In this document: positions 1 to 64,000 of the stretch, piece after piece
Layout: each line of letters starts with the position of its first letter
Numbering within the stretch: the stretch's first letter is position 1
Assembly (NCBI GenBank): GCA_963756595.1
Contig: CAVWOZ010000040.1
Span: 81-64,080, forward strand
DNA from: an uncultured Acidobacteriota bacterium
GTDB taxonomy: Bacteria; Acidobacteriota; Thermoanaerobaculia; Multivoradales; UBA5704
DNA: 64,000 nt
Reading direction: 5' to 3'
Program-made: the position numbers and the translations under genes
Notes under the pieces: model-generated
Seen by the model: only the letters and a program-made list of their open reading frames with translations
What the model was told of the DNA's origin: nothing
Database searches by the model: none

Positions 1-34
1 GCCGGCCGGAGTCGTAAACCTACCGATCCCGGGA

Positions 35-153
35 GCCTTTCTCCTCCCCCGTACTCGGGGGAGGCCGGGAGGGGGAGCTCCAACCAAGGAAAACGATCGG
101 CCTGCGAGCACCCCCTCCTGACCTCCCCCGAGTACGGGGGAGGAAAAAAGCAC
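35..153. repeat. REP doublet (inverted pair of CCTCCCCCGTACTCGGGGGAGG hairpins)
   Basis: Two inverted palindromic arms flank a spacer. A second near-identical copy lies at 10334-10460. Confidence 0.85.
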
Positions 154-194
154 CCTGCGAGATCGGCTGCCAGCCTCCGGCCGGCCCCCTCCCT

Positions 195-219
195 GGGCGG
201 GGACAAGCCCCGCCCCTAC
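195..219 (-). repeat. GTAG-type REP singlet
   Basis: The minus strand reads GTAGGGGCGGGGCTTGTCCCCGCCC, a GTAG tetranucleotide followed by a hairpin, as in RAYT-associated REPs. Confidence 0.65.
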
Positions 220-250
220 GTTTCGGTCTGAATCTCCGGTCGACGTCGGC

Positions 251-2287
251 CTACTTCCGCCGCCGCCTCCTGCGCCGCCGTTTCTTCGGCCCGGGGGTGG
301 CGTCGCCGTTCGCCGCTTCCCCTTCGGTACCGCCCTCGCCTTCGGGCACGTCCTCGAAGTCGTCGCCGTCCTCGTCGTCGTCCTCGACGTCGAAGGGGCG
401 GTCGGCGAAGGCGGGGCGGGGGGCCGGTCGCGCGAAGACGTTGCCGTCCGGCAGGGCCTCGTCCCGGGGCTCGGGCTCCCTCCGCGGTCCGATCTCGTCG
501 CCTTCGGCGCCGGCCTCGGCCTCCAGGTCGTGGCCGCCGTTCTCCCCATTCTCCTCGGGCTCGCCGTTGCCGTTCTCGCCGGGGGCTCCCTTCTTCCCCT
601 TGCGCTTGCGGCCGCCGCGGCGGCGGCGGCGCTTCTTGGCGGCGGCGCTGGTCTCGCCGCCGGCGGCGGGCGCCCCCTCGTCCCCTTCCTCCCCCTCGCT
701 CCTCTCGCCGCGGGCGGGGAGATCCTCGTCGTCCTCCTCCTCGTCCTCGGGGAGGGCGAGGTCCCAGGCCTGGAAGGTGATCGCGGGCTGCTTGGGCTTC
801 GGCGGCGGGACGGGCTTCTCCCGCTTCTTCCAGTCGATCTTCTCGTCCGGCCGGTGGAGGCCGGCGGTGGCGAGGATCTCGATCTCGATGTCGAACTCGT
901 TCTCGAGGTCGGCGAGCTCGCGGCGGTAGTGGTTCTGCAGCGCGTCGGCCAGCTCGGGGTGGAGGCCGATGCGGGCCCCCTGGATCGAGCCGGTGGCGGC
1001 GCGCGCCTCGATCCGACGCAGCAGCGAGAGGCAGACCATCTCCTCGCTGGCCAGCCGGCCGACGCCGTTGCAGGTCGGGCAGGGACGGTGGGTGCGCAGC
1101 TGGAGCGCCTGCTGGATGCGCTGGCGGTTGATCTCGAGCAGGCCGTTGGGGGAGACCCGGCCGACCGTCGAGCGCGCCTTGTCGGCCTTCATGGCGTCCT
1201 TGAGGACCTTCTCGACCTTGCGCTGCCCCTTCGAGGAGCGCATGTCGATGAAGTCGACCACCACGATGCCGCCGATGTCGCGCAGGCGGAGCTGCCGGGC
1301 CACCTCGGCCGCCGCCTCGACATTGGTGTTGAGCGCCGTCTCCTCCTGGGTGGCGGCGCGCGTCGAACGGCCGGAGTTGACGTCGATCGCGGTCAGCGCC
1401 TCGGTGCCGTCGATGACGATCGAGCCGCCGCTCGGCAGCTCGACCCGCCGCTCGTAGATGCGGTCGATCTGCGGCTCGAGGTCGTAGCGGCTGAACAGGG
1501 GGAGGCGCTCGGCGTAGCGGATCAGCCGCGTCTTCGAGCGCGGCATGAACGCCTCGATGTACGCCTTGGCCTTCTCGAACGCCTCGTCGTCGTCGACCAG
1601 CACCTCCTCGATGGTGCTGTCGAGGTAGTCGCGCAGCGCCTGGAGGATGAGGTCCTGGTCGGTGTAGAGGAGGCGGGTCCCCTTCCCCTGCATGGCCGCC
1701 GTCTGCACCTTCTTCCACAGGCGGAGGAGGGCCGAGAGGTCGCGGTTGAGGGTGATCTTCGTCTGCCCCAGCGCGTTGGTGCGCAGGATGACGCCGCAGC
1801 CGTCCGGCAGCTCGAGGCCGTTGGCCAGCTGCTTCAGCTTCTTGCGGGTGTCTTCGTCCTCGACCTTGCGCGAGACGCCACGTGTGTCCTCGAAAGGGGT
1901 CAACACGAGGTAGCGGCCGGCGAGGGAGAGACTGGTGGTGATCGCGGCACCCTTGGTGCCCATGGGGTCCTTCTCGACCTGGATGACGATCGGCTTGCCC
2001 TTTTCGAGCACCTCGTCGATCCGGGGATGAGGACTGGAGGGACGCCGGTAGTAGGCGTCGGGGACGACGTCCTGGATCGCCAGGAAACCATGGCGTTCGG
2101 CGCCGTATTCGATGAAGGCCGCGTTCAGGCTGGGCTGGATGCTGGCGATGACGCCGCGGTAGATGTTGCCGCGGGTCAAGCCCGCCTCGGCGACGTCCAC
2201 CTTGTAGTTCTCGAGCACGTTCCCTTGAACGATGGCGACGCGCAGCTCCTCCGGACGCTGGGCGTTGATGAGCATTCTGCGGATCAA
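251..2287 (-). CDS. rne: Rne/Rng family ribonuclease (RNase E-like, with disordered C-terminal tail)
   Basis: S1 motif GNIYRG..FIEYG, catalytic motifs IDVNSG and VDFIDM, Zn-link CPTC, and alternating acidic and Arg-rich C-terminal blocks. TTG start at 2287 chosen because GGAG lies upstream. Confidence 0.93.
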   Translation of the reverse strand: MIRRMLINAQRPEELRVAIVQGNVLENYKVDVAEAGLTRGNIYRGVIASIQPSLNAAFIEYGAERHGFLAIQDVVPDAYYRRPSSPHPRIDEVLEKGKPIVIQVEKDPMGTKGAAITTSLSLAGRYLVLTPFEDTRGVSRKVEDEDTRKKLKQLANGLELPDGCGVILRTNALGQTKITLNRDLSALLRLWKKVQTAAMQGKGTRLLYTDQDLILQALRDYLDSTIEEVLVDDDEAFEKAKAYIEAFMPRSKTRLIRYAERLPLFSRYDLEPQIDRIYERRVELPSGGSIVIDGTEALTAIDVNSGRSTRAATQEETALNTNVEAAAEVARQLRLRDIGGIVVVDFIDMRSSKGQRKVEKVLKDAMKADKARSTVGRVSPNGLLEINRQRIQQALQLRTHRPCPTCNGVGRLASEEMVCLSLLRRIEARAATGSIQGARIGLHPELADALQNHYRRELADLENEFDIEIEILATAGLHRPDEKIDWKKREKPVPPPKPKQPAITFQAWDLALPEDEEEDDEDLPARGERSEGEEGDEGAPAAGGETSAAAKKRRRRRGGRKRKGKKGAPGENGNGEPEENGENGGHDLEAEAGAEGDEIGPRREPEPRDEALPDGNVFARPAPRPAFADRPFDVEDDDEDGDDFEDVPEGEGGTEGEAANGDATPGPKKRRRRRRRRK

Positions 2288-2486
2288 AGTTTCTCCATTT
2301 GGCTGGATCCCAGGAAAAGAGGGGAGGGTTTGGGGGGTGGGACGGTGGGGGGTAAGCCTCTGCTGGGGCGTATTTTGACTGAAGCCGCGCCCATCCCGCA
2401 ACTGTGAGGGCTCCCGGGCCGCAGGCCTGCTAGACTCCGGAGGTCTCCGGCCTTGCGGAATCCGGCGGAGCGGAAGCCGAGGAACG

Positions 2487-4043
2487 ATGAAAACCTACGA
2501 CGTGGTGGTCCTGGGGGGCGCCTTCAGCGGCGCCGCGGCGGCCGTGCTGCTGCGGCGCGACCGGCCCGACCTCTCCGTGCTGGTGATCGAGCGGCAGGAG
2601 GCGTTCGACGCCAAGGTGGGGGAGGCGACCACGGAGATGTCGGGGATGTTCCTCACCCGCCGCCTCGCCCTCTGGGAGCACCTGGAGCGCGAGCACCTGC
2701 CGAAGGAGGGGCTGCGCTACTGGTTCCACAACGACAAGGTCACCCGCCACGCCGAGGCGAGCGAGTCGGGCGCCTTCCAGCGCAGCACCGTCCCCTCCTT
2801 CCAGCTCCGCCGCGACGTCCTCGACGAGCACATCCTGGCGAACGCCGTGGCCGAGGGGGCGGAGCTCGCCCGGCCGGCCCGCGTCACCGACGTCGAGCTC
2901 GGCGACTTCGACCACCGGGTGACCTTCGAGCGCGGGGGGGCGAGCGAGACGGTCGGCTGCCGCTGGGTGCTCGACGCCACCGGCCGTGCCAACTTCCTCG
3001 GCAAGCGGCTGGGGCTGATCGAAAGGAACCGCGAGCACCCCACGGCGGCGGTCTGGTGCCGCTGGGAGGGGGTGCGCCACATCGACGACGTCGCCGCCCG
3101 CGGCCCGCTCAAGTTCGCCCGCGGCAACGTCTCCTCCCGGCGCCTCGCCACCAACCACTACATGGGGTACGGCTACTGGGTGTGGTTCATCCCGCTCGGC
3201 AACGGCGAGACCAGCATCGGGATCGTCTTCGACACCCGCCTGGTGCAGCTCGACCGCGGCAGCCACCTGGAGAGCGCCTACCGCGCCTTCCTCCAGGCGA
3301 TCCCCGCCGCCGCCGAGCTCCTCCCCGGCGCCACCCTGAAGACGGAGGACCTGCGGACCTACTCGAACCTCGCCTACGTCACCCGCCAGTACATGGGGAA
3401 CGGCTGGGCGCTGGTCGGCGACGCCGCGGCCTTCCTCGACCCCTACTACTCGCCCGGGCTCGACCACGCTTCCTTCTCGGTCGAGGCGACGGTCGAGATC
3501 GTCAAGGCGCAGATTCCGCCGGCGGGCGCCGCGCCCGAGTCCGTCGAGAAGATCGCCGCCCGGATCGCCGCCCACAACGAAGTGTTCTTGCGCTCCTACC
3601 ACCGCTTCTTCCGCGCCATCTACCAGGACAAGTACTTCTACATGGGGGAGCACGACCTGCTCTCGGCGTCGTTCCTGATCGACACGGCGCAGTACTACAT
3701 CTTCGTGGTGATCCCCGCCTACCGTTTCTTCGGGAAATTCCAGTGGATGCCGGTGCTCGGCCCCAAGCCGGCGTTCATCAGCTATCACATGATGCGGATC
3801 TACAACCGGCGCTTCAAGGCGATCGCGCTCTCGCGCCGGGCCGCCGGCGAGGCCGGGAAGCGCAACGACGGCCGCCGCATCCGCGCCCTCTACGACCTCC
3901 AGGCCGCCCCCCTCCGCATGGCCGCCCGCGGCCTCAAGCTCTGGCTCTACGCCGAAGCCGACAACCTCCGCCTGGCGGCGAAGCGGCTGTTCGCGGGACG
4001 GGGGGAGCCGATGCCGGAGGAGATGCCGGTCGAGGAAGGCTGA
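2487..4043 (+). CDS. flavin-dependent halogenase (tryptophan halogenase superfamily)
   Basis: N-terminal FAD motif variant VLGGAFSG, KVGEA, candidate catalytic Lys in HLPKEGL, halogenase motif WVWFIP, and GDAAAFLDPYYSPG. Confidence 0.8.
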   Translation: MKTYDVVVLGGAFSGAAAAVLLRRDRPDLSVLVIERQEAFDAKVGEATTEMSGMFLTRRLALWEHLEREHLPKEGLRYWFHNDKVTRHAEASESGAFQRSTVPSFQLRRDVLDEHILANAVAEGAELARPARVTDVELGDFDHRVTFERGGASETVGCRWVLDATGRANFLGKRLGLIERNREHPTAAVWCRWEGVRHIDDVAARGPLKFARGNVSSRRLATNHYMGYGYWVWFIPLGNGETSIGIVFDTRLVQLDRGSHLESAYRAFLQAIPAAAELLPGATLKTEDLRTYSNLAYVTRQYMGNGWALVGDAAAFLDPYYSPGLDHASFSVEATVEIVKAQIPPAGAAPESVEKIAARIAAHNEVFLRSYHRFFRAIYQDKYFYMGEHDLLSASFLIDTAQYYIFVVIPAYRFFGKFQWMPVLGPKPAFISYHMMRIYNRRFKAIALSRRAAGEAGKRNDGRRIRALYDLQAAPLRMAARGLKLWLYAEADNLRLAAKRLFAGRGEPMPEEMPVEEG

Positions 4044-4044
4044 G

Positions 4045-4584
4045 CTAGAACAGCCCGAGCTCCAGCCGCGCCGCCTCGCTCATCATCGCCTGGTCCCACT
4101 GCGGATCGAACACCACCTCGACGTCCGCCTGCTCGACGGTGGGGATCTTCTCGACCCGCTCCTTGACCTCCTTGGCGAGGACGGGGCCCATGCCGCAGCC
4201 GGGGGCGGTCAGGGTCATCTTGATGTCCACCCGGTTCCCCCCCTCGGGGCGGGGGTGGACCTCGCAGTTGTAGACCAGGCCGAGGTCGACGATGTTGATC
4301 GGGATCTCGGGGTCGTAGCAGGTCTTGAGGCGCGCCCAGACCTGCTCTTCGAGGCTCTCTCCCTCCGGCTCGGCGAGCGCCTCGCCGGGCTCCTTGCCGA
4401 GCGCGTCGGCGTCCTCGGGGGCGATGCGGAAGAGATAGCCGCGGTCGGTCGCCACGGTGAAGGAGCCGCCGAGCGCCTGGGTGATGCGGACGCGGGTCCC
4501 CTGGGAGAGGCGGGCCGCCGTCCCCTCGGGGATCTGGACGGCGGGACATTCCCGCCGGAGGTAAGAATATTCGGGCGCTGCCAT
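4045..4584 (-). CDS. sufT: Fe-S cluster assembly protein SufT (DUF59)
   Basis: ITQALGGSFTV N-terminal domain, YDPEIPINIVDLGLVY, TLTAPGCGMG, and FDPQW..MMSEAARLELG. Start trimmed to ATG at 4584. Confidence 0.9.
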   Translation of the reverse strand: MAAPEYSYLRRECPAVQIPEGTAARLSQGTRVRITQALGGSFTVATDRGYLFRIAPEDADALGKEPGEALAEPEGESLEEQVWARLKTCYDPEIPINIVDLGLVYNCEVHPRPEGGNRVDIKMTLTAPGCGMGPVLAKEVKERVEKIPTVEQADVEVVFDPQWDQAMMSEAARLELGLF

Positions 4585-4693
4585 GGGGTTGTTGCGGACG
4601 CGGGAAGCGGGTTCCACGGGCCGGGATGAGCTTAGCACAGCGCATCCTGGGGGTTGGCCTGCTAGAATCCCCTTCAGCTTTTGGAAGGTCGTA

Positions 4694-5755
4694 ATGAAGC
4701 ATTCATCCTGGGTATCGCTCCTCGTCCTCGCCTTTCTCCTCTGCGCCTTACCGGCCGCCGCCGTCTCCTCCGGGTGGCTGCGGGCGGACATCCCGGCGAC
4801 CGGCTCCTACTACTGGCGCTACGTGCCGGCGTCGCTCGACGCCAGCCGCCCCGCTCCGCTGATCCTCTTCCTCCACGGCTCGCAGGGGACCCCGGACCTC
4901 TACAAGCCCTACGTGGTCGACGCCGCCGAGAAGGCGGGGTGCGTAGTGGCGATGCCGAAGTCGTCCGCGGACTCCGGGTGGGGGCTCGGCAACGACGAGC
5001 AGACGGTGGCGGAGACCCTGCGCCTGGTGCGCGCCGAGCTGCCGGTCGACCCGCTGCGGGTCGCCCTCGCGGGGCACTCGGCGGGGGGGGCCTACGCCTA
5101 CCTGCTGGCCTACGCGGGCTCGACGTACAGCGCCGTCTTCACCCTCTCGGCGCCGTTCTACGCCGTCGCCGCGCTCGCCGACGCCGCCTACAAGCCGCCG
5201 ATCCACATGTGGTACGGCACCCTCGACCCCAACTACACCGGCGCCCGGCCGAGCCTCGAGGCGCAGTGGACGCGCCTCGGCGTCCCCTTCGAGGAGGAGA
5301 TCCAGAACGGCTTCAGCCACAACGTGTGGCCCAACTCGGCGATGGCCGACGGCTTCGTCTTCGCGGCGGGGAAGAGCCGCCCCGACCCCAGCGTCACCTG
5401 CACGCCGACCGCCACCAGCCACTGCCTCCAGGGGGGGCGCTTCCGCGTCGAGGCGACCTGGGACGCCGACGGCAGCTCGGGGGCCGGGCAGGCCGTCGCC
5501 GGCGCCTCGCCGACCGCGGGGCTCCTCTGGTTCTTCAGCCCCGACAACTGGGAGCTGATGGTCAAGGTGCTCGACGGCTGCGCCGTGAACCAGCGCTACT
5601 GGGTGTTCGCCGCCGGCACCACCAACGTCCACTACGTGCTGACCGTCACCGACACGCGGACCGGCAAGGTGGCGCGCTACGAGAACCCGGCCGGCCGCGC
5701 CGCCGCGGCGACCACCGACGTCGACGCTTTCGACGGCTGTCCGGCGAGCCCTTGA
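4694..5755 (+). CDS. secreted alpha/beta-hydrolase (esterase) with C-terminal uncharacterised Cys-containing domain
   Basis: Signal peptide MKHSSWVSLLVLAFLLCALPAAA, FLHGS and GHSAG nucleophile elbow, followed by a distinct CLQGGRFRVE...WFFSPDNWELMVKVLDGC domain. Confidence 0.82.
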   Translation: MKHSSWVSLLVLAFLLCALPAAAVSSGWLRADIPATGSYYWRYVPASLDASRPAPLILFLHGSQGTPDLYKPYVVDAAEKAGCVVAMPKSSADSGWGLGNDEQTVAETLRLVRAELPVDPLRVALAGHSAGGAYAYLLAYAGSTYSAVFTLSAPFYAVAALADAAYKPPIHMWYGTLDPNYTGARPSLEAQWTRLGVPFEEEIQNGFSHNVWPNSAMADGFVFAAGKSRPDPSVTCTPTATSHCLQGGRFRVEATWDADGSSGAGQAVAGASPTAGLLWFFSPDNWELMVKVLDGCAVNQRYWVFAAGTTNVHYVLTVTDTRTGKVARYENPAGRAAAATTDVDAFDGCPASP

Positions 5756-5777
5756 TCCTGTAAAGTTCGAGGACGCC

Positions 5778-7748
5778 ATGGAACCGGTCGCCCGTCCAGC
5801 CCCCACCTGGGATGAATGCGTCGATATCCTCGCGCGCTTCCCCTCGCTGCCGGCCGAGCGCCGCGCCGAGGCGGTGGAGCACCTGGTGCGCAACCCCAGC
5901 CCCGGCATCCGGGAGCAGGGGCTGCGCCTCGGCGCCACCCTGCTGCCGGACTCCCGGCTCGCCGAGTACCTGCGCGATCCGGCCGACGCGGCGCTGCGCA
6001 GCGCCGGCTCCGAGATCCTCCGCTTGCGCGGCGTGCGCAGCCTGCCGGTGGTCGTCGGCCTGCTGCGCGACGCCGACGACGACGTCGTCCTGCAGGCCGT
6101 CCTCATCCTCGGCAAGCTGCGCGATCCGCGCGCCCTCGAGCCGCTCCATTCCGTGCTCGGCCATGCCGATCCCAACGTGCAGCAGGAGGCGATCCTCGCC
6201 ATCGGCGCGCTCGGCGACGCGCGCTCGATCCCGCACCTGATCCCTTTCCTCGACGGCGACCCCTGGGTGCAGATGGCCGCCGTGCAGGCGCTCGGCGACC
6301 TGCGCTCCCCGGCGGCGGTCCCCCACGTCGCCGCCCGGCTGACCGACCCCCTGGTGGGATCGCTGGCGGCCGAGGCGCTGGCCCGGATCGGCGGCGAGCC
6401 CGCCTTCCGCGCCCTCGCCGGCCACTGGCCCGCGGGCGGGGTGGAGATCGAGGAGGAGACGATGCTCGGCCTCCTCGCCCACGTTATTGAGGGAGTACAG
6501 CGCGAAGGGTGCCAGCGCGGCGAGCCGGCGGCGGAGCTTCCCGCCGGCTTCCGCGAGGCGCTCGCGGCGCGCCTCCACGATCGTTCGGCCGAGGTGAGCT
6601 CGGCCGCCGCCCGCTGCCTGGTGGCGCTCGGCGCCAGCGCCTGGGACGCCGAGGCGATCGCGGTGCTGGCGGCGCGCGGCAGTGGGGGGAGCTCCGCTGC
6701 GCTGATCCTCCGACCGATCGCCCTCGCCTGGCGGCGCGACCTGATCGCGCCGCTGCTCACCGGCGCGGAGGAGACGCGGGCGTGGGGGTTCCAGCTCGCC
6801 GCCGCCTTCCCCGAGGCCCTGGCGGACGAGCCCTCGGCGGCGGCTTTCCTCGCCGGCGTGCGCGAGACGGCGGAGCGCCCGGAGCTCCTCCCCTCGCTCC
6901 TCCAGGCGCTCGAGAAGATCCGCCTGCCGGGCCTCGGCGCCGCACTGCTCGACCTCTATCTGGCCCTTCCCGCCCCGGCGCGCGAGCCGCTGGTGCCGGC
7001 GCTCGACCCCTACCGCGACGAGATCCGCGCGGCGCTCGCCGCGCGGGCGGCCCGCGAAGGGGTCGAGGAGGCGGACCGGCTGGTCCTCGCCGCCCTGCTC
7101 GGCGGGGCGATCGACGAGGCGGTGGTGGCGATCCTCGACCTGCCGGCGCCGCTGCGTCCCGGCGTCGTCTCGCGGCTGATGCGGCTCGAGGGGTTCGCCC
7201 CCCTCCTCCCCTGGGAGGACTGGCTGGAGGAGGCCCCCGAGCTCTACACCGCGCTCGCCGCCGAGGCCGCCGTGCGCGGCGGCTTGCCCGAGCTGCTGCC
7301 GGCCCTGCGCGCCCGCGCCGCCGTCGCCCCGTCGCCCGCGCTGATCCGCGCCTTCGGCGCCTTCGGCGACCGCGACGCCGTGCCGCTCCTCGCGCGCTGC
7401 CTCGACGAGCGCGAGGAGCTGCGGCCGGCCGCCCTCGAGTGCCTGGGGAGGATCGGCGGCCCCGAGGCCCGCGCCGCGCTGCGCGAGGCCGTGCGCGCCT
7501 TCAATACCGCCCTCAATACGGGCGAGACCGCGCGGATCGCCTACAAGGCGCTCGCCGCCTGCGCCGGAGTCGGCGACGACGCCCTCTTCCGCGGCGCCGC
7601 CCTGCACCCCGACTGGCACGTCCGCCTCGCCGCCGCCGAGGTCCTCGGCCGCTTCCACGGCCCCGACAACGCCATCGCCCTGGCCCGCCTCGCCGCCGAT
7701 CCCACCCCGGCGGTGGCGCACCGCGCGCTCGCCGCGATCGAGAACTGA
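5778..7748 (+). CDS. HEAT/PBS-lyase repeat protein
   Basis: Repeated motifs such as D.D..V...A...LG (DADDDVVLQAVLILG, DPNVQQEAILAIG, DPWVQMAAVQALG, PDWHVRLAAAEVLG). Confidence 0.85.
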   Translation: MEPVARPAPTWDECVDILARFPSLPAERRAEAVEHLVRNPSPGIREQGLRLGATLLPDSRLAEYLRDPADAALRSAGSEILRLRGVRSLPVVVGLLRDADDDVVLQAVLILGKLRDPRALEPLHSVLGHADPNVQQEAILAIGALGDARSIPHLIPFLDGDPWVQMAAVQALGDLRSPAAVPHVAARLTDPLVGSLAAEALARIGGEPAFRALAGHWPAGGVEIEEETMLGLLAHVIEGVQREGCQRGEPAAELPAGFREALAARLHDRSAEVSSAAARCLVALGASAWDAEAIAVLAARGSGGSSAALILRPIALAWRRDLIAPLLTGAEETRAWGFQLAAAFPEALADEPSAAAFLAGVRETAERPELLPSLLQALEKIRLPGLGAALLDLYLALPAPAREPLVPALDPYRDEIRAALAARAAREGVEEADRLVLAALLGGAIDEAVVAILDLPAPLRPGVVSRLMRLEGFAPLLPWEDWLEEAPELYTALAAEAAVRGGLPELLPALRARAAVAPSPALIRAFGAFGDRDAVPLLARCLDEREELRPAALECLGRIGGPEARAALREAVRAFNTALNTGETARIAYKALAACAGVGDDALFRGAALHPDWHVRLAAAEVLGRFHGPDNAIALARLAADPTPAVAHRALAAIEN

Positions 7749-7754
7749 CCCCGC

Positions 7755-8291
7755 GTGCGCAAGATCACCCTCATCACCACCGGCGGCACGATCGAGAAGA
7801 CCTACGACGAGCGGACGGGGGAGCTCGCCAACCGGCGCTCCCTCGTCGGGCGGATGCTCTCCGAGCTGCGGCTCGAGGAGACCGCCGTCGAGGTCCGCGA
7901 GCTGATGAGCAAGGACAGCCTGGAGATGACCGAGGAGGACCGCCGCCGGATCCTCGCGGCGGTCGAGGCGAACGGCGCCTGCGCGGACGGCGAGGCGGCC
8001 GCCATCGTCATCCTCCACGGCACCGACACCCTCTGCCTCACCGGCCAGTACCTCTGGGAGCACCTGGAGCACCCGCGCATCCCCGTGGTCCTCACCGGCG
8101 CCATGCGCCCGTTCGAGATGAAGCAGTCCGACGCGCTCCAGAACCTCACCGAGGCGGTGTTCGCCGCCGGCACCCTGCCGCCCGGCGTCTACGCCGTCGC
8201 GCACGGCCGGGCGTTGCCGTTCCCCGGCGTCCGCAAGGACCTCGAGCGCGGCACCTTCGTCAAGACTCCCGTCACCCCCGCGGAGCCTTGA
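7755..8291 (+). CDS. short-chain asparaginase-domain protein
   Basis: TTGGTI, HGTDT and VVLTGAMRP motifs. At 178 aa it covers the N-terminal domain only. Confidence 0.85.
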   Translation: MRKITLITTGGTIEKTYDERTGELANRRSLVGRMLSELRLEETAVEVRELMSKDSLEMTEEDRRRILAAVEANGACADGEAAAIVILHGTDTLCLTGQYLWEHLEHPRIPVVLTGAMRPFEMKQSDALQNLTEAVFAAGTLPPGVYAVAHGRALPFPGVRKDLERGTFVKTPVTPAEP

Positions 8292-9135
8292 GCCGCAGCA
8301 GCTCCTCCGGCGGCTCGCCGAGGAAGAGGTCGCGGTGGAGCGGGTGCCCCGGCGCCACCGCGTAGCGCTCGAAGTCGGTGACCCCCTCCTCGCGCAACAC
8401 CTCCTCGTCGATGTAGAAGCGGCCGGTGGCGGCGCGGCTGTCGCGGGTCAGCACGACGTGGGCGGCGTCGGCCATGATGTCGGTCGTCCGGCAGCTCTCG
8501 GGCGGCGTGATCCCCCCCAGCATGGCGAGGGCGGCGGTGGCGATCACCGTGCGCGGCCAGAGGGCGTTGACGGCGATCCCCTCCTCCGCGAACTCGGCGG
8601 ACATCCCCAGCACGCACTGGCTCATCCCGTACTTCGACATCGTGTAGGCGGTGTGCATCCGGAACCAGCGCGGATCGAGGTTGATCGGCGGCGACAGGGT
8701 GAGGATGTGAGGGTTGGGCGCCTTGAGCAGATGCGGGATGCAGGCCTGCGAGCAGGCGAAGGTGCCGCGGGCGTTGACCCCCCACATCAGGTCGAAGCGC
8801 TTCATCGGCGTCTCGAGGGTGCCGGTGAGGTTGATCGCGCTGGCGTTGTTGATCAGGATGTCGATGCCGCCGAACGCCGCCACCGTCTTCGCCACGGCGG
8901 CCTGGATCTGCTCGTCGTCGCGGATGTCCGCCTGGATCGCCAGCCCGCGCCCGCCGGCCGCGTCGACCTCGGCGGCGGCCTCGTGGATCGTCCCCGGCAG
9001 CTTCGGATGCGGCTCGGCCGTCTTGGCCACGATGGCGACGTTGGCGCCGTCGGCGGCGGCGCGCAGGGCGATCGCCTTGCCGATGCCGCGGCTGGCGCCG
9101 GTGATGAAGAGGGTCTTTCCCTTCAAGTCTGCCAT
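8272..9135 (-). CDS. SDR family NAD(P)-dependent oxidoreductase (HSDL2-like)
   Basis: TGASRGIG, KTAEPHPKLPGTI, NNASAI, YTMSK and NALWPRT. ATG at 9135 with GGAG RBS. Confidence 0.9.
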   Translation of the reverse strand: MADLKGKTLFITGASRGIGKAIALRAAADGANVAIVAKTAEPHPKLPGTIHEAAAEVDAAGGRGLAIQADIRDDEQIQAAVAKTVAAFGGIDILINNASAINLTGTLETPMKRFDLMWGVNARGTFACSQACIPHLLKAPNPHILTLSPPINLDPRWFRMHTAYTMSKYGMSQCVLGMSAEFAEEGIAVNALWPRTVIATAALAMLGGITPPESCRTTDIMADAAHVVLTRDSRAATGRFYIDEEVLREEGVTDFERYAVAPGHPLHRDLFLGEPPEELLRLKAPRG

Positions 9136-9154
9136 CCGTTCTCCCATCGTTCGT

Positions 9155-9242
9155 GGAGATCCTGCTTGCCCCTGCTCGCCTCCTTCGGGCTGCGCTCGCT
9201 TCGCTCGCTGCCAATCGGCTGCGCGGGGCAATCAGGATCTCC
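9155..9242. repeat. structured dispersed repeat, copy 1 (56-bp core 9171-9226 inside an 18-bp inverted stem)
   Basis: The core matches the reverse complement of 13228-13283 at 54/56 positions. Flanks 9155-9172 and 9225-9242 are inverted repeats with 1 mismatch. Confidence 0.85.
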
Positions 9243-9249
9243 TGGTTGC

Positions 9250-10248
9250 TCAGAGGGCTGAAGTGCCCGGCGCCACGAGCTGATCGATCGTCGCGACTTC
9301 CTCGTCCGTGAAGGTGACGTTCACCGCTTCGAGGCTGTCGTCGAGCTGCTCCTGGGTGCGGGGGCCGAGGATCACCGAGGTGACCGCCGGATGGCGCAGC
9401 GCCCAGGCGTTGGCGAGGCGGGCGAGCGAGATCCCCTTCGCCTCGGCCATCGGCAGCAGCTGCTCGACGATGTCGAGCCGGCGCTGGAACTTCGGGTTGC
9501 CGAGGTCGCCGATCCACTTTTCGGCGCGGTTGCTGTCGAGCGGATTGGCGCCGCCGCGGCGGTACTTGCCGGAGAGCCATCCCCCCTCGAGCGGGCTCCA
9601 CACGATGTTGCCGAGCCCCAGCTTCAGGGACATCGGGAAGTGCTCGAGCTCCATCGTGCGGCGCAGAATGCTGTAGGGCGGCTGGATCGACACGAAGCGC
9701 TCCCAGCCGTGCCGCTCGCTGATCCACAGCGTCTCGACGATCTCCCAGGCGGAGAAGCGCTTCTCCCAAAGAGCCGACCCCTCGTAGTGATTGGTCGAGA
9801 GGCCCAGGTAGCGCACCTTCCCCTGGCGCACCAGGTCGTTCAGCGCCGAGAGGGTCTCCTCGAGCGGCGTGGTGGGATCGGGGCGATGGATCTGGTAGAG
9901 GTCGATGACGTCGGTGCCGAGGCGGCGCAGGCTGTTCTCCACCTGCTCCTGGATCGCCTTGCGCGACAGCCCCCGCTGGTTGGCCCCCGGGCCGACCGGC
10001 GCCCACACCTTGGTGGCGAGCACCGTCCCCTCGCGCCGGTCCTTGAGCGCCTTGCCGACGATCACCTCCGACTCCCCCTCGGAGTAGCCGTTGGCGGTGT
10101 CGATGAAGTTTACCCCTGAGTCGAGAGCGCTGTGGATGATGCGGATCGACTCGTCGTGATCCGGATTCCCCCACGCCCCGAACATCATCGCGCCCAGGCA
10201 GAGCGGCGAGACCTTGAGGCCGGTGTGGCCGAGATTGCGGTATTCCAT
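9250..10248 (-). CDS. aldo/keto reductase
   Basis: LGHTGLKVSPLCLG, FIDTANGYSEG.SE, ATK, DLYQIHRPD, GKVRYLGLS and WSPL.GG.LSGKY. Confidence 0.93.
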   Translation of the reverse strand: MEYRNLGHTGLKVSPLCLGAMMFGAWGNPDHDESIRIIHSALDSGVNFIDTANGYSEGESEVIVGKALKDRREGTVLATKVWAPVGPGANQRGLSRKAIQEQVENSLRRLGTDVIDLYQIHRPDPTTPLEETLSALNDLVRQGKVRYLGLSTNHYEGSALWEKRFSAWEIVETLWISERHGWERFVSIQPPYSILRRTMELEHFPMSLKLGLGNIVWSPLEGGWLSGKYRRGGANPLDSNRAEKWIGDLGNPKFQRRLDIVEQLLPMAEAKGISLARLANAWALRHPAVTSVILGPRTQEQLDDSLEAVNVTFTDEEVATIDQLVAPGTSAL

Positions 10249-10333
10249 GGGTGACCCTCCGACGGCGGAACAGTGCCCTGGCGAAGCTATCACGCGAGGC
10301 AACCTCTCCCTGTCCTCAGCGGAGGGGAGAAGC

Positions 10334-10460
10334 GTGCTTTTTTCCTCCCCCGTACTCGGGGGAGGTCAGGAGGGGGCTCGCAGCGTTCCAACCAAGGAAG
10401 CGTTCCAGGCCTGCGAGCGCCCCCTCCCGGCCTCCCCCGAGTACGGGAGAGGAGAAAGGC
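10334..10460. repeat. REP doublet, second copy of the 35-153 element
   Basis: Same CCTCCCCCGTACTCGGGGGAGG arms and the same CCAACCAAGGAA spacer motif. Confidence 0.85.
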
Positions 10461-10501
10461 GCCCGCGGTTGGGCGTTGAGAATGCTCTGAGAGCCGCCGC
10501 C

Positions 10502-11476
10502 CTACCGCGCCAGCCACCAGACGGCCGCCGCGATCGCGGCGAGGGCGAGCAGGGCGAGGCCGACGTAGAGCAGCAGAGGCTTCTTCGCTCCCTCCTCCTT
10601 CTGCCCCTTCCCTCCGGCGAGCAACCTAGAGCCGGCGCGGGAGATCCCGCGGATCTCGGTCAGGGTGCGCAGGCGCAGGGTCTCCTCGAGGCGGCCGAGA
10701 GCGGCGAGGAGGTCTCCGGCGTTGGCGTAGCGCTCGGCGGGACGGCGGGCGAGGCAGCGCAGGGCCACGACGTCGATCTCTGGAGACAGCCCGGGATCGA
10801 TCTGACTGGGCAGGCCGAAGTGGGGGCCCGGCGCGCGGCCGGTCAGCATCTGGTGGAAGATCACCCCGGCGGAGTAGAGGTCCGAGCGGGGGTCCGCCGT
10901 CCCCGTCCCCTCGAGCACCTCGGGAGGCAGGTAATACATCGCTCCCAGGTGGATGGCGCCGGTGCCGAGGGTGGCGGTGAGGCTCGGCGCCGCCGTCTCG
11001 AAGCGGGTGGCGCCGAGGTCCGAGACCTTGACCGTCGCGAAGTCCGGCGAGACCAGGACGTTCCTGGGGGTGAGGCTGCGGTGCACGAGGCCGTTCTGGT
11101 GCGCCTGGACCAGGGCGCGGACGATCCCGTTCATCACCCTGAACGCCTCGGCGAGCGCCAGCCGCCGCTCTTTGAGCACGCGGTCGAGCGACGTCCCGTC
11201 GACGAGCTCCATGGCGACGTAGAGCCGCTCGCCGTCCTGGCCGGTCTCGAGGATCTGCGCCAGGTTGGGGTGGCGGGTCACCGGCGCGGCGGCGCGCAGC
11301 TCGGCGTGGAAGCGCTCGACGGCGGCCGGGTCGGCGCTCAGCGAGTGCGGGAAGAGCTTGACGGCGACCGCCCGCCCCTGCGGCGAGACGGCCTCGTAGA
11401 CCACCGCCTGTCCGGCTTTGCCGAGCAGCGCGCGGACGCGGTAGGGGCCGATCGATTCAGGGAGGGGAGATGCCAT
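10502..11476 (-). CDS. Hanks-type Ser/Thr kinase-fold protein with C-terminal TM helix, probable pseudokinase
   Basis: AVAVK, HPNL, YVAME, SDLG, YLPPE and SDLYSAG are present, but the catalytic loop reads HRSLTPRN (no Asp, no Lys). Hydrophobic C-terminus. Confidence 0.85.
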   Translation of the reverse strand: MASPLPESIGPYRVRALLGKAGQAVVYEAVSPQGRAVAVKLFPHSLSADPAAVERFHAELRAAAPVTRHPNLAQILETGQDGERLYVAMELVDGTSLDRVLKERRLALAEAFRVMNGIVRALVQAHQNGLVHRSLTPRNVLVSPDFATVKVSDLGATRFETAAPSLTATLGTGAIHLGAMYYLPPEVLEGTGTADPRSDLYSAGVIFHQMLTGRAPGPHFGLPSQIDPGLSPEIDVVALRCLARRPAERYANAGDLLAALGRLEETLRLRTLTEIRGISRAGSRLLAGGKGQKEEGAKKPLLLYVGLALLALAAIAAAVWWLAR

Positions 11477-12758
11477 CGCGCTCGAAGATCATAACCGTGT
11501 CGCCCACCGCGATGCGATCGAAAGGTTTCAATTCGGCCCGCTCGGCGGGCTTGCCGTTGACCCGCGTCCCCTTGCTGCTGCCGAGGTCGGTCATCACCCA
11601 GGCGCCGGCGTCCGCGTCCCAGGCGATCCGCAGGTGCTCCTTGCTGGCGTTGGGATCGGAGAGCGCCAGGGCGCAGGTGCGCGAGCGGCCGACCGTCGCC
11701 GGCTCATCCCACACGAGATCGAGCGAGGCTCCTCGCTCGGGTCCCTCGGCGACGTAGAGGCGGGCCTGAGGTGTCTCCGCGGCGGAAGTGGCGGCTCGCC
11801 GACGCGGAGCCTGGCGGGTCAGCTCCACCGTCTGGATCGGATAGGGCATGACGATCCCATGGCGGTGAAACTCCTCCCAGATCCGCGCCCGCAGGTCGCT
11901 CACGATCCGTGGCGAGAGCGCCATGTCCTCGATCCAGACCCGCAGCTCGTGGACGATCGCGCTCGCCTCGAACGCGGCGACGTAGACCTCCGGGCCCGGC
12001 TTGTCGAGAACTCCCGAGACACCGGCGGCGGCGTGGAGGAGGACCTGGCGGACGCGGTACGGCGGCTCGTCGAAGGGGGCTCCCACCCGGACGCGTTCCA
12101 TGTGGAGCGGGTGCGGATAGTAGTAGTTGAGGACCCGCTCGTCGGCCAGCCTGGCGTTGGGGATCACCAGGTTGTCGTTGTCGCGCGTGCGCAGGTGGGT
12201 GGTGCGCCAGGTGATCGCCATCACCCGTCCCTCCTGCTCGCCGATCTTGATCCAGTCGTTGATGCGGAACGGCTTCTCGATCGAGATCACCAGGCCGGCG
12301 AAGAAGTTGGCGAGGATCGGCTGCAGGGCGAGGCCGAGCACCAGCGAGGTGACGGCGCTGGTGGCGACCAGCGCCGTGACGTCGAGCTTGGGGAAGCTCA
12401 GCCGCAGGGTGATCATGGCGGTGGCGAGGTAGACCACCGTCATCGTCACCGCCGGGAGGAGGGGCGGCAGGCGCATCCCCCGCTTCGCGGTCAGGTGGAC
12501 GTCGAAGAGGTAGAGCCCGAGCAGGCGCAGGATAGTGATCAGGCCGAGGAAGAGCCACGCCCAGTCGAGGGTCCGGGCGACGGCCTCCATCCGGTAGCCG
12601 GGCTGGAGGAGGGTGACGATCTCGAGCGTCGCCACCCCGGCCGCCACGTAGAGCGGAAAGGCGAGCTGGCGCACCCAGAAGAAGCGCCGCTGGAGGGCGG
12701 CGAGGATCACGATCAGCAGCGACAGCCCGACGACGCTGCCCAGCACGGTGAGGGTCAT
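11457..12758 (-). CDS. MscS-family mechanosensitive channel fused to C-terminal FHA domain
   Basis: TM helices, GLALQPILANFFAG, EKPFRINDWI and ITWRTT..IPN, then GRSRTC...ASKEH...DLGSSKGTRVNG...DRIAVG (FHA). Confidence 0.88.
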   Translation of the reverse strand: MTLTVLGSVVGLSLLIVILAALQRRFFWVRQLAFPLYVAAGVATLEIVTLLQPGYRMEAVARTLDWAWLFLGLITILRLLGLYLFDVHLTAKRGMRLPPLLPAVTMTVVYLATAMITLRLSFPKLDVTALVATSAVTSLVLGLALQPILANFFAGLVISIEKPFRINDWIKIGEQEGRVMAITWRTTHLRTRDNDNLVIPNARLADERVLNYYYPHPLHMERVRVGAPFDEPPYRVRQVLLHAAAGVSGVLDKPGPEVYVAAFEASAIVHELRVWIEDMALSPRIVSDLRARIWEEFHRHGIVMPYPIQTVELTRQAPRRRAATSAAETPQARLYVAEGPERGASLDLVWDEPATVGRSRTCALALSDPNASKEHLRIAWDADAGAWVMTDLGSSKGTRVNGKPAERAELKPFDRIAVGDTVMIFERDGISPP

Positions 12759-12880
12759 CAGCAAGCGGCACACCTCCGGGGGCTCACGGGCACCGCAGGG
12801 TTGACGGCCCGGGCTTTAGGAATGCCGCCCTGGCGGGCTGGCGTCGAGTCGACTGCGGAAAATCGTGGAGAAGAGACGGC

Positions 12881-13147
12881 CTACCCCAGCCGCTCGCGGA
12901 ACACCTTGTCCATCGCCACCCGTAGCGCCTCGAGGCGCCCCAGCTTGCCGGCGGCATCCGGCTTGACCTCGACGTCGTAGTCGAAGTCGACGTTGTCGAG
13001 CACCGTGGCGCGCCAGAGCTTCTTCTTGGCGTCCCAGCTCCCCTGACGGTCGCCGGCCAGTCCCCAGCCGCTCGGCAGGTAGCTGCGGATCTCGGTCTCG
13101 GTATAGGACAGCGCCCCCTGCGACGGTTCATTTTTCTTCATGTCCAT
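12881..13147 (-). CDS. small hypothetical protein (~88 aa)
   Basis: 3' part of ORF 12881..13474 (MDMKKNEP...LSYTETEIRSYLPSGW...) has coding-like composition. The upstream part of that ORF overlaps a repeat and a promoter. Confidence 0.7.
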   Translation of the reverse strand: MDMKKNEPSQGALSYTETEIRSYLPSGWGLAGDRQGSWDAKKKLWRATVLDNVDFDYDVEVKPDAAGKLGRLEALRVAMDKVFRERLG

Positions 13148-13201
13148 GGTGGGGGAATCATGCCTCAAGTCGCCCCTTGGAGAGAAGGGGCGGCTCCGTG
13201 G

Positions 13202-13309
13202 GGCGTCCGGCCGCGTCCCGGTTGGAACCGCGCAGCCGACTGGCAGCGAGCGAAGCGAGCGGAGCCCGAAGGAGGCGAGCAGGTTCCCACCAGGACGCGT
13301 CCGGACGTC
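13202..13309. repeat. structured dispersed repeat, copy 2 (core 13228-13283 inside a 28-bp imperfect inverted stem)
   Basis: Core as at 9171-9226 in opposite orientation. Flanks 13202-13229 and 13282-13309 are complementary to each other but unrelated to the copy-1 flanks. Confidence 0.85.
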
Positions 13310-13313
13310 TTCC

Positions 13314-13342
13314 TTGACCCCCCCGGAGACGGTTGCTACGAT
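13314..13342 (+). promoter_or_regulatory. putative sigma70 promoter for the acyl-CoA dehydrogenase pair
   Basis: TTGACC-17 bp-TACGAT with an extended TG motif, 46 bp upstream of the ATG. Confidence 0.6.
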
Positions 13343-13388
13343 CGGGCGGGTTCCGCTCCGCGCATCCCGCAACCGCAAAAGGAAAGCC

Positions 13389-14531
13389 ATGAGAATCGAG
13401 CTCGACGAAGAGCAGAAGCTGCTGCAGGAGTCCGTCCGGAGGTTCGCCGAGGAGGTCGTCCGTCCCCGCGCCAAGGAGATCGACGAGTCGGGCGAGTTTC
13501 CGCGCTCCTTTTTCGATCAGGCCGGCGAGTTGGGGCTCGCCGGGGTCGCCATCCCCGAGGAGTACGGCGGCGCCGGCATGGACACCCTCGCCTACACCGT
13601 GGTCATCGAGGAGATCAGCCGGGTCTGCGCCACCTCCGGGGTGATCCTCTCGGTCAACAACTCGCTGGTCTGCGATCCGCTGCTGAAGTTCGGCACCGAG
13701 GAGCAGAAGCAGGAGTTCCTGAAGCCGCTCGCCGCCGGCGAGAAGCTCGGCTGCTTCGGCCTGACCGAGCCCGGCGCCGGCAGCGATCCGGCCGGCATCC
13801 GCAGCACGGCGCGCCGCGACGGCGACGACTACGTGCTCAACGGCAACAAGATCTTCATCACCAACGGCACCGACGCCGACGTCGCCCTGGTCTTCGCCAG
13901 CGTCGACCTGGCCAGGAAGCACAAGGGGATCACCTGCTTCATCGTCCCCGCCGACACCCCCGGCTACAGCCACGGCACCCACGAGTTCAAGCTCGGGGTC
14001 AACGCCTCGGGGACCACCGAGCTCGCCTTCGCCGACCTGCGCATCCCGGCCCGCTACCGATTGGGCGAGGAAGGGGAGGGGTTCAAGGTCGCCATGTCGA
14101 CCCTCGACGGCGGCCGGATCGGCATCGCCGCGCAGGCGGTCGGCATCGCCCAGGGGGCGTTCGAGGAGGCGCTCGCCTACTCCCAGGAGCGCGAGCAGTT
14201 CGGCCAGCACCTCTCGGACTTCCAGGCGATCCAGTTCTACCTCGCCGACATGTCGACCGAGCTCGACGCCGCCCGCTTCCTCACCTGGAAGGCGGCGTGG
14301 GCCAAGGAGAACCAGAAGCGCTTCACCCTCGAGGCGGCGCAGGCCAAGCTCTACGCCTCCGAGATGGCGCAGCGGGTCACCAACAAGGCGTTGCAGATCC
14401 ACGGCGGCTACGGCTACACCAAGGAGTACAACGTCGAGCGCTACTTCCGCGACGCCCGCATCACCGAGATCTACGAGGGGACCAGCGAGATCCAGAAGAT
14501 GGTGATCGCCGACTGGGTGCTCAAGGCGTAA
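13389..14531 (+). CDS. acyl-CoA dehydrogenase (short/branched-chain type)
   Basis: FGLTEPGAGSD, NGNKIFITNG, LDGGRIGIAAQ, QIHGGYGY and IYEGTSEIQ. Confidence 0.93.
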   Translation: MRIELDEEQKLLQESVRRFAEEVVRPRAKEIDESGEFPRSFFDQAGELGLAGVAIPEEYGGAGMDTLAYTVVIEEISRVCATSGVILSVNNSLVCDPLLKFGTEEQKQEFLKPLAAGEKLGCFGLTEPGAGSDPAGIRSTARRDGDDYVLNGNKIFITNGTDADVALVFASVDLARKHKGITCFIVPADTPGYSHGTHEFKLGVNASGTTELAFADLRIPARYRLGEEGEGFKVAMSTLDGGRIGIAAQAVGIAQGAFEEALAYSQEREQFGQHLSDFQAIQFYLADMSTELDAARFLTWKAAWAKENQKRFTLEAAQAKLYASEMAQRVTNKALQIHGGYGYTKEYNVERYFRDARITEIYEGTSEIQKMVIADWVLKA

Positions 14532-14547
14532 GACGGGAGGAACGCCG

Positions 14548-15735
14548 ATGGCCGTGCTCACCGAATCTCCATCCACCTCCCACGCCGCGTCCGGCATGGA
14601 CTTCTCGCTCAGCGAGGACCAGCAGCTCCTGCGCGACGAGGTGCGCCGCTTCGCCGAGGAGCGCATCCGCCCCGGCATCCAGGAGCGCGACCGCGACCAC
14701 ACCTTCCCGCTCGACCTCTTCAAGGAGATGGGGGAGATGGGGCTGATGGGGATGCTGATCCCCGAGGAGTACGGCGGCGCCGGGACGGACACCCTCTCCT
14801 ATCTGCTCGCCGTCGAGGAGATCTCGAAGGCCGATCCGGCGGTGGCGGTGACGATGAGCGTCACCAACTCGGTCTGCGCCTGGCCGATCGTCCACTTCGG
14901 GAGCGAGGCGCTGAAGCGGCAGGTCCTCCCGGAGCTCGCCTCCGGCGCCACCCTCGGCGGCTTCGGCCTCACCGAGCCGGGGGCGGGGAGCGACGCCGGC
15001 AGCCTGAAGACCACGGCGCGGCGCGACGGCGACTCCTGGGTGCTCAACGGCCAGAAGGCGTGGATCACCAACGCCGGCCACGCCGGCTGGTTCGTGGTGG
15101 TGGTGCGCACCGACCCCGCGGCGGGGAAGCGGGGCTTGTCGGCCCTGGTCGTCCCCGCCGACGCGCCCGGCTTCTCGGTGGGGAAGCCGGAGGAGAAGAT
15201 GGGGCTGCGCTCGTCGCGCACGGCGCAGATCTACTTCGCCGATTGCCGGATTCCGGCCGGCAACCTCCTCGGCGAGGAGGGGCAGGGGCTGAAGATCGCC
15301 CTCTCGACCCTCGACCACTCCCGCCTCGGCATCGGCGCCCAGGCGGCGGGGATCCACGAGCGGGCGCTCCAGCTCGCCGTCGCCTACGCCAAGGAGCGGG
15401 TGCAGTTCGGGCAGCCGATCGCCGCCAACCAGGCGATCCAGTTCAAGATCGCCCAGATGGCGACCGAGCTCGCCGCCTCCCGCGTCCTCACCTACGCCGC
15501 CGCCGCCGCCGAGGGGACCCCGCGCGCCGGCCGCCTCGCCGCCCAGGCCAAGGTCTACGCCTCCGAAGCCGCCAACCGCGCCTGCCAGGAGAGCCTCCAG
15601 ATCCACGGCGGCAACGGCTTCCACGACGACTACGAGATCTCCCGCCTTTACCGCGACGTGCGAGTCACCACGATCTACGAGGGGACGAGCGAGATGCAGC
15701 GGATGGTGATCGCGCGGCACCTGCTGGGCCGGTAG
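14548..15735 (+). CDS. acyl-CoA dehydrogenase
   Basis: FGLTEPGAGSD, NGQKAWITN, KMGLRSS, QIHGGNG and IYEGTSEMQ. Confidence 0.93.
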   Translation: MAVLTESPSTSHAASGMDFSLSEDQQLLRDEVRRFAEERIRPGIQERDRDHTFPLDLFKEMGEMGLMGMLIPEEYGGAGTDTLSYLLAVEEISKADPAVAVTMSVTNSVCAWPIVHFGSEALKRQVLPELASGATLGGFGLTEPGAGSDAGSLKTTARRDGDSWVLNGQKAWITNAGHAGWFVVVVRTDPAAGKRGLSALVVPADAPGFSVGKPEEKMGLRSSRTAQIYFADCRIPAGNLLGEEGQGLKIALSTLDHSRLGIGAQAAGIHERALQLAVAYAKERVQFGQPIAANQAIQFKIAQMATELAASRVLTYAAAAAEGTPRAGRLAAQAKVYASEAANRACQESLQIHGGNGFHDDYEISRLYRDVRVTTIYEGTSEMQRMVIARHLLGR

Positions 15736-15745
15736 GTTTTTTCTT

Positions 15746-15771
15746 TCCTGGGAGCGCCGGCGCTCCCAGGA
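15746..15771. repeat. perfect 26-bp palindrome (REP-like remnant)
   Basis: TCCTGGGAGCGCCGGCGCTCCCAGGA lies just after the stop codon, with no downstream U-tract. Confidence 0.55.
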
Positions 15772-15862
15772 GGGGGTACCCTTCGTGGAGAGGAATCCTC
15801 CACTCCATCTTGTAGTATGCTTTACTTATGCCCCCACATATCCACTCCCGGGCCGGGGCGCA

Positions 15863-17194
15863 GTGACGGCGGCCGTCCTTCTCACGCATCTGCTGGCGCT
15901 CGCCGCCGGGGGTCTCCTGGTCTGGCTGGCGTCGCGCCCGCGGGCCGGGGAGACGGCGCGGCTGCGGGAGGAGCGGACGCGGGCGCTGACCGAGATCGCT
16001 CGCCTGCAGACCACGATCGAGAAGGAGCGCCAGGCGGCGGCCGAGAAGATGCGGCTTCTCGACCAGGCGCGGGCGCAGCTCTCGGACGCCTTCAAGGCGC
16101 TCTCGGCCGAGGCGCTGCAGAACAACAACGCGAGTTTCGTCCATCTCGCCCAGGCGACCTTCGAGAAGCTCCAGGAGGCGGCGCGAGGGGATCTCGATCG
16201 CCGCCAGCAGGCGATCGGCGAACTCGTGCTGCCGCTCAAGGAGTCGCTCCACAAGGTCGACGAGAAGATCCGCGAGATGGAGGCGACCCGCGCCGTCGCC
16301 TACTCGACCCTCTCCGAGCACCTGAAGACGCTGACCACGGCGCAGGGGAGCCTCGAGCGCGAGACGGCGAAGCTGGTCGGCGCCCTGCGCTCGTCGTCGA
16401 CCCGCGGCCGGTGGGGGGAGATCCAGCTCCAGCGGGTGGTCGAGATGGCGGGGATGACCGCCTACTGCGACTTCTCGGTGCAGGCGAGCGTCACCACCGA
16501 AGATGGGAGGCTGCGCCCCGACCTCGTCGTTCGCCTCCCCAACCGGAAGAACGTGGTGATCGACGCCAAGGCGCCGCTCGACGCCTATCTCGACTCGCTC
16601 GAGGCGCTCGACGAGGAGGGGCGGCGGTCGAAGCTGCGCGATCACGCGCGGCAGATCCGCTCCCATCTCTCCAGGCTGGCGGCGAAGGGGTACTGGGCGC
16701 AGTTCGAGCCGGCGCCCGAGTTCGTGGTCCTCTTCCTGCCGGGGGAGACCTTCTTCAGCGCCGCGCTCGAGCAGGACCCGTCGCTGATCGAGGCGGGCGT
16801 CGAGCAGCGGGTGATCCTCGCCACGCCGACCACCCTGATCGCCCTGCTGCGCGCCGTCGCCTACGGCTGGCGGCAGGCGCAGGTGGAGGAGAACGCCAAG
16901 GCGATCAGCGAGCTCGGCCGCTCCCTCTACGAGCGCCTGCGCACCTTCGCGGGGCACCTCGCGACCACGGGCAAGAGCCTGGGGGCGAGCGTCGACGCCT
17001 ACAACAAAGCGGTCGGCTCGCTCGAGCTGCGCGTCCTCCCCGCCGCCCGCCGCTTCAAGGAGATGGGCGCCGCGGGGGGTGACGAGATCGAAACCCTCAC
17101 GCTGATCGACAAAGTGACCCGCGAAGTCGACGAAATCGATCCGCGGAGCGACGAAGCGATGCTCGCAGGGTTGGTGGGGGGAGAAATTTCCTAG
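15863..17194 (+). CDS. rmuC: DNA recombination protein RmuC
   Basis: N-terminal TM and coiled coil, RGRWGE.QL, RPD.VV.LP, IDAK.P, L..KGYW, FVVLFLP.E and TPTTL.ALL. Confidence 0.92.
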   Translation: MTAAVLLTHLLALAAGGLLVWLASRPRAGETARLREERTRALTEIARLQTTIEKERQAAAEKMRLLDQARAQLSDAFKALSAEALQNNNASFVHLAQATFEKLQEAARGDLDRRQQAIGELVLPLKESLHKVDEKIREMEATRAVAYSTLSEHLKTLTTAQGSLERETAKLVGALRSSSTRGRWGEIQLQRVVEMAGMTAYCDFSVQASVTTEDGRLRPDLVVRLPNRKNVVIDAKAPLDAYLDSLEALDEEGRRSKLRDHARQIRSHLSRLAAKGYWAQFEPAPEFVVLFLPGETFFSAALEQDPSLIEAGVEQRVILATPTTLIALLRAVAYGWRQAQVEENAKAISELGRSLYERLRTFAGHLATTGKSLGASVDAYNKAVGSLELRVLPAARRFKEMGAAGGDEIETLTLIDKVTREVDEIDPRSDEAMLAGLVGGEIS

Positions 17195-17258
17195 CGAGAG
17201 AGCCGCGCGAGCTTCGTGCCCTCGCTCACAGGGAAAAAACCGTTCCGCGCCGACGACG

Positions 17259-17290
17259 AAAGAGGCCTCGCAAGCTTGCGAGGCCTCTTT
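17259..17290. terminator. bidirectional intrinsic terminator candidate
   Basis: Perfect palindrome AAAGAGGCCTCGCAAGCTTGCGAGGCCTCTTT between convergent rmuC and PPIase genes. Confidence 0.65.
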
Positions 17291-17340
17291 CCTGCGGAAG
17301 TTTGCCCGGTTGCAAACGGGCTGGAGCCCGCACCGACCGT

Positions 17341-18513
17341 CTACAGGAAGATTTCGACCTTCCCCTTCGCCTTCAGCTGCTCGGCGCGGGCCTGCACGAG
17401 CTTCTGGACCTCCTGCTGCTTCAATCCCTGGATGATCCGTTCCTTCACCTGCTCGAACGGAACCGTCGACGCCGGCAGTTTGTCGAGCAACTGGATGATG
17501 TGGTACCCGAAACGGCTCTCCACGAGGTCCGAAACGTCGTTCGGCTTCTTGAGCGCGAAGGCGGCGGCGTCGAACTGCGGGCCGGCCTGGCCGCGGGCGA
17601 TGGTGAGCTCGCCGCCGCGGTCCTTCGAGCCCGGATCGTCCGAGTACTGCGCGGCGAGCTTGGCGAAGTCCTCGCCCCCCTTGACCTTCTTCAGCACCTC
17701 CTCCGCCTTCTGCCGCGCCTTCTGTTTGTCGGCGGGGGAGGCGGTCGGTGCCACCTGGATCAGGATGTGGCGCAGATGGAGCCTCTCGGGGACCCGCACC
17801 TTGTCCTGGTTCTTGTCGTAGAAGTCCTTCGCCATGGCGTCCGAGACGTTGACGCCGGGGGCGATCTTGGTCTGCACGTACTTCTGGACGGCGATCTGGT
17901 CGCGCGCCTGCTGCTTCAGCGTCTCCTCGGTGATCCCGGCCTTCGCGAGCGCCGCCTTGTAGGCCGCCTCGTTGGGGAAGGCCCCCTTGCGCGCCGCGAC
18001 CGCCTGCTGGATCTCGGCGTCGCTGGCGGTCATCCCCTGCGCCTTGGCGTCCTGCTGGAGGAGGATGATGGCGACCAGCTCGTTGAGCACCTGGTGGTAG
18101 AAGCGGGAGGAGGGGGCGATCTGCTGCCCCATCTGGGCGAAGCGCATCTGCACCAGCTGGCCGCCGTCGAGCAGATCGTTCTTCTTGATCGGCTGGCCGT
18201 TGACCTTGGCGACCACGGCCGGAATCTTGTCCGCCGGCAGGGGGGCGTTGTCCGCACCCGCGGCGCCCGGCAGCCCGGCCAGGCCCCCCGCGGAGGCTGG
18301 CGTGCCGTTGGGGGTGTGCGCGGGGAGGGTGCCTGGCGTGCCAGGCTGGCCGGTGGACGCCGCGGCGTCCGTGGACTTTCCCGCGGCGCCGGCGGCGCCC
18401 GGGGCGGCCGGCGTCGTCTCCTTCGGCTTGCAGCCGGCGGCGAGCGACAGGCCGAGCGCGAGCAGCGTCAGGCAAAAAGAGAGCTTCTTCGAGAGTTGGC
18501 GCGCATGGATCAT
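17341..18513 (-). CDS. PpiC/parvulin-type peptidyl-prolyl isomerase lipoprotein (SurA/PrsA-like)
   Basis: Lipobox LAAGC, VAKVNG, HLRHILI, FAKLAAQYSDDPGS..GGEL and SRFGYHII. Confidence 0.9.
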   Translation of the reverse strand: MIHARQLSKKLSFCLTLLALGLSLAAGCKPKETTPAAPGAAGAAGKSTDAAASTGQPGTPGTLPAHTPNGTPASAGGLAGLPGAAGADNAPLPADKIPAVVAKVNGQPIKKNDLLDGGQLVQMRFAQMGQQIAPSSRFYHQVLNELVAIILLQQDAKAQGMTASDAEIQQAVAARKGAFPNEAAYKAALAKAGITEETLKQQARDQIAVQKYVQTKIAPGVNVSDAMAKDFYDKNQDKVRVPERLHLRHILIQVAPTASPADKQKARQKAEEVLKKVKGGEDFAKLAAQYSDDPGSKDRGGELTIARGQAGPQFDAAAFALKKPNDVSDLVESRFGYHIIQLLDKLPASTVPFEQVKERIIQGLKQQEVQKLVQARAEQLKAKGKVEIFL

Positions 18514-18720
18514 GTGGGGTTCCTCGGGGGCGGAGCCCGCGAGGGGCCGCCAGAATTTGAGCAGCGCAGTCTAGCAGATCCCCGGCGGCGCGTTCTGCGG
18601 CCCGCGCGCACCCTTGACTATAGATAAAGGATCAGCCGCCGGGGGGTAGAGGTTCGCTTCCTTCATTCCTCCCGAGGCGACTCCGGCTCTTTCTACGCCC
18701 CTCGAGGAGGGGGGGATCTC

Positions 18721-21642
18721 ATGACGATGGCCAAATCCCGATTCCCGCTGGTCGCAGGTCTCACGCTGTCGATGGTGCTGAGCGTTCTGCTGGCCCTCCC
18801 GGCCGTGGCGCAGGTCGCCAGGCAGGGCAACGACGTCCTCTCGTCCCTCGCCTTCTCGCATGCGAAGCTCGAGGCCGGCGAGGAGTCCGAGCTGCTGGAC
18901 AACGTCCGCGCGGTGACCTCGAAGTCGCTGCAGAACGGCTGGGAGGCCTTCCGCATCGGCGTCGGCCCCGCCGCCGAGTGGCAGGCCTCGGTCGACAAGC
19001 GCTCCGGCCTGCTGTCGTTCGCCGAAGGGGGGAACGTCGCCTGGATCCCCGGCCATGGCAACGGCATGCTGCTCAAGGACCTCGGCGGATACCTCAAGGC
19101 GAAGCCGGCGGTCGATCTCGAGGTGATGGACGCCATCGCGCGAGACTTCCTGCCGCGCGTCCAGAGCCTGATGGGGGTCGACGCCTCCCAACTCGTGCTC
19201 AACCGGGCGCGCAGCGGCCAGCCCGCCGGCTACCTCTGGTTCGTCGACTACGACGTGGTCCGCGAGGGGCTGCCGGTCGAAGGGGCGCGCGTCGTCTTCC
19301 GCGTCAACAACGGCAACCTGATCCAGTTCGGCTCCGAGAACCTCCCCGCCCCCGGCGCCAAGGTGCCGCCGACCCGGCTGACCGCGAAGCAGGCCGTCGC
19401 CGCCGTGGCGCGGTACATCGGCGGCTTCCAGGCGGGGGACACCTTCCGCGACGGCGGCAGCCTCCATTTGCTGCCGGCGAACGTCCCCAATGCCAAGTTC
19501 GCCGAAGGGTACGAGATCGGCCACGGCCGCGCCCTGGTCAAGGTCTGGCAGGTCACCTTCCATCGCGAAGGGGTGATGGGGAACTGGGCTGCGCGGGTCG
19601 ACGCCACGACCGGCGAGGTCCTCGAGCTCACCGACATCAACAAGTACGCGCAGGCGACCGGCGGCACCTACCTCAACTCGCCGGCCACCGGCCCCGAGGT
19701 GGTGCGGCCGATGCCCTATCTCACCGTCGGCACCGGCGTGTTCGGCAACTCGGCCGGCCTCTACACCTACACCGGCTCGCCGATCACCTCGACCCTCGCC
19801 GGCCAGTACGTCAAGATCACCGACACCTGCGGCGCCATCTCGCTCGGCTCGAACGGCTCCGGCGACCTCGCCTTCGGCACCTCGACGGGCACCGACTGCG
19901 TGACGCCGGGGTTCGGCGGCGCGGGGAACACCCACTCCTCCCGCGAGCAGTTCTACCAGGTCAACCGGATCAAGGAGGTCGTCCGCGGCTGGCTGCCGGC
20001 GAACACCTGGATCAACACCCAGCTGAACGTCAAGGTCAACCTCAACCAGACCTGCAACGCCTACTGGGACGGCACCGCCCTCAACTTCTTCAAGTCGGGG
20101 GGCGGCTGCGCCAACACCGGCCAGATCGCCGGCGTCTCGCTCCACGAGTTCGGCCACGGCATCGACCAGAACGACGCGACCGGCACCGCCACCGACGGCG
20201 CGACGGGCGAGTCCTACGGCGACACCACGGCGCTGATCGCCCTCCACGACTCCTGCCTCGGCGAGGGGTTCCTGTCCGGCAACTGCTCGGGCTACGGCGA
20301 CGCCTGCACGGCGTGCACCGGCGTCCGCGACGCCGACTACGCCAAGCACGCCTCGAACACGCCGGCGACGGCGGACAACTTCATTCGCGTCCACTGCCCG
20401 TCGGCCGGCCTCTTCGCCGGCACCGGCCCCTGCGGCAAGGAGGTCCACTGCGAGTCGTACGTCCCTACCGAGACGATGTGGGACGTCGCCAACCGCGACC
20501 TGCCGAACCCCGGCACCGGTCCGGCATGGACCACCCTCGACCGCCTCTGGTACCTGTCGCGCAACACCGCCACCAAGTCGTTCGCCTGCACCACCGGCAC
20601 CACCTACACCTCGAACGGTTGCAGCGCGGGGTCGCTCTGGAAGGTCTTCCGCGCCGTGGACGACGATGACGGCAACCTGAACAACGGCACCCCGCACGGC
20701 GCCGCCCTGTTCGCCGCCTTCAACCGGCACGGCATCGCCTGCACCACGGACGCCGGCGCCTCCACCACCTTCGCCGGCTGCACCCCGCCAGCCGCGCCGC
20801 TCCTCGCGGCCGTCGCGGGCGACAACCTGGCCTCCCTCTCATGGGGAGCGGTCGGCTCGTCGGTCTACAACGTGTTCCGCAACGAGACCGGCTGCAACGC
20901 CGGCTTCACCAAGATCGCCAGCGGCACCGCGGCCACCTCGCTCAACGACACCGCGGTCGCCGACGGCCTGACCTACTACTACCAGATCTCAGCCTTCCCG
21001 AGCGGCAACGAGTCGTGCGCCTCGGCTCCCTCGGCCTGCATCACGGTCTCGCCGGTGGCGGCGCCGTGCATCCCGCCGTCCTCCGCGCCGGCCACCCTCA
21101 CGGCCACCGCCGGCACCGGCAGCGTGGCGCTCGCCTGGGCCGCCGTCGCCGGCGCCAGCGAGTACCACGTCTACCGCGGCACGGTCTCGGGCGGCCCGTA
21201 CACCCAGATCGGCACCGCCACCGGCACCACCTTCACCGATACCTCGGTGCTCGGCACGACCTACTACTACGTGGTGCGCGCCGCCAACAGCCCGACCTGC
21301 GAGTCCGGCAACTCGCCCGAGGCCTCGGCCACTCCCACCGCCTCGGGAGACTTCTCGCTCTCGATGTCCCCGTCGTCGGTGACGGTGGGCCTGTTCGGCA
21401 CCACCGCCAACTACACGGTCAACGTCACCCGCACGGGGGGCTTCACCGGAGCGGTGACCCTCTCCGTCGCCGGCCTCCCCTCGGGCGCCACCGCGACCTT
21501 CACCCCCAACCCGGCCACCGGCGCCTCCTCGGCTCTCAAGGTGACCGTCAAGATCACGCCGCGGGGGACCTTCCCGCTCACCATCACCGGCGTCAGCGGC
21601 GCCCTCACCCACACCGCTTCGGCGACGCTGATCAAGAACTGA
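18721..21642 (+). CDS. secreted zinc metallopeptidase (M4/M36-like) with propeptide and Fn3-like domains
   Basis: Signal peptide, VDATTGEV (PepSY-like), CNAYWDG, HEFGH...GESYGD, and C-terminal Fn3-like segments (L.W...YNVFR...TYYY, twice). Confidence 0.82.
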   Translation: MTMAKSRFPLVAGLTLSMVLSVLLALPAVAQVARQGNDVLSSLAFSHAKLEAGEESELLDNVRAVTSKSLQNGWEAFRIGVGPAAEWQASVDKRSGLLSFAEGGNVAWIPGHGNGMLLKDLGGYLKAKPAVDLEVMDAIARDFLPRVQSLMGVDASQLVLNRARSGQPAGYLWFVDYDVVREGLPVEGARVVFRVNNGNLIQFGSENLPAPGAKVPPTRLTAKQAVAAVARYIGGFQAGDTFRDGGSLHLLPANVPNAKFAEGYEIGHGRALVKVWQVTFHREGVMGNWAARVDATTGEVLELTDINKYAQATGGTYLNSPATGPEVVRPMPYLTVGTGVFGNSAGLYTYTGSPITSTLAGQYVKITDTCGAISLGSNGSGDLAFGTSTGTDCVTPGFGGAGNTHSSREQFYQVNRIKEVVRGWLPANTWINTQLNVKVNLNQTCNAYWDGTALNFFKSGGGCANTGQIAGVSLHEFGHGIDQNDATGTATDGATGESYGDTTALIALHDSCLGEGFLSGNCSGYGDACTACTGVRDADYAKHASNTPATADNFIRVHCPSAGLFAGTGPCGKEVHCESYVPTETMWDVANRDLPNPGTGPAWTTLDRLWYLSRNTATKSFACTTGTTYTSNGCSAGSLWKVFRAVDDDDGNLNNGTPHGAALFAAFNRHGIACTTDAGASTTFAGCTPPAAPLLAAVAGDNLASLSWGAVGSSVYNVFRNETGCNAGFTKIASGTAATSLNDTAVADGLTYYYQISAFPSGNESCASAPSACITVSPVAAPCIPPSSAPATLTATAGTGSVALAWAAVAGASEYHVYRGTVSGGPYTQIGTATGTTFTDTSVLGTTYYYVVRAANSPTCESGNSPEASATPTASGDFSLSMSPSSVTVGLFGTTANYTVNVTRTGGFTGAVTLSVAGLPSGATATFTPNPATGASSALKVTVKITPRGTFPLTITGVSGALTHTASATLIKN

Positions 21643-21674
21643 TCCGCTACGCTCGATTCCGAGGAATCCGATAC

Positions 21675-21704
21675 GGCGGCGCCCCTCGGGGCGCCGCCTT
21701 TTTC
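21675..21704 (+). terminator. intrinsic terminator
   Basis: GGCGGCGCCCC-TC-GGGGCGCCGCC followed by TTTTT, downstream of the peptidase. Confidence 0.8.
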
Positions 21705-21739
21705 TTGGCCTTCCGGATGCGATAAGGTCGCACCCCGCG

Positions 21740-22645
21740 ATGCGACATCGACTCCCAGGAGCGACGCTCCTCTCCGCGCTGATCCTGGGGACCGGCTGTG
21801 CCGCCGGCAGGCCGCAGGTGAGCCCACAGGCGGTTTCCGCGCAGGAACCCGTCCGCCGGGTCTTTCGCGAGGTGGACGGCCGGAGCCTCCCCGCGTACGT
21901 CTTCTCGTCCACGGTGTCGCGGGGCTCTGCGCGGCCGGCGATCCTGCTCTTTCATGGCGGCGGCTGGGTCTCGGGGGAGGCCGCCTGGACGTTCGACGCC
22001 GCGCGGCGCTTCGCGCGGCTCGGCCTCGTCGCCGTGGCGATCGAGTACCGGCTGGCGGAAGGGCCGGCGGAGGGGACAGTCACCCCCATCGAACAGCTCG
22101 CGGACACCTGCGCGGCGTTCCATTGGGTGCGCGAGAACGCGGCCTCCCTCGGCGTCGACGCCGCGAAAGTCGCCGGCTACGGCGTCTCGGCCGGCGGCCA
22201 TCTCGTCACCGCCGCGGCCACTCTTGGTTGCGGCAACCGCGAAGGGGCGCTCGCCAACGGCGGCCCGGACCTGATGCTCCTCCTCTCGCCCGCCGTCGAC
22301 GCGGCCGACGACGCCTGGGTCACCAAGCTGCTGCAAGGGCGGGCCACCTCGCGGGAGTACTCACCCGTCGACCATATCCCCGCGCTTCCCGCGCGCCTCG
22401 CGCCGACGATCCTCATGCAGGGGACGGAGGACAACGTGACCCCCGTGGCCGCCGCCCGCCGCTTCTGCGCGGAGGCCGCCGCGAAAGGCAATCGCTGCGA
22501 TCTGCACGTATACCCGGGAGTGGGGCACCTGTTGACGCGCGACCTCGAGAATCAGGAGCGGAATGGTGGTTCCGACCCCGAGCTGCGCGAAGACGCCCTC
22601 ACGAAGCAGGAGCGGTTCCTGCGGGAGATGTGGTTGAAGGATTGA
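21740..22645 (+). CDS. alpha/beta hydrolase (HSL-like esterase, possible lipoprotein)
   Basis: HGGGW, GVSAGG, QGTED and GVGH motifs. N-terminal LILGTGC. Confidence 0.85.
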   Translation: MRHRLPGATLLSALILGTGCAAGRPQVSPQAVSAQEPVRRVFREVDGRSLPAYVFSSTVSRGSARPAILLFHGGGWVSGEAAWTFDAARRFARLGLVAVAIEYRLAEGPAEGTVTPIEQLADTCAAFHWVRENAASLGVDAAKVAGYGVSAGGHLVTAAATLGCGNREGALANGGPDLMLLLSPAVDAADDAWVTKLLQGRATSREYSPVDHIPALPARLAPTILMQGTEDNVTPVAAARRFCAEAAAKGNRCDLHVYPGVGHLLTRDLENQERNGGSDPELREDALTKQERFLREMWLKD

Positions 22646-22687
22646 CCCTGGGAAGGGCTGCGTTACACTGATCCCGTGCTACACGGG
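22642..22687 (+). promoter_or_regulatory. putative TA-operon promoter with operator palindrome
   Basis: TTGACC-16 bp-TACACT followed by CCCGTG-cta-CACGGG (22673-22687). Confidence 0.55.
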
Positions 22688-22721
22688 TTCTGGTGGGGTC
22701 CACGCAACCAGGAGGATTTTG

Positions 22722-22952
22722 ATGTCGAATCTGACGATTACGATAGACGACGAAGTTCTTCGCCGGGCACGGGTGCGGGCCGCGGAGCAGGACACCTCGG
22801 TCAACAGCGTCCTGCGTGATTATCTCGAAGCTTACGCGGCTTCCGGGGCGACTTGGGAGCAGGCGGCGGATGCGATCCTTCGGCTCTCCTCCCAGTCCCG
22901 ATCCGGTCGTGGCGACGCACGGTGGACTCGAGACGAGCTCCATGACCGGTAG
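22722..22952 (+). CDS. ribbon-helix-helix antitoxin (VapB-like)
   Basis: NLTITIDDEVLRRAR...SVNSVLRDYLE and WTRDELHDR. GGAGG RBS. Overlaps the PIN gene. Confidence 0.85.
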   Translation: MSNLTITIDDEVLRRARVRAAEQDTSVNSVLRDYLEAYAASGATWEQAADAILRLSSQSRSGRGDARWTRDELHDR

Positions 22953-23364
22953 GGCCTTCTTCGACACCAACGTCCTGGTCTATCTCTTCGACGAGGATGC
23001 CCCCTCCAAACAGAGTCGGGCGCGCGAGCTGTTCTCGGCGCAGGCCCGGTCCGGCCGGATCGTGCTCAGCCCCCAGGTGCTCCAGGAGTTCTATGTGACG
23101 GTAACCCGAAAGTTGGCGCGCCCTCTGCCGCCGGAGGAGGCGCTTTCGTCTCTCACGCAGCTCAGCGTGCTGCCACTCGTAGCGATCGATGGCGCCTTGA
23201 TCCTGCGGGCCGCCCAGCTCCATCAGAGGGACAGCCTGTCGTTTTGGGATGCGTTGATCGTGCAGGCTGCCCTGGAAGGGAACTGCAAGACTCTCCTGAG
23301 CGAGGACATGCAGCACGGTCGTCGATTTGGCGATCTCTTGGTCCAGAATCCGTTTGTCGATTAA
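22942..23364 (+). CDS. vapC: PIN-domain toxin
   Basis: FFDTNVLVY, QVLQEF, SFWDALI and LLSED...NPF. Confidence 0.9.
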   Translation: MTGRAFFDTNVLVYLFDEDAPSKQSRARELFSAQARSGRIVLSPQVLQEFYVTVTRKLARPLPPEEALSSLTQLSVLPLVAIDGALILRAAQLHQRDSLSFWDALIVQAALEGNCKTLLSEDMQHGRRFGDLLVQNPFVD

Positions 23365-23397
23365 GAATGCTCGAACGCCGACAGGGGAGTTTAAAGA

Positions 23398-23901
23398 ATG
23401 TCAGAGGATGATACGGACGATCTGAGGAAGCTGTTCCTGGACCACGTCGCCGCCTTCGAGCGGGTGGAGCCGCGGCCGTTGTTCGACGTGCTGCCGGAGA
23501 CCGGGGTGGCCCTGCCGCCGCCGGATTCGCTGGACGACGAGCAGCTCAGCCGCAAGCTGAAGGAGGTCATCCACGCCCTCGCGCTGCTCGGCAACTACCT
23601 GCTCTCGACCGACCATTTGAGCGACCGCGAGCTCTACACCGAGCTGTGGGACGACGCCCTGCGCGAGGAGGCGGTGCTGATGCCGGAGAACCCCGACTTC
23701 GCCGGCCACATCGACATGGTCGGCAGCGGCAGCGAGGAGCACACCAACCTGTTCCTGAAGTACTACGCCAGCGAGGAAGAGCGCCAGAGCTGGCTCGCCG
23801 ACTGGCCGGACGAACCGATCCCCGACCACGAGGACCCGCCCTACGACCGCGACCGGTTCCTTCCCAAAGCGGAATTCCGGAAGGATGGACTGGTGATGTA
23901 G
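23398..23901 (+). CDS. hypothetical acidic protein
   Basis: 167-aa ORF with high GC3. Motifs TDHLSDRELY and PYDRDRFLP. No family recognised. Confidence 0.75.
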   Translation: MSEDDTDDLRKLFLDHVAAFERVEPRPLFDVLPETGVALPPPDSLDDEQLSRKLKEVIHALALLGNYLLSTDHLSDRELYTELWDDALREEAVLMPENPDFAGHIDMVGSGSEEHTNLFLKYYASEEERQSWLADWPDEPIPDHEDPPYDRDRFLPKAEFRKDGLVM

Positions 23902-23963
23902 GGGAGACCGAAGGCGGAGGCTGGGACCGCGGCACCCGGGAAGGTGCCGCGGCGCTCAAAGCG

Positions 23964-24146
23964 TTACTCGCAGGTGGCTTGGGGAACCGTGATGCACGCG
24001 TAGCAGTACGAGATCGACTCACAAGGGTCCTGAGAACAGCGCAAGGTCCCGAAGCTACCTCCGCCCGCGTTCTGCAACCGCTCCGCATCCAAGGTCCGCA
24101 GTGTCTCCCGGCTGAGCTTCATCTTCCTGGCCATATGCTTCTTCAA
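23964..24146 (-). CDS. putative RiPP precursor peptide (leader KLSRETLRTL...GG, Cys/Ser/Thr-rich core)
   Basis: 60 aa with a strong AAGGAG RBS before TTG. Basic leader, double-Gly site, and a core with 5 Cys and 7 Ser/Thr. Confidence 0.72.
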   Translation of the reverse strand: MKKHMARKMKLSRETLRTLDAERLQNAGGGSFGTLRCSQDPCESISYCYACITVPQATCE

Positions 24147-24193
24147 GCTCGCATCTCCTTCTCCCTGAGTCTTTCAGGGTGCAATGGTCGAAG

Positions 24194-24223
24194 ATTCTAA
24201 GCGAGCAAGGAAGGATCGCGCAA
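24194..24223 (-). promoter_or_regulatory. putative sigma70 promoter of the precursor gene
   Basis: The minus strand reads TTGCGC-18 bp-TAGAAT. Confidence 0.45.
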
Positions 24224-24243
24224 GCGCTGAGATCAGGGATGTG

Positions 24244-24285
24244 TTGCCGTTGGGTTGCCGATAAATTGCCGATAAATTGCCGATA
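24244..24285. repeat. 11-bp-period direct repeat (TTGCCGATAAA), probable regulator binding array
   Basis: TTGCCG starts at 24244, 24255, 24266 and 24277. Confidence 0.8.
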
Positions 24286-24443
24286 CCTCGTAGACTCTGC
24301 CCCGGCGGGAAGGATCTGCGACGACCAGCCAACCATCTCGCGTCCAGCCTCGGCGGGAGTGCCATCGTCTATACTTTGTCACGGCTGCGCCCGGCCGGCG
24401 CCGGCCGCCCCGCCTCGTCTGCCCGTTGAAAGGAGCCTCGAGC

Positions 24444-26182
<1,739 letters not shown>

Positions 26183-26183
<1 letters not shown>

Positions 26184-26674
26184 TGACGTCCTCGACCATC
26201 CTGAGGGAGCAGCTCCTCTACATGCTGTGGGCCGACCGCATGATGCTCAAGGCGGTCCGCGACGTGACGCCGGAGGATCTGACGCGCGACGCCGGGGTCA
26301 GCTTCGGATCGCTGCTGGGCACCATGGTCCACATCCTGGGCTCGCAACGCCTCTGGCTCTCCCGCTTCGCGGGCAATCCGATCGATCGCCGCCCGACCTT
26401 GCAGGACTTCCCGGACCTTCCCGCCTGGATCCAGGGCTGGGAGGAGACGGCATCGGGGGTCGAGGCGTTCCTGGCCGCGCTGACCGACGATCAGCTCGCC
26501 GCCGAGATCACATGGGAGGACTCCGAGCGCGGACCGGTCAGCCGCCCGCTCTGGCAGCCGGTCGCCCACATGGTGAACCACGCGACTTACCATCGCGGGC
26601 AGATCGTCTCGCTGCTCCGCCAGCTCGGCTACACGCCGCCGAAGACGGATCTGATCTTCTATTTTTTGAAGTAG
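26183..26674 (+). CDS. DinB/YfiT family protein
   Basis: TGATG coupling to the mutase stop. SLLGTMVHI...WL and HMVNHATYHRGQ. Confidence 0.88.
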
Positions 26675-26682
26675 CGGAGACG

Positions 26683-26760
26683 CTGCGAGGGCGACCGCGG
26701 GTCGCCCCTACACCAGATTCCGGCCCTGTGTGTAGGGGCGACCTGCGGTCGCCCTCGCAG
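26683..26760. repeat. GTAG-type REP doublet (REPIN-like)
   Basis: Inverted pair CTGCGAGGGCGACCGCGGGTCGCCCCTACAC ... GTGTAGGGGCGACCTGCGGTCGCCCTCGCAG. Confidence 0.85.
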
Positions 26761-26794
26761 GCATATTGGGTACCCTCTGCTACAATCCGCCGCC

Positions 26795-27208
26795 ATGAAT
26801 GAACGACGGGTTCGCATCCTGATCGCCAAGCCGGGCTTGGACGGCCACGACCGCGGCGCCAAAGTGGTGGCGCGGGCGTTGCGGGACGCCGGGTACGAGG
26901 TGATCTATACCGGGCTCCGGCAGACGCCGGAGCAGATCGCGGCGGCGGCCGTCCAGGAGGACGTCGACGCGGTGGGGCTCTCGATCCTCTCCGGCGCGCA
27001 CAACGTGCTGCTGCCGGAGGTGACCCGGCTGCTGCGCGAGCAGGGGGCCGAGGACATCCTGGTGTTCGCCGGTGGAATCGTCCCCGAGCAGGACATCGCG
27101 GGGCTGAAGAGCGCCGGCGTCGACGCCATCTTTCTCCCCGGCACCTCGACCAAGGCGATCGTCGAATATCTGCAGAAACGCTTCGCCGAGGTCGCGGTCC
27201 CTTCCTAA
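26795..27208 (+). CDS. icmB: cobalamin-binding small subunit of acyl-CoA mutase
   Basis: [11 protein letters not shown] (DxHxxG), GLSILSGAH and GGI.P. Confidence 0.88.
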
Positions 27209-27258
27209 ATAGCTGCCGTGGTGGTACTTTAGGGCGATAAGGCAAGGATGGAGGGGGA

Positions 27259-28572
27259 ATGAAGAGAAGGATTCTACTGGCGGACGACAGCGTCACCATC
27301 CAGAAGGTCATCGAGCTGACGTTCATGGACGAGGACTACGAGGTCCGCGCCGTGAGCAACGGCGACGAGGCGGTGGCGCTGCTGGCCGAGATGCACCCGG
27401 ACTTCGTCATCGCCGACGTGCACATGCCGGGCGCCAACGGCTACGAGGTCTGCCGGCGGGCGAAGGCGCTGCGGGCGGATCTTCCGGTGCTCCTGCTGGT
27501 GGGAACCTTCGAGCCGTTCGACGAGGCCCAGGCCCACGCGGTGGGAGCCGACTCGTTCCTCAAGAAGCCGTTCGACTCGCAGGAGCTGCTGCAGCGGGTC
27601 GACGAGCTGATCGCCGCCAAGGGGCCGGCGCCGGCCGCACCGCCGCCGGAGTCCGCCTGGGCCGCCCCCGCGGCGATGCCGACGCCGATGCCGGCGACCC
27701 CCACATCGCCGCCGGCACCCGCGGCGACCCCCGACTGGATGGCGCCCCATCCGGCCCCGGACCTGGCGGCGACGGCGCCGGCGGCCAGCGGGCTCGATTT
27801 CATGGGCGCGGCGGCCACCCCTGAGTTCTCGGCGGAGCCGTCCTGGGGGAGCTTCGAGCTCGAGCCCGAGGCCGCCGCGCCGGCACCGTTCCATGCGGCG
27901 GCGCCCTCTCCCGAGCCGTACGACCGCGAGCCGTCGTTCGCGCTCGAGCCGGACCCGGGGTATGCGGACGGCGGCCATCCGGCCGCTGCCGAGCCGGTCT
28001 TCTCGCTCGACGAGAACGCGCCGACCTTCGGCATGCGGGAGGACGTCTTCGCCGCTCCCGGCGAGCTGCCGCTCGACGACGAGCCGCACGACCGCTACGC
28101 CCCCGAGGAGCGCGCGGCGCCCGCCGCCGCGGGCTTCGACTGGACCGCTCCGCCGGTGACGCCGGCCGCCATGGCTGCAGAACCGGCAGAACCGGCCGCG
28201 GAGCCCATCCTCCATTTCGACACCCCGCCCGTCCCCGCCTGGCAGACCCCGCCGGTCGAGCCGGAGCTGCGCTGGAGCGAGCACGAGCCCTTCGTGGCGG
28301 TGGAGGCCGAGGAGGGGCTGCCGGCGCACAAGGAGACCCCTCTCGAAGCGCCGCCCGCGCCGGCAGTGGAAGCCGCCGTGCACGCCGGGCACAGCGGCAA
28401 CGGCTCGCACTCCGGAACGTTATCGGACGGCGACGTCGACCGCATCGCCCGCCGGGTGGTGGAGCTGCTCGGCGACCGGGCGATCCGTGACGTGGCCTGG
28501 GAGGTGATCCCGGACATGGCGGAAATGATCATCCGCGACCGCCTGCGCGAGCTCGAGGGGCAGGTCGAGTAG
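27259..28572 (+). CDS. response regulator, RomR-like (REC, Pro/acidic linker, C-terminal helix)
   Basis: ILLADDS.TIQKV, IADVHMP and KPFDSQEL. Long Pro/Ala/Glu linker. C-terminal RDVAWEVIPDMAEMIIRDRL. Confidence 0.85.
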   Translation: MKRRILLADDSVTIQKVIELTFMDEDYEVRAVSNGDEAVALLAEMHPDFVIADVHMPGANGYEVCRRAKALRADLPVLLLVGTFEPFDEAQAHAVGADSFLKKPFDSQELLQRVDELIAAKGPAPAAPPPESAWAAPAAMPTPMPATPTSPPAPAATPDWMAPHPAPDLAATAPAASGLDFMGAAATPEFSAEPSWGSFELEPEAAAPAPFHAAAPSPEPYDREPSFALEPDPGYADGGHPAAAEPVFSLDENAPTFGMREDVFAAPGELPLDDEPHDRYAPEERAAPAAAGFDWTAPPVTPAAMAAEPAEPAAEPILHFDTPPVPAWQTPPVEPELRWSEHEPFVAVEAEEGLPAHKETPLEAPPAPAVEAAVHAGHSGNGSHSGTLSDGDVDRIARRVVELLGDRAIRDVAWEVIPDMAEMIIRDRLRELEGQVE

Positions 28573-28604
28573 CGCAGCCTTCGGCAGGGGTCCGAAGGCG
28601 TACG

Positions 28605-28639
28605 GGGAGCGGTGGCATCACCGCTCCCTTCTGTTTGTT
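28605..28639 (+). terminator. intrinsic terminator candidate
   Basis: GGGAGCGGTG-gcat-CACCGCTCCC followed by TTCTGTTTGTT. Confidence 0.65.
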
Positions 28640-28675
28640 GGACGGTTCGATTTCAGCCAGACCGGGAGGTCAGTC

Positions 28676-31390
<2,715 letters not shown>

Positions 31391-31400
31391 AGGACCCGAC

Positions 31401-32234
31401 TTGGAATCCGATCGCTTCATCGACGAGCTGCGGGCGCTGCACCGGCAGGGGGGAGGCCCTGAGAACCTCCTGGTCCTGCCGGTGGTCCCGTCGACCAACG
31501 GCTTCGCCCGCGCCATCGCGAGCGAGTACCAGGACGCCTCGGAGCCCCTCTATCCGCTGGTGATCCTCGCCTACGGGCAGAGCGGTGGCCGGGGACGGCA
31601 GGGGCGGAGCTGGTCGAGCCCGGCGGGGAAGGGGGCCTACGTCACGCGGGTGATCGGGACGGACGATCCGGCGCTCCTGCAGACCTTGCCGCTGCTGGTC
31701 GGCGTCGGCCTGTGCCGGGCGCTCGCCCCCCATCTCCCTGTCCCCTGCCGGCTCAAGTGGCCCAACGACCTGGTGGTCGAGGTGGAGAGCGGCGGGAGAT
31801 CCGAGAGGAAGAAGATCGGCGGCGTCCTGATCGAGGCGCTGGTGCGGCCGGGCGAGCGCAGCCTGGCGCTGGCCGGCTTCGGGGTCAATCTCTTCCACGG
31901 CGCCGAGGAGCTGCCGGAGACGGCGACCTCGCTCCGGCTGCTGGGCGGCCAGGAAGGGAATGAGAAGGGGGGCGCCGGTCTGGCAGCCCTCGCCTGGGAC
32001 CTGGTGCGCGGCGTCGAGGCCGAGCTCGTCCACCTCGGGGACGTTGCCTACGCGGTCGCCAGCTACCGGCCGCTGGCCGTCCACCAGCCCGGCGAGCGGC
32101 TGGTCTCGCGGGTGGGGGAGACGGCGACCGCCGGCGCCTTCGCGGGTTTCGACGAGACGGGGAGGCTCCTCCTCGACAGCGATGACGACGGCCGGCGGAT
32201 CGCGGTGGCCGCGGGCGAGGTGATCGAGGAATGA
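31401..32234 (+). CDS. birA: biotin--protein ligase (class I, no HTH)
   Basis: STN, Q..GRGRQGRSW.S, LKWPND and KIGGVL.E. Confidence 0.9.
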   Translation: MESDRFIDELRALHRQGGGPENLLVLPVVPSTNGFARAIASEYQDASEPLYPLVILAYGQSGGRGRQGRSWSSPAGKGAYVTRVIGTDDPALLQTLPLLVGVGLCRALAPHLPVPCRLKWPNDLVVEVESGGRSERKKIGGVLIEALVRPGERSLALAGFGVNLFHGAEELPETATSLRLLGGQEGNEKGGAGLAALAWDLVRGVEAELVHLGDVAYAVASYRPLAVHQPGERLVSRVGETATAGAFAGFDETGRLLLDSDDDGRRIAVAAGEVIEE

Positions 32235-33025
32235 AGAAGCGCGAGGCGAGCGGAGATGGGGTGCTGGTGCTGGTCGACGTCGGCAACACCAACACGGTGT
32301 TCGGCGTCTACCGCGGCGACGAGCTGGCGGAGAGCTTCCGCCTGTCGACCGACACCGAGCGCACGGCGGACGAGTACGGGGCCCTCCTCCTCCCCCTCTT
32401 CCAACTCGCCGGGATCGCTCCCGCGAGCGCCGAGGCGGTGGTGATCTCCTCGGTGGTGCCGCCCCTCCACCTGACCCTCGACCGCATGGCGCGCCGCTAC
32501 TTCGGCAAGAAGCCGCTGTTCATCGAGCCGGGGGTGCGCACCGGCATGCCGATCCGCTACGACAACCCGACCGAGGTGGGGGCGGACCGCATCGTCAACG
32601 CCGTGGCGGCCCGCGAGCGCTACGGCTCGCCGGTGATCGTGGTCGACTTCGGCACCGCCACCACCTTCGACGTGGTCAACGCGGCGGGGGAGTACATGGG
32701 GGGGATCATCACCCCGGGGATCACCATCTCGGCCGAGGCTCTGTTCGCCCACGCCTCGCGCCTCTACCGGGTCGACGTACGCAAGCCCTCCGAGCTGGTG
32801 GGGAGGAACACCGCCGCCGCCATGCAGGCCGGCATCTACTACGGCTACATCGGCCTCGTCGACGGTATCCTCGAGCGGCTGCTCGCCGAGATCCCCGACG
32901 TCAAGGGGATCGTCGCCACCGGCGGCCAGGCGCAGCTGATCGCCTCGGGCTCGAAGTTCATCCGCGAGGTCGACCCCGACCTGACCCTCACCGGCCTGAA
33001 GCTGATCTATGAGCGGAACCGGTAG
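32231..33025 (+). CDS. coaX: type III pantothenate kinase
   Basis: DVGNTN, SSVVP, GADR, VDFGTATT and TGG. Confidence 0.95.
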   Translation: MKKREASGDGVLVLVDVGNTNTVFGVYRGDELAESFRLSTDTERTADEYGALLLPLFQLAGIAPASAEAVVISSVVPPLHLTLDRMARRYFGKKPLFIEPGVRTGMPIRYDNPTEVGADRIVNAVAARERYGSPVIVVDFGTATTFDVVNAAGEYMGGIITPGITISAEALFAHASRLYRVDVRKPSELVGRNTAAAMQAGIYYGYIGLVDGILERLLAEIPDVKGIVATGGQAQLIASGSKFIREVDPDLTLTGLKLIYERNR

Positions 33026-33080
33026 GTCTGGAATAAAGATCAGTGAATTTTTCTGCCGTCCAGTTTCATAATGGAAATCT

Positions 33081-33809
33081 TTAGATAATCTCACTGAAGT
33101 CTTTGTAAGGCGGATGCTCGCCGGCATCCGCCGGCCGGTTGCCCGGGCGGACGAGCAGGCCGGTGCGGCAGCCGGCGCGGGCTGCGGCGTCGAGCTCGGC
33201 GACGACGTCCGAGAGGAAGAGGATCTCCGAGGCCGGCAGCGCGAAACCGGCGGCGATCGCGGCGTACGAGGCCGGCTCCTGCTTGGGGCCGGTCAGCGTG
33301 TCGTGGAACCCTTCGAAGCGTGAGGTGAGGTCGCCGAATCCGGTGTGCCCGAAGAGGAGCTTCTGGGCTCGCACGCTCCCCGACGAGAAGATGCGCAGCC
33401 GCAATCCGCCCTGCCGCCAGGCGTCGAGCGCCGGCGGAACGTCGGGATAGACGTGCCCCAGGATCTCCCCGCGGGCGTACCCCTCCTCCCAGATCAGCCC
33501 CTGCAAAGCCTTGAGCCCCGTTGACTTGCGGTCGCGCGCCATCAGCCAGCGAGCGAACGGGGCGCCGTCGCCGAAGGGGGGCGGCGGGTCGTTCGCCGAT
33601 GCGGCTGCCGCCATCTCGGCAGCATGCTCGGCGCGCAGCCGGGCGAGCGCTTCGCCGAGCTCGGGGCCCGGATCGCGCGCCGCGCAGGTCGCCTCCAGAC
33701 GGGCCGCGGCGTAGGGGAAGAGGACGTCGTAGACGAAGGCGATCGAGGTGGTCGTCCCCTCGATGTCGGTGAGGATGGCGCGCGGCGCGGAGGTCGGGAT
33801 GGCGGGCAT
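33081..33809 (-). CDS. mtnC: enolase-phosphatase E1 (acireductone synthase)
   Basis: TDIEGTTTSIAFVYDVLFPYA, DRKSTGLKALQG, SSGSV.AQKLLF and FLSD..ELDAA. Confidence 0.92.
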   Translation of the reverse strand: MPAIPTSAPRAILTDIEGTTTSIAFVYDVLFPYAAARLEATCAARDPGPELGEALARLRAEHAAEMAAAASANDPPPPFGDGAPFARWLMARDRKSTGLKALQGLIWEEGYARGEILGHVYPDVPPALDAWRQGGLRLRIFSSGSVRAQKLLFGHTGFGDLTSRFEGFHDTLTGPKQEPASYAAIAAGFALPASEILFLSDVVAELDAAARAGCRTGLLVRPGNRPADAGEHPPYKDFSEII

Positions 33810-34096
33810 CGAGCGGATTTGTATCACGCCGGCCGGCGCCGATTCGATCGACCGTTGACCCGTCAGGCTTTTCGCTTGGAAAATCCTTGAAAATACATTG
33901 ATACGGTGTTGTCCCTTTCCCTCTGGTTGGCTGCACTACTGACTCAACCGTCCACTACGACGTGCTGACCGGTACCAGGTCGAGCGTCGTTAAACCTCGA
34001 AGCATTTCGAGTTTTTAGAGCGCAGGCCAGATCCATGCGCGTTGCATGGACAAAGGGGAGCTGTTGTTTGAACCGGAGCCGATCAGGAGCCATGCG

Positions 34097-37000
34097 ATGA
34101 GCCAAGAGAGCAGCCCGGGGGCGACTCTGATCGAGATGTTGCGCAACCGGGCCGAGCGGCGGGGGGACGATCTCTCCTACACGTTCCTGCTCGACGGCGA
34201 GACGGCGGAAGCCCACCTCACCTATGCCGAGCTCGACCGGCGGGCTCGCGGCCTCGCCGCGACCCTGGCGCGGGAAGGGATCGCCCCAGGTGAGCGCGTG
34301 CTCCTCCTCTATCCGCCGGGGCTCGACTACATCACGGCCTTCTTCGGCTGCCTCTATGCCGGGGCGGTGGCGGTCCCCGCCTACCCGCCGCGGTCGCGCC
34401 GTCCGTCGGCGCGCCTGGCCTCGATCCAGGAGAGCGCCGGGGCCCGCGCGGTGCTGGCTCCCGCGGCGGTGCTCGCCGGGCTCGACCGCCAGCTCGAGCG
34501 CCCCGCGGGGGTCCTCTGGCTCGCCGCCGAGGGAGAGACGCTTTCCGAAGGCGCCGAGGAGTGGCGGCACCCGGGAGTCGACGGCGAGGCGCTCGCCTTC
34601 CTCCAGTACACCTCCGGCTCCACGGCGGCCCCCAAGGGGGTGATGCTCCGCCACGCCAACCTGCTCGCCAACCTGGAGCAGATCCGCCTCGCCTTCGCGC
34701 AGACGGCGCAGGAGCGGACGGTGATCTGGCTGCCGCCCTACCACGACATGGGGCTGATCGGCGGCATCCTCACCCCACTCTACGTGGGGAACCCGGCGGT
34801 CCTCCTGTCGCCGGTCTCGTTCCTCCAGCGCCCCTTACGCTGGCTGCAGGCGATCTCGCGCCACCGCGGCACCACCAGCGGCGGCCCCAACTTCGCCTAC
34901 GACCTCTGCGTCGAGAAGATCGGCCCCGCCGAGCGCGAAGCGCTCGACCTCTCGAGCTGGACCCTGGCGTTCAACGGCGCCGAGCCGGTGCGCGCCGAGA
35001 CCCTCGAGCGCTTCGCCGCGGCCTTCGCGCCCTGCGGCTTCCGCGCCGAGGCGTTCCTCCCCTGCTACGGGCTGGCCGAGGGGACCCTCCTCGCCGCCTC
35101 CGGCCGGCGCGGCGCCGGCGCCGCGGTCGCCGCCTTCGCGGCCGGCGAGCTCGAGCGCCACCGCGCGGTGCCGGCGGATGGTGCCGAGGCCGCCCGCGTC
35201 CTGGTCGGCGCCGGCACGCCCCCGGAGGGCGCGCGGCTGTTGGTCGTCGACCCCGAATCGGGGGCCCTCCGCGGCCACGGCGAGGTGGGGGAGATCTGGA
35301 TCGCCGGGCCGGCGGTGGCCGCCGGCTACTGGGACCTCCCGGAGGTCACGGCGGCGAGCTTCGGCGCCCGCACGGCGGATGGCGACGGCCCGTTCCTGCG
35401 CACCGGTGACCTCGGCTTCCTGGGCGCCGGCGGTGAGCTGTTCGTCACCGGCCGGCAGAAGGACCTGATCATCCTGCGCGGCAGGAACCACTATCCGCAG
35501 GACCTCGAGCTGACCGTCGAGCGCAGCCATCCGGCGCTGCGCCCCGGCTGCGGCGCCGCCTTCACGGTGGACGCCGATGCTGGCGGCGGCGAGCAGCTGG
35601 TGGTGGTGCAGGAGGTGCGGCGCGAGCAGCGGCGCGACGACCCGGCCGAGATCGTGGCCGCCATCCGCCGCGCGGTCGCCGAGGAGCACGAGGTGACGGT
35701 CCACGCCGTCGTCCTGCTGCGCCCGGCGACCCTCCCCAAGACGACCAGCGGCAAGGTGCAGCGCGCCGCGACCCGCGCCCGCTATCTCGAAGGGACCCTC
35801 GACGCGCTCGACGCCTGGCAGGCGCCGGCCGCCGAGGCGCTGGCTGCCGACGAGGCCGCCGCGGACGAGCCGGAGGACTTCACCACGCCCGCCGGGGTCG
35901 GCCGCTGGCTGGCCGCCCAGGTGGCGGCGCGGGCGGCGGTCGCCCGCCGCGAGATCGAGCTCGACCAGCCGCTCGCCCACTACCCGCTCGACTCGCTGGC
36001 CGCCATGGAGCTGATGCACGCCGTCGAGTCGCGCTTCGGGGTGACGCTGTCGATGGAGAGCTTCTTCGCCGGCGCGAGCCTGGCCGAGCTGGCGGATACG
36101 ATCTTCGAGCGCGCGGCGAGCTCGACGGCGCCGCTCCCCGGCGCCCCCGCGGCGGTGGACCCGGTGGGGGACCACCCGCTGTCGCGCGGCCAGCAGTCGC
36201 TCTGGTTCCTCCACGCCCTCGACCCCGCGGGGTCGGCCTACAACGTGACCAGCGCGGTCAGGGTGCGCGGCGAGCTCGAGGTGGCGGCGCTCCAGGCGTC
36301 GATCGCGGCGCTGGTCGACCGCCACCCGGTGCTGCGCACCACCTTCCCGACCTCGCGCGGCGAGCCGGTGCAGCGGGTCCACCCGGCGGGGAGCCCGGCG
36401 TTCATCCCGGCGCTCGGCGAGACCGACGCCCAGGGGTGGAGCGATCACCGCCTGGCCGACTACCTGGCGGCCGAGGGACGGCGCCCGTTCGACCTCGAGC
36501 GCGGGCCGCTGATGCGGGTGGTCCTGCTCACCCGCTCGGCGCTCGAGCACGTGCTGCTGCTGTCGATGCACCACATCGTCACCGACTTCTGGTCGCTCGG
36601 GCTGCTGCTCGACGACCTGGCGCTGCTCTACCCGGCGCTCAAGGGGGGCGGGAGGGCGACGCCCCCCGCGCTCCCCTCGCCGGGGCTCGCCTACACCGAC
36701 TACGTGCGCTGGCAGGAGGAGCTGCTGGCGAGCCCTCCGGGCGAGGAGCTGTGGGAGTACTGGCGGACGCGCCTCGCCGGCGAGCTGCCGGTCCTCGACC
36801 TCCACACCGACCGGCCCCGCCCGCGGGTGCAGACCTACGAGGGGGCGGCGGTGCAGCTCCACCTGCAACCCCACCTCTCGGCGCGGATCAAGGCGCTCGG
36901 GCGGCGGCGCGAGGCGACCCCGTTCGTCACCCTGCTCGCCGCCTTCGAGACGCTGCTCCACCGCTACACCCGGCAGGACGACCTGCTGGTCGGCTCGGTG

Positions 37001-40000
37001 ACCGCCGCCCGCACCCGCGCCGGCTTCGCGCGCACGCTCGGCTACTGCGTCAACCCGCTGGTGTTGCGCGCCGACTTCGGTGCCAGTGGCATGGGCGCCA
37101 GCGGCGGCGAGGACCCCGGCTTCGCGGAGATCCTCGGCCGCACGCGGGCCGACGCGCTCGGCGCCTTCGAGCACCAGGACTTCCCCTTCCCGCTCCTCGT
37201 CGAGCGGCTGCAACCGCAGCGCGATCCCGGCCGCTCCCCCCTCTTCCAGGTGATGTTCGTGCTCCAGAAGGCGCAGCTCGCCGACGGCCAGGAGCTCACC
37301 GCCTGCGCCCTCGGCGAGCCGGGGGCCTACGCCAACGTCGGCGGCCTGCGGCTCGAGATCGTGCCGCTCGAGCAGCGCATCGCCCAGTTCGACCTCACCC
37401 TCACCATGGGGGAGGTGGGGGAGGCGTTCGTCGCCTCCTTCGACTACAACGTGCAGCTCTTCGACGCCGCGACGGTCGGCCGCTGGGCGCGCCACTTCGA
37501 GCGGCTGCTCGCGGGGATCGCCGAGCATCCGGAGGCGCCCGTCTCGGTGCTGCCGCTGATGACCGCCGAGGAGGAGCGGCAGCTGATCGCGGTGTGGAAC
37601 GACACCGGGATCGAGTTCCGCCACGAGGCGACGCTCGCCGACCTGCTCGCCGAGCAGGCGGCGCGCACCCCCGAGGCGACCGCCCTGCTGTTCGGCGGCG
37701 ACCGGCTCACCTACGGCGAGCTCGACCGCCGCGCCAACCGGGTGGCGCGCCGCCTGCGCGCTCTCGGCGTCGCCCCCGAGTCGCGGGTCGCCGTCTGCCT
37801 CGAGCGCTCGCCGGCGCTGATGGTGGCGCTGATCGGCGTCCTCAAGGCCGGCGGCGCCTACCTCCCCGTCGACCCCGAGACGCCGCGCGGCCGGGTCGCC
37901 TCGCTGCTCGACAGCGCCGGGGTGGAGGTCGTGATCACCGAGGAGCGCCTGCGCGCGCTGATCGAGACGGACGAAGCACCGCCGGCCGGGTTGCGGCTGC
38001 TCGCCCTCGACAGCGGCTGGGCGGAGATCGCCCGCGAGAGCGATTCGCCGCTCGCCCAGACCGCGCTGTCGGCGACGGCGACCAACCTCGCCTGCGTCAT
38101 CTACACCTCGGGCTCGACCGGCATCCCGAAGGGGGTCCTGCTCACCCACCGCAACCTGGTCAACCTGGTCGCCTCGTTCCTCGGCAGCTACGCGCCGGGA
38201 CCGGCGGACCGCATCCTGCCGCTGACCGCGATCGGCTTCGCCAGCTTCGTGGGGGAGATCTTCCCCCTGCTCTGCGCCGGCGGCACCCTGGTCCTCCCCG
38301 AGCGCGCCGAGCTGCTCGACGTCTCGGCGCTGGTCGACCTGATCGGCCGCCACGAGGTGTCGATCGTCTCGACCGTGCCGTCGATGATGGCCTCCCTGAA
38401 CTCGTTGCGCGACCGGCTGCCGCGGCTGCGGCTGCTGCTGGTCGGCGGTGAGGCGCTGTCGGCGGGCGACGTCGACAAGCTGCTCGGCAGCGCGCGGATC
38501 GTCAACGGCTACGGCCTGACCGAGACCAGCGTCTGCTCGACCTGCCACACGGTCACCGCGGCCGACCTCGTCCCGGGGGTGATCCCGCCGATCGGCCGGC
38601 CGCTGATGAACCACCGGGTCCACCTGCTCGACCGCTCGTTCCAGTCGCTGCCGGTCGGCTGCCCGGGGGAGATCTACGTCGCCGGCGACGGCCTCGCCCG
38701 CGCCTACCTGGGCGACCCCGCCGCCACCGCCGAGCGCTTCCTCCCCGACCCCTGGGACACCGGCGGGCGGATGTACCGCACCGGCGACCTCGGCCTGCTG
38801 CGCTCGGACGGCGAGCTGATCTACCTCGGCCGCGTCGACCAGCAGGTCAAGCTGCGCGGCTTCCGCATCGAGCTGGCGGAGATCGAGTCGGTCCTCGCCC
38901 TCCACCCGCGGGTCAGGGAGAGCTGCGTCACCGTGCGCAACGACGGCGGCGAGGCGCAGCTGGTCGCCTACCTGGTGCCGGAGCAGGGGGAGTCCCCCCA
39001 CCCTCCAACGGTCGGCGAGCTCCTCGCCTACCTGCGCGAGCGGCTGCCGGACTACATGGTGCCGGCGGCGCTGGTGACCCTCAGGGCGCTGCCGCTCACC
39101 CTGAACGGCAAGGTCGACCTCACGCTCCTGCCGGCGCCGGACCGCTCCCGGCCGTCGCTCGCCAGCGCCTACAGCGCGCCGCAGAGCGAGCTCGAGCGCA
39201 CCATCACCGCCGCCTGGCAGGCGGAGCTGAACGTCGAGGCGGTGGGGGTGGACGACAACTTCTTCGACCTCGGCGGGCACTCGCTACGCATGGCGAAGGT
39301 GCACGCGCGCCTCAAGGAGGCGTTGGGCCGCGAGATCTCGCTGATCGAGCTCTTCCAGTACCCGACCGTCTCCTCGCTCGCCCGCCATCTGTCGGGCGCC
39401 GCGGACGCCGCGACGGCGGAGGGGGGAGCTCAGGTCTCCCGCCGCGCCCGCTCGCAGCACCCGCAGCAAGCGGCGGGCGGCCACGTCGACATCGCCATCG
39501 TCGGCATGGGCGGGCGCTTCCCGGGCGCCAAGGGGGTGGAGGAGCTGTGGCGCAACGTCGCCGGCGGGCGCGAGGGGATCACCTTCTTCACCGCCGAGGA
39601 GCTGCTGGCGGCGGGGGTCGACCCCGCCATGGTGGCCAACCCGAACTACGTGCGGGCCAAGGGGATCCTCGGCGACGTCGATCTCTTCGACGCCGCCTTC
39701 TTCGGCCTCAACCCGCGCGAGGTCGAGCTGATGGACCCCCAGCACCGGATCTTCCTCGAGATCGCCTGGGAGGCGCTCGAGCACGCCGGCTGGGACTCCG
39801 ACCGCTTCCCCGGGCTGATCGGGGTGTACGCGGGGATGAGCATGAACACCTACATGATCATGAACCTCCTCCCCCACATGGAGCTGGTCGCCTCGGTCGA
39901 CACCCTGCAGGCGTCGCTCGGCAACGACAAGGACCCGCTGACCTCGCGGATCTCCTACAAGCTGAACCTGAAGGGGCCGAGCGTCACCATCCAGAGCGCC

Positions 40001-43000
40001 TCGTCGACCTCGCTGGTGGCGGTCCATCAGGCCTGCCAGGCGCTCCTCCAGCACGACTGCGACATGGCGCTCGCCGGCGGCGTCTCGATCCACCTGCCGG
40101 AGGCATCGGGCTACCTCTACCAGGAAGGGGGGACGACGGCGCGCGACGGCCACTGCCGCGCCTTCGACGCCGCAGCCACCGGCTTCGTCTCCGGCCACGG
40201 CGCCGGCGTAGTGGTGTTGAAGCGCCTCGCCGACGCGCTCGCCGACGGCGACACCGTCTACGCCGTGATCAAGGGGTCGGCCTGCAACAACGACGGCTCG
40301 CTCAAGGTCAGCTTCTCGGCGCCGTCGGTCGAGGGGCAGGTCGACGTCTACAGGCAGGCCTACGCCAACGCCGGCGTCGATCCGCGCACCGTCTCCTACA
40401 TCGAGTGCCACGGCACCGGCACGGCGCTCGGCGATCCGATCGAGATCGCCGCCCTGTCGCGGGTGTTCGCGGACGGGCGGGAAGGAGGGGACGGCCGCCG
40501 CAACTACTGCGCGATCGGCTCGCTGAAGACCAACATCGGCCACCTCGACACCGCGGCCGGCGTCTGCGGCCTGATCAAGGCCGCCCTCGCTCTCCATCAC
40601 GGGGCGATCCCGCCGAGTCTCCACTTCGAGAGCCCCAACCCGCGGATCGACTTCGCGGGGAGCCCGTTCTTCGTCAACACGGAGCTGCGCCCCTGGCCGG
40701 CCGGGCTCCGCCGCGCCGGCGTCACCTCGCTGGGCATGGGCGGGACCAACGCCCACGTGGTCCTCGAGGAGGCCCCCGCGGCGACGCCGGAAACGGCGGC
40801 CAGCGGCTCGCGCCCGCACCAGCTCCTGCTCCTCTCGGCGAAGAGCGCCGCCGCCCTCGAGCGCGCGACGGCGCGCCTCGCCGACCGCCTGCGCGAGGGG
40901 GTCGAAGGGGAGCCGGGGCTCGACCTCGCGGACGTCGCCTTCACCCTCACCCACGGGCGCAAGCCCTTCCAGCACCGCCGGGCGCTCCTCGCGAGCGACC
41001 TCGCCGACGCCGCGACGGCGCTCGAGACCCTCGACCCCGAGCGCCTGCTGACCACCGCCCCCGAGGCCGGCGACCGGCCGGTCGCCTTCCTGTTTCCCGG
41101 GCAGGGGGCGCAGTACCTCGGCATGGGGCGCGGCCTCTACGATTCCGAGCCGGGCTTCCGGGCCGACGTCGACCTCTGCTGCCGGCTCCTCCTGCCGCAT
41201 CTCGGCCTCGACCTGCGCCAGGTGCTCTTTCAGGAGGAGGACGAGGCGGCGGCCTCCGAGCGCCTGCAGGGGACGCAGCTCGCACAGGCCGCCCTCTTCG
41301 TCGTCTCCTGGGCGACGGCGCGGCTCTGGCTGAGCTGGGGGGTGCGCCCGGAGGCGATGCTCGGCCACTCGATCGGCGAGTACGTGGCGGCCTGCCTGGC
41401 CGGCGTCTTCTCGCTCGAGGACGCGCTCGCGGTGGTGGCGGTGCGCGGCCGGCTGATGAGCCAGATGCCGCCGGGGGCCATGCTCGGCGTGCCGCTCCCC
41501 GAGGCCGAGGTGCTGCCGCTCCTCGGCGAGGAGCTGTCGCTCGCCGCCGTCAACCGCCCGTCGGTGTCGGTGGTGTCGGGGCCGGTCGAGGCGATCGAGG
41601 AGCTGTCGGCGCGGCTCGCCCTCCAGGGGCTCACCTGCCGGCGCCTCCACACCTCCCACGCCTTCCACTCGCGGATGATGGAGCCGGTGCTCCAGCCGTT
41701 CGTCGAGCAGGTCAAGCGGGTGCGCCTCGAGCCGCCGCGGCTGCCGTTCCTGTCGAACGTCACCGGCACCTGGATCCGCCCCGAGGAGGCGACCGACCCG
41801 GCTTACTGGGCGCGCCAGCTCCGCCAGGGGGTGCGCTTCGCCGACGGCGTCGCCCTGCTGCTCGCCGAGCCGCACCGCATCCTGCTCGAGGTGGGGCCGG
41901 GGAACACCCTGTCGACCCTCGCCCGCCAGCACCCGGCGGCGGGGGCGGGGCACGCGATGACCCCCTCCCTGCGCCACCCCAAGCAGGCGGAGCCGGACGC
42001 GGCGGTGCTGCTCCAGGCCGTGGCCCGCTTCTGGCTCGCCGGCGGCGAGATCGACTGGACGGGGTTCTGGGCCGGCGAACGGCGCCGCCGGCTGGCGCTG
42101 CCGACCTATCCGTTCGAGCGCCGGCGCTACTGGGTCGATCCGCTCCCCAGGAGCGCCGCGCCCAAAAAGTCGAAGGGGCGGCGCGGCGATCCGGCCGAAT
42201 GGCTCTACGCGCCGGTCTGGAAGCAGTCGCGCCTGCCGCTGGCGCCCGTTGAGAAGACGGCGGCCGAGAACGAGACCTGGCTCCTCTTCCTCGACGCCGC
42301 CGGCCTCGGCGAGGCGCTCGCGGCGCGGCTCGAGCGGGACGGGCGGACGGTCGTCCGCGTGGCGGCGGGGGAGTCCTTCTCGCGCGGTCCCTCGGGCTTC
42401 ACCGTGGCGCCGGGGAAGCGGGCGGACTACGACGCCCTGCTCGACGCGCTCGGCCGCAACCCTGCCCACGTCCTCCACCTGTGGAACGCCGGCGACGCGC
42501 CCGACGCTCCAGATACCCTCGACGCCGCCCTCGACCGCTCCTTCTACAGCCTGGTCTTCCTGGCCCAGGCGCTCGCGCGGCAGAGCGCGACCGACCCGAC
42601 GGCGATCACCGTGGTGTCGACCGGCCTCGCCGAGGTCACCGGCGAAGAGGCGCTCGATCCACGCCGCGCGGCGCTGCTCGGCCCCGTCGAGGTCGTCCCG
42701 CGCGAGTACCCGAGCCTCACCTGCCGGAGCCTCGACGTCACGCTCGGCAATGCGGCGGCGCTGGACCGCACGGCCGGGCTGATCCTCGCCGAGATCGGCC
42801 GCGGCACTCCCGGCGATGGCCACGGCGAAGCGCCGACGGTCGCCTTCCGCGGCAGCCTGCGCTGGGTCCGCGTCCACGAGCCGGTGCCGCTGCCGGCCCC
42901 GGCGCCCGATGCCGCGCCGGTGCTGCGCCCGCGCGGCGTCTGCCTGATCACCGGCGGCATGGGGGGGCTCGGCCTCGAGCTCGCCGAGCACCTCGCCCAG

Positions 43001-44191
43001 GAGGCGCAGGCGCGGCTGGTCCTCGTCGGGCGCTCGCCGTTCCCGGCCCGCGAGCGCTGGGCGGAGTGGCTCGCCGCCCACGGCGAGGGGGACCCGGTGC
43101 GCGCCAAGATCGAGCGCCTGCTCGCCGTCGAGGCGCTCGGGGGGGAGGTGATGACGCTGTCGGCCGACGTCGCCGATCCGGCCGCGATGTTCGCGGTGAA
43201 GGCGGCGGCCGAGGAGCGCTTCGGCGCCATCCACGGGGTGATCCACGCCGCGGGGACCCCCGGCGGCGGCCTCCTCCAGGTGAAGAGCCGCGAGGTGGCC
43301 GAGCGGGTGCTCGCCCCCAAGGTGCGCGGCGCGCTCGTCCTCGCCGGCCTCTTCGCCGGCGAGGCGCTCGACCTCTTCGTGCTCACCTCCTCGAACACCG
43401 TCCTCCTGCCGCAGGTGGGGCAGACCGACTACGTGGCGGCCAACGCCTTCCTCGACGCCTTCGCCGTGGCGCGGGCGCGGACGGGGGAGGCGGCCCTCGC
43501 GATCGGCTGGGACGCCTGGCGGGAGACCGGGATGGCGCTCGCCACCGAGGTCCCCGAGGAGTGGAGGGCGTGGCGGCAGGAGAGCCTCGCCCAGGGGCTC
43601 GCTTCGCGCGAGGGGATCGAGGCGTTCCGCCGCATCGCCGCGTCGGGGCTGCCGCAGGTGGTGGTGTCGACCGTCGACCTCGACACCCGGCGGGCCGAGA
43701 ACGCGCGGATGGCGCGGATGACGCCGCTCGCCTCGCTCGGCGACGCCCCCGATGCCGGCGCTTCGGCGATCCCCGCCACCAGGCACCCGCGCCCGCCCCT
43801 CGCCACCGCCTACGTGACGGCGAAGAGCCCGCTCGAGCGGGAGATCGCCGGCGTCTGGCAGGACATCCTCGGCGTCGAGCCGGTAGGGGTCTACGACAAC
43901 TTCTTCGAGCTGGGGGGGAACTCGCTCGCCGGCCTGCGCCTGGTGCAGCGGCTGCGCGAGCGGCTGGGCGCCGCCCTCTCGGAGGTCAGCCTCTACGAGG
44001 CGCCGACGGTGGCGGCCCTCGCCAAGCTGATCGCCGTCGCCCAGGGGGTGGCGGGCGAGGGGGAGGAGGAGATGGCAGGGGTGCCTGGAGCGGGGGGGGC
44101 GGGGAGCGCGGCGCCGGCGGAGGCCGAGAGCCGCGAGCGCGGCGAGCGCCGCAAGGCGCGGCGGCTGGGACGAAGGGGGGCTGGCGGATGA
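34097..44191 (+). CDS. hybrid NRPS/PKS: FAAL-ACP-C-A-PCP-KS-AT-KR-ACP
   Basis: FAAL LQYTSGST, YGLAE, GRNHYPQD. ACP LDSL. C HHIVTD. A TSGSTG. PCP GGHSL. KS HGTGT and NIGH with QSASSTSL. AT GHSIG and HAFH. KR TGGMGGLG and Y.AAN. ACP GGNSL. ATG at 34097 follows AGGAG. Confidence 0.95.
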   Translation: MSQESSPGATLIEMLRNRAERRGDDLSYTFLLDGETAEAHLTYAELDRRARGLAATLAREGIAPGERVLLLYPPGLDYITAFFGCLYAGAVAVPAYPPRSRRPSARLASIQESAGARAVLAPAAVLAGLDRQLERPAGVLWLAAEGETLSEGAEEWRHPGVDGEALAFLQYTSGSTAAPKGVMLRHANLLANLEQIRLAFAQTAQERTVIWLPPYHDMGLIGGILTPLYVGNPAVLLSPVSFLQRPLRWLQAISRHRGTTSGGPNFAYDLCVEKIGPAEREALDLSSWTLAFNGAEPVRAETLERFAAAFAPCGFRAEAFLPCYGLAEGTLLAASGRRGAGAAVAAFAAGELERHRAVPADGAEAARVLVGAGTPPEGARLLVVDPESGALRGHGEVGEIWIAGPAVAAGYWDLPEVTAASFGARTADGDGPFLRTGDLGFLGAGGELFVTGRQKDLIILRGRNHYPQDLELTVERSHPALRPGCGAAFTVDADAGGGEQLVVVQEVRREQRRDDPAEIVAAIRRAVAEEHEVTVHAVVLLRPATLPKTTSGKVQRAATRARYLEGTLDALDAWQAPAAEALAADEAAADEPEDFTTPAGVGRWLAAQVAARAAVARREIELDQPLAHYPLDSLAAMELMHAVESRFGVTLSMESFFAGASLAELADTIFERAASSTAPLPGAPAAVDPVGDHPLSRGQQSLWFLHALDPAGSAYNVTSAVRVRGELEVAALQASIAALVDRHPVLRTTFPTSRGEPVQRVHPAGSPAFIPALGETDAQGWSDHRLADYLAAEGRRPFDLERGPLMRVVLLTRSALEHVLLLSMHHIVTDFWSLGLLLDDLALLYPALKGGGRATPPALPSPGLAYTDYVRWQEELLASPPGEELWEYWRTRLAGELPVLDLHTDRPRPRVQTYEGAAVQLHLQPHLSARIKALGRRREATPFVTLLAAFETLLHRYTRQDDLLVGSVTAARTRAGFARTLGYCVNPLVLRADFGASGMGASGGEDPGFAEILGRTRADALGAFEHQDFPFPLLVERLQPQRDPGRSPLFQVMFVLQKAQLADGQELTACALGEPGAYANVGGLRLEIVPLEQRIAQFDLTLTMGEVGEAFVASFDYNVQLFDAATVGRWARHFERLLAGIAEHPEAPVSVLPLMTAEEERQLIAVWNDTGIEFRHEATLADLLAEQAARTPEATALLFGGDRLTYGELDRRANRVARRLRALGVAPESRVAVCLERSPALMVALIGVLKAGGAYLPVDPETPRGRVASLLDSAGVEVVITEERLRALIETDEAPPAGLRLLALDSGWAEIARESDSPLAQTALSATATNLACVIYTSGSTGIPKGVLLTHRNLVNLVASFLGSYAPGPADRILPLTAIGFASFVGEIFPLLCAGGTLVLPERAELLDVSALVDLIGRHEVSIVSTVPSMMASLNSLRDRLPRLRLLLVGGEALSAGDVDKLLGSARIVNGYGLTETSVCSTCHTVTAADLVPGVIPPIGRPLMNHRVHLLDRSFQSLPVGCPGEIYVAGDGLARAYLGDPAATAERFLPDPWDTGGRMYRTGDLGLLRSDGELIYLGRVDQQVKLRGFRIELAEIESVLALHPRVRESCVTVRNDGGEAQLVAYLVPEQGESPHPPTVGELLAYLRERLPDYMVPAALVTLRALPLTLNGKVDLTLLPAPDRSRPSLASAYSAPQSELERTITAAWQAELNVEAVGVDDNFFDLGGHSLRMAKVHARLKEALGREISLIELFQYPTVSSLARHLSGAADAATAEGGAQVSRRARSQHPQQAAGGHVDIAIVGMGGRFPGAKGVEELWRNVAGGREGITFFTAEELLAAGVDPAMVANPNYVRAKGILGDVDLFDAAFFGLNPREVELMDPQHRIFLEIAWEALEHAGWDSDRFPGLIGVYAGMSMNTYMIMNLLPHMELVASVDTLQASLGNDKDPLTSRISYKLNLKGPSVTIQSASSTSLVAVHQACQALLQHDCDMALAGGVSIHLPEASGYLYQEGGTTARDGHCRAFDAAATGFVSGHGAGVVVLKRLADALADGDTVYAVIKGSACNNDGSLKVSFSAPSVEGQVDVYRQAYANAGVDPRTVSYIECHGTGTALGDPIEIAALSRVFADGREGGDGRRNYCAIGSLKTNIGHLDTAAGVCGLIKAALALHHGAIPPSLHFESPNPRIDFAGSPFFVNTELRPWPAGLRRAGVTSLGMGGTNAHVVLEEAPAATPETAASGSRPHQLLLLSAKSAAALERATARLADRLREGVEGEPGLDLADVAFTLTHGRKPFQHRRALLASDLADAATALETLDPERLLTTAPEAGDRPVAFLFPGQGAQYLGMGRGLYDSEPGFRADVDLCCRLLLPHLGLDLRQVLFQEEDEAAASERLQGTQLAQAALFVVSWATARLWLSWGVRPEAMLGHSIGEYVAACLAGVFSLEDALAVVAVRGRLMSQMPPGAMLGVPLPEAEVLPLLGEELSLAAVNRPSVSVVSGPVEAIEELSARLALQGLTCRRLHTSHAFHSRMMEPVLQPFVEQVKRVRLEPPRLPFLSNVTGTWIRPEEATDPAYWARQLRQGVRFADGVALLLAEPHRILLEVGPGNTLSTLARQHPAAGAGHAMTPSLRHPKQAEPDAAVLLQAVARFWLAGGEIDWTGFWAGERRRRLALPTYPFERRRYWVDPLPRSAAPKKSKGRRGDPAEWLYAPVWKQSRLPLAPVEKTAAENETWLLFLDAAGLGEALAARLERDGRTVVRVAAGESFSRGPSGFTVAPGKRADYDALLDALGRNPAHVLHLWNAGDAPDAPDTLDAALDRSFYSLVFLAQALARQSATDPTAITVVSTGLAEVTGEEALDPRRAALLGPVEVVPREYPSLTCRSLDVTLGNAAALDRTAGLILAEIGRGTPGDGHGEAPTVAFRGSLRWVRVHEPVPLPAPAPDAAPVLRPRGVCLITGGMGGLGLELAEHLAQEAQARLVLVGRSPFPARERWAEWLAAHGEGDPVRAKIERLLAVEALGGEVMTLSADVADPAAMFAVKAAAEERFGAIHGVIHAAGTPGGGLLQVKSREVAERVLAPKVRGALVLAGLFAGEALDLFVLTSSNTVLLPQVGQTDYVAANAFLDAFAVARARTGEAALAIGWDAWRETGMALATEVPEEWRAWRQESLAQGLASREGIEAFRRIAASGLPQVVVSTVDLDTRRAENARMARMTPLASLGDAPDAGASAIPATRHPRPPLATAYVTAKSPLEREIAGVWQDILGVEPVGVYDNFFELGGNSLAGLRLVQRLRERLGAALSEVSLYEAPTVAALAKLIAVAQGVAGEGEEEMAGVPGAGGAGSAAPAEAESRERGERRKARRLGRRGAGG

Positions 44192-46668
44192 ACCGACCGC
44201 CCCGAGGCCGCCGGCAGGCGGTGAGGAGAGACGACTTGAGATCCGCACTCGGAACCGATCCGAAGCCGTCCCGTTGCCGGGCCGTCCTGCTGGGGGGAGC
44301 CCTCGCCCTGATGCTACCGTGGTCGCTGCCGGCGCAGACGCCGGCGACGGCGCCGCCGCCGGCGACCGACCAGGCCCCGGCGCCTCCCCCGGAGAGCTCC
44401 GCGCAGCGGCCGGCGGCCACCCCCGCCGCGCAGCCGCCGGCGCCGGAGAGCCCCGACCGTCCGGTGGCCACCTCGCCGCCGTCGACGGCGCAGCCCCTCC
44501 TGCCGCCCCCCGACCACGGCACCGACCTGGTCCCCGGCGGCGCGCCCGATCCCAAGTACACCGCGCGGCCGGCCCGCTTCGACACCGCGCCGGTGATCGA
44601 CGGCAAGCTCGACGACGCGGTGTGGAAGACGGCGACCCGGATCACCGGCTTCCGTCAGCTCGAGCCCAAGGAGGGGGAGCCGGCGACCGAGGAGACCGAG
44701 GTCTTCCTCGGCTACGACAAGGACAACCTCTACATCGCCGCCCGCTGCCACGACTCGGAGCCGAAGAAGATCGTCACCACCACGCTGACCCGCGACAGCG
44801 ACGTCGGCTACGACGACACCATCCAGTTCGTCCTCGACACCTACCACGACGGCAGGAGCGCCTACCTCTTCGAGACCAACTCGGGAGGGGTGAAGGTCGA
44901 CGCGCTGGTCCGCAATGAAGGGGAGCAGGTCAACCTCGACTGGGACGGCCTGTGGAGCGTCGAGAGCCGCCGCGACGCCGAGGGGTGGACGACCGAGATC
45001 GCCATCCCCTGGAGCACCCTGCGCTTCCCGGTGAAGAGCGAGCAGCTCTGGGGTTTCAACGTCGAGCGCGAGGTCCCCAGGAAGCAGGAGAGGAGCTTCT
45101 GGAAGCCCCTCTCGCACTCCTGGTACGCGCGCTACAAGATCTCGCAGGCCGGCACGCTGGTCGGCATGGATACGGCGCATCCGGGGAGCCGCTACCACTT
45201 CTCCCCCTACCTGATCACCGGCGTCCAGCAGCCGAAGGACAAGGACACCTCGACCTTCGGACGGGTCGGCGGCGACCTCAAGGTCAACGTCGCCTCCGAC
45301 CTGGTGGCCGACGTCACCGTGAAGACCGACTTCTCGGAGACCGAGGCGGACGAGCAGGACGTCAACCTGACCCGCAGCCCCCTCCTCTTCCCCGAGAAGC
45401 GCGCCTTCTTCCTCGAGGGGTCGAGCCTCTTCTACTTCGGCGAGCGGCCGGACCCCGAGCACCCGGCGGACACCTTCCTCTTCTTCAGCCGGCAGATCGG
45501 CATCACCCCGGACGGCCGGGCGGAGATCCCGGTGCTCGGCGGCGTCAAGCTGACCGGCCACGAGGGGAAATACGACGTCGGCGTCCTCAGTCTGCAGACC
45601 GACGAGGTCCACAAGCCGGACGGCTACGGCGGCACGGTCGACGAGCCGCGCACCACCTGGAGCGCCATGCGCCTGAAGCGCGACCTCGGCAACGGCTCGA
45701 CGTTCGGCATCATCGGCCTGTCGAAGGACGCCACCACCGACCAGAACCGGGTGGGCGGGGCCGACTGGGACATCACCTTGAACCCCAACCTGCGCACCGG
45801 CGGCTACGTCGCCAAGAGCTTCACCCCGAAGCTCGACGGCAACGACTGGCTGGGCTCGGCCGACCTCTACTACGACAGCCGCAACTGGCGCTCGCACGTC
45901 CAGTACACCGGCATCGGCCAGAACTTCAACGACGAGCTGGGCTACCTGACCCGCGTCGGCGTCGACGCCATCCACAACGACAACTACTACATCATGTGGC
46001 CCGACCGGGTGTTCAAGCAGGCCTGGCTGGTCTACGACCTCGACTACATCGTCGACCGCAACACGGGGCAGCTCCAGACCCGGATCAACCACGGCAAGTT
46101 CAGCGCCTACTTCCGTGACGGCTCGGGGATCGCCTACAAGGTCTACGACGAGCTCGAGGTGCTCACCCAGCCGCTCGAGATCAAGCACGGCCTCTTCATC
46201 CCGCCCGGCTCGTACCACTTCTTCCACCACTTCGCCGGCTTCCAGACCGACTACTCGAAGCCGCTCGGCGCCGCCGGGCGCCTCGCCTGGGGGGACTACT
46301 ACGACGGCCACTTCCTCCAGGCCTTCGGCTACGTCACCTACCGGCCGGTCCCCGGCCTCTACACCGCCATCACCTTCCAGCAGACGCAGGTCCACCTGAA
46401 GGAGGGGAGCTTCACCTCCGACATCGCCCTCGGCGAGATCGCCTACGCCTTCTCGAACCGGCTCTCCACCACCCTCTGGGTGCAGTACGACCGCGACGCC
46501 AACACCCGGATCAAGTACGACGTCGACTACGAGTTCCGGCCGGGGTCGCGCCTCTTCCTGATCTATCAGGACATCAAGAGCTACATCGATTTCTTCGACC
46601 CCCGGCAGCCGGTGTTCGGAACCCCCGGACGCTCGCTGCTCGCCAAGGTCGTGTTTCTTTTCCAGTAG
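44188..46668 (+). CDS. CBM9-like/DUF5916-type putative outer-membrane protein
   Basis: ATGA overlap with the upstream stop. Signal peptide, Pro-rich linker, P.IDGKLDD..W, W..EIAIPW..LRF, DFSE.EAD, FPEKR.FFLEG, FFSRQIG, and an aromatic beta-strand C-terminus (KVVFLFQ). Confidence 0.82.
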   Translation: MNRPPRGRRQAVRRDDLRSALGTDPKPSRCRAVLLGGALALMLPWSLPAQTPATAPPPATDQAPAPPPESSAQRPAATPAAQPPAPESPDRPVATSPPSTAQPLLPPPDHGTDLVPGGAPDPKYTARPARFDTAPVIDGKLDDAVWKTATRITGFRQLEPKEGEPATEETEVFLGYDKDNLYIAARCHDSEPKKIVTTTLTRDSDVGYDDTIQFVLDTYHDGRSAYLFETNSGGVKVDALVRNEGEQVNLDWDGLWSVESRRDAEGWTTEIAIPWSTLRFPVKSEQLWGFNVEREVPRKQERSFWKPLSHSWYARYKISQAGTLVGMDTAHPGSRYHFSPYLITGVQQPKDKDTSTFGRVGGDLKVNVASDLVADVTVKTDFSETEADEQDVNLTRSPLLFPEKRAFFLEGSSLFYFGERPDPEHPADTFLFFSRQIGITPDGRAEIPVLGGVKLTGHEGKYDVGVLSLQTDEVHKPDGYGGTVDEPRTTWSAMRLKRDLGNGSTFGIIGLSKDATTDQNRVGGADWDITLNPNLRTGGYVAKSFTPKLDGNDWLGSADLYYDSRNWRSHVQYTGIGQNFNDELGYLTRVGVDAIHNDNYYIMWPDRVFKQAWLVYDLDYIVDRNTGQLQTRINHGKFSAYFRDGSGIAYKVYDELEVLTQPLEIKHGLFIPPGSYHFFHHFAGFQTDYSKPLGAAGRLAWGDYYDGHFLQAFGYVTYRPVPGLYTAITFQQTQVHLKEGSFTSDIALGEIAYAFSNRLSTTLWVQYDRDANTRIKYDVDYEFRPGSRLFLIYQDIKSYIDFFDPRQPVFGTPGRSLLAKVVFLFQ

Positions 46669-46678
46669 GAGACGAGGG

Positions 46679-53092
<6,414 letters not shown>

Positions 53093-53099
53093 GAGAGCC

Positions 53100-56000
53100 T
53101 TGGCGACCCCCGACAGCACCGTCCACGAGCTCTTCGCCGCGCAGGCGAGGCGGACGCCGCGCGCCGTAGCCCTCGCTTCGGACGACGAAGCGATCACCTA
53201 CGCGGAGCTCGAAAAGCGGTCGAACCGCCTGGCGCGCCGCCTCGCGTCCCTCGGCGTCGGCGCCGAGGTGCGGGTGGGGCTCTGCCTCGACCGCTCGCTC
53301 GACCGCGTGGTGGCGACCCTCGCCATCCTCAAGGCCGGCGGCGCCTACGTGCCGCTCGATCCCAACTACCCCGCGGCGCGTCTCGACTACCTGCTACGCG
53401 ACACCGCCGCGCCGGTGGTGATCGCCGACGAGCGCGGGCGCGCGGTGCTGCCGGCGACCGCGGCGATCGTTCTCTCCTTGGATCTCGAACGCGAGGCGCT
53501 GGCGGCGGAGAGCCCCGAGGCGCTGGCGGAGGAGCGGAGCGCCGGTCCGGACGGCCTCGCCTACGTCATCTACACCTCGGGCTCGACCGGCCTTCCCAAG
53601 GGGGTCGCCGTCCGCCATCAGAGCATCGTGCGGCTGGTCACCGACTGCCGCTACGCCCATCTCGGCCCGGACGAGGTGCTGCTCCAGCTCTCCCCCTTCT
53701 CCTTCGATCCCTCGACCTTCGAGATCTGGGGGGCGCTGCTCAACGGCGGTCGCCTGGTGATGCCGCCGCCGGGGACCCTGTCGCTGGCGGCGATCGGCGA
53801 GATCGTCGCCCGCCACCGGGTGACCACCCTCTGGCTCACCTCCGGCCTCTTCCACCAGATGGTGGAGACCGACCTCGCCGCGCTGCGCCCCTTGCGCCAG
53901 CTGCTGGCGGGGGGAGACGCGCTGTCGGCGCCGCGCTGCCGGCGGGTGCTCGCGGAGCTGCCGGGGACGCGGCTGATCAACGGCTACGGCCCGACCGAGA
54001 GCACCACCTTCGCCGCCTGCGCCGCCCTGACCGACCCGGCGCAGCTCGAGCCGTCGGTGACGATCGGCGTGGCGATCCCGGGGACCACGATCGACCTCCT
54101 CGACGGGAATCTCGGGCGCGTGGCGGCCGGGGAGGCGGGGGAGATCTTCATCGGCGGCCGCGGCCTCGCCCGCGGCTACCTCGACCGGCCGGCGCTCACC
54201 GCCGAGCGCTTCGTGCCGCACCCCTTCGGCGCCCCCGGCGAGCGCCTCTACCGGACGGGGGACCTCGCCCGCTTGCGGGCCGACGGCGAGCTGGAGTTCC
54301 TGGGGCGCATCGACGGCCAGCTCAAGGTGCGCGGCTTCCGCATCGAGCCCGAGGAGGTCGAGGCGGCGCTCCTCGTCCATCCCTGGGTGCGCGACGCGGC
54401 CGTGCTGGTGATCGCCCACCCCCGGGGGGACAAGCAGCTGGCGGCCTGCGTGGTTCTGGCGGAGAAGACGCTGGCGGAGGCGGCGAACGGCGGGGAGGAC
54501 CTGGCCGCCGAACTGCGGCCGTTCCTGGGCGCCCGGCTGCCGGAGCCGCTGGTCCCGTCGCTCTACCGCGCCCTCCCTGAGCTGCCGCTGACCGCCAACG
54601 AGAAGGTCGACCGCCGGGCGCTGGCCCGCCCCGAGCTGTGGGCGGAGCCCGAGGTTCCGGAGCCGAGCCATCAACGCCGAGATCCCGTCCACGAGCTGCT
54701 CGCCGGGATATGGGCGGAGGCGCTGGGGCGGCCCCTGGGGAGCGGGGACCTCCCCTTCCTCGCGCTCGGCGGCCATTCCCTCCAGGCCACCCGGGCGCTG
54801 GCGCGGGTGCGGGCGGCGCTGGGGGTCGATCTGCCGGTCTCCGCTCTGCTGGAGGCGCCGGGCCTCGCCGCCTTCGCCGCGGAGGTTGAGCGGGAGCTCG
54901 CCGCCGGCCGGCCGCCGCTCCCCGCAATTACCCCCCGCGGCGCCCGTCCGGCGCCTCCGCAGACCGGCGAGCCGCTCTCCTCCGGGCAGCGCCGCCTCTG
55001 GTTCCTAGACCGCCTCGACCCCGGCTCGCCGGCGCACAACATCCCTCTCGCCATCGACCTCGACGGCCCGTTGGACGTCGCGGTGCTGGAGCGGAGCCTC
55101 GACGCCATCGCCGCCCGCCAGGAGGCGCTGCGCACCCTCCTCGACGCCGGCGCCGACGGCGAGCCGGTGCAGATCGTCGCGGCGCCCGCGCTTCGACCGC
55201 TCCCGCTCGTCGACCTCGCCGCCCTGCCGCCGGCGCGGCGGGACGCCGAACGGCTCCGCCTGACGGGAGAGGAAGCGCGCCGCCCCTTCGACCTCACGCC
55301 GGGGAGCCGCAGGCCGCTTTGGCGCGCCTTCCTGGTCCGTTCGACGGAAGGGGAGCACCGCCTCCTCGCCACCTTCCACCACGCCGTCTTCGACGGCGAG
55401 TCGATCGCCGTGCTTGAGCGCGAGCTGGCGGCGGTCTATCCGGCCCTGCTCGCCGGCGGGGAATCGCCCTTGCTATCTCTCACCGTGCAGCCGGCGGACG
55501 TGGCGGCCTGGCAGCGCCGCTGGCTGAACCCTGAGACGCTGGCCCCCCATCTCGCCTACTTCCGGGAGCGGCTCGCGGGGGTGCCGGCGGCGCTCGACCT
55601 GCCGGCCGATCGCCCGCGCCCGTCCCGGCGCACCGGCCGCGGGGTGAGCCGCGATCTCGCGATCCCTCCCGCGCTCGACCGCGGGGTGCGCGAGCTGGCG
55701 CGCCGGGCCGGCGCCACGACCTTCATGACCCTGCTCGCCGCCTGGGCGGCGTTCCTCCGCCGGGTGACTGGCCAGGAAGACCTCGTCATCGGGTCGGTGC
55801 TGGCGCACCGCGACCGCCCTGAGCTCGAGGAGCTGATCGGCTTCTTCGTCAATACCCTGCCCCTACGCGTAGCGAGCGCCGGCGACCCGCCGTTCCTGGA
55901 TCTTCTCGGCACGGTGCGCGCCGCGGCGCTCGGCCTCTACGCCCACCAGGATCTGCCGCTCGAGCAGCTGCTCGACAAGCTGCGCCCGGCCGGCGGCCTG

Positions 56001-59000
56001 CCCCTCCTCCAGGCGGTCCTCGCGCTGCACCACAACGGCGGCCGGCGCGAGCTGGCCCCGGGTCTGACGATGGCGTGGCACGAGGAGGACACCGGCGCCG
56101 CGCAGTTCGACCTCCTGCTCGACCTCGAGGAGCGGCCGGAGGGGCTCGCCGGTCGGCTGGTCGCGAGCGCCGACCTGTTCACCCCGGCGGCCGTCGAGCG
56201 CCTCGCCCGCGGCTGGGAGACCCTGCTGGCCGGCGCCGTGGCGACGCCGGAGGCGCTCGTCTCGGACCTCCCGCTGTTGAGCGAGACCGAGCGGCAGACC
56301 CTGCTCGCCGACTGGGGGCGCTCCGGCGAGGAACCGGCGTGGAGCGGTTCGGTGCCGGCGCGGATCGCGGCCCTGGCGGGCGCCGACCCGGAGGCCGTCG
56401 CCGTTCTGCCGGCCGACCCCGCCGCGCCGCCGCTGACCTACGGCGAGCTGGCCGCCCGCGCCGGCCGCCTCGCCCGCCATCTGCGGGAGCGCGGCGTGGG
56501 GCGGGGAGTCCTGGTCGGGGTCTACGCCGAGCGGGTGCCGGAGACAGTGATCGGCCTCCTCGCCGTGCTCGCCGCCGGCGGCGCCTTCCTCCCCCTCGAC
56601 CCGACGTTCCCGCCCGAGCGGCTGGAGCTGATCCTCGCCGACGCCCGCGTCTCGCTGCTCCTCGCCCGGGGCCCCCTGGCAGCCACGCTGCCGAGCGGGG
56701 GAGCGGAGGTCGTGCTGCTCGACGAAGCACCCGCGGAATCGCCAAGCGCCGGCCCGCTGCCAGAGGTCGAGCCGGGCGACCTCGCCTACGTCATCTACAC
56801 CTCGGGATCGACCGGCCGTCCCAAAGGGGTGCTGATCCCGCACCGCGGCTTCCTCTGGGCGATCGAGGGGCTGGCGGCTCGCTCGCGGCTGGGTCCGGAG
56901 TCGCGCGTCCTGCAGACCGCCTCGGCGAGCTTCGACGCCTCGGTGTGGGAGACCTGGAGCGCCCTGATCCGCGGCGCCACGCTGGTCATAGGCAGCCGCG
57001 AGGAGATCCTCCCCGGCGCGCCGCTCCTCGCCACGCTGCGCGAGCGTGGGATCACCAACATGTTCCTCCCCCCCTCGGCGCTGGCGGCGATGCCGGAGGG
57101 GGCGAGTCGCGAGCTTTCCGGCCTGGTCAGCCTGGTGGTGGGAGGCGAGGCCTCGTCCCCCGAGTTGGTGGCGCGCTGGGCCCCCGGGCGGCGGCTGTGG
57201 AACGCCTACGGGCCGACGGAGGCGAGCATCTGCGCCACCATGGCGCGGTTGGGGGAGGACGGCGAGACTCCCATCGGGCGGCCGATCGCCGACAACCGCC
57301 TGCTGGTGCTCGGCCGTCACGGCGAGATCGTCCCGCCGGGGGTGGCCGGCGAGCTGTACCTCGGCGGGCGCGGCCTCGCCTTCGGCTACCTCGGCCGGCC
57401 GGACCTCACCGCCGCGGCCTTCGTCCCCGACCGTTTCTCCCACGACGCCGGGGCGCGCCTCTACCGCACCGGCGACCTCGTCCGCTTCCGCGCCGACGGC
57501 CAACTCGAGTTCCTGGGGCGCGCCGACCAGCAGGTCAAGGTGCGCGGCTTCCGCGTCGAGCCCGGGGAGATCGAGGCGCAGATCGCCGAGCACCCGCAAG
57601 TCCGCGAGGTGGCGGTCATCCCCTGGGCGGCGGCAGCCGGCGACCTCCGCCTCGCCGCCTACGTGGTGATGGCGGGCCCCGATGCGAGCCTCGACGAGCT
57701 GCGCGCCTTCCTGCGCGCCCGCCTGCCGGCCCACATGATCCCTTCGGCCTTCCGGACCCTGCCGGCGATGCCGCTCGCCCCCAGTGGCAAGATCGACCGC
57801 CGCGCTCTGCCGCCGCCGCTGACAACGGACGCGGACGAAGCACCCTCCGCGGAAGGATTCGTCCCGCCGGGAACGCCGACCGAGGAGCTGCTGGCCGGGA
57901 TCTGGGGAAAGGTGCTGGGGCAGTCCGGGATCGGCGCCGGCGACGACTTCTTCGACCTCGGCGGCCACTCCCTCCTCGTCGGGCAGGTGCTCGCCCGGGT
58001 GCGCGCCGCCTTCGGCGTCGAGCTGCCGGTGCGCGCGGCCTTCGAGGCCCGCACCCTGGCGGCGCTGGCGGCGCGGATCGAGGCGGGGCTCAAGCACGAC
58101 TCCGCGCGCCCGCCGCTCTTCCGCGCCGCGCATGGCGTCGGCTCGGAGCCTCCGCCGCTCTCCTTCGCCCAGCAGCGCCTCTGGTTCCTCGACCGCCTGG
58201 AGCCGGGATCGCCGCTCTACAACCTGCCGGTGGTGCTCCGCCTCGCCGGCCCGCTCGACGCGGCGTCGCTGGAGCAGGCCATCGACGAGGTCTTCCGGCG
58301 TCACGAGGCGCTGCGCACGACGTTCACCGAAGTTGGAGGCGAGCCTCGGCAGATCGTGGCGCCGTTCCAGCCGCCGGGGCTGCCCCGCGTCGACCTCTCG
58401 GGGCTGCCGTTGGCGGCGGCCCGCTCCGAGGCGGCGAGGCTGGCGGCGCGGGAGGCGCGCCGCCCGTTCGACCTCGCCCGCGGACCCGTGGCGCGCGCCT
58501 CGCTGCTGGGCCTCGACGCTCGCGAGCACCACCTCTTCTTCTTCGTCCACCACGTCGCCTTCGACGGCTGGTCGGTCGAGGTGCTGCGGCGGGAAATGGG
58601 CGCGCTTTACTCGGCGTTCACGGCAGGCAAGGCCTCGCCGCTCGCCGAGCCGGCGTTTCAGTACGGCGACTTCGCCGTCTGGCAGCGCGGCTGTCTCGCC
58701 GGCGCGGCGCTCGAGGCGCAGCTCGCCTACTGGCGGCAGCGGCTCGCCGGCGCGCCCTCCCTCCTCGAGCTGCCGGCCGACCGGCCGCGCCCCCCGGTCC
58801 GGAGCTTCCGTGGCGCCACCCTGCCGCTGGCCTTCCCGGCGGGGCTCACGGCGGCTCTCCGGGCCCTGGCGCGGAGCGAAGGGGCAACCCTCTTCATGAC
58901 CGGCCTCGCCGCCTTCTCGGCCCTCCTCGGCCGCTTCACCGGCCAGACCGACCTGGTGGTGGGCGCTCCCGTCGCCAACCGCGCCGAGGCCGGGATCGAG

Positions 59001-62000
59001 GGGATGGTCGGCTTCTTCGTCAACACTCTCGCCCTGCGCGCCGACCTCGCCGGCGACCCGCCCTTCCGCGCCCTCCTCGGCCGGGTGCGCGAGTCGGCGC
59101 TGGCCGCCTGGGCCCACCAGGACCTCCCCTTCGAGCGCCTGGTCGAGGAGCTGCAGCCGGACCGCGACCCGTCGCGGAGCCCGCTCTTCCAGGTCCTCTT
59201 CTCCCTCGATCCGTCGCGGGGGAGCGAGCTGGCGCCGGGTCCTCAGCGAATCGCCTGCGAATTGCTGCGGATCGACACTAAGACGTCCAAGTTCGACCTT
59301 TCGCTCTTCCTCGACGACGGCGAGACGGGGCTGACCGCCCTCCTCGAATACGCCGGCGACCTCTTCGACCCCGCCACGGCGATGCGGCTCGGGCGTTCCT
59401 TCCAGCACCTCCTCGCCGGCCTGGCGGCGGAGGGAGCGGGCTTGCAGCTCTCAGCGCTGCCGCTGCTGGACGCCGGGGAGCGCTGGCAGATCGTCGGCGA
59501 GTGGAACGAGCCGGGCCCCGGCCTGACCGAGGAGACCTGCCTCTACGACCTGGTGGCCGCCCAGATGGCGCGCACCCCGGAGGCGACGGCGCTCGTCTTC
59601 GGCGAGGAGCGCCTCACCTACCGCGAGCTGGGCGCCCGCGCCACGCGGATGGCGCGGCGGCTCGCCGCGCTCGGCGTCGGACCCGAGGTGCGGGTGGGGG
59701 TCTGCCTGTCGCGCACGCCGGCGCTGGTCGCCACCCTGTTCGGCATCGTCCAGGCCGGTGGCGCCTACGTGCCGCTCGACCCCTCCTATCCCTCGGAACG
59801 GCTGGGCTTCATGCTCGACGACGCCGGACCCGCCGTCCTGGTCACCGAACGGGCGCTGGCGCCGCGGCTGCCCGCCTGCGGCGCCCGCCTCCTGGTGCTC
59901 GACGACGAGAATGGGGAAGAGGGTACGGCCGAGGCGACGCCCCGTCGCCCGCTGGCGGACAACCTCGCCTACCTGATCTACACCTCGGGGTCGACCGGGC
60001 GGCCGAAGGCGGTGGCGATCGCGCACCGCAACGCCGTGGCGCTCGTCCGCTGGTCGCACGCCATGTGGAGCCCGGCGGAGATGGCCGCGGTCCTCGGCTC
60101 GACCTCGATCTCGTTCGACATGTCGGTCTTCGAGCTGTTCGCCACCCTCTCGATGGGCGGCCGGGTGATCCTGGTCGAGAACATCCTGGCGCTGGCCGAC
60201 CTCCCCGACGACAGCGGCGTGACGCTGATCAACACCGTCCCCTCGGCGCTTGCGGCAATGACCGAGGTCGTGCGCGCGCTGCCGCCGACGGTGCGCACGG
60301 TGAACCTCGGCGGCGAGCCGCTCAAGGGGGCGTTGGCGCAGGCTCTCTACACCCCGGGGGTCGAGCGGGTGGTCAACCTCTACGGCCCGTCGGAGGACAC
60401 CACCTACTCGACCTTCGAGGTGGTGGAGAAGGGGAGCCGTCGCGAGCCGACGGTCGGCCGGGCGATCACGGGGAGCTGGATCCGCCTGCTCGACCGCGAC
60501 CTCGCGCTGGTCCCGATGGGGGTGGCCGGCGAGGTCTATCTTGGGGGCGCCGGCCTCTCCCGCGGCTACTTCGGCCGCCCCGAGCTGACCGCCGCCCGCT
60601 TCGTCCCCGATTCGCTGCCGGACGCCGCGCCCGGCGCGCGCCTCTATCGCACCAGCGACCTGGCGCGCTTCCTCCCCGACGGCCGCCTGGACTACCTGGG
60701 GCGCCTCGACCACCAGGTCAAGGTGCGCGGCATCCGCATCGAGCTGGGAGAGATCGAGGCAGCGCTGACGGCGATCCCCGGCGTGCGCGAGGCGGTGGTG
60801 GTGGCGCTCGGCGAGCCCGGGGGCGACCGCTCCCTCGCGGCCTACGTTGTGGCGGAGGACGGGGCGACCCTCACGGCCGGCGAGCTGCGCGATGCCCTCC
60901 GCGCCCGCCTCGCCGAGCCGATGGTCCCCTCGACGTTCACCCTCCTCGCGCGGCTGCCGCTGTCGCCGAACGGCAAAGTGGACAGGAAGGCGCTGCCGGC
61001 CCCCGACGCCTCGCCGGAGGCCGGGCCAGCCGCGGCGCGCGGCGCCGTCGATCCGCGGGTCGAGATCCTGGCCGGGATCTGGGCCGAGGTGCTGGGGCGC
61101 GACGACCTCCCCGGCCCCGACGAGAATTTCTTCGAGCTGGGCGGCCACTCCCTCCTCGCCACCCGCGTGGCCTCGCGGATCCGCGCCGCGTTCGGCGTCG
61201 AGCTGCCCCTGCGCGCCCTCTTCGCGGCGCCGACCCTCGCGGCCCTGGACGCCGCCGTGGCGGCGCACCAAACCGCGGCAGAAAACGCGGCCGAAGGCGC
61301 GGTGGCCGACGTTCCGATCACGGCCACAGCCGATCGCGCGGACCTCCCCCTCTCCTTCTCGCAGCAGCGCCTCTGGCTGCTCGACCAGCTCGAGCCCGGC
61401 TCGCCGGTCTACAACCTGCCGCAGCCGTTCCTCCTCCGCGGCCCCATCGACGCCGCCGCGCTGACCGCGTCGCTCGCCGAGGTGGTCCGCCGCCACGAGG
61501 TGCTGCGGACGACCTTAGCCGCGGCTGGAGATGGCGAGCCGCGGCTGGTGGTGGCCGCGCCCGGCGCGTTCCCCCTCCCTCGCGTCGACCTCACGGCATT
61601 GCCGGAGCCGGCGCGTACGGCCGAGGCCGTCCGGCTGAACGACCGCGAAGCCGCGGCGAGCTTCGATCTGTTGCGCGGGCCGCTCTTCCGGGCGACGCTG
61701 CTGCTCCTCGCTTCCGGCGAGCACCACCTGCTGCTCGCGATGCACCACATCGCGGGCGATGGCTGGTCGATCGAGGTCCTGCTGGCGGAGCTCTCGGCGC
61801 TCTATCAGGCGTTCGCCGCGAGGCGGCCTTCGCCGCTGCCGGAGCTCGCCCTCCAGTACGCCGACTACGCAGCCTGGCAGCGCCGCTGGCTCGCCGGCCC
61901 GCTGATGGATGCCCAGCTCGCCTACTGGCGGGGGCGGCTCGCCGGCGCCCCCGAGGCACTCGATTTGCCGACCGACAAGCCGCGCCCGGCGGTCGAGACC

Positions 62001-64000
62001 TCGCGCGGCGCCGTGCTCACCCGCGCGCTGCCGCCGGCCCTCGCCACCGCCGTGCGTCTTCTCTCCCGGCGGCAGGGGACGACCCTCTTCATGACCGTGC
62101 TGGCGGCCTTTGCGGCGCAGCTCCAGCGCTACGCCGGCGCCGACGACCTCCTCCTCGGCTCGCCGGTCGCCAACCGCGGCCGGGGTGAGATCGAGGGGCT
62201 GATCGGCTTCTTCGTCAACCTGCTGGTGCTGCGCGTCGACCTCGCCGGCGAGCCGGACCTCGCGACCCTCCTCGCCCGCGTCCGCGAGACGGCGCTCGGC
62301 GCCTACGCCCATCAGGACGTGCCGTTCGAGCGCCTGGTCGAGGAGCTGGCGCCGCAGCGCAGCCTGGCGAGGAGCCCCCTGTTCCAGGTGCAGCTCGTGC
62401 TCGGGGTCGGGGAGCGCTCGCGCGAGCTGGCCCCCGGGCTGCCGATGACCCCGCTGCCGGTCGAGAACCGCACCGCCAAGTACGACCTCACCCTCGGCCT
62501 CGACGTCGACGGGAATGGCCTCCTCGCCACCCTCGAGTACCGCACCGACCTCTTCGAGACGGCCACCATGGCGCGCTGGCTGGGGCACTTCGAGGCCCTT
62601 CTGAGTGCGATGGTGACGATGACGGAAGGGCCGGTGCTGGCCCTGCCGTTCCTCGCCCTGCCGGAGCGCCAGATCCTGCTCCACGAGTGGACCGACACCG
62701 CGGATGTCACAGGGGGCGAGCCGGGGGAGCTGATCCACGCCTTCTTCGAGCGCCAGGCCCGGCGCACCCCGGAGGCGATCGCCCTGGTGGCCGGCGACAC
62801 CGGGCTCACCTACGCCCAGCTCGACGCGGCGGCCAACCGCCTGGCCCGCCACCTGCGCGCCCTCGGGGTGGGGCCTGAGGTGCCGGTGGCGGTCTGCCTC
62901 GAGCGCACCGCGGAGCTGGTGGTGGCCCTCTTCGCCATCCTCAAGGCCGGCGGCGCCTACGTGCCGATCGACCCGGCGTACCCGGAAGCGCGCCGGCGGG
63001 TCCTGATGGCCGACTCCCGGGCCGCCTTCGCCCTCACCAGCGAGAAGCTCCTGCCGCTCCTGGCCGGCGGCACCGCTCGGGCCGTCTGCCTCGACGGCGC
63101 GGCGGAAGGAGACGCGGTCGCCGCGCAAAGCGCGGACCCTCTGCCGCCGCTCACTTTCCCCGGCAGCCTGGCCTACCTGATCTACACCTCGGGGTCGACC
63201 GGGCGTCCCAAGGGGGTGGCGATCGAGCACCGCAGCGTCGCCGTACTGATCCACTGGACTCGCGCCACGTTCAGCTCCGCGGAGCTGGCGGGGGTGCTCG
63301 GCTCGACCTCGATCTGCTTCGACATGTCGGTCTTCGAGATCTTCGGCACCCTCGCCTGGGGCGGGACCGTCCACCTGGTCGACAACGCCCTCGCCCTGGC
63401 CGCGATGCCCGCGGAGGAGAAGCGCCGGCTGACGCTGATCAACACCGTCCCCTCGGTGATGGCCGAGCTGGTCCAGCTCGGCGCCGTGCCGGCCACGGTG
63501 CGCACGGTGAACCTGGGTGGCGAGGCGGTGCCGCAGGGGCTGGTCGACCGCCTCTTCGCGCCGGGAACCGTCGAGCGGGTGATCAACCTCTACGGTCCCT
63601 CCGAGGACACCACCTATTCGACGTGGGCTTCCTTGGCGAGCGGCGTGGCGCCGACGATCGGGCGCACGGTGACCGGCTCCCGCGCCTACGTCGTCGACCG
63701 CCGGCTGGCCCTCGCCCCGTTGGGCATCCCCGGCGAGGTGGTGCTCGCCGGTGCCGGCCTCTCGCGCGGTTATTACGGACGCCCGGAGCTGACCGCCGAG
63801 CGCTTCCTCCCCGATCCCTTCGCGGGCCAGCCGGGGGGGCGGATCTACCGCACGGGCGACCTGGCGCGGTATCGGATGGATGGCGAGCTCGACTACCTGG
63901 GGCGGATCGATCACCAGGTCAAGCTGCGCGGCTTCCGCATCGAGCTGGGGGAGGTCGAGGCGGTGCTCGCCTCCCACCCGGCGGTCGAGCGGGCGGTCGC
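53100..64000 (+). CDS. multimodular NRPS (A-PCP-C-A-PCP-C-A-PCP-C-A...), truncated by the window end
   Basis: Not in the ORF track, consistent with no stop before the window end. Manual translation from TTG 53100 (MATPDSTVHELFAAQ) gives four YTSGSTG A domains, three GGHS PCPs, and C motifs HHAVFDG (~55377), HHVAFDG (~58548) and HHIAGDG (~61743), all in one frame. Confidence 0.92.
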   Translation, partial: MATPDSTVHELFAAQARRTPRAVALASDDEAITYAELEKRSNRLARRLASLGVGAEVRVGLCLDRSLDRVVATLAILKAGGAYVPLDPNYPAARLDYLLRDTAAPVVIADERGRAVLPATAAIVLSLDLEREALAAESPEALAEERSAGPDGLAYVIYTSGSTGLPKGVAVRHQSIVRLVTDCRYAHLGPDEVLLQLSPFSFDPSTFEIWGALLNGGRLVMPPPGTLSLAAIGEIVARHRVTTLWLTSGLFHQMVETDLAALRPLRQLLAGGDALSAPRCRRVLAELPGTRLINGYGPTESTTFAACAALTDPAQLEPSVTIGVAIPGTTIDLLDGNLGRVAAGEAGEIFIGGRGLARGYLDRPALTAERFVPHPFGAPGERLYRTGDLARLRADGELEFLGRIDGQLKVRGFRIEPEEVEAALLVHPWVRDAAVLVIAHPRGDKQLAACVVLAEKTLAEAANGGEDLAAELRPFLGARLPEPLVPSLYRALPELPLTANEKVDRRALARPELWAEPEVPEPSHQRRDPVHELLAGIWAEALGRPLGSGDLPFLALGGHSLQATRALARVRAALGVDLPVSALLEAPGLAAFAAEVERELAAGRPPLPAITPRGARPAPPQTGEPLSSGQRRLWFLDRLDPGSPAHNIPLAIDLDGPLDVAVLERSLDAIAARQEALRTLLDAGADGEPVQIVAAPALRPLPLVDLAALPPARRDAERLRLTGEEARRPFDLTPGSRRPLWRAFLVRSTEGEHRLLATFHHAVFDGESIAVLERELAAVYPALLAGGESPLLSLTVQPADVAAWQRRWLNPETLAPHLAYFRERLAGVPAALDLPADRPRPSRRTGRGVSRDLAIPPALDRGVRELARRAGATTFMTLLAAWAAFLRRVTGQEDLVIGSVLAHRDRPELEELIGFFVNTLPLRVASAGDPPFLDLLGTVRAAALGLYAHQDLPLEQLLDKLRPAGGLPLLQAVLALHHNGGRRELAPGLTMAWHEEDTGAAQFDLLLDLEERPEGLAGRLVASADLFTPAAVERLARGWETLLAGAVATPEALVSDLPLLSETERQTLLADWGRSGEEPAWSGSVPARIAALAGADPEAVAVLPADPAAPPLTYGELAARAGRLARHLRERGVGRGVLVGVYAERVPETVIGLLAVLAAGGAFLPLDPTFPPERLELILADARVSLLLARGPLAATLPSGGAEVVLLDEAPAESPSAGPLPEVEPGDLAYVIYTSGSTGRPKGVLIPHRGFLWAIEGLAARSRLGPESRVLQTASASFDASVWETWSALIRGATLVIGSREEILPGAPLLATLRERGITNMFLPPSALAAMPEGASRELSGLVSLVVGGEASSPELVARWAPGRRLWNAYGPTEASICATMARLGEDGETPIGRPIADNRLLVLGRHGEIVPPGVAGELYLGGRGLAFGYLGRPDLTAAAFVPDRFSHDAGARLYRTGDLVRFRADGQLEFLGRADQQVKVRGFRVEPGEIEAQIAEHPQVREVAVIPWAAAAGDLRLAAYVVMAGPDASLDELRAFLRARLPAHMIPSAFRTLPAMPLAPSGKIDRRALPPPLTTDADEAPSAEGFVPPGTPTEELLAGIWGKVLGQSGIGAGDDFFDLGGHSLLVGQVLARVRAAFGVELPVRAAFEARTLAALAARIEAGLKHDSARPPLFRAAHGVGSEPPPLSFAQQRLWFLDRLEPGSPLYNLPVVLRLAGPLDAASLEQAIDEVFRRHEALRTTFTEVGGEPRQIVAPFQPPGLPRVDLSGLPLAAARSEAARLAAREARRPFDLARGPVARASLLGLDAREHHLFFFVHHVAFDGWSVEVLRREMGALYSAFTAGKASPLAEPAFQYGDFAVWQRGCLAGAALEAQLAYWRQRLAGAPSLLELPADRPRPPVRSFRGATLPLAFPAGLTAALRALARSEGATLFMTGLAAFSALLGRFTGQTDLVVGAPVANRAEAGIEGMVGFFVNTLALRADLAGDPPFRALLGRVRESALAAWAHQDLPFERLVEELQPDRDPSRSPLFQVLFSLDPSRGSELAPGPQRIACELLRIDTKTSKFDLSLFLDDGETGLTALLEYAGDLFDPATAMRLGRSFQHLLAGLAAEGAGLQLSALPLLDAGERWQIVGEWNEPGPGLTEETCLYDLVAAQMARTPEATALVFGEERLTYRELGARATRMARRLAALGVGPEVRVGVCLSRTPALVATLFGIVQAGGAYVPLDPSYPSERLGFMLDDAGPAVLVTERALAPRLPACGARLLVLDDENGEEGTAEATPRRPLADNLAYLIYTSGSTGRPKAVAIAHRNAVALVRWSHAMWSPAEMAAVLGSTSISFDMSVFELFATLSMGGRVILVENILALADLPDDSGVTLINTVPSALAAMTEVVRALPPTVRTVNLGGEPLKGALAQALYTPGVERVVNLYGPSEDTTYSTFEVVEKGSRREPTVGRAITGSWIRLLDRDLALVPMGVAGEVYLGGAGLSRGYFGRPELTAARFVPDSLPDAAPGARLYRTSDLARFLPDGRLDYLGRLDHQVKVRGIRIELGEIEAALTAIPGVREAVVVALGEPGGDRSLAAYVVAEDGATLTAGELRDALRARLAEPMVPSTFTLLARLPLSPNGKVDRKALPAPDASPEAGPAAARGAVDPRVEILAGIWAEVLGRDDLPGPDENFFELGGHSLLATRVASRIRAAFGVELPLRALFAAPTLAALDAAVAAHQTAAENAAEGAVADVPITATADRADLPLSFSQQRLWLLDQLEPGSPVYNLPQPFLLRGPIDAAALTASLAEVVRRHEVLRTTLAAAGDGEPRLVVAAPGAFPLPRVDLTALPEPARTAEAVRLNDREAAASFDLLRGPLFRATLLLLASGEHHLLLAMHHIAGDGWSIEVLLAELSALYQAFAARRPSPLPELALQYADYAAWQRRWLAGPLMDAQLAYWRGRLAGAPEALDLPTDKPRPAVETSRGAVLTRALPPALATAVRLLSRRQGTTLFMTVLAAFAAQLQRYAGADDLLLGSPVANRGRGEIEGLIGFFVNLLVLRVDLAGEPDLATLLARVRETALGAYAHQDVPFERLVEELAPQRSLARSPLFQVQLVLGVGERSRELAPGLPMTPLPVENRTAKYDLTLGLDVDGNGLLATLEYRTDLFETATMARWLGHFEALLSAMVTMTEGPVLALPFLALPERQILLHEWTDTADVTGGEPGELIHAFFERQARRTPEAIALVAGDTGLTYAQLDAAANRLARHLRALGVGPEVPVAVCLERTAELVVALFAILKAGGAYVPIDPAYPEARRRVLMADSRAAFALTSEKLLPLLAGGTARAVCLDGAAEGDAVAAQSADPLPPLTFPGSLAYLIYTSGSTGRPKGVAIEHRSVAVLIHWTRATFSSAELAGVLGSTSICFDMSVFEIFGTLAWGGTVHLVDNALALAAMPAEEKRRLTLINTVPSVMAELVQLGAVPATVRTVNLGGEAVPQGLVDRLFAPGTVERVINLYGPSEDTTYSTWASLASGVAPTIGRTVTGSRAYVVDRRLALAPLGIPGEVVLAGAGLSRGYYGRPELTAERFLPDPFAGQPGGRIYRTGDLARYRMDGELDYLGRIDHQVKLRGFRIELGEVEAVLASHPAVERAV

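Follow-up and report, generated by a model that had tools for sequence, protein, structure and literature searches.

What does a large NRPS/PKS locus from an uncultured soil Acidobacteriota bacterium produce, and does any part of it have a counterpart in a characterized pathway? The question is raised by a stretch of 64,000 nucleotides (the whole 64-kb stretch that was analyzed is called the window here), in which ORF analysis revealed three long frames on the + strand, P1, P2 and P3. Our best reading, to which we give a probability of about 0.7 on the basis of sequence comparison, is that the operon builds a lipidated aminocyclopropane-polyketide-peptide, N-acylated and with a pentapeptide portion. 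This product is probably cyclopropane-bearing because the operon has the rare enzyme pair with which the cyclopropane of colibactin, a genotoxin of E. coli, is built.

Organization of the operon

The three frames belong to a translationally coupled operon of six genes and 35.4 kb, encoding P1, an outer membrane (OM) barrel protein, P2, P3, a thioesterase and an acylase.

34046..44191, + strand: P1 megasynthase, 3381 aa, FAAL-ACP-C(starter)-A(predicted SAM-type)-PCP-KS(Ser)-AT-KR-ACP (Pfam, motif positions, NCBIfam)
44188..46668, + strand: OM protein, 826 aa, CBM9_1 and DUF5916 domains (Pfam, AF2 model, Foldseek)
46679..53092, + strand: P2 megasynthase, 2137 aa, KS(Cys182)-AT(FAGH)-ACP-C-A(DTEDIGTVTK)-PCP (Pfam, motifs, code)
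53100..64000, + strand: P3 NRPS, with the window ending inside the gene (Pfam, motifs, codes)
L001:5149-6123, past the window: thioesterase, 324 aa, directly after P3
L001:6120-8555, past the window: penicillin-amidase-family acylase, 811 aa (PF01804)

The start codon of the OM protein gene overlaps the P1 stop in an ATGA, the P3/thioesterase and thioesterase/acylase pairs overlap by 4 nt each, and gaps of 10 and 7 nt separate the OM protein gene from P2 and P2 from P3. These overlaps and gaps bear out the tight one-strand packing described in the sequence-only reading. The domain orders it had given for all three megasynthases agree with Pfam and motif positions, with the catalytic motifs intact, and support its description of a FAAL-primed NRPS/PKS hybrid. 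All six A-domain codes, which it had read by hand, were identical on re-reading, with the positions set by motif anchors and numbered after PheA. It had placed the start of P1 at 34097, which is the second Met; the frame begins at 34046.

The cluster extends about 5.5 kb past the window end on the same contig, which is 81 kb long. Retrieval of this downstream sequence, as had been advised, yielded the thioesterase and the penicillin-acylase-type hydrolase after P3. The entire operon is syntenic in the complete genome G014, with orthologue identities of 79% (P1), 74% (OM protein), 76% (P2), 63% (P3), 63% (thioesterase) and 80% (acylase). The closest proteins have generic names and come from Thermoanaerobaculia metagenome bins, in agreement with the earlier remark that the lineage has few described products. 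The GC content of the genome is about 70%, and Candidatus Angelobacter, a genus with about 55% GC (PMC9723581), was therefore rejected as its lineage. An ORF with a DinB domain lies 8 kb upstream of the operon. Among 24 runs listed, there was no RNA run containing the locus.

P1 starts with a predicted lipoinitiation module

P1 was subdivided as follows.

34121..36145, + strand: FAAL domain (aa 26-590) and ACP (aa 625-700, Ser650) (NCBIfam, PF23024)
36173..37585, + strand: starter condensation domain, motif HHIVTDF (aa 842) (Pfam Condensation, E = 2e-97)
37649..39391, + strand: A domain with code ASGSLGGVCK and A5 motif NGYGLTE, then PCP (Ser1746) (ClbH alignment)
39488..40630, + strand: KS in which Ser1986 (nt 40001-40003) takes the place of the catalytic Cys (ClbI (8xjy) alignment, 529 bits)
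41087..44050, + strand: AT (GHSIGE, HAFH), KR (GGMGGLG, Tyr3129) and ACP (Ser3293) (Pfam, ClbI AT alignment, residue positions)

The Pfam E-values for P1 were 1e-157 (AMP-binding), 2e-97 (Condensation) and 8e-73 (ketoacyl-synt). At its N-terminus, FAAL, ACP and C domain follow one another in a single chain, the arrangement expected of FAAL lipoinitiation. The top NCBIfam models for the FAAL are fatty-acid-AMP ligases with 434 (PRK05850), 405 and 396 (FadD32) bits, all scores being below the whole-protein cut-offs. In addition, the PvdL-type model PRK05691 matches P1 positions 9-657 in the FAAL-ACP part and 9-1123 over the FAAL-ACP-C start. The HH..TDF variant of the starter C domain is conserved in the genomes G014, G003 and G006. 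In the C-terminal half, the AT shares the HAFH motif with the AT of ClbI, and motif reading of the KR revealed neither an LDD nor a Trp motif.

The A domain and KS of P1 resemble ClbH-A2 and ClbI

The code of the P1 A domain, ASGSLGGVCK, had been recorded as odd. The letters were correct, but the code is recognizable as that of ClbH-A2, the SAM-loading domain of colibactin biosynthesis, and a ClbI-type Ser-KS follows. In a single alignment it was identical at 9/10 positions to ASGSLGGICK of ClbH-A2 from E. coli CFT073. Ala1399 (nt 38240-38242) occupies the Asp235 position, and the unusual A5 motif NGYGLTE, with Leu for Pro, is common to both domains. A PDB search found ClbH (8xjz_C) with 575 bits. 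Beyond the pocket, P1 C-A-PCP and ClbH share only 35% identity, and the C domain of P1 C-A-PCP resembles that of ClbH no more closely than it does its own paralogues. Based on code and motif, we predict that the P1 A domain is of the ClbH-A2 type and loads SAM.

Ser1986 of the KS aligns opposite Ser178 of ClbI (8xjy), and both catalytic His residues are retained (ECHGTGT, NIGH). The catalytic Ser had been missed earlier. Serine at this position was conserved in 8/8 of the first loci. The structure 8xjy was identified as ClbI by its sequence and the Ser178 numbering; a literature search for the PDB entries 8XJY, 8XJU, 8XJZ and 8XBL returned no paper naming any of them. Over 893 aa, the P1 KS-AT is 51% identical to ClbI, compared to 41% for the P2 KS-AT. 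According to section 3.2.1 of a review (PMC10491745), ClbH loads SAM, ClbI with Ser178 cyclizes the tethered acyl-SAM, a Ser178Ala mutant of ClbI is inactive, and the mechanism from SAM to aminocyclopropane is still open. By analogy, the P1 KS is predicted to be of the ClbI type and to form a cyclopropane with loss of methylthioadenosine.

The code and the Ser-KS occur together

Among relatives, 17/47 A-PCP-KS junctions combined a ClbH-A2-type code with a Ser-KS, 30/47 combined other codes with a Cys-KS and none was mixed; these and the following co-occurrence counts represent few independent events, because the relatives are akin to one another and the Ser-KS loci belong to a single clade. 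NGYGLTE was present in all 17 same-code junctions, and Leu was found at this position in one of the 30 others (NTFGLTE). A species scan was carried out with one genome per species, with loci selected on the motif NGYGLTE...C and the KS not being a criterion. The SAM-type code was found in 62 of the 80 loci taken, from several phyla and nearly invariant. A Ser-KS lay 1.4-1.8 kb downstream of the code in 52/62 loci, a Cys-KS in 0/62. No KS was in reach at 10/62 loci, with cut flanks in seven of these ten; wherever a KS was in reach, it was a Ser-KS (52/52). Known clb hosts (Klebsiella, Erwinia oleae, Pseudovibrio) were among the scan loci. Tree building with 121 KS domains placed 32 of the 33 Ser-KS, ClbI and P1 included, in one clade with a support of 1.0.

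These data bear on an ordinary lipopeptide-polyketide that lacks a cyclopropane. Here, the A domain with Ala at position 235 would load methionine, a hydroxy acid or a beta-amino acid, and the Ser-KS would elongate via an oxoester or be skipped. In favor of this reading, specificity codes are predictions only, and the overall identity of P1 C-A-PCP to ClbH is no more than 35%. Moreover, a Ser replaces the catalytic Cys in the KS loading domains of polyene type I PKS (nystatin NysA, pimaricin PimS0), where no cyclopropane is made; these are loading modules that, unlike P1, have neither an upstream NRPS module nor a SAM-type A domain. Against this reading stand the 9/10 pocket, the near constancy of the code in 62 loci of several phyla, the complete lack of pairing between this code and a Cys-KS, and the position of the P1 KS inside the ClbI clade. 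We therefore consider a product without cyclopropane to be unlikely.

P2 and P3 are predicted to extend the chain

The AT of P2 has a non-canonical FAGH motif, which is retained together with the DTEDIGTVTK code in the G014 orthologue. The whole P3 protein has 4323 aa, with its stop at window-equivalent position 66071, and the order A1(DPFWLGGTFK)-T-C-A2(DAWFVGAICK)-T-C-A3(DMFNNGLTYK)-T-C-A4(DMFNNGLTYK)-T-C. Five modules were considered, and the motif positions show four A-T-C modules. An N-terminal C domain is absent. The terminal C domain has an intact HHSVADG motif, is 52% identical to C2 and C3 of P3 and has a tail of about 60 aa behind it. We rejected its assignment as an epimerase or as an inactive domain, since its motifs are of the C type, HHSVADG is intact and it shares 45-52% identity with the internal C domains. 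Since P3 begins with an A and ends with a C domain, joining and release would both have to rely on this last C domain together with the free-standing thioesterase.

Acylase and methionine-salvage genes

The last gene of the operon encodes an Ntn hydrolase. PF01804 matched with 782.6 bits (cut-off 21.3), and in the alignment Ser262 falls on the first residue of the beta chains 4hst_B, 1cp9_B and 1gk9_B, as expected for the nucleophile that starts the beta chain. The N-terminus is hydrophobic, and among solved relatives a D-succinylase is the closest. Methionine-salvage genes flank the operon on both sides.

33084..33827, - strand: mtnC (acireductone synthase / enolase-phosphatase), TIGR01691 231 bits (cut-off 128), Pfam HAD hydrolase
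L001:8583-9825, past the window, just after the acylase: mtnB and an ARD-family gene; mtnB, TIGR03328 212 bits (cut-off 137)

The flanking genes fit a release of methylthioadenosine, and mtnC, directly upstream of P1, is possibly tied to the operon via recycling of this compound. In 5/7 genomes, an mtnB-like gene is found no more than 2 kb from the acylase gene; the adjacency is absent in G006 and G010. The mtn genes are housekeeping genes.

The OM protein is a DUF5916 barrel

An OM protein had been proposed between P1 and P2. This was right in kind, since the protein is modeled as a beta-sandwich plus a large beta-barrel (AF2, pLDDT 85.5, pTM 0.82). It consists of a hydrophobic leader, a Pro/Ala-rich linker, a CBM9-like sandwich and a DUF5916 barrel of about two dozen strands. 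Both Pfam domains were found above cut-off, PF19313 with 50.7 bits (cut-off 22.6) and PF06452 with 38.1 bits (cut-off 23.4), and together with the sandwich-plus-barrel fold they place it among the DUF5916 OM proteins. Foldseek matched the sandwich to CBM9 1i82 (TMt 0.68). For the barrel only generic large OM barrels were found (LptD, TonB receptors, AlgE, PapC; TM 0.2-0.37), so that the fold gives no functional assignment. An identity as TonB-dependent receptor was rejected: Pfam revealed no Plug or TonB_dep_Rec match, and the Foldseek TM to such receptors was 0.25-0.37.

Barrel, acylase and lipoinitiation module could together be read as a pyoverdine-like siderophore system, with a PvdL-type lipidated start, periplasmic PvdQ-like trimming and the barrel as uptake receptor. 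The PRK05691 match over FAAL-ACP-C, the penicillin-amidase-family acylase at the operon end and a barrel of TonB-receptor size would fit. However, the barrel protein has no Plug or TonB-box domain, the acylase reaches 64.1 bits with the NCBIfam PvdQ equivalog (cut-off 950), and hydroxamate, catecholate or chromophore genes are absent from operon and flanks. To our knowledge, no A code of the operon belongs to a type known for chelating residues. A siderophore is thus very unlikely.

Proposed biosynthesis

In the cyclopropane pathway that we favor, the FAAL would activate a fatty acid and transfer it to its own ACP. The ClbH-A2-like pocket of the next A domain would direct S-adenosylmethionine onto the PCP, where the starter C domain would N-acylate it. 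The ClbI-type Ser-KS would then convert the aminobutyryl part to a 1-aminocyclopropane-1-carboxyl unit, and the methylthioadenosine released may be recycled by the products of the flanking mtnC, mtnB and mtnD. One malonate would be added and reduced by KS-AT-KR of P1, and P2 would add a second C2 unit, with the beta-keto group retained, and a cationic amino acid, as suggested by the Glu and Asp in its pocket. P3 would add four further residues, one Val-like, one aromatic or hydrophobic and two Ala-like. The terminal C domain and the thioesterase, by which the chains would be joined and released, could represent a split termination module working on a diamino-acid branch point. After export, the membrane-anchored Ntn acylase probably strips the fatty acid in the periplasm, as PvdQ does for pyoverdine precursors, and the product probably crosses the outer membrane via the DUF5916 barrel. 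An acylated product had been proposed before; the FAAL-primed start agrees with this, but the acyl group may be lost from the final product, given the conserved Ntn acylase at the end of the operon.

As a tentative and rather doubtful extension, the product may be a prodrug-type electrophile with colibactin-like logic. The acyl group would mask the aminocyclopropane amine. Its removal by the Ntn acylase would free the amine, which would close onto the ketone four atoms away to give a spiro-cyclopropyl pyrroline (azaspiro[2.4]heptene, the ring type of precolibactin), primed for ring-opening alkylation and released by the DUF5916 barrel. If this were true, colibactin-like cyclopropane warheads, with an acylase replacing ClbP, would be widely used as weapons among the Acidobacteria, Myxococcota and Chloroflexota of soil.

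Comparison with known systems

P1 shares with ClbH (C-A2-PCP) and ClbI (KS-AT-ACP) of the colibactin pks island of E. coli the A pocket (9/10), NGYGLTE, the KS Ser with both His, the AT motif HAFH and one KS clade; N-acylation of the loaded residue by a C domain ahead of the KS step is predicted for P1 as well. In contrast to ClbH and ClbI, which are separate proteins, these parts are fused in a single protein of 3381 aa that is FAAL-ACP-primed and has a KR after them. The operon lacks thiazole modules, and operon and flanks lack aminomalonate genes; what the operon does encode is an Ntn acylase and a DUF5916 barrel. No match to a ClbS-type gene (DUF1706, PF08020) was found in the bacterium's own genome, which is 90.85% complete. 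With pyoverdine PvdL/PvdQ, the operon shares the FAAL-ACP-C start and a penicillin-amidase-family Ntn acylase with a hydrophobic N-terminal segment. It differs in having PKS modules and a SAM-type module and in lacking chromophore/hydroxyornithine chemistry and a TonB-type receptor.

Pairs of A(SAM-code)-PCP and KS(Ser)-AT-KR-ACP occur in Myxococcota (Corallococcus, Archangium, Vitiosangium, Pyxidicoccus), Chloroflexota (Herpetosiphonaceae and others) and other Acidobacteriota. They have the code, Ser-KS, 1.4-1.8 kb spacing and KS-AT-KR-ACP make-up of the P1 C-terminal half at about 60-63% identity but, unlike in P1, are often split over two proteins. The literature searched named no product for these pairs, and we know of none. 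The imidacins were considered as a related myxobacterial cyclopropane and set aside as unrelated, since they are described as arising by olefin methylenation.

The architecture had also not been recognized as that of a characterized cluster. The comparisons support this for the operon as a whole, but not for one P1 module, which has a colibactin counterpart by virtue of its ClbH-A2 code and ClbI-type Ser-KS. That a MIBiG entry with the same domain order makes it a member of a characterized family is very unlikely, given that no named NCBIfam equivalog model reaches cut-off for any operon part, the best 120 KS-AT homologues have generic names only, and a full-text search of literature readable without subscription found no such cassette besides that of colibactin.

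Significance

Compared to colibactin, what is new is a cassette in one protein that is predicted to be fatty-acid-primed and is conserved with an acylase, an OM barrel and methionine-salvage genes. A near-identical pocket with a Ser-KS is found in many soil lineages, including the culturable Corallococcus and Archangium. The pairing of code and Ser-KS would provide a simple sequence rule for cyclopropane-bearing peptide-polyketides and new, simpler systems in which to study cyclopropane formation by a Ser-KS. The operon may also give a functional context to the large, unstudied DUF5916 family, and it offers a concrete chemistry lead in a scarcely studied class of Acidobacteria.

Organization of the operon

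The sequence-only reading had claimed a tightly packed megasynthase assembly line on one strand with a defined domain order. This order was borne out by long reading frames, Pfam matches and catalytic motifs, and the six hand-read A-domain codes were identical on re-reading. Code positions were set via motif anchors, in PheA numbering. The window has a G+C content of about 70% and lies on an 81 kb contig of a 7.2 Mb genome in 69 contigs. Three long plus-strand frames occupy positions 34046–64000. Together with the genes beyond the window end, the operon comprises six genes over about 35.4 kb.

Genes of the operon and its direct neighbours. Domains of P1–P3 are from Pfam and motif positions; percentages are identities to the operon of a relative with a complete genome (G014)
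34046–44191, plus: megasynthase P1, 3381 aa, FAAL-ACP-C-A-PCP-KS-AT-KR-ACP; 79%
from 44188, plus: outer membrane protein (OMP) gene between P1 and P2, ATG overlapping the P1 stop codon; 74%
46679–53092, plus: megasynthase P2, 2137 aa, KS-AT-ACP-C-A-PCP; 76%
from 53100, plus: megasynthase P3, repeated A-T-C, 4323 aa in full past the window end; four A-T-C modules, then a terminal C domain; 63%
next after P3, outside the window: thioesterase (TE), 324 aa, PF00975, 4-nt overlap with P3; 63%
next after TE, outside the window: acylase of the penicillin-amidase family, 811 aa, PF01804 (782 bits), 4-nt overlap with TE; 80%
adjoining P1 upstream, minus: mtnC, TIGR01691, 231 bits (cut-off 128)
directly after the acylase: mtnB, TIGR03328, 212 bits (cut-off 137)
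directly after the acylase, with mtnB: ARD-family gene

The outer flanks are housekeeping genes (ValRS, BirA and CoaX upstream; ComEC, MiaA and DnaE downstream). Far upstream, all on the plus strand, are a flavin-dependent halogenase-like gene (2487–4040; Trp_halogenase, FAD_binding_3) and a HEAT-repeat protein gene (5778–7745). A PIN-domain gene (22816–23361, plus), with small unassigned frames next to it, may encode the toxin half of a toxin-antitoxin system. An 831-aa frame (24179–26671, plus), 8 kb upstream of the operon and separated from it by housekeeping genes, carries at its C-terminus (aa 677–828) a DinB-family domain; ClbS has a DinB-like fold.

P1 carries a ClbH-type A domain and a ClbI-type ketosynthase

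A PDB search with the P1 KS matched entry 8xjy at 529 bits, and this entry likewise has Ser at the ketosynthase catalytic Cys position. Since its local sequence is identical to the clbI product of E. coli CFT073, the source of our clbH and clbI references, and the Ser is residue 178, 8xjy is ClbI. According to a review passage on these colibactin proteins, ClbH puts SAM on its carrier and the tethered acyl-SAM is then cyclised by ClbI, in which the conserved Cys is replaced by Ser178; a Ser178Ala mutant is inactive (PMC10491745, section 3.2.1).

In one alignment, the pocket code was ASGSLGGVCK for the P1 A domain and ASGSLGGICK for ClbH-A2, and both have the unusual A5 motif NGYGLTE. Identity to ClbI was 51% over 893 aa for the P1 KS-AT, compared with 41% for that of P2. 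The AT domains of P1 and ClbI both have the motif HAFH. The P2 AT (48308–49195) has the specificity motif FAGH, not HAFH or YASH, which is kept in G014; it has no methoxymalonyl or aminomalonyl genes in its vicinity. The best 120 database homologues of the P1 KS-AT had Ser (33) or Cys (87) at the catalytic position. A tree of 121 KS domains placed 32 of 33 Ser-KS, including ClbI and P1, in one clade with support 1.0. The lone Ser-KS outside it, P0046, stands among Cys-KS and reflects an independent change or an error. The combination of SAM-code pocket and Ser-KS is single copy in the genome. The P1 cassette is predicted to work like ClbH/ClbI, with which it sided in all sequence membership tests run.

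The SAM code is paired with a Ser-KS

Among 47 A-PCP-KS junctions in relatives, 17 had ASGSLGG[V/I]CK, NGYGLTE and a Ser-KS, and 30 had other codes (three with alignment gaps) and a Cys-KS; mixed combinations did not occur among the 47. Because these genomes are related to each other and the 17 junctions share 64–88% identity with P1, few independent events lie behind them.

In a wider scan, one genome per species was searched with a DNA pattern for NGYGLTE then Cys. At least 120 stretches matched, 80 of which were analysed with their flanks, and motif variants were resolved separately. As loci were selected by the A-domain motif and not by the KS, the state of the KS could be tested fairly here. 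The SAM code was present in 62 of these 80 loci. A Ser-KS followed 1.4–1.8 kb downstream in 52 of the 62 and a Cys-KS in none; in 10 no KS lay within reach, in seven of them because of a cut flank. Two further loci with partial or variant code also had a Ser-KS, one being ISGSLGGAC in a Stenomitos bin (L139). By record title, the hosts formed four groups: carriers of clb (Klebsiella, Erwinia oleae, Pseudovibrio); numerous bins of Thermoanaerobaculia, Holophagales and Aminicenantes; Corallococcus, Archangium, Vitiosangium and Pyxidicoccus; and Herpetosiphonaceae with other Chloroflexota. Loci from an Ardenticatenaceae bin (L077), an uncultured bacterium (L112) and an Aminicenantes bin (L119) have a SAM-type code with no KS within 2 kb downstream, and may be variants using the SAM-type residue differently.

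The cluster is not a clb island. In contrast to the latter, it lacks aminomalonate genes and thiazole modules. A search of the 91%-complete genome for ClbS family genes gave no match, and none of the cluster's proteins reached the cut-off of an NCBIfam equivalog. Full-text searches of papers available without subscription turned up no description of the SAM-code/Ser-KS cassette outside colibactin.

Accessory and neighbouring genes

In the OMP, a hydrophobic leader and a Pro/Ala-rich linker precede a CBM9-like domain and DUF5916. Its confident model (pLDDT 85.5) matched only generic large outer membrane barrels and, at the N-terminal domain, CBM9. By reading of coordinates, 19 of 25 full-length barrel homologues (at least 41% identity) lay within 10 kb of an A-PCP-KS or KS match among the matches listed; the remaining six were on short contigs or had no such listed match. 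The acylase has a hydrophobic N-terminus, and its Ser262 aligned with residue 1 of beta chains of known structure. Its closest solved relative is a D-succinylase; PvdQ is distant. Among 21 acylase homologues (at least 49% identity), 12 were on the same contig as cluster parts, 17–70 kb downstream, and nine on other contigs. The thioesterase has the GWSLG motif plus Asp and His and resembles the thioesterases of Pks13 and EntF.

SAM cyclisation would release methylthioadenosine. The methionine-salvage genes beside the operon fit SAM use, but this is suggestive only, since mtn genes are also housekeeping. Those for mtnA and MTA phosphorylase are elsewhere in the genome. In five of seven genomes checked (our own, G014, G003, G019 and G021), an mtnB-like gene was at most 2 kb from the acylase; the distance was 24 kb in G010 and 294 kb in G006.

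Related clusters

A second, paralogous cluster type occurs in the genus, with P1 about 59–65% identical. In G003 it ends in a fused C-TE, followed by acylase, mtnC and mtnB; the fusion lies in the last megasynthase (L180:90-1736) with no carrier domain between. The stand-alone TE of the present operon looks like a split version of the same layout. In G003 (C18:1059499-1066259; L016), three DUF5916 barrel genes in tandem, 43–44% identical to that of the window, directly precede a P1-like gene that has the SAM code. G014 also contains a second cluster, about 60 kb long (C1:1682901-1744368; L031, L057), which is headed by a DUF5916 barrel gene and closed by an acylase. At the P1-like position it has the A code DIFQTALVYK and a KS with Cys; A domain and KS were apparently swapped jointly. 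G006 (C1:954899-961264; L009, L013-L015) shows the family in a third architecture. Its P1-like gene (61% identity over aa 18–2948, 68% in the A-PCP-KS stretch) combines SAM code and Ser-KS, but gave no match for a KR, and barrel genes are absent from its vicinity.

Proposed assembly and its conservation

The cluster combines its domain order and intact motifs with a ClbH-A2-type pocket, a ClbI-type KS and a conserved gene set. Following the review passage on ClbH/ClbI (PMC10491745), a fatty acyl-ACP would be condensed with SAM on its carrier; the Ser-KS would then close the cyclopropane and go on to extend with malonate. Judging from the domains, the KR step would give a hydroxyl and P2 would contribute a second C2 unit with its keto group retained. 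A cationic residue (pocket Glu and Asp) would come next, then four P3 residues.

P3 starts with an A domain and ends with an intact C domain that is trailed by about 60 further aa, and the TE stands alone here but is fused to the terminal C in G003; simple colinearity therefore does not hold. In one reading, a split termination module made up of the P2 A-PCP, the P3 terminal C and the TE would couple the tetrapeptide to the cationic residue through the latter's side-chain amine. In another, the P3 terminal C supplies the missing P2-to-P3 condensation. Gene linkage and the PvdL/PvdQ precedent suggest that periplasmic deacylation and passage through the barrel follow.

G014 retains the entire operon with gene order unchanged, followed by mtnB and ARD. 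Its A codes are those of the window for P1, P2 and P3-A2 and differ for P3-A1, A3 and A4. Thus, the lipid-cyclopropane-polyketide head would be conserved and the peptide tail variable.
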